Source: a virus
DNA length: 36,444 nt
Virus record (IMG/VR): IMGVR_UViG_3300045988_155528
Coordinates: 1-36,444 of that record
Reading direction: 5' to 3' (one strand)
Part shown: positions 1 through 36,444 of the stretch, in pieces
Layout of the letters: every line of letters starts with the position of its first letter
Position numbering within the stretch: the stretch's first letter is position 1
Notes under the pieces: generated by a model
What the model was told of the DNA's origin: nothing
Seen by the model: the letters and a program-made list of their open reading frames with translations, nothing else
Database searches by the model: none
Made by a program: the position numbers and the translations under genes

Positions 1-46
1 CCCTCGGGGAGCGTCTGCACCTGCACGAACGGCACACTGACGCTGA
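1..46. repeat. Terminal overlap identical to 36399..36444 (circularisation or terminal redundancy signature)
   Basis: CCCTCGGGGAGCGTCTGCACCTGCACGAACGGCACACTGACGCTGA is read at both ends of the window. Confidence 0.95.
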
Positions 47-633
47 CGGCGAAAGACACGAGCGGCAAGGCGTTGTTTGTTATTCCCTCCGCCGGAACGT
101 GGACGGTCACGGCGGTCAAGGGCAGCCAGAGCGCGAGCAAGGCTGTAAGCATCACCGCCGAGGGACAGGTCGAGACTGTAACGCTGATGTTTAAGCAGTA
201 TTTGTTTACGAGCGGGGAAGGCGTAGTTGATGACTGGACACCTTTATATGGTGGGTATACGAACGCGGCTGTCACAAGTGAAAAAATGACATTAAATGGT
301 GGTGAGGCTTTCTATTATTCCTCTACCGCAGCCGTTACTTCTAATAACGCAATTGATTTAAGCGGATATAGTAAGCTTGTCGTTGACTTGCAAACGAATA
401 AAGCCGCAACCGATAACGTATACGCCTGGGTCGGGGTCTCGGCAACGAAGTTCACAAGGGGCTCGGAGAGTAGCACCATCAGTATCAGCAATAGCGCGGC
501 TTATACCAAAATCAGCACAACAACTCGGTACGAGATAGAAGTTGATATAGCGGATATAAATACAGGCTATGTTTTTGTGGCATCCAACGGTACAAACATC
601 AATACAACTGCATATAATATTTGGCTTGAGTAA
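1..633 (+). CDS. Tail fibre / receptor-binding protein, C-terminal part (continues the CDS that starts at 36228)
   Basis: Frame 1 is open from base 1 (PSGSVCTCTNGTLTLTAKD...) and matches the frame of 36228..36444 across the 46-nt overlap. The C-terminal roughly 150 aa are beta-rich and end in NIWLE. The stop codon is at 631-633. Confidence 0.75.
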   Translation, partial: PSGSVCTCTNGTLTLTAKDTSGKALFVIPSAGTWTVTAVKGSQSASKAVSITAEGQVETVTLMFKQYLFTSGEGVVDDWTPLYGGYTNAAVTSEKMTLNGGEAFYYSSTAAVTSNNAIDLSGYSKLVVDLQTNKAATDNVYAWVGVSATKFTRGSESSTISISNSAAYTKISTTTRYEIEVDIADINTGYVFVASNGTNINTTAYNIWLE

Positions 634-647
634 GGAGAATATGACAT

Positions 648-947
648 ATGACAATCTACATAGACAACGATTATAAATGCTATGTCTCCGCAGCTGACGG
701 CCGCAGGGCAATTGAAACGGACGCCTTTAACGGCAAGTGTGCAGAGTGGATAGAGAGCTTCCGCTTTGTCCCAGCGGGTGAGACGTGGACACGCGGGGAC
801 GGCGAGGTATTCAAGGGCGAGATGGCGGCCCCGTGGAAGGACTTGGGCAGCGCTTATGCGGCGCAGACGGCGTATGTGGCAGCGCAGAATACACAGTATG
901 AAGCGGCACTGACCGAGATTGAAGCCGCACTGGAGGTAACATCATGA
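648..947 (+). CDS. Hypothetical protein downstream of the fibre genes
   Basis: 99-aa ORF preceded by GGAGAA. It is tightly packed with its neighbours and overlaps the next start by 4 nt. Confidence 0.65.
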   Translation: MTIYIDNDYKCYVSAADGRRAIETDAFNGKCAEWIESFRFVPAGETWTRGDGEVFKGEMAAPWKDLGSAYAAQTAYVAAQNTQYEAALTEIEAALEVTS

Positions 948-1081
948 CCATTGAAGAAAGAAAACAGGCTATTCTTGCCAAAGTTGCCGAGATAAAGCAG
1001 GGCGGCAGCGATGAAGAAAAGCAGGACATGAAAGCTGCATTGGATTTACTTGGTGTGGTCAATGAGGAGGAGACGGCATGA
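944..1081 (+). CDS. Small hypothetical protein (45 aa)
   Basis: The ATG at 944 overlaps the upstream stop (ATGA), and its own stop overlaps the ATG at 1078. This fills an otherwise empty 130-nt gap. It is below the ORF-track size cut-off. Confidence 0.4.
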   Translation: MTIEERKQAILAKVAEIKQGGSDEEKQDMKAALDLLGVVNEEETA

Positions 1082-1515
1082 GCTATCTTTCAAGCGCACA
1101 GAAGCTCCGCGCGGCGATGGACACCGCGGGGAATGCCCTCTCGGACGCGCAGGCGCTCACCTGCAAGCTTATCTATCAGCAGTGGTCTAATCTCATAGGC
1201 ACGACCGCAACGCCGGGACAGCGCTTCCTGCACGGCGATACGCTATACAGAGTTCGCACCGCCGCGTCGGAGCACACCTTCAGCGCCGAGTGGGTGCCGG
1301 GCGTGCCAACCGCCGCACTCTACGAGGCTATAGATGAAGAGCACAGCGGCACGATTGACGATCCTATCCCGTTCACTCAGCCGATGCAGATTTACAATGG
1401 CAAGTATTACAGTCAGAACGGCAAGGTCTATCTCTGCACACGCGACAGCGGAAAGCCGCTCGCGTTCAACCTCGCCGATCTGGTGGGACTCTATGTAACG
1501 GAGGTAACTGAGTAA
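1078..1515 (+). CDS. Hypothetical protein (145 aa)
   Basis: GAGGAGG lies upstream and the gene is translationally coupled on both sides. Confidence 0.7.
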   Translation: MSYLSSAQKLRAAMDTAGNALSDAQALTCKLIYQQWSNLIGTTATPGQRFLHGDTLYRVRTAASEHTFSAEWVPGVPTAALYEAIDEEHSGTIDDPIPFTQPMQIYNGKYYSQNGKVYLCTRDSGKPLAFNLADLVGLYVTEVTE

Positions 1516-1616
1516 TGGACGATGAGAAGACCGACAGCGGCTTGCTGACGGAAGACGCACGCGAGAGCGTAGACCCGACAGGGTGGCTGCTCTCAAGATT
1601 TACGACAGTGACATGA
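1515..1616 (+). CDS. Possible small ORF (33 aa)
   Basis: TAATG overlap with the upstream stop. The ORF ends just before the endolysin RBS. There is no other support. Confidence 0.25.
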   Translation: MDDEKTDSGLLTEDARESVDPTGWLLSRFTTVT

Positions 1617-1626
1617 GGAGGGCACC

Positions 1627-2349
1627 ATGGGAATTATTGACAATGCCGTAACGTGGGCACGGAGGATCGCCGCAGATGATACCCACGGCTACGATCAGGC
1701 CGACCGCTGGGGGCCTGACTACGATTGCAGCAGCCTGGTGATCTCCGCTTTCAGAAAGGCCGGAGTTCCGCTCAGCTGCACTTACACGGGCAACATGCGC
1801 GGGGACATGCTGCGCTGCGGCTTCGAGGACGTGACGGGCAGCGTCGACCTCAGCACCGGCGCGGGACTTGAGCGCGGGGATGTGCTCCTGAACCACGTCC
1901 ACCACACCGCCCTGTATATAGGCGGCGGTCAGCTCGTGCAGGCAAGCATCAACGAGTACGGCACTACGACCGGAGGGCAGACCGGCGACCAAACCGGGCG
2001 CGAGATATACACGCGAGGGTACTACAACTATCCGTGGGACTGCGTACTCAGATACTCAGGGGGAAACAGCGCGGACGATCCGGAGAGCACGCCGGCCGCC
2101 GCGTACTGGCCGCCCCGGCTGCTCCAGTACACGCCGGGGCTCCGGCTCATGGTCGGCCCGGACGTGCGCGCGGTGCAGGCGCTGCTCCTCTGCCGCGGGT
2201 ATAACCTGGACGTCGACGGAGAGTACGGCCCCGCGACTGCCGCGGCGGTCGGGCGCTTCCAGACGGTCTCCGGGCTTGACACGGACAGCGAGTGCGGCCC
2301 CAGAACATGGGCGGCGCTGCTGGCACTTCCGGGAGGTGATGCGGCATGA
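1627..2349 (+). CDS. Endolysin: Cys/His peptidoglycan hydrolase domain (NlpC/P60- or Amidase_5-like) plus C-terminal PG_binding_1 domain
   Basis: The catalytic-type motifs DYDCSSLV and HHTALYIG are present, along with GGQTGDQTGREI. The C-terminus (GPDVRAVQALL...DGEYGPATAAAVGRFQ...GPRTWAALL) is a typical peptidoglycan-binding repeat. Confidence 0.9.
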   Translation: MGIIDNAVTWARRIAADDTHGYDQADRWGPDYDCSSLVISAFRKAGVPLSCTYTGNMRGDMLRCGFEDVTGSVDLSTGAGLERGDVLLNHVHHTALYIGGGQLVQASINEYGTTTGGQTGDQTGREIYTRGYYNYPWDCVLRYSGGNSADDPESTPAAAYWPPRLLQYTPGLRLMVGPDVRAVQALLLCRGYNLDVDGEYGPATAAAVGRFQTVSGLDTDSECGPRTWAALLALPGGDAA

Positions 2350-2395
2350 AATAGGATTACCGGGCAGCTCAACCACAAAACGGAGGACATCTACA

Positions 2396-2653
2396 ATGTC
2401 AGAAGCAATAGTCTGCGCCATCATCGCCGGGATCGTTTCAGTCGTCGGCACCTGGCTCGCGAATCGCAGGAGTCAGGCCGTCTTTCAGGCGGTCATTGAA
2501 ACAAAATTCGAAGAACTCAGCAAGCACGTTGAGAAGCACAATCAGGTCATCGACAGAACCTATGCGCTGGAGACTCAGGCTGCCCTCATGGACGAGCAGA
2601 TCCGGGTCGCCAACCACCGCATAGCTGATCTTGAGGCTTTTCACAAACCGTGA
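2396..2653 (+). CDS. Lysis-cassette membrane protein (N-terminal TM helix plus coiled coil)
   Basis: GGAGGA RBS. The sequence AIVCAIIAGIVSVVGTWLA is a predicted TM helix followed by a heptad-like region. The gene sits between the endolysin and the holin. Confidence 0.6.
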   Translation: MSEAIVCAIIAGIVSVVGTWLANRRSQAVFQAVIETKFEELSKHVEKHNQVIDRTYALETQAALMDEQIRVANHRIADLEAFHKP

Positions 2654-2655
2654 AT

Positions 2656-2672
2656 GTGCCCGAATCGGGCAC
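2656..2672. repeat. Palindrome copy 1: GTGCCCGAATCGGGCAC
   Basis: Perfect 8-bp arms around one central base. The copy extends to a 19-bp palindrome at 2655-2673 and starts 2 nt after the stop at 2651-2653. Confidence 0.95.
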
Positions 2673-2692
2673 AAATCGAAAGGAGTCAAAAC

Positions 2693-2959
2693 ATGGAAAT
2701 AGTAGGCATAGCGAGCGTGGCGGCGATCACCGTCATCGCTTATCTTATCGGCGAGGTAGTCAAGGCAACCGGCCTTGACAACAAATGGATTCCCGTTATA
2801 TGCGGGGTCTGCGGCGGCGCGCTGGGTGTCGTGGGCATGATGATTATGCCGGAGTTTCCGGCGACGGATTACATAACCGCCGTCGCCGTCGGCATCGTGT
2901 CCGGCCTCGCAGCTACCGGCGCGAATCAGATCGTTAAGCAGCTGGGCAAGTCCGAATAA
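2693..2959 (+). CDS. Holin (multi-TM, Hol44 / holin superfamily V-like)
   Basis: AAAGGAG RBS. The 88-aa protein has three hydrophobic segments and a charged C-terminus (VKQLGKSE). The motif DNKWIPVICGVCGGALGV resembles Firmicute phage holins. It lies next to the endolysin. Confidence 0.75.
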   Translation: MEIVGIASVAAITVIAYLIGEVVKATGLDNKWIPVICGVCGGALGVVGMMIMPEFPATDYITAVAVGIVSGLAATGANQIVKQLGKSE

Positions 2960-2969
2960 CTATTAACAG

Positions 2970-2994
2970 GGTCTGACGCAAGCCGCGTCAGACC
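2970..2994 (+). terminator. Hairpin after the holin gene (10-bp stem, 5-nt loop, no U tract)
   Basis: GGTCTGACGC-aagcc-GCGTCAGACC. Confidence 0.35.
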
Positions 2995-3041
2995 GCACAG
3001 GAGGAGCGTTGCCGCGCTCCGGGTTTGCCGGCCGGCATGAT

Positions 3042-3287
3042 ATGACGATATCGGCAGAGCTGCGCGAGCAGCTTTTAAGACCGCACAGCAAGCCCAGTCT
3101 GTCGTTTCCGCGAGAGCTCAGAGAGCAGCTGGAACGCGACTGCGGCTTCACCGATGAGGAGATCACCGTCCTGCGTCTCTGCGGGCGCGGATGGTGCTAT
3201 GCAAGGATCGCCGACGAGCAGCATTGCAGCGTCGAGGTCATCAAGCGGCGGGTGCGGTCGATCAAGAATAAGATAGCGAACTTATAG
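3042..3287 (+). CDS. Small sigma-70 region-4 / LuxR-type HTH protein
   Basis: The sequence FTDEEITVLRLCGRGWCYARIADEQHCSVEVIKRRVRSIKNKI has the layout of a region-4 helix-turn-helix. An in-frame ATG at 3042 is preferred over the TTG at 3009. Confidence 0.6.
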   Translation: MTISAELREQLLRPHSKPSLSFPRELREQLERDCGFTDEEITVLRLCGRGWCYARIADEQHCSVEVIKRRVRSIKNKIANL

Positions 3288-3326
3288 CACAGAACGCAGC
3301 AGGTTTAAGCCTGCTGCGTTCTGTGC
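3287..3326. terminator. Perfect 17-bp-stem hairpin between convergent genes
   Basis: GCACAGAACGCAGCAGG-tttaag-CCTGCTGCGTTCTGTGC. The 3' arm also encodes the C-terminus of the minus-strand gene. Confidence 0.7.
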
Positions 3327-3532
3327 GCTTCGATATCCCTTTTAATGAGCGTCTTAATGTACTCCCCCACGGGCAGCCCCTGTTCTTCAGCAGCGGTCTT
3401 AACAGCGTCCCGAGTGAGGCCGTCGCGGCCGTCCTTCCGGAACTGAATAGTAACGGCGTCGTAGGTCTCACGCTTATGGTTCCGGCGGTACTCGGTGCCC
3501 TCGGTCTCTTCCCAAGTTGATTTAATCGACAT
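3305..3532 (-). CDS. Ribbon-helix-helix-like small DNA-binding protein
   Basis: The sequence TIQFRKD...LTRDAVKTAAEEQGLPVGEYIKTLIKRDIE fits a beta-strand plus two helices. The ATG at 3532 overlaps the upstream gene by 11 nt; a TTG at 3541 is an alternative start. Confidence 0.6.
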   Translation of the reverse strand: MSIKSTWEETEGTEYRRNHKRETYDAVTIQFRKDGRDGLTRDAVKTAAEEQGLPVGEYIKTLIKRDIEAHRTQQA

Positions 3533-3797
3533 CGCTTTCAAAGTCCTTTCCGTCGTCGAACTCGACGCCGTTCTCGACGAGACAGAGCGAGCAGAACAGG
3601 CTGTCGTTAGGCGTGTTCATCATCTGCACGAGGTGGTATCCCTCGACCTTCCGGAGCCTCTGCGCGATGTCTCGCGTGTCCTGCACGCTGATGTGGTTGA
3701 TGCCCAGCTCTGCGGCGGTTTCTCTCAGGGAGACGATGCGCATATCCTGTGACTTCTCGATCATTTTGTTAACTATGGTCGCCTTAAATTCTTTCAT
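3522..3797 (-). CDS. HTH-type regulator (91 aa)
   Basis: AAAGGAG RBS. The sequence SLRETAAELGINHISVQDTRD is HTH-like. This is the first gene of a two-gene minus-strand operon. Confidence 0.65.
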   Translation of the reverse strand: MKEFKATIVNKMIEKSQDMRIVSLRETAAELGINHISVQDTRDIAQRLRKVEGYHLVQMMNTPNDSLFCSLCLVENGVEFDDGKDFESDVD

Positions 3798-3833
3798 TTC
3801 CGTTTCTCCTTTTCTTTTACTTGGGATGGTTTA

Positions 3834-3861
3834 ATTATACCATACCAAGCGCAGAAGTCAA
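3834..3861 (-). promoter_or_regulatory. Sigma-A-type promoter for the 3797-3305 operon
   Basis: On the minus strand: TTGACT, a 16-nt spacer, then TATAAT, about 30 nt upstream of the RBS. Confidence 0.6.
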
Positions 3862-3898
3862 GCATTTTCTTGAAGTTTTTCAAAAAATTTTTCACGCG

Positions 3899-3942
3899 AA
3901 ACGTACACCAAGAGCCGCTCAAACGTACACGTTTGGGCGGCT
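3899..3942 (+). promoter_or_regulatory. Leader element: direct repeat AAACGTACAC x2 plus a 14-bp imperfect hairpin
   Basis: AAACGTACAC occurs at 3899-3908 and 3921-3930. AGCCGCTCAAACGT (3913-3926) pairs with ACGTTTGGGCGGCT (3929-3942). Confidence 0.3.
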
Positions 3943-3980
3943 TTCGTGCATTAGAATATAAGCAGACAGGAGGTGTCTGT

Positions 3981-4340
3981 GTGTACGATTATAACAACCC
4001 CATGATGGGGAGACCTCAGCCGCAGCCCATGACACGGGGCGGCTTTGACAGCGGAGTGATCGTGTTCGTCCCGGCCGTGGAGGATATAGAGCGCGTCCCG
4101 GTCATGTCTGGGGAAAAGGTCTATGTGATGGCCATGAACGACGCCGTTATCGCCTGCCGCACCGGCGGGAATATGGGGACTGAAACAACCTTCTGCAAGA
4201 TGGAGGAGTTCGTCCCAGCACCGGCTCCGAAGCCGGAGGATTATATAACCAAGGCCGATCTTGAGGACATCCTGTCGCGCCTCCTCACGCAGCAGTCAGC
4301 AGGTCAGGCTCCGGCGAAGGGAGGCAAGAAAAGTGAGTAA
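3981..4340 (+). CDS. Cargo protein 1, hypothetical (119 aa, Pro-rich ends)
   Basis: GTG at 3981 lies 7 nt after AGGAGG (3968-3973). The longer TTG-3870 ORF would run through promoter-like DNA. Confidence 0.6.
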   Translation: MYDYNNPMMGRPQPQPMTRGGFDSGVIVFVPAVEDIERVPVMSGEKVYVMAMNDAVIACRTGGNMGTETTFCKMEEFVPAPAPKPEDYITKADLEDILSRLLTQQSAGQAPAKGGKKSE

Positions 4341-4551
4341 TCCCTTTTTCAAAGGGTCGAAAAGCCCCACTTCCGCGCCGTCCTCCTCGCCGCTTGCGCT
4401 GCTCGCAGAGTTCAAGCGTTTTGCAAAAAACGTGACCCCGCAGCAGGCCGAGACGGAGATCAACCGGCTCCTCTCCAGTGGGCAGATGAGCCAGCAGGAG
4501 TTTGAGTATCTCAAGGGTGCGGCCAAGCAGTTTATAACTTTTCTGAAATAA
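4333..4551 (+). CDS. Cargo protein 2, hypothetical (72 aa)
   Basis: GTG at 4333 follows GGGAGG and overlaps the upstream stop by 8 nt. Confidence 0.55.
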   Translation: MSNPFFKGSKSPTSAPSSSPLALLAEFKRFAKNVTPQQAETEINRLLSSGQMSQQEFEYLKGAAKQFITFLK

Positions 4552-4597
4552 ACCGGGTCGACACGGTTTATATAACTCTGAAGAAAGGAGGATCCTC

Positions 4598-5158
4598 ATG
4601 GAGAACTTTTCTCTTTCGGACATCAAGAGCGTTCTCGGCGACGGCGACGGTTTCGGCGGCGGCTGGTTCCTGATCGTCGTGCTGTTCCTGTTCATGATCG
4701 GGTTCGGCCGTAACGGATTCGGCGGACAGAGCGACTTCGGCCAGTACGCGACCGCGGCCTCGCAGCAGCAGATACTGTTCAACCAGCAGTTTGAAGCGCT
4801 CAACCAGCGCCTCGCGAATCTGGGTAACGGCATCTGCAATCTCGGCTACGAGATGCAGGGGAACATCAGCCAGCTCGGCAAGGAGATGGCCCTTGCGCAG
4901 AACGGCACGAACGCGACCATCACGCAGACCGGCAACTCTATTGAGCGCCAGATCTGTAACCTGGGCGCGAGTATCGACGCCAAGTTCGCAGCGCTCGAAA
5001 AGTCGCAGCTTGAGCAGCGCATCTCCGAGCAGGCGGCGCAGATCGCGCGCCTTGAGATGGACAACCGTCTCTTCGGCGTCGTGCGCTACCCGAACGGCTA
5101 TACCTACAACGCGGGCAACTCCCCGTTTTGTGGGGGCGGCTGCGGCTGCTGCGCATGA
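4598..5158 (+). CDS. Cargo protein 3: membrane protein with Gly-rich/TM N-terminus, coiled-coil middle and Cys/Gly C-terminal tail
   Basis: AAAGGAGG RBS. The N-terminal GDGFGGGWFLIVVLFLFMIGFG resembles the tiny YjcZ-type sporulation TM peptide family. The C-terminus is FCGGGCGCCA. Confidence 0.7.
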   Translation: MENFSLSDIKSVLGDGDGFGGGWFLIVVLFLFMIGFGRNGFGGQSDFGQYATAASQQQILFNQQFEALNQRLANLGNGICNLGYEMQGNISQLGKEMALAQNGTNATITQTGNSIERQICNLGASIDAKFAALEKSQLEQRISEQAAQIARLEMDNRLFGVVRYPNGYTYNAGNSPFCGGGCGCCA

Positions 5159-5242
5159 CCCCAGATGATTAACCGCTATTAACAGCGTCAGGCCCGGACG
5201 GCAGCCGCTGTCCGGGCATCACTTATTGAAAGGAGCATTACT

Positions 5243-5683
5243 ATGTCTTGCAATCAGAGACTTAAAAACTCGCACTACAAGAGCGCGCAAAACGCTTACA
5301 ATAATACGCCCCAGGCGTTCATCGCATCGGGCACCCCCGTCAATGTCCTCGGTATCCTTAACACCGATACCGGCTGCTCGCTGGAGACCGTGACGGGCGG
5401 TTTCGTTGTCAATAACGGCGGCCTTTACCGCATCAGCTACGACGTGATCTTCACCGCAAGCGGTGCCGGCGTCGCAGAGCTGAAGGCGCTCAAGGACACT
5501 GTCGCGCTCCCCTGCGCTGATGCGCAGATCACGACCGTGGCCGACAACGTCTACACGCTGCACATTGAGACGACCGTTTACATCCCCGTGTGCTGCAACG
5601 GCACTCCAACCATCAGCGCAGCGATCGGCGGCGTTGCCGGTACAATCAACCATGTCTGCGCCAGCATGGTCAAGCTGGCCTAA
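5243..5683 (+). CDS. Cargo protein 4: beta-rich protein, possibly a C1q/TNF-like (BclA C-terminal domain-like) jelly roll
   Basis: AAAGGAG RBS. The pattern FVVNNGGLYRISYDVIFTASGAG...LKDTVALP...TLHIETTVYI is reminiscent of BclA-type C-terminal domains. This is sequence-pattern evidence only. Confidence 0.7.
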   Translation: MSCNQRLKNSHYKSAQNAYNNTPQAFIASGTPVNVLGILNTDTGCSLETVTGGFVVNNGGLYRISYDVIFTASGAGVAELKALKDTVALPCADAQITTVADNVYTLHIETTVYIPVCCNGTPTISAAIGGVAGTINHVCASMVKLA

Positions 5684-5697
5684 GTTGAGGCTGAACC

Positions 5698-6150
5698 ATG
5701 GGAATCACCTGTGAAGCCCTCGACAAGGAGATAAGCGCGCTCAAGGCCGGGAAGATGACTTGGGACACGGTCAAGCAGCTCAACCTGCTTTTGGACCTCC
5801 GCGCCAAGCTCGGCGACGACGCCGGTCACGGCGAGCGCCTGACCGACGATGAGCTGCGCGCATGGCTCCAGCGGATGGACAATGCCGACGGCTCGACCGG
5901 CCAGCACTGGACAGCGGATCAGACCGCCAGCATCGCCGCGGCGATCGGCGTGACGTTCGACCATGTCACGGCCGAGGAGTTCTGCGCTGCGATGAACATG
6001 ATGTATTCGGATTACTTCCCCGTTGGCGTCAAATACGGCGTCGACCGGCCGGAGTTTTACGCGGATCTCGCCAAGGCGTTCCTGTTCGACAAGGACGGTC
6101 CGGCACCTGCGGAGAAGCTCGCCGAGTACTATCATGAGGTCGTAAAATAG
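5698..6150 (+). CDS. Cargo protein 5, hypothetical (150 aa)
   Basis: The ORF has normal coding character and is followed by the attP region. Contains MDNADGSTGQHWTADQT...MNMMYSDYF. Confidence 0.75.
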   Translation: MGITCEALDKEISALKAGKMTWDTVKQLNLLLDLRAKLGDDAGHGERLTDDELRAWLQRMDNADGSTGQHWTADQTASIAAAIGVTFDHVTAEEFCAAMNMMYSDYFPVGVKYGVDRPEFYADLAKAFLFDKDGPAPAEKLAEYYHEVVK

Positions 6151-6159
6151 GGCTCAAAA

Positions 6160-6208
6160 AGTATCTTGAAAGTATCTTGAGAGAGTCAGTATCTTGGCCA
6201 GTATCTTG
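6160..6208 (+). repeat. Four direct copies of AGTATCTTG (candidate integrase arm-type sites, P arm)
   Basis: Copies at 6160, 6171, 6188 and 6200, all in the same orientation. Confidence 0.6.
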
Positions 6209-6254
6209 AAAAATTGAGGTTATTTGACGAGACTTGAGCAGACCTGAGAAAATG

Positions 6255-6290
6255 AAAAACCCTGTAGTTTCAACGACTACAGGGTTTTTT
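6255..6290. terminator. Bidirectional rho-independent terminator
   Basis: AAAAACCCTGTAG-(9 nt)-CTACAGGGTTTTTT, with an A tract on one side and a T tract on the other. Confidence 0.75.
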
Positions 6291-6292
6291 AT

Positions 6293-6337
6293 TGGAGCTG
6301 CTACCCAGATTCGAACTGGGGACCTCATCCTTACCAA
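6293..6337 (-). other. attP core: 3' half of a tRNA-Thr(GGU) gene (anticodon loop to CCA)
   Basis: The minus strand reads TTGGTAA (anticodon loop, GGT), GGATG, AGGTC, T arm CCCAG-TTCGAAT-CTGGG, acceptor TAGCAGC, T, CCA. No matching 5' half (GCTGCTA, D arm) is found upstream. Confidence 0.7.
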
Positions 6338-6397
6338 GCGGTTGGTTCTCGCGGCTATGTCCATTGAAATTTCAAGGGAGACACCGTTTCTACGCAG

Positions 6398-7591
6398 TTA
6401 AGTATCTTGAAAAGTATCTTGAGAGCTGAAGGCAGCAAGCACAGATTTTGCGGTATCTTCCGGGCGATTTTGCATCAGATGCGCGTATATATTCAGCGTG
6501 ATCGCCGCCGTAGCGTGACCGGCGAGATACTGCGCCGTCTTGACATCAGCTCCGGACAAGATGAGCTCGGAAATGTATGTGTGCCGCAGCAGGTGCCGCG
6601 TTACATGGAAGTCAAAGGCAACCTTGATATCTCTGTACGGGACATCGTCCCCGACCTTCAGCTCTTTTGTGATCGTCTTGCCCTTGTTTTTGTTGTCCTT
6701 ATAGGTCACGGTGTGAACCTCGCGCACGGCGACGGCCTCCCATTCGTGCCGGAAGGACATGCTTGTATGAGGCGATCCGTCCCGGCGGCAGCAGACATAG
6801 CCGCTGTCGCGCCTGACGCTGCGCAGATGCTCCGTCAGAACGGGCGGTATCGGGACATCACGCCGCGCAGATTTGCTCTTGAGAGTATCCGTCAGAACGG
6901 GCTGGTTGTGCTCCCATCGTAGAGCACGGCGGACACGGATGTGAGGAGCCTTGCCGTCGAGGTCGACGCAGTCCCATTGCAGCCCCAGCGCCTCCTCCCT
7001 ACGGAGTCCGGCATACATACAGAGCATGACGAAAGTCAGTATACGCTCCCCTTGCAGCTCTTTAATGAGCGCGGCCTGCTGTTCTTTCGTCAGCGCGACC
7101 TTTTCGGGAGGCTTGCTGCCGCCGGCTTTAAGCCCCCGGCACGGAGAGCGGCTGATCAGCTCGTTCTCCTCAGCTGCTGCAAACATCATCTTGAGCGTCG
7201 TGACGATCTTCTGCTGGCTCGCTTTCGACAGATTCGCCGCGGCCAGCATTACGGCGCGGATGTTATCCGGCTTCACCTCATCGAGACGCATCTGACCGAT
7301 GACTGGGCAGATATGGTTATTTATCGCGTTCCTGTGGCTCTGCCGCCCGCTGGAGGACAGCCCGGCGGTGTTCAGCTCGTACCACTTCGCAGCGTACTCA
7401 AATACATACGGCGACTGCGGGTTTTCCATCTCGGCAAACTCCGCCTCTTTTTCGCGCAGGCGCTCACGCAGCTCAGCTTTTGTCTTACCGTAAATCGCAA
7501 GCCACTTGCCAGTCTGCGGGTTTTTTATTTGCTTTTTATAATACTTCTTTTCCTCGACCCATGTAAACTCCGGGCGATTATTCTTCGGCAA
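6398..7591 (-). CDS. int: Tyrosine recombinase / phage integrase
   Basis: 397 aa with a TTG start after GGGAG. The C-terminal catalytic region contains ARR..., HLLRHTYISELI, LAGHATAAITLNIYAHL (R..HxxR..Y pattern). It is adjacent to the tRNA-derived attP. Confidence 0.95.
   Translation of the reverse strand: MPKNNRPEFTWVEEKKYYKKQIKNPQTGKWLAIYGKTKAELRERLREKEAEFAEMENPQSPYVFEYAAKWYELNTAGLSSSGRQSHRNAINNHICPVIGQMRLDEVKPDNIRAVMLAAANLSKASQQKIVTTLKMMFAAAEENELISRSPCRGLKAGGSKPPEKVALTKEQQAALIKELQGERILTFVMLCMYAGLRREEALGLQWDCVDLDGKAPHIRVRRALRWEHNQPVLTDTLKSKSARRDVPIPPVLTEHLRSVRRDSGYVCCRRDGSPHTSMSFRHEWEAVAVREVHTVTYKDNKNKGKTITKELKVGDDVPYRDIKVAFDFHVTRHLLRHTYISELILSGADVKTAQYLAGHATAAITLNIYAHLMQNRPEDTAKSVLAAFSSQDTFQDT
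6401..6421 (+). repeat. Two more copies of AGTATCTTG (candidate P' arm sites) inside the 3' end of int
   Basis: Copies at 6401 and 6413. The stretch 6402-6426 nearly duplicates 6161-6184. Confidence 0.55.
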
Positions 7592-7606
7592 TATTCTTTC
7601 ACTCCC

Positions 7607-7659
7607 TACGTAAAAATACGTAAGTTTTGCTTGACATACGTAATGTTACGTGTTATAAT
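7607..7659 (+). promoter_or_regulatory. Consensus promoter (TTGACA-17-TATAAT) for hicAB, overlapped by TACGTAA operator-like repeats
   Basis: TTGACA at 7631-7636 and TATAAT at 7654-7659. TACGTAA occurs at 7607, 7617 and 7637, with an inverted TTACGTG at 7646. Confidence 0.7.
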
Positions 7660-7692
7660 ATAGTTACAGAGGATAAGAAAGGACGTGAGCAC

Positions 7693-7878
7693 ATAAAATA
7701 CAGCGAGTTGGAACGAGAGCTAAAAAAGGCCGGGTGCTACATCCTGAAAGAAGGTGGCAACCATTCAATATGGTTCAGCCCAGTGAGCGGCCAGAAGTTC
7801 ACAGTACCCCGGCACAAGACACAGGACGTCCCGAAGGGGACGCTGAAATCAATCAGGACGGCTGCGGGGCTTGAATAA
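7693..7878 (+). CDS. hicA: HicA-family toxin (mRNA interferase), apparent non-canonical ATA start
   Basis: (I)KYSELERELKKAGCYILKEGGNHSIWFSP...FTVPRHKTQDVPKGTLKSIRTAAGLE matches the Firmicute HicA layout, which normally starts MKYSE. No ATG or GTG lies between the -10 box and this point. An in-frame TTG at 7708 is the alternative start. Confidence 0.7.
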   Translation: MKYSELERELKKAGCYILKEGGNHSIWFSPVSGQKFTVPRHKTQDVPKGTLKSIRTAAGLE

Positions 7879-7913
7879 AGCCCCATAGCCATCAAAGAAA
7901 GGAGACCAAACAC

Positions 7914-8309
7914 ATGGCGAAATATGTTTACCCTGCAATATTTACGCAGGAGGAAGAAGGTGGGTTCTCTATCCGGTTCCCTGACATTCCCGGGTGCTAT
8001 ACATCGGCCGAGACTATCGACGAGGGTATCTCAATGGCGAACGACGCGCTTTGCCTTATGCTTTACGACATGGAAGAAAACGGCGAAACTCCGCCCGTGC
8101 CCTCTAAGATCACCAATGTAGCCGTCGGCAGCGGCGAATTTGCAACGCTCATCGCCTGCGACACCATCGAGTACCGCAAGTTTTACGACAACCGAGCCGT
8201 AAAGAAAACACTCAGCATCCCCTCGTGGCTCAATACGATGGCAGAGCGCGAGAATATCAACTTTTCCGCAGTCCTCCAGCAGGCACTGAAAGCAGAACTG
8301 AAACTCTAA
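7914..8309 (+). CDS. hicB: HicB-family antitoxin with C-terminal RHH-type DNA-binding tail
   Basis: The N-terminus YPAIFTQEEEGGFSIRFPDIPGCYTSAETIDEGISMANDAL is typical of HicB. The C-terminus is KKTLSIPSWLNTMAERENINFSAVLQQALKAEL. Confidence 0.9.
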   Translation: MAKYVYPAIFTQEEEGGFSIRFPDIPGCYTSAETIDEGISMANDALCLMLYDMEENGETPPVPSKITNVAVGSGEFATLIACDTIEYRKFYDNRAVKKTLSIPSWLNTMAERENINFSAVLQQALKAELKL

Positions 8310-8313
8310 AAAT

Positions 8314-8330
8314 GTGCCCGAATCGGGCAC
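8314..8330. repeat. Palindrome copy 2: GTGCCCGAATCGGGCAC
   Basis: Perfect copy, extending to 19 bp at 8313-8331, located 4 nt after the hicB stop. Confidence 0.95.
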
Positions 8331-8375
8331 AAAAAAAGAAGTAACCGCCCTGGCTCCAACCCGGCGGTTACTTCT
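8331..8375 (-). terminator. Rho-independent terminator (13-bp stem), strongest on the minus strand
   Basis: AGAAGTAACCGCC (8337-8349) pairs with GGCGGTTACTTCT (8363-8375). On the minus strand it is followed by TTTTTT. Confidence 0.6.
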
Positions 8376-8431
8376 CTGTTTCAGTCCTGTCTTGTTATCA
8401 TTGGTATTTGCAACCTGTTAATACAGGCACA

Positions 8432-8478
8432 TAAAAAGAAGTAATCGCCGTTCCCTCTCAATATTCGGCGAGCACTTC
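8432..8478 (-). terminator. Rho-independent terminator of the 9438-8533 gene
   Basis: GAAGTAATCGCCG pairs with CGGCGAGCACTTC (two internal mismatches). On the minus strand it is followed by TTTTTAT, 55 nt after the stop. Confidence 0.6.
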
Positions 8479-8532
8479 AATTTTGCATATTGCATATTGA
8501 TTATATGCGCGCCGTATGGATTTGTCAAGTTC

Positions 8533-9438
8533 TCAAGCGTCAGCTACCGCATCCCAAAAGTCAGTCTCATTGACAATCTGGATAGCCGTCCCTTTTTTCC
8601 GTAGCCGTAACGCCTCTTCGATTTTTCGACCGTAGCAAGCAAATGCCCAGCACGGATTTCCAGCGTTGCCGACGACAAGGTAATCGGTCTTTGACGATAC
8701 TCCGCTACGCGGCACACCGCCGAGTCGCGTGACCGTATCGACGAACTCTGCTCGGCTGCATTTATACGATTCGCCCGTAAAACAGAACGCGCGTCCCTCA
8801 AAGACTATGTCAGGGCACATAGCGCAGATGCCGGAAACCGAATATTTCTCGCGAAGTGCGGCAAAATCCGGTTCAATTAGATTATAAGAATCCTTGAACT
8901 CAATCAAATTGCTGATAAAGGCCATAAGCATATTGCGCTCGTCCGTGCTGACCTGCCCATCAGCTAAAGCATAGGTCGTAAGAGACATCAACTCGTCATA
9001 AGGATATACACCCGCGAGAAAATCGTTGTTATCCAGCCAAGCCTTGAGTTGCTTAATCTCTGCGTCCGACAGTTCACCGTCAGCAAGCAAGCCGTGCGCC
9101 ATCCCTGAGAGATACTGCACAGCAGAGGTGATCACGTCGTAATACGGGCTACTCTCCGCACAGTTTTCGCAAAGCCACAATATATTTTGGCGCTCCTCGA
9201 CAGTGAAAACGCCATCGACAAGAGCTTCCTCCACGGCTGGAATAAGTTCTGTAAATGGATGGCGATTGCGCAGATTAGCATGTAGATTGACCCAGTTGGA
9301 CAACTCGCGAATCTCTTCCACGGAAGCGCTACCGTCTGCCGAGATTCCGGCAACAAGACCACGCAGCATATTAACAGCCTTATGCAGTTCTGCGGGTTTG
9401 CAGAACGACCGGTAATCTTCAAGATTGGCCGTATTCAT
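8533..9438 (-). CDS. TerB-like repeat protein with C-terminal BRCT domain (301 aa)
   Basis: The N-terminal two-thirds contain repeated L.G...G..ADG....E...L..W units (for example LRGLVAGISADGSASVEEIRELSNW and LSGMAHGLLADGELSDAEIKQLKAWL). The C-terminus FEGRAFCFTGESYKCSRAEFVDTVTRLGGVPRSGVSSKTDYLVVGN...KIEEA...G..IQIVNETDFW has the BRCT pattern of LigA-type proteins. AGGAGG RBS. Confidence 0.8.
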   Translation of the reverse strand: MNTANLEDYRSFCKPAELHKAVNMLRGLVAGISADGSASVEEIRELSNWVNLHANLRNRHPFTELIPAVEEALVDGVFTVEERQNILWLCENCAESSPYYDVITSAVQYLSGMAHGLLADGELSDAEIKQLKAWLDNNDFLAGVYPYDELMSLTTYALADGQVSTDERNMLMAFISNLIEFKDSYNLIEPDFAALREKYSVSGICAMCPDIVFEGRAFCFTGESYKCSRAEFVDTVTRLGGVPRSGVSSKTDYLVVGNAGNPCWAFACYGRKIEEALRLRKKGTAIQIVNETDFWDAVADA

Positions 9439-9465
9439 CCTCGTCGCCTCCTGATAAAATCGCCG

Positions 9466-9482
9466 GTGCCCGAATCGGGCAC
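9466..9482. repeat. Palindrome copy 3: GTGCCCGAATCGGGCAC (27-bp extended palindrome 9461-9487)
   Basis: Flanked by CGCCG and CGGCG. On the minus strand it is followed by ATTTTAT, so it looks like a terminator or attenuator between two minus-strand genes. Confidence 0.95.
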
Positions 9483-9492
9483 CGGCGTGAAT

Positions 9493-10038
9493 TTATTTCC
9501 CCCGCCGCTCTTTGCGGCTTATTACAAAGAAATGCACCGTCGCGGCGACGCCGGCCGTCAGCGCAACGATCACGACCGCTCCGACTACGGACGGGGAGCC
9601 CCGCCACAGGCCGAAGTCGGGGTCTATGATATCAAGTCTCAAATACGGGACAAGCGCGATGATCGCCATCGCTGCGACGAAGGTCAGGCAGTAGATCAGC
9701 CTGTCCTTTGCCCGCAGCGCCCGCCGGTGCTGCTCATACGAACGTTCCAGCAGCTCATTTTCTCGCTTGACTGCCGCATTATCGTGCTCGAGCACCTCTA
9801 TGCGGTGCTCGTTCTCCGGAGTTTTATCCGGAATTTCAATGCCGAAATACTCGTCCAGCGACACATTGCAGACCCGGCAGATCGGGCCGACCGTGTACAC
9901 CGACGGGTCCTTTGACGCTCTCGCGAAGAATCCGTTAACCGTCGCTTCCGGTACTCCAGACAGCTCCGCGATGCGCCTGCTTGAGTTGTTCCCCTTATTT
10001 GCCCGACACAGATCTTTTAACAGCGGCTTTTCCGCCAT
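9493..10038 (-). CDS. Membrane-anchored XRE-type HTH regulator (HTH, coiled coil, two C-terminal TM helices)
   Basis: RRIAELSGVPEATVNGFFAR...VCNVSLDEYFG is HTH_3-like. The TM helices are LIYCLTFVAAMAIIALVPYL and VVGAVVIVALTAGVAATVHFFVI. The start is taken at the ATG at 10038; 10059 is also possible. Confidence 0.7.
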   Translation of the reverse strand: MAEKPLLKDLCRANKGNNSSRRIAELSGVPEATVNGFFARASKDPSVYTVGPICRVCNVSLDEYFGIEIPDKTPENEHRIEVLEHDNAAVKRENELLERSYEQHRRALRAKDRLIYCLTFVAAMAIIALVPYLRLDIIDPDFGLWRGSPSVVGAVVIVALTAGVAATVHFFVISRKERRGK

Positions 10039-10388
10039 TTTCTCGCCCCCAAAACTCATTATATCCTGATTAAGGCATCAGATACCCGAGCTTCGCGGCC
10101 ATTTGACCGCGTTTGCGCATAGACATAACCGATGATATTATGATAATGTCTAAGCGTAACAGATAGACCATAACACCGGATATCTGCTAAAGCTTCGGCC
10201 CAGGCGGCAACCAAGGCCGGAGCAATTCTACAATGAAAGGGGGCGCAAGGCCGGCAGCCCTGCGGTGTTCCTGTGCGCCGCAAATTTATTTTAGGAGGCA
10301 ACCATGGAGGACACCAGACGAAGAGACCAGATCAACCGCGTTATCAGCAAGTATCAGATCCTGCCGCCGGAAGACCGGGAGAGGGTGC

Positions 10389-10706
10389 TCACTTTCCTTG
10401 CGTCTCTAAAAGAAGATCAATGTATTCCTCCAGGCGCTGCAAGTTCCTATCGCTAAGTCTCTCCAGCTTCTGATTAAGTCCGTCGTCTTTGACGACGGGC
10501 TTTTCTTTTTTCTTGACGTCGCTCTGCCCCAATAGATAGTCAGCTGAAACATCAAAGAGTTCTGCCATCTGCCGAAGTGAATCAAAATCGGGCTCCGTTC
10601 TGTCGTTTTCCCAATTACTTATCGTGGTTTGAGCAACGTGCAGAAGATTGGCTAAGTCAGACTGTTTCAAGCCTTTTGAAATTCGCAATTCCTTGATGTT
10701 ATTCAT
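10389..10706 (-). CDS. XRE-family repressor (CI-like, no peptidase domain)
   Basis: MNNIKELRISKGLKQSDLANLLHVAQTTISNWENDRTEPDFDSLRQMAELFDVSADYLLG. The gene is divergent from the early operon. Confidence 0.85.
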   Translation of the reverse strand: MNNIKELRISKGLKQSDLANLLHVAQTTISNWENDRTEPDFDSLRQMAELFDVSADYLLGQSDVKKKEKPVVKDDGLNQKLERLSDRNLQRLEEYIDLLLETQGK

Positions 10707-10731
10707 GTGACCACATCCTATACACAATGCC

Positions 10732-10760
10732 AATTTAGCACGCGGCAGCAGATATGTCTA
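10732..10760 (-). promoter_or_regulatory. Candidate repressor-maintenance promoter
   Basis: On the minus strand: TAGACA, a 17-nt spacer, then TAAATT, about 25 nt upstream of the repressor start. Confidence 0.45.
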
Positions 10761-10783
10761 TGCGATATGCAAAAACTTCGTAG

Positions 10784-10828
10784 AATTTAATATTACCTCT
10801 TGACATATTAAATTTCTTGGTGTATTTT
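10784..10828 (+). promoter_or_regulatory. Early (lytic) promoter with flanking inverted repeat operator
   Basis: TTGACA at 10800-10805, a 17-nt spacer, then TATTTT (with TG just upstream). AATTTAATAT (10784-10793) and ATATTAAATT (10805-10814) bracket the -35 box. Another AATTTAATA lies at 10857. Confidence 0.55.
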
Positions 10829-10861
10829 AATATCAGAAAACTTAATACAAGCAAGAAATTT

Positions 10862-10895
10862 AATAAATCATAACGGAGGCGAGGGCAGGAAAATG
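10862..10895 (+). repeat. 34-bp direct repeat, copy 1 (leader, RBS and ATG)
   Basis: AATAAATCATAACGGAGGCGAGGGCAGGAAAATG is identical to 11458-11491. Confidence 0.95.
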
Positions 10896-11069
10896 ACCGA
10901 GCAGGAGTACCGGGAAACGGTGCAGCGAGAGTGCGCCGAGCGAACCCGGAATATGGAGAGAAACATAAGAAGCTTCAAGCGGAACCTCAAAGCGTTCAAC
11001 GTGATCATGATCGCGCTCGCGAGCCTCATGCTTGTCAGCTCGCTCTTGGAGATCTTCGGAGTTATATAA
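10893..11069 (+). CDS. Small tail-anchored membrane protein (58 aa)
   Basis: The ATG lies inside the repeated RBS leader. C-terminal TM helix AFNVIMIALASLMLVSSLLEIFGVI. It is below the ORF-track size cut-off. Confidence 0.45.
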   Translation: MTEQEYRETVQRECAERTRNMERNIRSFKRNLKAFNVIMIALASLMLVSSLLEIFGVI

Positions 11070-11084
11070 CCCCGAAGATCTCCA
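11047..11084. terminator. 38-bp near-perfect palindrome shared by two convergent gene ends
   Basis: TGGAGATCTTCGG-aGTTATATAACc-CCGAAGATCTCCA. Both stop codons (11067-11069 on plus, 11062-11064 on minus) lie at its centre. Confidence 0.6.
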
Positions 11085-11406
11085 GAACAAGCCTTATGAC
11101 CTCCAAGGCCAGAGCAACCCCGGCGATGATCACCGCCGACTTTGAAAGTCGGTTAGCTGTCCCGGCGCATTCCCCGGCCAGCACTGCCCGCAGATGCGTT
11201 TCATAAGCATCAAGAAGCTTATGGCTGATCGTGACCGGCGGATCGTCCTCATCAGATCGGAAGTCAATGTCGATCTCCTGTGTGTAGTAGGGTATGAACA
11301 CATTATTGAGTGCTTCGTAATCCTCAAGACCGGTCGCAGAAAGAACCGGATTGAGCTTACCGTATTCAAGAATCGCTTTACAGACTTCGGCTTGTTTATT
11401 AGTCAT
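11062..11406 (-). CDS. Tail-anchored membrane protein (114 aa) with its own promoter, antisense to the early operon
   Basis: On the minus strand, TTGCGT-17-TAATAT and an AAAGGTGG RBS lie upstream. C-terminal TM helix AVIIAGVALALEVIRLVLEIFGVI. Confidence 0.65.
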   Translation of the reverse strand: MTNKQAEVCKAILEYGKLNPVLSATGLEDYEALNNVFIPYYTQEIDIDFRSDEDDPPVTISHKLLDAYETHLRAVLAGECAGTANRLSKSAVIIAGVALALEVIRLVLEIFGVI

Positions 11407-11457
11407 GGCAACAACCACCTTTCACGGCGATATTACCACGCGGAATACATAAACGCA

Positions 11458-11491
11458 AATAAATCATAACGGAGGCGAGGGCAGGAAAATG
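11458..11491 (+). repeat. 34-bp direct repeat, copy 2
   Basis: Identical to 10862-10895. It supplies the RBS and ATG of the 11489 gene. Confidence 0.95.
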
Positions 11492-11743
11492 TACATACAT
11501 GAAGCGATTAAGAAAGCGCAGGAGAGAAACGCCGCCGGGCAGTCATGGGGATTGCGCCGCGCAGACTGGGGCGAGGATTACCTAAGCTTCGGCACGTTGT
11601 ACCAGCCCGGCAACGGACATGACACATGTGGGTTTCTAATTTTACATGGCACCTGCGTGGGTGCCTGGCAGCCCTCAACTGAGGAGCTTACCGCAGATGA
11701 TTGGAGATTGGCACCTCTCGGCGGGCCGAAAATCCGGCGCTAA
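11489..11743 (+). CDS. DUF2829 / Tad2-like small protein (candidate anti-Thoeris sponge)
   Basis: 84 aa. N-terminal (M)YIHEAIKKAQ...LRRADW and C-terminal AWQPSTEELTADDWRL match the two conserved ends of the DUF2829 family as I recall them. The CDS is solid; the family assignment is tentative. Confidence 0.55.
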   Translation: MYIHEAIKKAQERNAAGQSWGLRRADWGEDYLSFGTLYQPGNGHDTCGFLILHGTCVGAWQPSTEELTADDWRLAPLGGPKIRR

Positions 11744-11774
11744 TCAAAGCACCCCTACCACAAGGAGGCAGGAA

Positions 11775-11972
11775 ATGAAAGTATTCGTCAGTATCTTCTT
11801 TGGAGCGGCGGTGATCCTCACGGCCTACTCGAATATAGGCGCATGGCAGAGCGCGATCGTGCTCTGGAAGTACGGCAGCCGCTGGCCGGTCGTAGGCGTA
11901 GCTCTGCTGACGCTCCTGACGCTGTTCGCCTGGGCCGCAGGCTGCTACCTCATTAAGCACTATATATTTTAG
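11775..11972 (+). CDS. Small two-TM membrane protein (65 aa)
   Basis: AGGAGG RBS. Two hydrophobic helices: VFVSIFFGAAVILTAY and VVGVALLTLLTLFAWAAGCYLI. Confidence 0.6.
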   Translation: MKVFVSIFFGAAVILTAYSNIGAWQSAIVLWKYGSRWPVVGVALLTLLTLFAWAAGCYLIKHYIF

Positions 11973-12091
11973 TTTTTTCCTTTTCTATCCTCTCTATACC
12001 TTTCCCCTTGCAGCTCCCCGCGGTCTTTGCTCTTCTTTTCCCGCGGGGAGGCCTTAATGCAGCCGACGCCGGTCGCAAGCCCGGGAGCAAA

Positions 12092-12379
12092 ATGCAGAGC
12101 GAGGCAGACAGAAAGCAGGTGATGATAATGGACGAGCTCAAGAGGCTGCGCGAGGCCGCGGGACTATCCCAAGTCCAGCTTGCATTGAGACTGGGCGTGT
12201 CGCAGGGCACTATAGCACACTGGGAAATCGGCAGACGCGCTCCGCAGGCCAGGCACCTTATAAAGCTGGCGAACATCCTCGGATGCAGCGTTGACGCGCT
12301 GCTCGGACTGAACACCCAGAGCGCGGACGCAGCCCGTGACAATACAATACCTGACAGGGAGGTGCGTGTCCATGGATAA
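12092..12379 (+). CDS. XRE-family HTH regulator (Cro-like)
   Basis: LKRLREAAGLSQVQLALRLGVSQGTIAHWEIGRRAPQARHLIKLANILGCSVDALLG. The start codon is uncertain (12092 or 12122). Confidence 0.75.
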   Translation: MQSEADRKQVMIMDELKRLREAAGLSQVQLALRLGVSQGTIAHWEIGRRAPQARHLIKLANILGCSVDALLGLNTQSADAARDNTIPDREVRVHG

Positions 12380-12824
12380 GGACGCCCGGAACATCTATAA
12401 AAACGCGCGGCAGACTGCCGGTCTGACGCAGGAGCGCTGGGCGGAGCTGCTGGGGATATCCCCGGACAGCGTCCGACGGTACGAAGCCGGGGCGATGCTG
12501 CCCAGCGACGAGACGGTGCTGATGATGGCGGAGACGACGGGTATCCTCGTGCTGCCGCTGTGGCACCTCAGGGCCAAGAGTGCGATAGCGCAGGACATGC
12601 TCCCGGATGTGCCGGATGTGCCGCTGCCGCAGGCTGTGCTGAAGCTGCTGACATCGGTCAAGGCCGTGAGCGGCAGCATCGACAACCTGATACAGATCGC
12701 GTCTGACGGAATGGTCGACAACCGCGAGGAGGCGCTCTTCGAGGAGATCGCGGGCGATCTCGACGACGTTATCGAGGCGGCGATTGCCGTCAAGTGCGCG
12801 GGAGGTGCGAGGCATGCAGAGTGA
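12372..12824 (+). CDS. HTH regulator with helical C-terminal domain (150 aa)
   Basis: GGGAGG RBS. ARQTAGLTQERWAELLGISPDSVRRYEAG is HTH-like. The gene overlaps the upstream stop. Confidence 0.8.
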   Translation: MDKDARNIYKNARQTAGLTQERWAELLGISPDSVRRYEAGAMLPSDETVLMMAETTGILVLPLWHLRAKSAIAQDMLPDVPDVPLPQAVLKLLTSVKAVSGSIDNLIQIASDGMVDNREEALFEEIAGDLDDVIEAAIAVKCAGGARHAE

Positions 12825-13038
12825 CAGATATCAGGGACGCTTCCCCGGCTACACCGGGAAGAAGCTCTTCGAGGTCGAGCACCCGGTATTCGGGCGCTGC
12901 ACCGTGGTCGCACCCGACGAGAACGCGGCGTTACTGCCTGCGGCGACCTTCTGGCACACGTTCTGGGGAACGGCGGAGTTCTACGCATACGCGAAGGTAA
13001 CACGCGCAGGACTGCTGGAGAGGAGCTCCAATGGCTGA
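12814..13038 (+). CDS. Hypothetical protein (74 aa)
   Basis: GGGAGG RBS and coupled to both neighbours. Confidence 0.65.
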   Translation: MQSDRYQGRFPGYTGKKLFEVEHPVFGRCTVVAPDENAALLPAATFWHTFWGTAEFYAYAKVTRAGLLERSSNG

Positions 13039-13132
13039 GCTTACGGTGATGGTACGCGCCGCGCTATGCTTCGGCGTGATTGGGACTGTCCTCAGCGCGC
13101 TTGCGCTGGCGCTATATTGGAGGAGGCACTGA
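13031..13132 (+). CDS. Possible small TM peptide (33 aa)
   Basis: GGAGAGGAG RBS. The ATG overlaps the upstream stop, and its own stop overlaps the next ATG (TGATG). Contains LCFGVIGTVLSALALALYW. Confidence 0.35.
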   Translation: MAELTVMVRAALCFGVIGTVLSALALALYWRRH

Positions 13133-13401
13133 TGGACGACAAGCTTATATCGAAGCTGGACGCCGCCGATATGCTCGGGGTCTCCGTCTCGACCGTCGAG
13201 CGGCTGATCGCCGACGGCGACCTTCCCATGTACAAGATACGCGGGCAGTGCAGGCTGATGACGTCCGACATTAAGACGTACATAGCGGGCTGCCGCAGAG
13301 TTGCGGCTAAGGCAGCCCCCGTCCCCGCGCGCAGGCAGCCCGCCCGACGCGGCTCGAAGCTCGTCGGCTGCGGGTATTACCCGGGGATGAAAGTGGTATA
13401 A
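13132..13401 (+). CDS. Excisionase/MerR-type HTH_17 DNA-binding protein
   Basis: LDAADMLGVSVSTVERLIADGDLPMYKIRGQCRLMTSDIKTYI. Confidence 0.75.
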   Translation: MDDKLISKLDAADMLGVSVSTVERLIADGDLPMYKIRGQCRLMTSDIKTYIAGCRRVAAKAAPVPARRQPARRGSKLVGCGYYPGMKVV

Positions 13402-13475
13402 CGGGCGCTTTGGAACCTGCGGCATCGGGAACGGTGCCGCATATCGAGAGCACTCGAAAAAGAGGAGGAGAGACT

Positions 13476-14234
13476 ATGGCTACAGGCGCATTATGCCGAA
13501 AGCCCGGGTACTGGGCAGTGCTGCCCGCAAGGGTGCGGTATGACGAAGAGCTGCGCCCCAATGCGAAGCTCATTTACGCAGAGATCACGGCGCTTGCGGA
13601 CAGTACCGGTTTTTGCTGGGCGACAAATAAGTATTTGAGCGAGCTTTTCGGGCTGTCCAAGAAGACCGTCAGTGATTTGATCGGGACGCTTGAGAAAAAA
13701 GGCTACATACAGATTGAGGTCGTCCGCGACGAGAAAGGTGCGGTTTCAGACCGAAAAATCTACGTCGACCGCGTGAGTGTCGTAGTGCCTGACCCTATCC
13801 CTAAAAATGGGGATAGGTATCCCCAAAATAACGGATACCCTATCCCCAAAAATGGGGAAGAGAATAATATATATATTAACAATAACCCCCCTATATCCCC
13901 CCAGGGGGATGATGTGTGTGCTTCTGATCCGAAGCATAAGCCGGAGCGCTTCACCAAGCTCTGGAGCTTCTACCCGCACTCCAAGCGCGGCAGTAAGCAG
14001 CGGGCTATGAGGGCATGGGATAAGCTCAAGCCATCGGACGAGCTGATCGACACCATTGCTAAGGCGCTTATGAGGCAGCTCCGGACGGACGAATGGAGCC
14101 GCGGCATAGGGGTGCCGCACCTCAGCTCCTACCTCAACGGGCGGCTCTGGCTCGACGCCGAGGAGATCGACGAGGCCCCGGCCACAGTGACCGGGATAAG
14201 CGACGACGGAGGGGAGCGAGAAGAATGGACCTGA
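13476..14234 (+). CDS. Replication initiator / replisome organiser (N-terminal winged-helix, DnaD-like C-terminal region)
   Basis: YWAVLPARVRYDEELRPNAKLIYAEITALADSTGFCWATNKYLSELFGLSKKTVSDLIGTLEKKGYI is the typical N-terminus of Firmicute phage replication proteins. It lies immediately upstream of DnaB. Confidence 0.85.
   Translation: MATGALCRKPGYWAVLPARVRYDEELRPNAKLIYAEITALADSTGFCWATNKYLSELFGLSKKTVSDLIGTLEKKGYIQIEVVRDEKGAVSDRKIYVDRVSVVVPDPIPKNGDRYPQNNGYPIPKNGEENNIYINNNPPISPQGDDVCASDPKHKPERFTKLWSFYPHSKRGSKQRAMRAWDKLKPSDELIDTIAKALMRQLRTDEWSRGIGVPHLSSYLNGRLWLDAEEIDEAPATVTGISDDGGEREEWT
13793..13900 (+). repeat. Iterons plus AT-rich tract inside the initiator gene (candidate ori)
   Basis: CCCTATCCCTAAAAATGGGGA (13793-13813) and CCCTATCCCCAAAAATGGGGA (13838-13858), with a third TATCCCCAAAA at 13818. 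These are followed by AGAATAATATATATATTAACAATAAC. Confidence 0.5.
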
Positions 14235-15538
14235 CCGGCTACTCGGCCTACTACGACGCGCAGACGGCAGTCCTCGGCTCGCTGCTGATCGAGCCGGAGA
14301 AGCTCGCGGGACAGATCATGCACGTGGTCAGCCCGGAGGACTTCTCCGACCCCGTCAAGCGGAACCTCTTCACCGCGGCGCGGGAGATATTTCTTAAGCG
14401 CGAGACGCTCGACGCCGTGACGCTCGTGGAGCATGTCGGCGCTGCGTATTCGCAGCAGGTGCGCGAGATACTCCAGCTGACGCCGACGGCGAATAACTGG
14501 CGCGAGTATGTGAAGCTCCTCAAGGACGGCGCGATGCTGACACGCATCCGCGATCTGGGGCAGGCACTTACAGAGGCGGCCAGCGCGGAGGACGGGCGGA
14601 GGCTCCTTGTCGAGGCACAGGGGATGCTGAGTGTGCGGCCCGGGCGGCGAGTCCGGAACTACACGGAGATCCTCGCGGACTTCTTCGACCGTATGAACGA
14701 CCCGACGCCGCCGGACTTCCTCAAATTCGGGATCGAGGCGTTGGACAAGAAAGTCAAGATCAGCCGCGGCAGCTTTGTCGTCATAGGCGCGGACAGCTCC
14801 GTCGGCAAGACGGCGTTTTCCCTTCAGCTCGCGTATAACATCGCAGCCGGCGGGAGCCGGGTCTGCTTCTTCAGCTACGAGACGAGCCTTGAGGCGTCGG
14901 CCGACCGCACGATCGCGAACACCGCAGATGCGCGGCTGTCGGATATCAAGGCGAAGAACATATCCGAGCACGTCGCCCGCCGGGCGATGGCCGAGGCGGA
15001 GCGTTCCGAGCGCATCCCGCTGTACATACAGGAGTCCGCCGGGATGACGGTGGACGACCTCCGGGCAGAGACGCTCTGCGGACAGTACGACGTGATCTTC
15101 ATCGACTACGTTCAGCTCGTCCCCGGGCGGAGCCGGGACAGCCGGTTCGAGACCGTAACGGCGACGTCAATGGCGCTGCACTCGATGGCGCAGGAGCTCG
15201 GTGTGACGGTGGTCGCGCTGTCGCAGGTGACGCCGCCGGAGCCCGGAAAGGACGGCAAACGCCGTCAGCTGCGCAAGGAGGATCTCCGAGAGAGCCGGCA
15301 GCTCCTCCAGGACGCCGAGGCGATCCTGATGATGGATCTCGCCGACCCGAAGGATTACAGGAGCCAGCGCGTTCTGATCGTCGACAAGAACAAGGACGGC
15401 GCACTCGGCAGCGTCCGGCTCGACTTCGACCCGGAGCACATGAGATTTACGACCGCACAGCGCAGCGGCAAGACCCCGCCGCCGGATCAGGTGACATTCA
15501 AAGAGCTGCCGGACAACGGCGACGAGCTCCCGTTTTAG
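14225..15538 (+). CDS. dnaB: DnaB-type replicative helicase
   Basis: N-terminal AQTAVLGSLLIEPEKL, Walker A IGADSSVGKTAFSLQLA, then IFIDYVQL and ALSQV motifs. Confidence 0.9.
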   Translation: MDLTGYSAYYDAQTAVLGSLLIEPEKLAGQIMHVVSPEDFSDPVKRNLFTAAREIFLKRETLDAVTLVEHVGAAYSQQVREILQLTPTANNWREYVKLLKDGAMLTRIRDLGQALTEAASAEDGRRLLVEAQGMLSVRPGRRVRNYTEILADFFDRMNDPTPPDFLKFGIEALDKKVKISRGSFVVIGADSSVGKTAFSLQLAYNIAAGGSRVCFFSYETSLEASADRTIANTADARLSDIKAKNISEHVARRAMAEAERSERIPLYIQESAGMTVDDLRAETLCGQYDVIFIDYVQLVPGRSRDSRFETVTATSMALHSMAQELGVTVVALSQVTPPEPGKDGKRRQLRKEDLRESRQLLQDAEAILMMDLADPKDYRSQRVLIVDKNKDGALGSVRLDFDPEHMRFTTAQRSGKTPPPDQVTFKELPDNGDELPF

Positions 15539-15541
15539 GAG

Positions 15542-15742
15542 GTGGGCACGACGAAGATCGGAGACAAGATTCGATTCATTCCCTCAGCATGGACACAGTT
15601 CAGCGACGTAAGTTCCCTCAGCTCCTACGGCGTCAAGGGCGACGTCGAGGGCGAGATCGTCGAGATCAACTATGCGCACCGGTGGTACAGAGCACGGTAC
15701 CAGGCGGGCGGCGCGACACTTTACGAGTCATTCAAATTTTAA
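15542..15742 (+). CDS. Hypothetical protein (66 aa)
   Basis: GTG start after AGGAGG. Compact ORF between dnaB and parA. Confidence 0.6.
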   Translation: MGTTKIGDKIRFIPSAWTQFSDVSSLSSYGVKGDVEGEIVEINYAHRWYRARYQAGGATLYESFKF

Positions 15743-15771
15743 GCAAAATCAGAGTCTGGAGGACCACAACG

Positions 15772-16503
15772 ATGAGAACAACCGCGATAATCAACCTCAA
15801 GGGCGGCGTCGCAAAGACGACGACAGCCCTGAACATGGCCGCGATACTGGCCAAGGACTACAAGCAGCGCGTCCTGTTAGTGGACGCGGACAGCCAATGC
15901 AACTGCACCGAGTTTTTCCAGCGCGGCAACGCGCATCCCGGCACCCTCGCCGATATGCTGCGCGGCCTTGCGCCGTGCATCGAGCACAGCCGTTTCGACG
16001 GCGTCGACCTCCTGCCGGGAGACGACAGCCTGATGGATCTCGATCTGACGAAGATCGAGACCGGCAGCGCCTCCGCCGTGTGCCTGCGTGAGCTGACCGC
16101 GGAGCTGGGCGACAGGTACGACCGGATGATCATCGACTGCCCGCCGGCGTTCAATGCGGCCTCTGCCGCGGCGCTGGTGGCGGCGGACGAGGTCATCATC
16201 CCGATCAAGCTCGATGCGTTCTCCCTGCGTGGGATGGCGAACATCATGCAGCAGGTCAGCAATATGCGCAAGATCAACGACAGCCTCACCGTCGCTGGCA
16301 TACTGCCGACGATGTGGTACAAGTCAGATAACATCATCGAGGCCGAGAAGATGCTGCGCGAGTTCGGGCTCCCGGTGCTGCCGCATGTTCGGCGCACGAA
16401 CAAGGTCGACGACATGACCTTTGCGCAGGAGCCGCTTGTCATCAGCTCGCCGAAGAGCGCGGCGGGCGTCGATTACCGCCGCGTCGTCGCGGCGCTGATG
16501 TGA
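15772..16503 (+). CDS. parA: ParA/Soj-type partition ATPase
   Basis: Deviant Walker A NLKGGVAKTTT, followed by LLVDADSQ and IIDCPP. Confidence 0.9.
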   Translation: MRTTAIINLKGGVAKTTTALNMAAILAKDYKQRVLLVDADSQCNCTEFFQRGNAHPGTLADMLRGLAPCIEHSRFDGVDLLPGDDSLMDLDLTKIETGSASAVCLRELTAELGDRYDRMIIDCPPAFNAASAAALVAADEVIIPIKLDAFSLRGMANIMQQVSNMRKINDSLTVAGILPTMWYKSDNIIEAEKMLREFGLPVLPHVRRTNKVDDMTFAQEPLVISSPKSAAGVDYRRVVAALM

Positions 16504-16515
16504 GGAGGTGCGGTC

Positions 16516-17967
16516 ATGGGATTCGATTTAGCATCGGTGCTTAAAAACGTGCCCGAATCGGGCACAAGTGACGGCCGTGAGCGTATCGAGTACATAGGGC
16601 TCGACAAGCTGCACGACGACCCGAACAACTTCTACTCCCTCGACGGCATCGAGGAGCTCGCCGAGAACATCGAGTTTGCGGGGCTCCAGCAGCCCGTCCG
16701 CGTCCGCCGCGATGCGGAACACAGCGGTGAGTACATCATCGTCAGCGGTCACCGCCGCACGGCGGCGATGCGCAAGATCGTCGAGGACGGCAACAAGGCC
16801 TTTGAGACGGTGCCCTGTATCGTCGAGGCCGACGGCGGCAGCGAGGCTCTGCGTGAGCTGCGCCTGATCTATGCCAACTCCGACACCCGCCGGATGTCCT
16901 CCGCGGATATCTCCAAGCAGGCCGAGCGCGTCGAGGCACTGCTCTACCAGCTCAAGGAGGAGGGCGTCGAGTTCCCCGGCAGGATGCGCGACCATGTCGC
17001 CGAGGCCTGCAAGGTGAGCAAGTCGAAGCTGTCCCGCCTGAAGGTCATTCGCGACAAACTCGCTCCGGATATCTACGCCGGGTACTATGAAAGGGGCAAA
17101 CTGCCGGAGGACACGGCCTACGAGCTCGCCAAGCTTCCGGCCGACACCCAGCGTGTCATTGTTGACCGCGCGACGCGGAAAGACAGAGACGATATTAAGC
17201 TCCTTTATTCGAGCAGGGTCAAAGATCAGGGCGCGGATATCCAGCGTTTCAGCAAGATGGTCTGCCGCTGCGAGCAGGGCGGAACCTGCGTCAATGTTCC
17301 AAATCTCATGGACAAACTTTACTCCAACGGATGGCGAGGCTATACGCACTGCGGCTCCGGCTGCTGCTACGACTGCAACGAGCTTGCGACCTGCTCAAAA
17401 TGCTGCTCCCGCATGGCGGAAGTTAAGGCGCAGAAAAAGGCTGAGAACAAAGAGGCCAAGGCCGCGAAAGCTGCGGCGCAGGCCGAACGCGACAGGCCGA
17501 TGATCGACGCGCTGCGGCTCCTCTGGAACCGGATGGGCGAGGCCTGCAAGCGGTCGGGCGTCGATTACAACGAGGTCTGCGACAAGGCCGGCATATACGC
17601 CACCCTGCCTCCCAAGGACGCGACCCCGCTGCTCGACGGCGGCGGCAAGCTTACGGCAGACACCCGGCTTCCGTTCGGCTACGTCGTAGGCCGAGACGGT
17701 ATATCGAGCCTCGTCAAGCTGGCCGATCTGCTCGGCTGCTCGCTGGACTACCTCTTCGGCCGCGATGTGCCCGAATCGGGCACCGGCACGGCGGAGCCGA
17801 AGTGGATCGCAGGCAGGCCGACGAAGCCCGGCGTGTATCTGACCAAGTTCCACCCTCTGGATGATGACCTTGTGCTGGCTGACATCCAGACCGTATATGC
17901 CGACGGGTCGTTTTCCCTCGGCGATGTCGATGTCGTGGCGTGGTATCCTATCCCGCCAGAAGTGTGA
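16516..17967 (+). CDS. ParB/Srx-domain fusion protein (ParB N-domain, Cys-rich cluster, Lys/Ala coiled coil, HTH remnant, DUF551-like C-terminus)
   Basis: GLQQPVRVRR...IIVSGHRRTAAMRKI is a ParB box. The Cys-rich cluster is CRCEQGGTC...HCGSGCCYDCNELATCSKCCSRM. The coiled coil is KAQKKAENKEAKAAKAAAQAE. LVKLADLLGCSLDYLFG is an XRE-type end. VVAWYPIPPEV is a DUF551-like end. Confidence 0.85.
   Translation: MGFDLASVLKNVPESGTSDGRERIEYIGLDKLHDDPNNFYSLDGIEELAENIEFAGLQQPVRVRRDAEHSGEYIIVSGHRRTAAMRKIVEDGNKAFETVPCIVEADGGSEALRELRLIYANSDTRRMSSADISKQAERVEALLYQLKEEGVEFPGRMRDHVAEACKVSKSKLSRLKVIRDKLAPDIYAGYYERGKLPEDTAYELAKLPADTQRVIVDRATRKDRDDIKLLYSSRVKDQGADIQRFSKMVCRCEQGGTCVNVPNLMDKLYSNGWRGYTHCGSGCCYDCNELATCSKCCSRMAEVKAQKKAENKEAKAAKAAAQAERDRPMIDALRLLWNRMGEACKRSGVDYNEVCDKAGIYATLPPKDATPLLDGGGKLTADTRLPFGYVVGRDGISSLVKLADLLGCSLDYLFGRDVPESGTGTAEPKWIAGRPTKPGVYLTKFHPLDDDLVLADIQTVYADGSFSLGDVDVVAWYPIPPEV
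16549..16565. repeat. Palindrome copy 4, inside the ParB-like CDS (encodes VPESGT)
   Basis: Perfect GTGCCCGAATCGGGCAC at codons 12-17. Confidence 0.95.
17767..17783. repeat. Palindrome copy 5, inside the ParB-like CDS (encodes VPESGT again)
   Basis: Perfect copy in the same reading frame, at codons 418-423. Confidence 0.95.
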
Positions 17968-17983
17968 AAGGAGGAAATGAAAC

Positions 17984-18298
17984 ATGACAAACGAGGAAAT
18001 CATTAAAGCCCTGCGCGTCTGCGGCCGGGGAGAGTGCGACGGGTGCCTGATGCCTGAACAAGCGTGCGGCGCGCTGTGCACCGAGGCCGCATCCGCCCTT
18101 GAGAATCTGGTAGAACTGGCAAGAGAGAACGATAAGAGGGAGGACGAAGCAGAAGAGAACGCCGCGAACCTCAAGCATAAGCTTGCCTGCAAGCAGACGG
18201 AGAACAACATTCTGCGTTCAGAGCTGCGCCGAATGTTCCAGCTCTACGTAGCTGCCGAGATGCGAGCGGACACGGGCGTGAACACGGATGAGCTGTGA
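17984..18298 (+). CDS. Hypothetical Cys-containing protein with coiled-coil C-terminus (104 aa)
   Basis: AAAGGAGG RBS. Contains ALRVCGRGECDGCLMPEQACGALC. Confidence 0.65.
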   Translation: MTNEEIIKALRVCGRGECDGCLMPEQACGALCTEAASALENLVELARENDKREDEAEENAANLKHKLACKQTENNILRSELRRMFQLYVAAEMRADTGVNTDEL

Positions 18299-18554
18299 TA
18301 ACTGCCTATGCCGCACCTGCATTTTCTCCTGCGAACTGTCCCACTCCCGCGATTCTGACGAGCTCGACGCAATAGATGATATCTGCTTTACGTGCGACGA
18401 GTGTCGCTGGTGGCACGGTGCCGACCCCCGGTATCGCATCCAGACCCGCTGCGAGTGCGAACGGTACCGGGAATCACGGCGGGTAATCGACCGGCGGGCA
18501 GAGGCCGCACGGAGGAAATTCACGATAACAAACGGAGGAAAAATCAATGGATGA
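18288..18554 (+). CDS. Cys-rich hypothetical protein (88 aa)
   Basis: CDNCLCRTCIFSC...CFTCDECRWW...CECE. Overlaps both neighbouring genes. Confidence 0.6.
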   Translation: MSCDNCLCRTCIFSCELSHSRDSDELDAIDDICFTCDECRWWHGADPRYRIQTRCECERYRESRRVIDRRAEAARRKFTITNGGKING

Positions 18555-18885
18555 ATACATCACCAAGAAAGAGGCGCTTCGCGTGATATCCGACGTCTTT
18601 TTTGAAACCGACTCCCACGGCACCGATCAACTCGCCGTACTCAAGTGCTCACGAGCCGTGCGCGCTCTCCCGGCAGTGGACAGAATGCTTAACGATCCTC
18701 ACAAGATAGACCTGACCGGCCTGGCTCCGGACGCGCCGATCTTGATCCGTTATCCCCTCATCGCTCCTTGCTCCCCGTGCATCATGGAGTGCAAGGCCTA
18801 CATCTCCGGCCTTGAGGTCAACGCTGGGGAAAAGACGTTAACGTTGACATTCGACGTCCTTAGCTCGGGGAAACTCCATGAGTAA
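18547..18885 (+). CDS. Hypothetical protein (112 aa)
   Basis: ORF coupled to the upstream gene. Confidence 0.6.
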   Translation: MDEYITKKEALRVISDVFFETDSHGTDQLAVLKCSRAVRALPAVDRMLNDPHKIDLTGLAPDAPILIRYPLIAPCSPCIMECKAYISGLEVNAGEKTLTLTFDVLSSGKLHE

Positions 18886-19108
18886 AAGCGGATTGCTCGC
18901 CCGGCAGAAGGCTGAGCGCGAACTGTGGACGATTAAGGTGATCGCCTACACCGAGCAGCAGACGCTCGATGCGGTCTGCCTCGCACTTGCTGAGGGCTTT
19001 GGGTTCAATCTGCCAAGTTGAAATATATAAAGCTTCCGTATGCCTCTCCGATAGCGTATTGCTCCACATTCGGCTCGGCAGACGTAGGGACAAACCCGGA
19101 GGCGCTGG

Positions 19109-19360
19109 ATGATGAATGAACCTGGCATTAACTATCTCCCAGATGTGGAGTTTCGAGGCCATATCAGCGATACGGACAACTGCGTTTGCTCCGGCTGTCA
19201 CAAGACGGACTTCGTCCTCAAACTAACAGTACCGGAGACAAAGTATCACGATGGTAAGCGCCTTTCAACGAAGTATCACGGATACTGGATGTGCGTCGAT
19301 TGCGTTGCGAAGGTCGCGAGGTGTTCTGATGCAGCGGTAAGGGATCTGTACAAACTGTAA
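19109..19360 (+). CDS. Zn-ribbon-like hypothetical protein (83 aa)
   Basis: GGAGG RBS. Contains CVCSGCHK and CVDCV pairs. Confidence 0.55.
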   Translation: MMNEPGINYLPDVEFRGHISDTDNCVCSGCHKTDFVLKLTVPETKYHDGKRLSTKYHGYWMCVDCVAKVARCSDAAVRDLYKL

Positions 19361-19420
19361 ATAACAATTCTTCCGCCGGGTGAGCCAGGCTCCACGGGCT
19401 ATGATTTCAGGAGGTAAAAC

Positions 19421-20170
19421 ATGCCCGAGAGCATAGCTCTTAACTGTGACTGCATGGAGTACATGCGGTCACTGCCCGACAAGGCTTTTGACCTTGCCGT
19501 GGTTGACCCGCCGTATGGTGGCGGATGTTCACAGTCTGTTAAAGCAAAGAGAGACGGGCTCCACGGCGGAGCTGCTGACTACGAAATCAAGCCCCGGTCG
19601 CGATTCGGCGGCATCTTCGACCGCTACTATATCGGCAGCCCGTACAGGTGGAACATGGGCAGCGAAGTACCGCCAACGAACACTGGGGCTGATATCCGTC
19701 ATTGGGATATCGCCCCGCCTCAGGAATACTTCGATGAGCTTGCCCGGGTGAGCAAGAGCCAGATAATCTGGGGCGGGAATTATTTTAACCTCCCGCCGAC
19801 ACGCTGCTTTCTGGTATGGCGCAAGCTGAATATTCCGCTTGAGGGGTTCAGCATGGCTCCTGTGGAGTATGCGTGGACATCTTTCAATCTTAACGCCGCA
19901 ATGTGCGAGTTCTTCTCCTCCGGCGGCAGCGGCCGCGGGGAACGATTTCATCCGACGCAAAAGCCCGTAGATCTGTATACATGGATCTTCAAACACTATG
20001 CCAAGCCCGGCGACCGAATCCTCGACACGCACCTCGGCTCCGGCAGCAGCCGCATCGCGGCGTACAGTCTCGGCTTTGACTTCGTCGGCTGCGAAATCGA
20101 CAAAACATATTTTGAGCTTGAGGAGAAGCGTTTCGAGACGTTCTCCTCACAGCAAAGCTTATTTTACTAA
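19421..20170 (+). CDS. Orphan beta-class DNA methyltransferase (N6-adenine or N4-cytosine)
   Basis: Motif IV VVDPPYGG is near the N-terminus. FHPTQKPVDLYTWIF and motif I ILDTHLGSGSSRIAA are near the C-terminus. No adjacent restriction gene is present. Confidence 0.9.
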   Translation: MPESIALNCDCMEYMRSLPDKAFDLAVVDPPYGGGCSQSVKAKRDGLHGGAADYEIKPRSRFGGIFDRYYIGSPYRWNMGSEVPPTNTGADIRHWDIAPPQEYFDELARVSKSQIIWGGNYFNLPPTRCFLVWRKLNIPLEGFSMAPVEYAWTSFNLNAAMCEFFSSGGSGRGERFHPTQKPVDLYTWIFKHYAKPGDRILDTHLGSGSSRIAAYSLGFDFVGCEIDKTYFELEEKRFETFSSQQSLFY

Positions 20171-20221
20171 TTAAACATCGCGGTCTATGGCCATGAGGCA
20201 AAGGACGTCAGGAGTATGCAC

Positions 20222-20944
20222 ATGGCTTACCGCAAAAAGATCATATCGGCCGGGCCGCTGGTTAAGGAGATCATATACCCGTATCGCTCAGGCGGCAGCA
20301 GCTCAAACGGACGGCAGCGCACCGGGACAAGCTCGGAAGCGCAGCGCCGGATGAACGCCATCTATTCATGGCAGAAACTTGAGCTGCTGCTCGCAGCGAA
20401 CCTCGTCAAGGGCGACGTCGTCGGGTGCCTGACCTTCGACGACTATCACCTCCCGGAGACCCGCGAGCAGGTCCGGAATAAATTCAAGTGGTTTCTCGAC
20501 AAACTCCGGGCAGCGCGCGAAGCGCGAGGACAGAACCTTGTCATGCTCTGGTCGATCGAGCACCTCCACGGCGAGGGGCGCTGGCACATTCACATAGCCT
20601 GCAACGCGACCGGCAACGACTACGAGGAGATGCTCCGGCTATGGGGGCAAGGTGAATGCGAGTTCAACGCGCTGCGCGTCGATAAGAAAAAGAACTATGA
20701 GACCTTGGCCCGGTACATGGCCAAGGAGGAACGGGACAAGATAGGGCAGCGCTCTTGGAGCTACACCCGCAACGCTAAGAAGCCGGAAGTTGAGAGCTTC
20801 TCCGTGCGGGAGTTCACGCCGCTGCGCGTGCCGAAGGACACGACAGTGTTCGAGGACGTCCGCAGCCGCGGCGAATGGCAGTACGTTAAATACGCTTATA
20901 ACAACGCGCTTAAGGTTCGGCGGCACCGCAGACGCCGGTCGTAG
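20222..20944 (+). CDS. HUH-type Rep-like protein (rolling-circle replication-associated family)
   Basis: LTFDDYHLP, the HUH motif GRWHIHIACN and the Tyr motif YETLARYMAKE are present. The ATG at 20222 has better spacing from AGGAG than the one at 20216. Confidence 0.75.
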   Translation: MAYRKKIISAGPLVKEIIYPYRSGGSSSNGRQRTGTSSEAQRRMNAIYSWQKLELLLAANLVKGDVVGCLTFDDYHLPETREQVRNKFKWFLDKLRAAREARGQNLVMLWSIEHLHGEGRWHIHIACNATGNDYEEMLRLWGQGECEFNALRVDKKKNYETLARYMAKEERDKIGQRSWSYTRNAKKPEVESFSVREFTPLRVPKDTTVFEDVRSRGEWQYVKYAYNNALKVRRHRRRRS

Positions 20945-20947
20945 ATT

Positions 20948-20964
20948 GTGCCCTATTCGGGCAC
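20948..20964. repeat. Palindrome copy 6, variant GTGCCCTATTCGGGCAC
   Basis: Opposite central-base orientation and one arm mismatch. It lies 3 nt after the Rep-like stop. Confidence 0.85.
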
Positions 20965-21037
20965 CGGAAAATCTTTTTTATAAATTTTTTCTGGCTTGAA
21001 ACCTATGTTATTAAAAGGAAAGGAGTGCTGAAAAGTA

Positions 21038-21238
21038 TTGCAATCTCAAGGCTTTTCTGGTAAACTAACAGTGAAAGACGGGTTCCTCCAGTGCCCGACT
21101 TGTCGCGGCAATAAAAAGCTGCTCAAGATCGAGCCGGACACGACGGCGACTAATCTGGTCGTCTTCTGCCGTTTCTGTAAAACCGAACATCGGATCGACA
21201 TCAGTCGGGGCCAGTGCTTTGAGAGCCGGGGCCAGTGA
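21038..21238 (+). CDS. Cysteine-rich KTR-type small protein
   Basis: CPTCRGNKKLLKIEPDTTATNLVVFCRFCKTEHRIDI fits the Cys_rich_KTR layout. TTG start 12 nt after AGGAG, so the start is uncertain. Confidence 0.65.
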   Translation: MQSQGFSGKLTVKDGFLQCPTCRGNKKLLKIEPDTTATNLVVFCRFCKTEHRIDISRGQCFESRGQ

Positions 21239-21280
21239 TAGACACATGTGCGTGTTTGTTGCTGGCCCCGGCTCTTTTTC
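21223..21280 (+). terminator. Rho-independent terminator (13-bp GC stem plus T tract)
   Basis: GAGCCGGGGCCAG (21223-21235) pairs with CTGGCCCCGGCTC (21262-21274) and is followed by TTTTT. Confidence 0.7.
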
Positions 21281-21343
21281 GTTTCCCGGACAGCGCCGAG
21301 GCGATAGCCGGCGCACGGGGAAGAAAGGGCCGGGTGTCCGCGT

Positions 21344-21658
21344 ATGAGTCAATCCTGGGCGAGAGGGTTCTACTCCGGCAAGGCGTGGCTGCGCTGCCGC
21401 GCTGCGTTCATCGCCAAGCGCCGCGCGATCGACGGCGGGATGTGTATGGACTGCGGCGAGAGGCTCGGCTACATCGCGCATCACTGGCCGGTCATGCTGA
21501 CGGCCGAGACCGTCAACGATCCGGACATCGCGCTTAACCATGCAAATCTCCGCTGGGTCTGCAAAGAATGTCACGACAAGTATCCCGGGCACGGCGTCGC
21601 GCCGTCGCTTACGCCGCCGATCCGCTTCGACGCTGACGGAGACCCTATCCCCCCGTAA
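21344..21658 (+). CDS. HNH endonuclease (packaging-associated)
   Basis: CMDCG...IAHHWP...NLRWVCKECHDK. It lies directly upstream of the terminase genes, as in HK97-like cos phages. Confidence 0.85.
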   Translation: MSQSWARGFYSGKAWLRCRAAFIAKRRAIDGGMCMDCGERLGYIAHHWPVMLTAETVNDPDIALNHANLRWVCKECHDKYPGHGVAPSLTPPIRFDADGDPIPP

Positions 21659-21816
21659 TTTTTCTGCGGCCTCGGCCGCTCCTGACCGCCGCCCAGCCTC
21701 GGGAGAATACACAGGGTCGCGCAAGGCCCCCCACCGAAAGCGCAAAAATCGGGCAGAAGAAAAATATCAACAAAGACCCCGCGCACATGAGGAAAAGCCG
21801 CGAAAGGAGGGCGAAA

Positions 21817-22194
21817 ATGGGGCGAAATGCAAAGCCAAAGACCAAAGCTGACCGGATAAAAGCCGAAAAAAAACGACTTGAATCCATCTACCAGGACATA
21901 GACCCCGTTCGCCAGAAGCTCGCCGCTCCGCTCATCGAGCGCGCCGCTTTCATGCGCATCGAGTGCGAGGATCTCGAAGCCGACATCAAGGAGAACGGCT
22001 GGACTGAGATGTTTACCCAGTCGGCCAACGTCGAGCCTTATGCCCGTGCCCGCCCGGAGGGGCAGAGTTACCAGAGCCTGAACGGGAACTACCAGAAGAT
22101 CATCCGGCAGCTCGACTCCATGCTCCCCGCCGTTGCCGGCAACAGCGAGGACGACGGCTTCGGCAGTTTCGTCACGGGGCGTGATGACCCGTGA
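21817..22194 (+). CDS. terS: Terminase small subunit (P27 family-like)
   Basis: AGGAGG RBS. N-terminal MGRNAKPKTKADRIKAEK, then AAPLIERAAFMRIECEDLEADIKENG. It precedes terL with a 4-nt overlap. Confidence 0.85.
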   Translation: MGRNAKPKTKADRIKAEKKRLESIYQDIDPVRQKLAAPLIERAAFMRIECEDLEADIKENGWTEMFTQSANVEPYARARPEGQSYQSLNGNYQKIIRQLDSMLPAVAGNSEDDGFGSFVTGRDDP

Positions 22195-23936
22195 CAAAGC
22201 GCAGGTCGTATCCCCTCACTTTCGCCCCGATACGCGAGTACTGGACGAAAATCGAGAGCGGACAGGAAGTCGTCTCGCAGAAGATCTACCGGACCTACCG
22301 GCACATAGTCCGCCGCATGGACGGAAAAGGCTCGGAGTACTTCTACGACCCGCGGCGCGCTAACCACGTGATCGAGTTCGTCGAGAACTACTGCCGGCAC
22401 TCCAAGGGCAAGCTCGGAGGTCAGCTCATCCAGCTTGAGCTCTGGGAAAAAGCGATGCTCGCGACGGTGTTCGGCTTCGTCGACATTGAGGGCAACCGGC
22501 AGTATCACGAGGCGATCCTGATTGTCGGCAAGAAGAACGGCAAGAGCCTGCTCGCCTCGGCGATAGGCCTGTACATGCAGCTTGCCGATTCTGAGCCCGG
22601 TCCGGAGGTCTATGCAGTCGCTACCAAGCGCGATCAGGCTAAGATTATCTGGTCAGAAGCAAAACGCATGGTGCAGAAGTCCCCGACGCTGCTCAAGCGT
22701 GTGCGGCCGCTCGTCGGCGAGATCGCCAGCGACTACAACGACGGCGTATTCAAGCCGCTGTCCTCCGACAGCGACACGCTGGACGGCCTCAACGTTCACT
22801 GCGCGCTCCTCGACGAGATTCACCAGTGGAAGAACGGGCGGCAGCTGTACGACATCATCGCCGACGGCATGTCAGCCCGCGAGCAGCCGCTGCTGTTCAT
22901 CACCTCGACCGCCGGCAAGATTCGCGAAGATCTCTATGACGAGAAGTACGAGGAGATAGAGCGGGTCATAAACGGCTATGACGACCCTGACGGCTATCGC
23001 GACGACCGTCTCGTCGCGTTCGTCTACGAGCTCGATGCCCGTGCGGAATGGACAGACCCCGCCTGCTGGAAAAAGGCCAACCCCGGCCTCGGCACTATTA
23101 AGAGCTACCGCACACTTGCCGAGAAGGTCGAGAAGGCCAAGGCGAACCCCGCGCTTGTCAAGAATCTGGTCTGTAAAGAGTTCAACATCCGCGAGACCAG
23201 CTCCGAGGCGTGGCTCACCTTTGAGGAGCTCGACTGCCGCGACACGTACAAGCTCAACCCCTCGGAGCGGATCTTCGTTTGGGTGCATAACGGCGTTGAA
23301 GAGGTGCTGCCGTATCCGACCTACGGTATCGGCGGCGTTGACCTGTCGAGCACGACCGACCTCACGGCCGCCCGTGTCATCTTCCAGGTTCCCGGGTGTG
23401 AGAAGATCTTCTCGATCTCTATGTACTGGCTGGCCGAGGATCTTCTCACCAAACGAGTCAACGAGGACAAAATCCCGTATGACAAGTGGCTCGACCGCGG
23501 GTTGGTTCAGCTCAGCCCCGGCAACCACGTTCACGCGAAATACGTGAAGGAGTGGTTTGTCTACGTTCAGGAGGAGCTGGACATCTACATCCCCTACGTC
23601 GGATACGACAGCTGGAGCGCGACCTACTTCGTTGAGGACATGGCTGACTACTTCGGCAAGATGTCAATGATCCCGGTCGTGCAGGGCAAGAAGACGCTCA
23701 GTGAGCCGATGAAGCGCCTCGGCAATGACCTCGGCAGCAAGCGCATCATCTACAACAACAATCCGATCGACAAGTGGTGCCTGGCGAATACGGCTTACGA
23801 CGAGGACGTTAACGGCAACATCCAGCCGCACAAGACCAGCAAGCCGACCCGCCGCATTGACGGCACGGCTGCGCTGCTGGACGCGTACACCGTGTTCCTG
23901 GACAAGCAGGACGAATACCGCGACCTGATCGCATAG
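22191..23936 (+). CDS. terL: Terminase large subunit
   Basis: 581 aa. Walker A-like VGKKNGKS, then LLDEIHQW and a C-terminal nuclease region ending IDGTAALLDAY. Confidence 0.95.
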   Translation: MTKRRSYPLTFAPIREYWTKIESGQEVVSQKIYRTYRHIVRRMDGKGSEYFYDPRRANHVIEFVENYCRHSKGKLGGQLIQLELWEKAMLATVFGFVDIEGNRQYHEAILIVGKKNGKSLLASAIGLYMQLADSEPGPEVYAVATKRDQAKIIWSEAKRMVQKSPTLLKRVRPLVGEIASDYNDGVFKPLSSDSDTLDGLNVHCALLDEIHQWKNGRQLYDIIADGMSAREQPLLFITSTAGKIREDLYDEKYEEIERVINGYDDPDGYRDDRLVAFVYELDARAEWTDPACWKKANPGLGTIKSYRTLAEKVEKAKANPALVKNLVCKEFNIRETSSEAWLTFEELDCRDTYKLNPSERIFVWVHNGVEEVLPYPTYGIGGVDLSSTTDLTAARVIFQVPGCEKIFSISMYWLAEDLLTKRVNEDKIPYDKWLDRGLVQLSPGNHVHAKYVKEWFVYVQEELDIYIPYVGYDSWSATYFVEDMADYFGKMSMIPVVQGKKTLSEPMKRLGNDLGSKRIIYNNNPIDKWCLANTAYDEDVNGNIQPHKTSKPTRRIDGTAALLDAYTVFLDKQDEYRDLIA

Positions 23937-23947
23937 GGAGTGATGCT

Positions 23948-25129
23948 TTGAGCATATTCGACAGATTTATAAATAAGACAATTTCCCGCGTCGACCTTGT
24001 GACTGAGCGCGGCAACGGCTTTTTTGCATGGAACGGCAAGGCTTACCAGAGCGACATTGTCCTCTCCGCCATCCGGCAGGATGTGAAGGCCGTCGGCAAG
24101 CTGACGCCGAAGCACGTCCGGGAAAGCTTCACCGCCGACGGCAAGCGCAAGATCGACATAAATCCGGAGCCTTACATCCGGTTCCTGCTTGAGGAGCCGA
24201 ACCCGTGGATGACGGGCTCGGTGTTCCGCGAGAAGCTGATGACTCAGCTCAAGCTCAACCAGAACGCTTTCGCGCTGATCCTGCGTGATGACAACGGGCT
24301 TCCGGTCAATATCTATCCGATATCGGCCTCCGGCTGTGAGGCGATCTATGACCGCAGCGGTGAGCTGTTCCTCAAGTTCTTTTTCAACAACGGCAAAATC
24401 TTTACCTTCAGGTACACGGACGTGATCCACCTGCGGGATAACTTCCACAAGGACGATATCTTTGGGACGCCGATATTTCCGGCGCTCGAACCGCTGATGC
24501 AGATCGTGTCCGTCACAGACCAGGGCATTGTCAAGGCCGTCAAAAACAGCTCGGTCATCCGCTGGCTGCTGAAGCTCAACAGCTCGATGCGGAAGAAGGA
24601 CGTTGAAGAGCAGGCGAACAGCTTCGCCAAGGCGTTTCTCGACGTCGAAAACGGCCGCGGAGTGGCCGCGGTCGACGCGAAGGCTGACGCCGTGCAGGTC
24701 AACCCGACCGACTACGTGCCGAACGCCGCGCAGATGGACCGAACCACAAAGCGCATTTATTCGCTTTTTGGGACTAATCAGAAGGTCGTTGACACCTCGC
24801 GCAGCGAGGCCGAGTGGGGCGCACACTTCGACAGCGAGGTCGAGTGGGTGCAGAACCAGCTCAGCGAGGAGTTTACCCGGAAACTGTTTTCCCGCAAGGC
24901 GCGAGCCTTCGGGAACAAGATCGTATTCGAGGCGAGCGCTTGGGACTGCGCGAGCATGCAGACCAAGCTCAATCTCGTTTCACTCGTCGACCGCGGCGCT
25001 CTGACGCCGAACGAGTGGCGCGCTGCGTTCAACCTCGCACCGGTCGACGGCGGCGATGAGCCGATACGGCGTCTTGACACCGCGCCGACAAAGCAAATAG
25101 GAGAGGAGGCATCATCCGGTGAGAATTGA
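23948..25129 (+). CDS. Portal protein (HK97 family-like)
   Basis: 393 aa. TTG start 8 nt after AGGGAG. It lies between terL and the prohead protease. Confidence 0.9.
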   Translation: MSIFDRFINKTISRVDLVTERGNGFFAWNGKAYQSDIVLSAIRQDVKAVGKLTPKHVRESFTADGKRKIDINPEPYIRFLLEEPNPWMTGSVFREKLMTQLKLNQNAFALILRDDNGLPVNIYPISASGCEAIYDRSGELFLKFFFNNGKIFTFRYTDVIHLRDNFHKDDIFGTPIFPALEPLMQIVSVTDQGIVKAVKNSSVIRWLLKLNSSMRKKDVEEQANSFAKAFLDVENGRGVAAVDAKADAVQVNPTDYVPNAAQMDRTTKRIYSLFGTNQKVVDTSRSEAEWGAHFDSEVEWVQNQLSEEFTRKLFSRKARAFGNKIVFEASAWDCASMQTKLNLVSLVDRGALTPNEWRAAFNLAPVDGGDEPIRRLDTAPTKQIGEEASSGEN

Positions 25130-25796
25130 TGTAAAGGGCACCATCGTCAGCAGCGATGAAGCCTGGATCTACGATTGGTTTGGGATCGAGAACACAAGCC
25201 CGAAGCCGATCAGGGACGCTCTGGCGAGGGCCAGAGGCGAACCCGTTGACGTCTACATAAACTCCGGCGGCGGCGATATCTTCGCCGGGTCGGAAATATA
25301 CTCTGAGCTCAGAGCCTACAAAGGGCCGGTCGCATTGCATGTGACCGGCCTTGCTGCATCTGCGGCCTCGGTGATCGCCTGTGCAGGCCCGTCGGACATC
25401 TCGCCGACGGGGATGGTCATGGTACATAACGTGTCCGGCAGCGCTGCCGGGGACTACCACACCATGGACAAGCACAGCGACGTCCTCCGCAAGGCGAACG
25501 AGACGATTGCCGCCGCCTATGTGGAGAAAACCGGCATGACGCTTGACGAGGCGCTGAAGCTCATGGACGAGGAAACGTGGCTCTCCGCGGCTGACGCTGT
25601 GGAGAAAGGTCTGATCGATAAGGTCAGCGAGCCCGCCGTCCGCATCACGGCCGCCTGCTGCACGGTGCTGCCGGCGGAAGTTATCAACAAAATGCGCAAC
25701 TCGATCAAACCGCCCGAGGGCGAGCCCGCGGACGATCTGATAAAAGCCAAGGCCAAACTCAAATTTTTTGAACTGAAAGGAAGATCTCTCACATGA
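25119..25796 (+). CDS. Prohead (head maturation) protease, ClpP-like
   Basis: INSGGGDIFAGSEIYSELRAYKGPVALHVTGLAASAASVIACAG...MVHN. Confidence 0.9.
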   Translation: MRIDVKGTIVSSDEAWIYDWFGIENTSPKPIRDALARARGEPVDVYINSGGGDIFAGSEIYSELRAYKGPVALHVTGLAASAASVIACAGPSDISPTGMVMVHNVSGSAAGDYHTMDKHSDVLRKANETIAAAYVEKTGMTLDEALKLMDEETWLSAADAVEKGLIDKVSEPAVRITAACCTVLPAEVINKMRNSIKPPEGEPADDLIKAKAKLKFFELKGRSLT

Positions 25797-27007
25797 AGAA
25801 AGAAATCTATCTCCAGAAGCGCGGCGAGCTTATGAATCAGGCCCAGCAGCTTCTGGACGCCGGTGATACCGAGAAGTTCGAGGATGTCACCAAGCAGATT
25901 GAAGCCCTCGACAACGAGTACGAGGAATCCAGCAAGCGCCAGGCGAACCTTGACGCGCTCAAGGACCGTGTCGCCGGCCCTGACTTCGCCGCCGCTGCCG
26001 CTAACCCGCAGTTCGGCAACGTGGTCGGCCGCTACGAGCAGGGCGCGCCCGACGATATGTACGACTCCGCCGAGTATAAGGCGGCGTTCCAGGCATACGT
26101 CTGCCGCGGCGTTCCCATCCCGGCGAAGTTCTCCAATGCCGACCAGAACACCAAGACCAGCGATGCGTCCGTAGTCATTCCGACCACGACCGTCCAGAAG
26201 ATCTATGAGGCGATGGAGCGCGTCGGCAACATTCTGCCGCTCGTCACCCGCACGAACTTTGCCGGCGGCATGTCCGTGCCCACCTCCAGCGTCAAGCCGA
26301 CCGCGACGTGGGTCGCCGAAGGCGCAGGCTCCGACACCCAGAAGAAGACCGTCTCTTATATCTCGTTTTCTTACCACAAGCTGCGCTGCGCAGTCCGTGT
26401 CAGCTACGAGATGGATAACATGGCTTACGGTTTTTTCGAGGCACAGCTGGCGCAGAACGTTGCCGAGGCGATCGTCAAGGCCGAGGAGACCGCCATCTTT
26501 AAGGGCACCGGCAGCGGCCAGCCCAAGGGCTTCCTGGCCGAGACCGCCACGGGCAACATCGACATCGCCAACACCAAGCACATTTCTTACGCCGACCTCT
26601 GCAAGGCCGAAGGCCTTGAGGAAGACGACGAGGCCATCTGGGTTATGACCAAGGCGACCTTCATGAACGAGATTCAGGGCATGGTCGATACCGACGGTCA
26701 GCCCGTCGCCCGCGTCAACTACGGCCTCAACGGCAAGCCCGAGTATTACATCTTCGGCCGCCGCGTCGAGATCGTCAACAAGGCTTACATGGATGACGCG
26801 AACCCTAACCCGACCGCCGACACCATCTGCGCCGCGCTCTACAACTTCCGCAACTACATTTTCAACAGCGGCGTCGCACTGCGCTTCCGCCGCTACACCG
26901 ACGACAAGACCGACGATGAAGTTACCGTCGCGATTGAGGTCTGCGACGGCAGGAGCGTCCAGAATCAGAGCCTTATCACGCTGACCAACAAGAAGGCGGG
27001 CGGCTAA
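25793..27007 (+). CDS. Major capsid protein (HK97 fold family) with N-terminal delta/scaffold domain
   Basis: 404 aa. Coiled-coil N-terminus (KRGELMNQAQQLLDAGD...), followed by an HK97-like body. Gene order is protease then capsid. Confidence 0.9.
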   Translation: MKKEIYLQKRGELMNQAQQLLDAGDTEKFEDVTKQIEALDNEYEESSKRQANLDALKDRVAGPDFAAAAANPQFGNVVGRYEQGAPDDMYDSAEYKAAFQAYVCRGVPIPAKFSNADQNTKTSDASVVIPTTTVQKIYEAMERVGNILPLVTRTNFAGGMSVPTSSVKPTATWVAEGAGSDTQKKTVSYISFSYHKLRCAVRVSYEMDNMAYGFFEAQLAQNVAEAIVKAEETAIFKGTGSGQPKGFLAETATGNIDIANTKHISYADLCKAEGLEEDDEAIWVMTKATFMNEIQGMVDTDGQPVARVNYGLNGKPEYYIFGRRVEIVNKAYMDDANPNPTADTICAALYNFRNYIFNSGVALRFRRYTDDKTDDEVTVAIEVCDGRSVQNQSLITLTNKKAGG

Positions 27008-27008
27008 T

Positions 27009-27025
27009 GTGCCCGAATCGGGCAC
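27009..27025. repeat. Palindrome copy 7: GTGCCCGAATCGGGCAC
   Basis: Perfect copy. The 19-bp version (27008-27026) starts immediately after the capsid stop at 27005-27007. Confidence 0.95.
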
Positions 27026-27046
27026 AAGTGCGTGGGAGGTGCTTAA

Positions 27047-27343
27047 ATGGCGATTCTCGATGATGTAAAGCTCTCCCTCGGCGGGATCTCCCACACAAGG
27101 CTCGACAGCGAGATCGAGGCGGCTATAAACGCGGCCTGCCTCGATCTCCACATCGGCGGAGCGGAGAGCGTGGACAATGCCTGCAACGCCGACCCCCTCG
27201 TCGTTCAGGCTATTAAGAACTACTGCCGTTACTGGTTCAACTATCAGGGCAACGGCGAGTTCTGGTTCAGCTCATACAAGGCGCTGCGTGATTCGATGGC
27301 GCTGTGCGGGCTCTACAACAGGGGTGACGACGATGAAGAGTAA
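27047..27343 (+). CDS. Head-tail connector (gp6-like)
   Basis: 98 aa. Contains DSEIEAAINAACLDL...PLVVQAIKNYCRYWF and follows the capsid gene. Confidence 0.8.
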   Translation: MAILDDVKLSLGGISHTRLDSEIEAAINAACLDLHIGGAESVDNACNADPLVVQAIKNYCRYWFNYQGNGEFWFSSYKALRDSMALCGLYNRGDDDEE

Positions 27344-27650
27344 CCGGACACCGTTCACAGATCTGTGCAAGCTCATCGCAGTCAAGAAGACCTACGACGA
27401 CGCGAACCACTACGAGACGGAGGACGTGCCGACCGAGGTTCTCTGCTCCGTCTCCCAGGGCGTCGGCCGCACAGAGTTTTACGAGGCTCTCAAAGCCGGC
27501 GTCAGGCTGTCCATGGTCGCAGAGATCAACGAGTTCGACTACGACGGTCAGACCGTGCTTGAGCACGACGGGCACCGGTACAGCATCGAGCGCACGTATC
27601 CGACCGGGTACGGTACGTTAGAGCTGAGCTGCGCGGAGGTGACGCGATGA
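27333..27650 (+). CDS. Head-tail adaptor / head closure protein
   Basis: 105 aa. Assigned from position and an SPP1 gp16-like pattern (VLCSVSQGVGRTEFYEA...). Confidence 0.75.
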   Translation: MKSNRTPFTDLCKLIAVKKTYDDANHYETEDVPTEVLCSVSQGVGRTEFYEALKAGVRLSMVAEINEFDYDGQTVLEHDGHRYSIERTYPTGYGTLELSCAEVTR

Positions 27651-27982
27651 CGATAGATGAACGCATCACCACGGCCGTGACGCCGGTCGTGCCGGAGGTC
27701 GCGCCGCAGATCTATGAGGGCAGCGCCCTCACCTATTGCACCTACAACTATGACGAGATGCCCCAGCTGCACTCTTCCGGAAAGCCGAGGCGCATCACCT
27801 ATCTGTGCCAGCTGCACCTCATGCTCCCGCTGGGCGCTGCTTCCGTAACGCTCCGCCGTGAGCTCTGCCGGGCGCTGTGGCACGCGGGCTTCACGTGGCC
27901 GCAGATCACCGACGCCTACGACGGCGACGGGCAGCACTGGGTGTTTGAGTTCGAGGGCAAGGAGGCGCTGGGGGATGGCTAA
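27647..27982 (+). CDS. Tail-completion-type structural protein
   Basis: 111-aa ORF coupled to its neighbours within the connector gene series. Confidence 0.65.
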   Translation: MTIDERITTAVTPVVPEVAPQIYEGSALTYCTYNYDEMPQLHSSGKPRRITYLCQLHLMLPLGAASVTLRRELCRALWHAGFTWPQITDAYDGDGQHWVFEFEGKEALGDG

Positions 27983-28454
27983 GTTCTCCTCCGACGTCGG
28001 CCAGCTCATGCTGGACATGCAGCAGATTGCAGAGATCCCGGAGGACGTGATCGACGAGATGCTTCAGGCCGGCAGCAAGGTCGGCGTTGAAGCAATGCGC
28101 CGGTCGCTGCGCCGGATGGGGCTCGTCAAGACCGGGCAGCTGCTGAACAGCATCGTTGCAGTGCGCAAGACCGGGAAGGACGGGCGCATCTACTATCTGG
28201 CATACCCTAAGGGGAGGCGCAAGGCCGAGCCGCATGTACTCTCGGTCTCCAATGTTAACCGGGTAAATCCGCTGCACACCTACGCCAAGCCGCCGACTAA
28301 TAACGACGTCGGCTTTGTGTGGGAGTTCGGAGCCCCGAAGCGCGGCATACAACCGCGGCAGTGGATGCGCACGGCTAACGAAGAAAGCGCGGACGACGTA
28401 GTCGCCGCGGAGTTCAAAGTTTATGATGATTGGCTCAAATCCAAGGGATTTTAG
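27975..28454 (+). CDS. HK97 gp10-like head-tail joining protein
   Basis: IPEDVIDEMLQAGSKVGVEAMRRSLRRMGLVKTGQLLNSI. Confidence 0.75.
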   Translation: MAKFSSDVGQLMLDMQQIAEIPEDVIDEMLQAGSKVGVEAMRRSLRRMGLVKTGQLLNSIVAVRKTGKDGRIYYLAYPKGRRKAEPHVLSVSNVNRVNPLHTYAKPPTNNDVGFVWEFGAPKRGIQPRQWMRTANEESADDVVAAEFKVYDDWLKSKGF

Positions 28455-28467
28455 AAAGGACTGACAC

Positions 28468-29091
28468 ATGGCTAACGAAAAACATTATGTACCGTATGGC
28501 CTGAGGGACATCTGGTTCGGCGAATACTCGTACTCTGGCGGTGAGATATCCTACGCCAACCAGCAGGTTCTCGGCCGCGGCATCACGGCGACTTTCGACC
28601 TCAAGTTTGCCGAAGGCCGTCTCTACTCCTCCGGCGCGCTGAGCCGGTACAAGAAGAAGCTCACCGGCGGCTCGATCTCGCTCAACGTCGAGGATCTCCC
28701 GCAGAGCATACAGAAATCCATTTTCGCCGCGACCGAGTACAGCCGCAATGTCGGCACCGGCAGCAGCACCGCAGTCAAGAGCATCGGCTACAACCGCAAC
28801 AGCGGCGGCCGCTACGTGGGCATCGCAACCTACGTCCCGGCAGACGAGGCATCCGGTGACGGCTACATCGGCGTGTTTGTACACAAGGCAATGTTCGGCC
28901 CGCCGAGCATGTCTTACCAGACCGAGAACGATTCCATCCAGTGGACGACCCCGACCACGACGGGTGAGTTTGTCGACCCGGACGGCACTCAGAGCGACGG
29001 CTCCCCGTGGTCTCAGATCGAAATCGCGGAGTTTTCCACCGAGGCCGAGGCGCTGGCATGGTGCAAGGCCTGTCTGGGGGTGACCGGATGA
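28468..29091 (+). CDS. Major tail protein
   Basis: 207 aa. It lies directly upstream of the frameshifted chaperone pair and the tape measure gene. Confidence 0.75.
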   Translation: MANEKHYVPYGLRDIWFGEYSYSGGEISYANQQVLGRGITATFDLKFAEGRLYSSGALSRYKKKLTGGSISLNVEDLPQSIQKSIFAATEYSRNVGTGSSTAVKSIGYNRNSGGRYVGIATYVPADEASGDGYIGVFVHKAMFGPPSMSYQTENDSIQWTTPTTTGEFVDPDGTQSDGSPWSQIEIAEFSTEAEALAWCKACLGVTG

Positions 29092-29453
29092 GCGACATCA
29101 GAAGCGTGGTCATGCCCAAGACGATCGACGGCAAGGTCTACCCCCTGACCGTCAACTACAACGTCATCGCCGATATACAGGCGGAGCTCGGCGACCTCCG
29201 GGAGCTGTTCAAGCCCTCGAATTACCTCAAGGTCGCTTCCGTCGCGCTGGCGGCAATGCTCAACGAGGCCGCTTATCAGATGAAGCGTCCGGATCGCTTC
29301 GACTCCCGCAGCGTCGCGCAGTATTTCCCGCCTATCACGGACATGGCAGCAGCGACCACCGAGGCCGTTGAGATCGTCAAGTTCGTGCTGGATGCGATGA
29401 TCGACCCGGAAGAGGCCGGGGACGCGCCCGAAGGGAGCGCCGAAAAAAACTGA
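29088..29453 (+). CDS. Tail assembly chaperone (G-like)
   Basis: 121 aa with an acidic C-terminus. It ends at an A_AAA_AAC slippery site. Confidence 0.75.
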   Translation: MSDIRSVVMPKTIDGKVYPLTVNYNVIADIQAELGDLRELFKPSNYLKVASVALAAMLNEAAYQMKRPDRFDSRSVAQYFPPITDMAAATTEAVEIVKFVLDAMIDPEEAGDAPEGSAEKN

Positions 29454-29668
29454 GCTCCGGCGCATTGCCGGAGCTGAAAATTGATTTTGCGCAGGCGCTC
29501 GCGGTCTGGCTGATGCGGTTCAACGGCACGGAGGAGAGCTTCTGGCACGGGCTCTGCCCGCGCCGCCTGAACGCTCTGTGCAAGGTGCTGCTGCCGCAGC
29601 AGCGCCCCCAGTCGCTCCAGAACCGCGATAAGCCGTCAGCGCGTGAGTTTTTCCTCGGAGGTGATTAA
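29088..29668 (+). CDS. Tail assembly chaperone, -1 frameshift product (GT-like)
   Basis: The heptamer A AAA AAC at 29444-29450 is in the zero frame. The -1 frame stays open from there through ORF 29465..29668, which ends 1 nt before the tape measure start. Confidence 0.65.
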
Positions 29669-31783
29669 GTGCCAGATCGCAGCATAAGAACAAGGTTCGA
29701 GCTTGAAGGGGAAAAACAGTATAAGCAAGCCATATCGGAGATTAACAGCGGCGTCAAAGTCCTTGACTCCGAAATGCGGAAACTGTCTGCCACATTTGAG
29801 GGTGAAACGGGAAGCCTTGACTTTCTTGAGCGAGAATATGACATCCTCAACCGAAAAATGCTGTCGCAAAAGGACTCCGTTGAAACTCTGCGGCAGGCCG
29901 TCAAGGACGCCGGACAGGCATATAAAGAGTCTGATCCCCGCTTGCAGCAATGGATCATCAGACTTAATGACGCTGAGACTGCTCTGGCGAAGACCTATGG
30001 AAAACTCGGAGAGGTTCAAGCGGCTATTGATAATGATTTTATCGACACCCAAACCGTCTACGTCAAGGAGCTCTCCGAAGAAGTAAAGGTCTTTGATTCT
30101 CAACTGGGCTTGCTCGATAAAACTTATAAGGACAACGCCGACAGTGCCGAGTACCTGAGTCAGAAACAAGAGATTCTCAAGGCCAAAATTAGCAATCAAG
30201 CCGAAGCCGTTGATGTTCTCGATGCCGCCCTCAAAAAGTCTATTGAGATTCACGGGAAAAGCGCCCAGCAAACGCGAGACCTTCAAATTGCGCTCAACTC
30301 TGCAAAAGGCGAGCTTATCGAAACTCGGTCAGCCGCCGACGATACGGCAAAGGCTATGGAGGAACTCAACAAGCCCGTAGAGGAGACCGTTCCGGAGATG
30401 AAGTCCCTCGGTGATGTTCTCGACACCGTCGCTGACAAACTCGGTGTTAAGCTGCCGGACGGTATCTCTAAGTTTACCGGAGGTCTCGGTAAGATTCCGG
30501 TTTCCACCGCCGCGGCCGCAGCCGGTATAGCCGCCGTCGTCGCAGCGGGGATAAAGCTTGAGCGCAAGCTGATGGACATCACGCAGGAGTCAGCAGCTGC
30601 AACCAAGGAACTCGAAGCGCTCTCCTCACAAGTTGGCATCAGCACGCAGAATCTGCAAGCGTTTCAGTATGCCGAAGATTTTATTGACGTCAGCACGGAC
30701 ACTCTTGCTGATTCACTCAAAGACCTGACCACCAAAATGTCCGACGCGGCGAACGGCAACGAGGAGACCGCCGCGAAGTTTGACCAGCTCGGCGTATCTA
30801 TCTACGACGCACAGGACAACCTCCGCAGTTCCTATGACGTGTTTCTCGACGTGATAGACGGCCTCGGCGAGATGGGCAACCAGGCAGAGCGCGACGCGCT
30901 GGCCATGGGGCTTATCAACGAGAGCGCGCAGAAGCTGAATCCGCTAATTGAGAGCGGGACAAGCTCCCTTCGCGGTTATGCGGATGAGGCAGAACGGGTC
31001 AGTTACGTCTTAAGTAACGATCAGGTTAAGGCGTTAACGGATACCTCGAACGCACAGCTTGAACTTGAAAAAGCGCAAGAATCCGTAACGAAACAGCTTA
31101 GCTCGCAATATGCCCCATACATGGAGGCCACGCTCAACATGCAGCGTGAGCTCACCCTTGAAGCCGGGAAAGCCCTTGTTGACAGTGGAATAATCGAGGG
31201 TTTCGGTCGCCTACTTATTATAACCACCAATATTCTCGCTCCGCTGGGGACCTTAACTGAGAAGGTTCTTCCCGCCTTGGGCTGGGCCCTTAACGGCATT
31301 GCCGGTGTAATGGCTGTTATTGCGGACACTGCCGACCTCATTACGGGTTTCCTTTCACTCAACTGGGGGAAGGTAACTACGGCTCTTGGCTGGAACTCGT
31401 CCCATGCCAGTTATACACAGCGTGTGCTGTATGGCGGCGACTATAAAGACGGTTACAAGAACGAAAGTTACTATCAGTCTTCCGGCAACTATTACGATCC
31501 CGAAACTGGTCTGTGGACTGGTAACTATTATCGTTATAACAACGCCGGGGGCAACGACAACTTCCCCGGAGGGCGCACGAGGGTCGGCGAGAACGGCCCG
31601 GAGACCGTTTACCTGCCGCAGGGGACGGTCATCGCCAACGCGCAGGAGACGCGCGCTGACGGCGGCTACGACACGCCTGTCAACGTCTACATTGAGGCGC
31701 GGACAATTCAGGAATTCAACGACATTATCGAGATAGTGCGCGACGCCCAGCGCGTCCGCCGGATGAAGGGAGCGCCGAGATGA
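29669..31783 (+). CDS. Tape measure protein
   Basis: 704 aa, highly helical, with hydrophobic central segments (GKIPVSTAAAAAGIAAVVAAGI). Canonical position. Confidence 0.9.
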   Translation: MPDRSIRTRFELEGEKQYKQAISEINSGVKVLDSEMRKLSATFEGETGSLDFLEREYDILNRKMLSQKDSVETLRQAVKDAGQAYKESDPRLQQWIIRLNDAETALAKTYGKLGEVQAAIDNDFIDTQTVYVKELSEEVKVFDSQLGLLDKTYKDNADSAEYLSQKQEILKAKISNQAEAVDVLDAALKKSIEIHGKSAQQTRDLQIALNSAKGELIETRSAADDTAKAMEELNKPVEETVPEMKSLGDVLDTVADKLGVKLPDGISKFTGGLGKIPVSTAAAAAGIAAVVAAGIKLERKLMDITQESAAATKELEALSSQVGISTQNLQAFQYAEDFIDVSTDTLADSLKDLTTKMSDAANGNEETAAKFDQLGVSIYDAQDNLRSSYDVFLDVIDGLGEMGNQAERDALAMGLINESAQKLNPLIESGTSSLRGYADEAERVSYVLSNDQVKALTDTSNAQLELEKAQESVTKQLSSQYAPYMEATLNMQRELTLEAGKALVDSGIIEGFGRLLIITTNILAPLGTLTEKVLPALGWALNGIAGVMAVIADTADLITGFLSLNWGKVTTALGWNSSHASYTQRVLYGGDYKDGYKNESYYQSSGNYYDPETGLWTGNYYRYNNAGGNDNFPGGRTRVGENGPETVYLPQGTVIANAQETRADGGYDTPVNVYIEARTIQEFNDIIEIVRDAQRVRRMKGAPR

Positions 31784-33801
31784 GCACTACACTGACACTG
31801 ACCGCGAATAAGTCGGCGGCAATATCCCGGACATCCAGCAATGCAGCAACAGATTTCAACGACCACACTTCGACGATGGTTGACCTGTCCTGGAATCTTG
31901 GCCGGGTCGACACAAATTATTTGCTTGCCGGGTTCCCGGCCGTCGCAGCGTCTTACGATTATAAGCCCATCCTCCGCGCGGTCGTCAAAGCTTATCTGAG
32001 CTGCGACACCGACTACACGACGTCCGCGACAAAAAAGGTATGGGTCGAGAGCGTCACATCCGATTGGGACGAAGCGAGCGTTACCTCTCGGAAAGTGGCC
32101 TTTGCCCCCGGTTCCGGGTTTGTCAGCGTGCCGGGCGGTGCGGCGGGCGTATACCAATTTTCAGCGCTTTCAAAGGAATCCGCGAGATACGCTTTGCTGC
32201 ACGGCTGCGCGATACACTCCTATTCAGCCCCGCTGTGGTACCTGTCGGTCGGCACCTCCCGCTACTCTTCACCGCCGCAACTTCTCATCACGTTTGACGA
32301 CAGCAACGTCCAGCCAAGCTTGATAACACCGTCTCCGGCAAGCGGAGCGCGGCTCAACAAGGCCTCGGCAATAACGTTTTCAACAAGCCTTGTGCAATCC
32401 AGTGCCTTCACGCTTAAGAATCTGACCGCGGTAAGCGGCACATTTGAATACCGGCTTAAAGGTGCATCGTCCACAACAACGGCGGCCGCGACAATAAGCT
32501 CTACTACGATTTCATACACTGCCCCGGCCAACACATTCGCCGCCGGAGAGTATGAATACCGCTTTACGGTCACGGACAATCTCGGCCAGACGGCCTATAC
32601 CGCATGGTCGTCATTCGACACCCGCGACACCATTCCTGTCGCGACGCCGCTCAGCCCCGACAGCTCTCTCGAAGCCGGCACACAGGCGATCACGTTCCGC
32701 TGGATGCACAGCAACGAGAGCGGCAGTGCGCAGACCAAGGCAGAGCTACAGAAGAGCGCCGCCGCCAGCACATGGACAACACTCGGCACCGTGACGGGCG
32801 CAGCCAACGAGTACGCCGCCCCGGCCGGTACATTCACCTCCGGGACATGGTACTGGAGAGTACGCACCTACAACCTCGACGGCGCTGCCGGAGAGTGGAG
32901 CACCGCGCTGTCGTTCGTTGTCGTCGCGGGCCCGACTAAGCCCGTGATCGTAGTCAAGGACGCCTCCCCGCGTCCGCTCATAAACTGGCAGACCAGCGAA
33001 CAGAGCGCCTATCAGCTACAGCTTGACGACATCATAGATGTCACCGAGTACGGCAGTGAGAAGACGTGGCGCTGCCCGGTCTATCTCGACGACGGGGCGC
33101 ATACATTCTGCGTCCGCAGCCAGAACAGCTATGGACTGTGGAGCGAATGGGGCAACGCGACCTTTACCGTCAGCCACACCGCGAGCGGGGCCGTCGTGCT
33201 CACGGTCGACGCGGATCACCGCGCAGAGCTGTCATGGAGCTACGCCGGGAGCTGGACCGAGTTCGTGGTCTACCGCGACGGCGTTGCGATAGCTAAAACG
33301 ACGGACTACAGCTATACGGACGACTACTCCGTCGGCACCGTGAGGTATCAGGTGCGCGCCTGCGCATCGGACGGGACGTATAACTATTCGCTCTCGAATG
33401 AGGTCACAGTATCCGTCATGCCCGAGACCGTCATGCTGTCGGCTTTAGGCTCCGGGAAATGGCTGTTTTTAAGGCTCTCCACGGCACAGCACAGGACGAA
33501 CACGATCAAGGCCTCGCGCGCGTTCAGCCTGACGCATCTGTCCGGGCGAAAATTCCCGGAGGCGGAGCTGACAGAGTTCTGCGACCGGTCGATATCCGTC
33601 AGTTATGCGACGGACGACGAGGCTGAAAAGACCGCGCTGGAGGCGCTGATGGGCTCCCCCGTCTGTCTCAAGACGCCGGGCGGCAAGATGGTCATAGGCA
33701 TCCTCGACACGCTCAGCGAGACGGAGAGCATGTTCTACAGCTCCTACACCTTTGCCGTGAGCCAGATGCACTATCCGGAGGAGGTCGATCTTGATGCGTG
33801 A
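31780..33801 (+). CDS. Distal tail protein (Dit) with long N-terminal Ig/FN3-like extension
   Basis: 673 aa. The last roughly 150 aa (KWLFLRLSTAQHRTNTIKASRAFSL...CLKTPGGKMVIGILDTL) resemble siphovirus tail component domains. The upstream part contains repeated beta-rich units (for example YEYRFTVTDNLGQ and WYWRVRTYNLDGAAGEWS). Confidence 0.7.
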   Translation: MSTTLTLTANKSAAISRTSSNAATDFNDHTSTMVDLSWNLGRVDTNYLLAGFPAVAASYDYKPILRAVVKAYLSCDTDYTTSATKKVWVESVTSDWDEASVTSRKVAFAPGSGFVSVPGGAAGVYQFSALSKESARYALLHGCAIHSYSAPLWYLSVGTSRYSSPPQLLITFDDSNVQPSLITPSPASGARLNKASAITFSTSLVQSSAFTLKNLTAVSGTFEYRLKGASSTTTAAATISSTTISYTAPANTFAAGEYEYRFTVTDNLGQTAYTAWSSFDTRDTIPVATPLSPDSSLEAGTQAITFRWMHSNESGSAQTKAELQKSAAASTWTTLGTVTGAANEYAAPAGTFTSGTWYWRVRTYNLDGAAGEWSTALSFVVVAGPTKPVIVVKDASPRPLINWQTSEQSAYQLQLDDIIDVTEYGSEKTWRCPVYLDDGAHTFCVRSQNSYGLWSEWGNATFTVSHTASGAVVLTVDADHRAELSWSYAGSWTEFVVYRDGVAIAKTTDYSYTDDYSVGTVRYQVRACASDGTYNYSLSNEVTVSVMPETVMLSALGSGKWLFLRLSTAQHRTNTIKASRAFSLTHLSGRKFPEAELTEFCDRSISVSYATDDEAEKTALEALMGSPVCLKTPGGKMVIGILDTLSETESMFYSSYTFAVSQMHYPEEVDLDA

Positions 33802-34825
33802 GACGCGATACAAGCTCAACGCCCTGCGCAATGGGGCGTTTCTTGCGGAGCTGCTCTTCTCCCCGGACGACGCGCCGAACATCAAGTTTGCCGCGGATGG
33901 TGAAATAAAGGGCAGCTTCTCCGGAGCTATTATCCCCGATGAGCGGTTCGATCTGCTGCGCGACGAGCTCCAGCCGATGATCTTCACCGGCACCGGCTGG
34001 AAGAGCTTGGGCATCTTCCGCCCGACAACTCCGACGCTGCAAGGCAGCACGACCGGAGAACGGCAGCAGATCACCGCCTATGACCGCGGCTGGATACTGA
34101 AAAATGACCGAATTGAAAGCCGCCTGTTCATCGCGGCCGGGACGAACTATATAACCGCAGCTGAGCAGCAGCTCGCTGCGGCAAACATAGCCCGGACGCG
34201 CATCATCCCCAACGCCTCCACGCTTCCGGCTGACCGTGAGTTTGAACCCGGAACGACGAGGCTCGACATTATAAACACTCTGATGGGCGAAATTGTATAC
34301 CGCGACGTCTGGTTTGACGGAGATGGCCTGGCACATCTTGAGCCTTATGCAGCGCCCGCCGTCGAGCGGATCAAGCACCGGTACAGTTCACGCAACATTC
34401 TGCGGGAGCCTATGGCCCCGGATTACAGCGCCGGGACGGACATCTTCTCCGCGCCCAACGTGTTTATCTGCACCTGCGCGAACGCCGACCGGAGCACGAC
34501 TCTGACGGCGACCGCAGTCAACGACTCCCCGGTGTCTTCCAAAAGCACTATCAGGCGCGGGATGCGCATCTGTCAGCAGGTCAAGGTCAATGAGATCGCC
34601 GATCAGGCAGCGCTTGACGCTTACGCGAAGAGGCTCGTTACAGAGTCGCAATTGAGCACACAGACGGTCGAGTTTTTCACACTGGCCGAAGCCGGGCACG
34701 GAGTCGGGGACATTATCGCGATAGATCACCCGACCATTGGGGGAATTTATGAGGAGACCGGCTGGAGCCTCACTCTCCGCGCCGGTGAGCTCATGAAGCA
34801 CACTGCGAAAAGGACGGTGCTGTAA
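33794..34825 (+). CDS. Tail-associated / baseplate hub-like protein
   Basis: 343 aa. It follows Dit with an 8-nt overlap. Confidence 0.65.
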   Translation: MRETRYKLNALRNGAFLAELLFSPDDAPNIKFAADGEIKGSFSGAIIPDERFDLLRDELQPMIFTGTGWKSLGIFRPTTPTLQGSTTGERQQITAYDRGWILKNDRIESRLFIAAGTNYITAAEQQLAAANIARTRIIPNASTLPADREFEPGTTRLDIINTLMGEIVYRDVWFDGDGLAHLEPYAAPAVERIKHRYSSRNILREPMAPDYSAGTDIFSAPNVFICTCANADRSTTLTATAVNDSPVSSKSTIRRGMRICQQVKVNEIADQAALDAYAKRLVTESQLSTQTVEFFTLAEAGHGVGDIIAIDHPTIGGIYEETGWSLTLRAGELMKHTAKRTVL

Positions 34826-35067
34826 TGGATGAGTTCTTCAACCTGCCCGCCGCCGAGGCGGAGCGTCCGCAGTTCCTGATCGCCACTGTCGGCGCTGTCG
34901 CGACCGACGGCGTGACGCTGATCTTCGCGGGCGAATCCGCACCGTCGACAAAAAAGTACAAAGGCAACGCCGCTCTTACGCTGAAGGCCGGGGATCGTGT
35001 GAAGCTGTCCTACGACAGCGGCACGTACCTGATCGACTACGTGATCGGCGTGCCGAAGTCCGGATAA
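34825..35067 (+). CDS. Small baseplate-associated protein (DUF2577/XkdR-like pattern)
   Basis: FLIATVGAVATDGVTLIFAGE...LKAGDRVKLSYDSGTYLIDYVIG. Confidence 0.55.
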   Translation: MDEFFNLPAAEAERPQFLIATVGAVATDGVTLIFAGESAPSTKKYKGNAALTLKAGDRVKLSYDSGTYLIDYVIGVPKSG

Positions 35068-35078
35068 GGAGGTACACC

Positions 35079-35390
35079 ATGCTGACTATCCTTCAGGGGG
35101 ACGCGCTGAGCGTCCCGATATCCATCAAACTCAACGGCATAGAAGTGACCACCGCCGATATAGTGGCGGTCAAGGTCACGATGGGCGGCGTTGAAAAACG
35201 CTATCCCGGCGAGATCACATACGACTCCGGCCGATTTCTTTTCCCGCTGACGCAGGAGGAAACGCTGGGCATGACGCCGGGCGTCAATGAGGCGATAATC
35301 CGCCCGAAGTTCTCCGCCGAAAGCCTCCGCGGGGCGAGGATAAAGACCGCCTTCAGCGTGATCGCCTCGCCCGACAAGGAGGTGCTGTGA
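35079..35390 (+). CDS. Hypothetical tail-tip protein (103 aa)
   Basis: AAGGAGG RBS and coupled to the next gene. Confidence 0.6.
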   Translation: MLTILQGDALSVPISIKLNGIEVTTADIVAVKVTMGGVEKRYPGEITYDSGRFLFPLTQEETLGMTPGVNEAIIRPKFSAESLRGARIKTAFSVIASPDKEVL

Positions 35391-35650
35391 TGGGCTGCTG
35401 CGGGCTGACCGTCGAGCTGATAGACGAGGCCCTGACCGTTGAGCTCGGCCCCGCCATCGTCGGCAGCGGCGGGGGCATCTATGACTATTATGACGGCGCG
35501 TATGAAGTCGAACCGCTCCGGACGGCACAGGTGCTGGAGACCAAGGGGCTCGTCATGCGCAAGGACGTGAACGTCCGGGGCGTCACCTTTCAGCAGACCA
35601 CCAACGCCGCCGGAGGAAAGACCTGCAACATAGGAGGTGCAGATAACTAA
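35390..35650 (+). CDS. Hypothetical tail-tip protein ending in an NAAGG.T..IG motif
   Basis: ATG at 35390 lies 7 nt after AAGGAGG. The C-terminus TTNAAGGKTCNIGGADN parallels the end of the next gene. Confidence 0.6.
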   Translation: MGCCGLTVELIDEALTVELGPAIVGSGGGIYDYYDGAYEVEPLRTAQVLETKGLVMRKDVNVRGVTFQQTTNAAGGKTCNIGGADN

Positions 35651-36225
35651 TGGGAAACAGTAAAATCATTTTTTACGGCGAGACCCTGATGGATCTCACC
35701 GGCGATACCGTGACCAAGGAGAAGCTGCTCAAGGGCATCACCGCGCACGACAAGGCCGGTGATCCCGTCATCGGCACGTGTGAGTTTGACAGCGACACGA
35801 GCGACGCCACCGCGAACGTGGACGATCTCCTCGCCGGGGAGACCGCTTACGCGCGCGGCGCGAAGCTTACCGGCACCATGCCGAACCGCGGCGCTGCGGC
35901 CGGGGAGATTGCCTCCAAGGACGGTGAGTACACCATTGAGCTCGGCTACCACGACGGCAGCGGCAAGGTCGGCATAGCCGCTGCGGAAAAGCTGAAGCTC
36001 GTCGCCGGGAACATTAAGAAAGACGTGACAATCCTCGGCGTCAAAGGCACTTACGGCGGCGAGAGCGTCAACGCGCAGAGCAAGAACGCGACCCCGGCCA
36101 AGACGGCACAGACGATCCTCCCCGACGAGGGGTATGACTACCTCTCTGAGGTCGTTATTGCCGCCGTGCCGTACACCAGCGCCGCGAACGCTGCCGGAGG
36201 AATGACCGTCACGATCGGAGCCTGA
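35650..36225 (+). CDS. Tail fibre paralogue 1
   Basis: The N-terminus MGNSKIIFYGETLMDLTGDTVTKEKLLKGITAHDKAGDPVIGT is paralogous to the next gene. Internal motif DTSDATANVDDLLAGETAYARGAKLTGTM. The protein ends in NAAGGMTVTIGA. Confidence 0.7.
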   Translation: MGNSKIIFYGETLMDLTGDTVTKEKLLKGITAHDKAGDPVIGTCEFDSDTSDATANVDDLLAGETAYARGAKLTGTMPNRGAAAGEIASKDGEYTIELGYHDGSGKVGIAAAEKLKLVAGNIKKDVTILGVKGTYGGESVNAQSKNATPAKTAQTILPDEGYDYLSEVVIAAVPYTSAANAAGGMTVTIGA

Positions 36226-36227
36226 GC

Positions 36228-36444
36228 ATGGGAAACAGTAAGATCGTCTACTATGGCGAGACGCTGATCGACCTCACCGGCGACACCGTCGAGCCTGCGA
36301 AGCTCCTCAAGGGCATCACGGCGCACGACAAGAAGGGCGAGAAGATCACCGGCACATTTGAGGCGGCCGCCCCCTACGCGATTATCAGCGTGACATACCC
36401 CTCGGGGAGCGTCTGCACCTGCACGAACGGCACACTGACGCTGA
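36228..36444 (+). CDS. Tail fibre paralogue 2, N-terminal part (continues at base 47 after removing the 46-nt overlap)
   Basis: MGNSKIVYYGETLIDLTGDTVEPAKLLKGITAHDKKGEKITGT. It is in frame with bases 1-633 across the terminal repeat. Confidence 0.75.
   Translation, partial: MGNSKIVYYGETLIDLTGDTVEPAKLLKGITAHDKKGEKITGTFEAAAPYAIISVTYPSGSVCTCTNGTLTL
36399..36444. repeat. Terminal overlap identical to 1..46
   Basis: Direct comparison of the two window ends. Confidence 0.95.

Follow-up and report, generated by a model that had tools for sequence, protein, structure and literature searches.

A dispersed palindrome associated with a ParB-like gene in temperate phages is a candidate ParB-type docking site

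Seven palindrome copies in a complete phage genome

The window, i.e., the whole stretch of 36,444 nucleotides that we analyzed, is the ~36.4-kb genome of a temperate gut-bacterium phage that encodes a tyrosine integrase. Its first 46 nt are identical to its last 46 nt, indicating a complete circular assembly in which seven is the whole-genome count of the element described here. This element is a 17-bp palindrome, GTGCCCGAATCGGGCAC, present as six perfect copies (starting at 2656, 8314, 9466, 16549, 17767 and 27009) and one decayed variant, GTGCCCTATTCGGGCAC, starting at 20948. A sequence scan re-located exactly every copy listed by the initial annotation, and also bore out its arm extensions, which reach 19 bp in three copies (2655-2673, 8313-8331 and 27008-27026) and 27 bp in one (9461-9487). 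The copies and the genes relevant to their interpretation are as follows:

2656..2672, unstranded: palindrome copy 1, perfect; the flanking T/A pair brings it to 19 bp
8314..8330, unstranded: palindrome copy 2, perfect; 19 bp
9461..9487, unstranded: palindrome copy 3, a perfect 17-mer (9466-9482) inside a 27-bp perfect palindrome
12372..12824: Xre-like regulator gene
15589..16503, plus strand: ParA-family ATPase gene (phrog_164), directly upstream of the ParB-like gene
16516..17967, plus strand: ParB-like protein gene, 483 aa (phrog_27290)
16549..16565, unstranded: palindrome copy 4, perfect; read in frame as VPESGT at codons 12-17 of the ParB-like gene
17767..17783, unstranded: palindrome copy 5, perfect; read in frame as VPESGT at codons 418-423 of the ParB-like gene
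20216..20944: HUH rep gene
20948..20964, unstranded: palindrome copy 6, decayed; one arm position unpaired
27009..27025, unstranded: palindrome copy 7, perfect; 19 bp

Allowing up to 3 mismatches, we counted 14 strand-matches (7 loci on both strands) against a mean of 0.09 and a maximum of 1 across 100 dinucleotide-preserving shuffles, upholding the earlier view that the copies lie beyond chance.

Copy 1 occupies a 39-nt spacer between the stop of an XhlA-like gene (2653) and the ATG of a holin gene (2693), a position just 5' of holin that is also filled in relatives and in ParB-less phages. Copy 2 lies in a convergent intergenic region, 4 nt past the HicB stop codon, with TTTTT coming next on the minus strand, and copy 3 is flanked by a minus-strand CI-like HTH gene (9493..10059) and the gene 8533..9438, at a position kept in at least 8 close relatives. 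Copy 6, 3 nt past the HUH rep stop codon, is decayed here and, by inheritance, in L075, L241 and L247, whereas L010, L028, L087 and other relatives have a perfect site in its place. Copy 7 starts 1 nt past the major capsid stop, with the next gene (27047) 21 nt on, and is kept in relatives (cluster C11). Copies 4 and 5 lie in frame inside the ParB-like gene, contrary to the initial annotation, which held that no annotated gene explains the copies; copy 5 is found in 18 of 18 close relatives, and also in L303, there as the GTGCCCAATTTGGGCAC variant.

A ParB-like protein and its ParA-family neighbor

The ParB-like protein is predicted to consist of an N-terminal helix, a disordered linker, a ParB/Noc/KorB-type NTPase-fold domain and a central HTH DNA-binding domain. 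Next come a region with 8 invariant cysteines and a long helix; a partial XRE-like HTH and then another disordered linker lead to the C-terminal domain, which is small and of beta type. A profile search matched Noc and Spo0J-parS (E = 2e-11, with alignment through the HTH), and a Foldseek search with the structural model returned Noc, KorB and ParB over the N-terminal and DNA-binding domains (target-normalized TM-scores 0.60-0.68). The NTPase-fold domain carries a GHRR box II as well as N121 and R125 of box III, and G78, H79, R80, R81, A84, N121 and R125 are invariant among homologues. Box I, however, has changed from QPR to NFY, and the protein lacks the LG(R/K)GL motif that canonically binds ParA, which leaves CTP use and ParA coupling uncertain. 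The parA gene, for which our own gene-caller run gave a likely start at 15772, adjoins or co-occurs with the ParB-like gene in 57/62 distant loci among those listed.

In the AlphaFold model, pLDDT drops below 50 in two segments only, and these are exactly where the in-gene palindromes sit: copy 4 in the predicted disordered linker at aa 11-20, and copy 5 in the second at aa 418-427. Together with the data from relatives below, this makes the ParB-like protein the most likely candidate for binding the palindrome. Against this reading, loci using different site variants have almost the same central HTH (GRMRDHVAEACKVSKSKLSRLKVIR), so that no co-variation between protein and site is visible, and symmetric changes at positions 4 and 7 of the site occur without an obvious shift in specificity.

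A site family that tracks the ParB-like gene

The palindrome belongs to a site family with recurrent positions, co-varying copies and an association with the ParB-like gene. Its consensus, GTG-Y-CC-R-A-W-T-Y-GG-R-CAC, recurs in numerous phages and prophages of gut (Oscillospiraceae-type) bacteria. We examined 80 loci fetched by ParB-like homology from among the matches listed (36-96% identity), which are phylogenetically non-independent, and found that codons ~10-20 of the ParB-like gene hold a family palindrome in 50 of 81 cases, with the position of this 5' copy kept in homologues down to ~36% identity. The encoded peptide changes with the DNA variant, being VP(E/D)SGT for GTGCCCGAWTCGGGCAC, VPNLGT for GTGCCCAATTTGGGCAC and VS(K/N)LDT for GTGTCCAAWTTGGACAC, and the GTGCCCAGATGGGCAC variant is read in another frame; such changes (VPESGT, VPNLGT, VSKLDT) argue that selection acts on the DNA. 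The coding copies represent linkers altered by point substitution, with the reading frame preserved, and not insertions of 17 bp, and none of the other genes has a site at a deeply conserved internal position as parB does. In the remaining 31/81 ParB-like loci the in-gene site is degenerate, and 18 of these 31 still have sites elsewhere.

Each genome uses one variant, with dispersed sites of the same type as the in-gene site in 19/22 distant loci (among loci listed); discordant cases include L278 (in-gene type D, dispersed type B) and L305 (in-gene type C, dispersed type D). Near ParB-like genes we counted 154 sites in 1.22 Mb, with a density of 0.7-1.2 per 10 kb even when the gene itself is left out, compared with 1 site in 1.14 Mb in the single control lineage, whose phages come from the same metagenomes and lack both ParB and ParA. 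The motif has not been lost from relatives that keep ParA and ParB: all 18 of 18 close relatives, at loci of at most 21 kb, retain 2-5 perfect copies each.

These relatives also bear on the centre of the palindrome. The initial annotation had drawn an argument from a shared central base, and the six perfect copies of this genome do all have A on the plus strand; at orthologous sites of close relatives, however, A and T are about equally frequent, so the centre base holds no conserved information and the argument fails.

Duplex DNA or RNA hairpin

Across the family, 35 of 43 intergenic contexts lie between co-directional genes, typically 0-28 nt past a stop and 0-20 nt ahead of the next start, often abutting the RBS. 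This placement would suit an intercistronic hairpin acting at the RNA level, whose 7-8-bp G+C-rich stem might stabilize the mRNA, mark it for processing or attenuation, or modulate the initiation of translation, and might be recognized by a sequence-specific RNA-binding factor or nuclease, with the 5' copy in parB as a cis-regulatory hairpin. Consistent with such a role, seven stretches of 51-61 nt fold stably as RNA (MFE about -15 to -29 kcal/mol), and arm extension of at least 4 bp by non-conserved complementary bases was observed 9 times against 0.32 expected, suggesting that hairpin or cruciform formation matters at some sites. Copy 7 directly follows the major capsid gene, a classic place for an attenuating or stabilizing hairpin. 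ParB-less phages, moreover, keep a single palindrome copy upstream of the holin gene, where an unrelated hairpin replaces the palindrome in about 9/77 relatives; at least that position thus seems to have a ParB-independent, hairpin-type role, and it remains a puzzle for the ParB reading.

Several other features are not those expected of an RNA element. In imperfect copies, G.U wobbles on the transcribed strand (28) are matched by their A.C mirror (27), indicating no RNA wobble bias. Unpaired arm positions concentrate mid-stem, at position 4 (26) and position 7 (23), rather than at stem ends (positions 1-3, 5 and 6 together 8/63), a pattern that fits a protein reading duplex half-sites. The centre, which would form the loop, is A or T regardless of transcription direction, and no Rfam family matched any palindrome copy. 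Structure alone needs no identical sequence within a genome or across distant phages, and an RNA hairpin would explain neither why the sites track the ParB-like gene nor why ParB-less phages lack dispersed copies. On sequence grounds the signature is one of duplex DNA rather than RNA, and we consider a hairpin function of the family as a whole unlikely. Its terminator form, which the initial annotation had raised as an RNA 3'-end hairpin, is disfavored by these mid-stem mismatches and by the T-rich tail found in only 2 of 43 intergenic contexts.

Other candidate binders of the palindrome

If the site is read as duplex DNA, it might instead be an operator of another phage protein, such as a regulator of the conserved early module binding a classical multi-site repressor or activator box, or of the ParB-like protein's own C-terminal XRE-like HTH. 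The size and symmetry of the palindrome suit an HTH dimer; site variants differ without matching change in the central ParB-type HTH, the second, XRE-like HTH is more variable, and the Xre-like gene is present in 37/62 distant loci among those listed. Against this, only 2 of 43 intergenic contexts are divergent promoter regions, and parB alone holds a site at a deeply conserved internal position. By presence or absence, DnaB, ParA and Rep are inseparable from the ParB-like gene in the loci listed. Multi-site loci do occur without Xre-like, CI-like or DnaD-like genes, however, and the site following rep is missing from nearly all distant rep loci, making the other constant neighbors poor candidates; an operator of this kind is accordingly rather improbable.

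The HUH Rep protein could in principle use the palindrome as a single-strand hairpin, or have spread it as a REP/MITE-like mobile element. A rep homologue belongs to the conserved module in 52/62 distant loci (among loci listed), close relatives have a copy 3 nt past the rep stop, and the extended arms suggest hairpin formation. Yet the post-rep copy is missing at 49/50 distant rep loci among those listed, which carry instead a shared ACTTG(A/T)A...TATTAT box in AT-rich DNA, Rep's own conserved box, which we take to resemble a phiX174/pC194-type nick site. The tolerance of mid-stem mismatches, a loop of just 1-3 nt and the in-frame point substitution of coding copies also speak against a Rep hairpin, no conserved asymmetric flank was seen by eye around the copies, and those in bacterial genomes are restricted to prophage-like DNA. 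We therefore give this proposal, an alternative in the initial annotation, very little credence.

A host-directed signal mimicked by phages of one host clade (a host-protein site, or an uptake-like or Chi-like sequence) is equally hard to credit: although the motif is common to several distinct gut Oscillospiraceae-type phage groups, one of them ParB-less, and variants could follow host lineages, a representative-genome scan placed 18 of 120 matches listed in prophage-like DNA of Clostridia MAGs and the other 102 singly in unrelated high-GC taxa, a pattern compatible with chance, no locus showed a chromosomal background density, and the conserved in-parB position would be left without a reason. 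The same scan speaks against the host-wide REP repeat that had also been suggested.

Comparison with known ParB-type systems

The closest parallels are found among ParB-family proteins. KorB of the IncP-1 plasmid RK2, a dual partition and regulatory protein, acts at 12 dispersed OB sites (core TTTAGCGGCTAAA) with the ParA homologue IncC as partner. In both systems a ParB-family protein with a ParA partner has short palindromes scattered over its replicon, the odd-length OB likewise tolerates asymmetry at its central base, and the Foldseek match to KorB covers the N-terminal and DNA-binding domains (TM-scores 0.60-0.67). The sites, however, are unrelated in sequence and differ in length (17 bp in the phage, 13 bp in OB), box I differs, the phage protein adds the 8-invariant-Cys region, XRE-like HTH and C-terminal beta domain, and a KorA/TrbA-like partner was not identified in this phage. 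The replicon here is also an integrase-bearing temperate phage, with sites mostly intercistronic or in coding linkers rather than promoter-associated.

Phage N15, a linear plasmid prophage needing partition, similarly combines a temperate lifestyle, a ParA/ParB-type pair (SopA/SopB) and single palindromic sites that are scattered, not clustered (four dispersed sites, IR1-IR4). It differs from the present phage, which has a tyrosine integrase, seven sites, two of them within the parB-like gene, and a ParB-like sequence that is not SopB-like, its best matches being Noc, Spo0J and KorB.

By sequence and by structure, the phage protein is matched best by chromosomal ParB (Spo0J)-parS and Noc-NBS. 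These systems use palindromes of 14-16 bp, those of Noc are dispersed, and Lin and Grossman reportedly located in 1998 a parS inside the spo0J coding region, a precedent for an in-gene site. Unlike Spo0J and Noc, the phage protein has NFY for the box I QPR, no LG(R/K)GL motif and a different C-terminal architecture, and its site is unrelated to TGTTNCACGTGAAACA or NBS.

Finally, BisD of ICEclc, encoded on an integrated element, is a ParB-like CTP clamp that loads at parS-like sites, spreads and regulates element promoters. BisD works with BisC through a dedicated activator domain and has two bisS sites, compared with seven sites and an adjacent parA gene here, where an activator partner is not in evidence.

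Proposed function

Overall, the dispersed palindromes are probably the places where a new ParA/ParB-family system loads onto the DNA, in the manner of parS or OB. The initial annotation had assigned them to the adjacent ParA and ParB-like pair, and this assignment, shorn of its central-base argument, gains from the in-gene site, the variant match between in-gene and dispersed copies, their retention in close relatives, the ParB-less contrast and the ParB/Noc/KorB fold. From sequence we infer that the ParB-like protein binds these sites, that binding depends on a nucleotide, and what biological role may follow. The 17-bp palindrome would be a specific duplex docking site, comparable to parS, a Noc-binding site or a KorB OB, whose two GTG.CC half-sites a ParB-like dimer would read via the central HTH, working alongside the ParA ATPase encoded directly upstream. 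Nucleotide binding by the N-terminal ParB-fold domain would then lead to clamping and spreading from each of the ~7 sites, and could coat the 36-kb genome. Sites spread over such a compact genome would do least harm in very small gaps between cistrons or, within genes, in frame at disordered linkers, two of which belong to the parB-like gene itself.

Coating could allow ParA to position and segregate phage DNA that is not integrated, could exert long-range control over phage transcription units in the manner of KorB or BisD, or could do both. The phage has an integrase, which makes its need for partition unclear, and BisD-bisS illustrates that integrating elements can carry ParB-like proteins whose job is not partition; a KorB/BisD-like regulatory role would fit equally well. 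Whichever applies, the same site, in co-varying versions, is present at the start of the ParB-like gene in thousands of related uncharacterized phages.

A palindrome dispersed at gene ends and within the ParB-like gene

Using a pattern search, we recovered six perfect copies and one variant of the palindrome at the coordinates that the initial annotation had given. Chance matches averaged 0.09 (at most 3 mismatches, 100 dinucleotide-preserving shuffles), bearing out its view that the recurrence cannot be accidental, and the palindrome reaches 19 bp in three copies and 27 bp in one, again as described. The initial annotation also held that no annotated gene explains the copies, which overlooked two that lie in frame within ORF 16516..17967 (the ParB-like gene), each encoding V-P-E-S-G-T. 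All five copies outside this gene are located at gene ends.

Copies of the palindrome in the window (start, form, location)
2656, perfect GTGCCCGAATCGGGCAC, between the XhlA-like gene and the holin gene
8314, perfect, 4 nt 3' of the HicB stop
9466, perfect, between two minus-strand genes
16549, perfect, in frame within the ParB-like gene
17767, perfect, in frame within the ParB-like gene
20948, variant GTGCCCTATTCGGGCAC, 3 nt 3' of the rep stop
27009, perfect, 1 nt 3' of the capsid stop

Positions 1-46 and 36399-36444 of the window are an identical 46-nt direct repeat, which indicates a complete circular assembly of ~36.4 kb, with these seven sites as the whole total. The shared central A, to which the initial annotation had drawn attention, carries no meaning, since orthologous sites have either A or T there (differing in 24% of orthologous pairs vs. 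a per-site flank difference of 7.5%).

Genome context

We assigned gene content from Pfam, NCBIfam and PHROGs scans together with an ad hoc codon-model gene caller, the latter replacing a stop-to-stop coding classifier and flank codon score that are unreliable at this GC content. The genome is that of a temperate tailed phage, and no useful annotated close relative emerged when 25 kb of it was compared by megablast with INPHARED phages and PLSDB plasmids.

Principal genes of the window
1627-2349, endolysin (lysis module)
2693-2959, holin (lysis module)
6398-7591, minus strand, tyrosine integrase
7627..7878, HicA toxin gene (phrog_353), beside the integrase
7914..8309, HicB antitoxin gene, beside the integrase
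8533-9438, minus strand, phrog_3989, 301 aa, unknown function, with a C-terminal BRCT-like domain (cf. NAD-dependent ligases)
9493-10059, CI-like HTH gene of the minus-strand lysogeny module
13476..14234, DnaD-like gene (early module, with DnaB and a methylase)
15589-16503, ParA (early module)
16516-17967, ParB-like (early module)
20216-20944, HUH Rep (early module)
Further modules: terminase, portal, ClpP, capsid and tail genes

Several other features were observed in this genome. A sigma-70-like consensus promoter lies at 7631-7659 (TTGACA, 17-nt spacer, TATAAT, with TG upstream), and the third palindrome copy separates the CI-like repressor gene from the downstream phrog_3989 gene (8533-9438). 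The lysis/lysogeny switch region contains identical 34-nt direct repeats (AATAAATCATAACGGAGGCGAGGGCAGGAAAATG, a ribosome-binding site (RBS) plus ATG) at 10862-10895 and 11458-11491, which are candidate duplicated translation starts, and a near-perfect 19+19-nt palindrome at 11047-11084, a candidate operator. On the plus strand of the early region, just 5' of an Xre-like regulator gene, 12051-12105 gives a full-length but sub-threshold match to the type-P1 twister ribozyme RF03160 (model positions 1-68, 45.9 bits vs. a gathering score of 67.2, E = 3.2e-7). Inside the DnaD-like gene, 13790-13910 holds iteron-like repeats (CCCTATCCCCAAAAATGGGGA twice and TGGGGATAGGTATCCCCA) followed by an AT-rich stretch (AATAATATATATATTAACAATAA) and a C/G palindrome, making it a candidate theta-type replication origin within an initiator gene; comparable clustered palindromes occur 3-4 kb 5' of the parB-like gene in seven of the viral loci fetched for comparison (L314, L315, L317, L271, L267, L308 and L290).

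A family of symmetric sites in gut Clostridia phages

The exact 17-mer was found in at least 120 IMG/VR stretches, mostly from human-gut metagenomes, and the 153 occurrences among the matches listed fall into 47 distinct flank contexts. By inspection, the flanks around the copies have only palindromic extensions in common, with no conserved asymmetric flank visible. Representative genomes likewise yielded at least 120 stretches; among those listed, 18 were prophage-like, all of them in MAGs of Clostridia (Dysosmobacter, Oscillibacter, Ruminococcaceae) with 3-34 ORFs apiece that resemble ORFs of the viral loci, while 102 were lone copies in unrelated taxa (mean GC 0.65), which we read as chance matches. 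With the genome matches listed being either prophage-like or chance-level singles, we reject a host-wide REP/RAYT- or MITE-like palindrome, the generic element that the initial annotation had set against a link between the site and the ParB-like protein.

An alignment of diverged homologues (A1) led to 80 viral loci with ParB-like relatives at 36-96% identity; samples comprised 80-120 loci per query and included partial contigs and non-independent lineages. All 18 close relatives carry 2-5 perfect copies per locus of at most 21 kb, so that the motif is not lost from relatives retaining ParA and ParB, an outcome the initial annotation had named as contrary to its proposal. Some distant loci lack the canonical motif and have instead a recurrent variant in which both arms are changed symmetrically (GTGTCCGA-W-TCGGACAC, GTGCCCAA-W-TTGGGCAC, GTGTCCAA-W-TTGGACAC or GTGCCCA-NN-TGGGCAC), giving the family consensus GTG-Y-CC-R-A-W-T-Y-GG-R-CAC. 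In the searchable literature, neither the 17-mer nor three variants appeared, and we found no published description of a site for this ParB-like family.

The candidate binder is a divergent ParB-fold protein

The 483-aa ParB-like protein matches only ParB_N in Pfam (27.1-29.6 bits vs. a cut-off of 26.3) and belongs to phrog_27290 ('unknown function'), a family whose membership exceeds 4,297 at E <= 1e-10 and is almost entirely unnamed. Comparison of the family profile with PDB retrieved Noc and a Spo0J-parS complex (E = 2e-11, aligned through the HTH), and in the alignment to 4umk, the Spo0J-parS complex of H. pylori, the HMM match spans residues 27-168, HTH included. Foldseek aligned 190-247 columns over the N-terminal and DNA-binding domains of Noc, KorB and ParB (probability 1.00, target-normalised TM-scores 0.60-0.68). 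Both a ParB-fold N-terminal domain (box II GxxRxxA, box III Asn and Arg) and the central HTH that follows it are present, and G78, H79, R80, R81 and A84 of box II and N121 and R125 of box III are invariant in 38 homologues.

Box I diverges, its aligned position reading D-P-N-N-F-Y (N38, F39 and Y40 invariant) where canonical box I, the C-motif that confers cytidine specificity, has Q-P-R; CTP, ATP and GTP are all possible ligands of the ParB fold. The canonical ParA-stimulating N-terminal motif is (L/F/I)G(K/R)G(L/F/I), and no motif of this LG(R/K)GL type occurs in the 483-aa sequence, whose N-terminus is modelled by AlphaFold2 as a short helix (MGFDLASVLKN). A ParB-CTPase-DUF3850 fusion has been reported with parA in prophages; our protein is not such a fusion, having no DUF3850 match even at E <= 10. 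The DNA-binding domain is followed by a region with eight invariant cysteines, then by a 50-residue helix and a partial XRE-like HTH, and finally by a small beta domain.

Cysteine region of the ParB-like protein
17263-17406 (aa 250-297), C250, C258, C279, C283, C284, C287, C293 and C297, invariant in 38 homologues

These cysteines could mark a domain with a zinc or iron-sulfur cluster, a feature that to our knowledge is undescribed for ParB-family proteins. The adjoining ORF 15589..16503 matches the AAA_31, CbiA and ParA models and phrog_164, and the cis site expected of a ParABS arrangement is represented by the two palindromes inside the parB-like gene.

A DNA site carried inside the ParB-like gene

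In 50 of 81 loci, the ParB-like gene carries a perfect family palindrome at codons ~10-20; at many homologue loci the in-gene site is degenerate. The position is conserved across homologues of 36-96% identity, with the variants co-varying, and the encoded peptide tracks the DNA variant (VP(E/D)SGT, VPNLGT, VS(K/N)LDT or VSETDT, the 16-bp variant being read in another frame). Such changes indicate that the peptide is a footprint of the DNA element; among the 120 best homologues listed, VPDSGT (31) and VPESGT (26) are nearly equal owing to the A/T centre of the palindrome. In an AlphaFold2 model built on the 38-sequence alignment (mean pLDDT 82.6), pLDDT falls below 50 only at residues 11-20 and 418-427, exactly the palindrome-encoded stretches, so that on this model the in-gene sites are parked in predicted disordered linkers. 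More broadly, 34 of 36 coding contexts are in the frame giving an innocuous linker peptide, the pattern expected if the DNA site is tolerated rather than the peptide selected.

In 19 of 22 distant loci, the dispersed copies and the in-gene copy are of one type. Discordance was seen in locus L278 (in-gene GTGTCCAAATTGGACAC vs. three dispersed GTGTCCGAWTCGGACAC) and locus L305 (in-gene GTGCCCAATTTGGGCAC vs. two dispersed GTGTCCAAWTTGGACAC), and may be due to a recent exchange of modules or to relaxed specificity. We also sought co-variation of the central HTH with the site variant and found none; the HTH is nearly invariant across variants, leaving the symmetric changes at arm positions 4 and 7 without a protein-side explanation.

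Dispersed sites accompany the ParB-like module

In one large group of motif-bearing loci ('C00'), the palindrome occurs once, directly against the holin RBS. Walking from one C00 contig yielded 80 loci (1.14 Mb) of a single lineage that has a RecT/YqaJ-type early module, is essentially devoid of ParB-like and ParA genes and contains 1 family site in 1.14 Mb, compared with 154 sites in 1.22 Mb of ParB-like loci (0.7-1.2 sites per 10 kb outside the gene). These densities indicate, relative to one ParB-less control lineage, that the dispersed multi-copy state goes with the ParB-like module. Since DnaB, ParA and HUH Rep also belong to the module, presence or absence alone does not single out the ParB-like protein: ParA co-occurs with it in 57 of 62 distant loci. 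Helping to narrow the choice, multi-site loci without the Xre-like, CI-like and DnaD-like genes do exist.

Recognition of the palindrome by the HUH Rep is disfavoured, as the post-rep copy is not deeply conserved (present in 10 of 18 close relatives and one 64%-identity locus, absent in 49 of 50 distant rep loci) whereas a separate element is. This is an ACTTG(A/T)A...TATTAT box in AT-rich DNA directly 3' of rep in nearly all of the ~50 distant loci.

ACTTG box in the window
~20990-21020, with CTTGAAAC at 20995-21002; same position in loci L259-L319

The box resembles the nick site of the phiX174 gpA / pC194 type (CAACTTG|ATATTAATAAC) and is a candidate Rep origin.

Duplex site or hairpin

Several results favour the palindrome acting as a hairpin rather than as a sequence-specific duplex site. 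Its stems are stable as RNA, in 35 of 43 intergenic contexts it occupies a short spacer separating co-directional genes (in many cases directly against an RBS), and non-conserved complementary arm extensions of at least 4 bp number 9 vs. 0.32 expected, in coding and intergenic copies alike. Other results point to a sequence-specific duplex site. Within a genome the copies share one sequence, more than structure alone would demand, and across 68 distinct imperfect copies the transcribed strand shows 28 G.U wobbles, matched by 27 of their A.C mirror images. Unpaired positions concentrate at arm positions 4 (26) and 7 (23) and scarcely affect positions 1-3, 5 and 6, a pattern opposite to thermodynamic stem selection and expected of base-specific reading of a GTG.CC half-site. 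The centre, moreover, is A or T irrespective of transcription direction, and the innocuous linker frame of coding copies again speaks for a site in DNA.

Intrinsic (Rho-independent) terminators are rejected as a general explanation, with a T-rich tail in only 2 of 43 intergenic contexts and a terminator pattern in the window only at 9461-9487 and in minus-strand readings of 8313-8331 and 16548-16566; no Rfam family overlaps any palindrome copy. Inversion of the centre through hairpin template switching, suggested by the excess of centre over flank differences between orthologous sites, is disfavoured by the 16-bp variant, whose 2-nt centre is inverted in 0 of 39 cases at the orthologous parB site, so that an unconstrained centre is the simpler reading.

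The orphan site upstream of the holin also speaks for a hairpin role. We fetched 77 holin loci of the ParB-less lineage (in L400-L479) without motif selection, and found perfect arms in 60 (centre A in 32, T in 22, C in 6), one arm mismatch in 8, and unrelated hairpins at the same place in ~9 (e.g., CGGCGtgtaaaGCGCCG and TGTCGtgaaTCGACA). The centre varies among A, T and C even in ~99% identical ParB-less phages. This suggests hairpin-dependent control of holin expression by the orphan copy. A palindromic protein site necessarily forms a hairpin in the transcript and so may accumulate at cistron boundaries, where hairpins would be harmless or useful; at some positions, such as upstream of the holin, the hairpin itself may have gained or kept a role.

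A probable ParB-family system of dispersed sites

The initial annotation's proposal of parS-like sites for the ParA/ParB pair is retained as the best-supported explanation, on the strength of in-gene conservation, variant matching and site density; on this comparative sequence evidence the palindromes are probably cognate sites of the ParA/ParB-like pair, whose role may be either partition or KorB/BisD-like regulation. The nearest functional analogues are KorB/IncC of RK2, with 12 dispersed OB sites of odd-length core; N15 SopB, whose four inverted repeats are scattered over a phage genome; the ParB-like CTP clamp BisD, which loads onto an integrated element, ICEclc, at parS-like sites; and parS inside spo0J, a known precedent for a site within the gene. 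Unlike these, the phage system has its own site sequence, extra protein domains and sites in coding linkers and intercistronic spacers, and is further set apart by its divergent box I and ParA motif and its integrase. KorB sites are promoter-associated and a co-repressor locks the KorB clamp, whereas here just 2 of 43 intergenic contexts fall in divergent promoter regions, the majority of sites being intercistronic or coding. N15 is an extrachromosomal linear-plasmid prophage without an integrase, whereas our phage encodes a tyrosine integrase (6398..7591), and large contigs in MAGs of Clostridia contain homologous prophage-like DNA. We would place the system as a variant of the known ParB-family dispersed-site type, with a cis element that appears newly assigned to a gut-phage family.

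A bolder reading, which we hold only tentatively and think rather unlikely, is that the palindrome family is the loading site of a widespread uncharacterised phage ParB-like NTP-dependent clamp (phrog_27290, more than 4,000 members, gut Clostridia phages) that organises or regulates the integrating prophage genome-wide instead of partitioning it. Such a clamp would load where cistrons and operons meet, as well as at the two linker sites in its own gene, providing built-in autoregulation, and its Cys-cluster and XRE-like domains would couple clamp state to a signal. As a corollary, 'conserved' N-terminal peptides (VSKLDT, VPESGT and others) would be DNA-site footprints and not protein motifs.

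ParB-like proteins of this family are common in human-gut Oscillospiraceae-type prophages, and assignment of the palindromes to them would, if true, supply the missing cis element for a large phage ParB-like family labelled 'unknown function'. The system would be directly testable, as this assignment defines an oligonucleotide, a protein and seven ChIP targets. It would also illustrate a DNA-binding site kept inside coding sequence by way of disordered linkers, where an apparent peptide motif is a nucleic-acid signal. The site family could then help annotate such phages, and its variants could predict incompatibility or cross-talk groups of co-resident prophages. Finally, a temperate integrase-bearing phage would join the short list of elements with dispersed ParB-family sites (RK2, N15, ICEclc), which would bear on whether the role of these clamps in phages is segregation, silencing or genome organisation.
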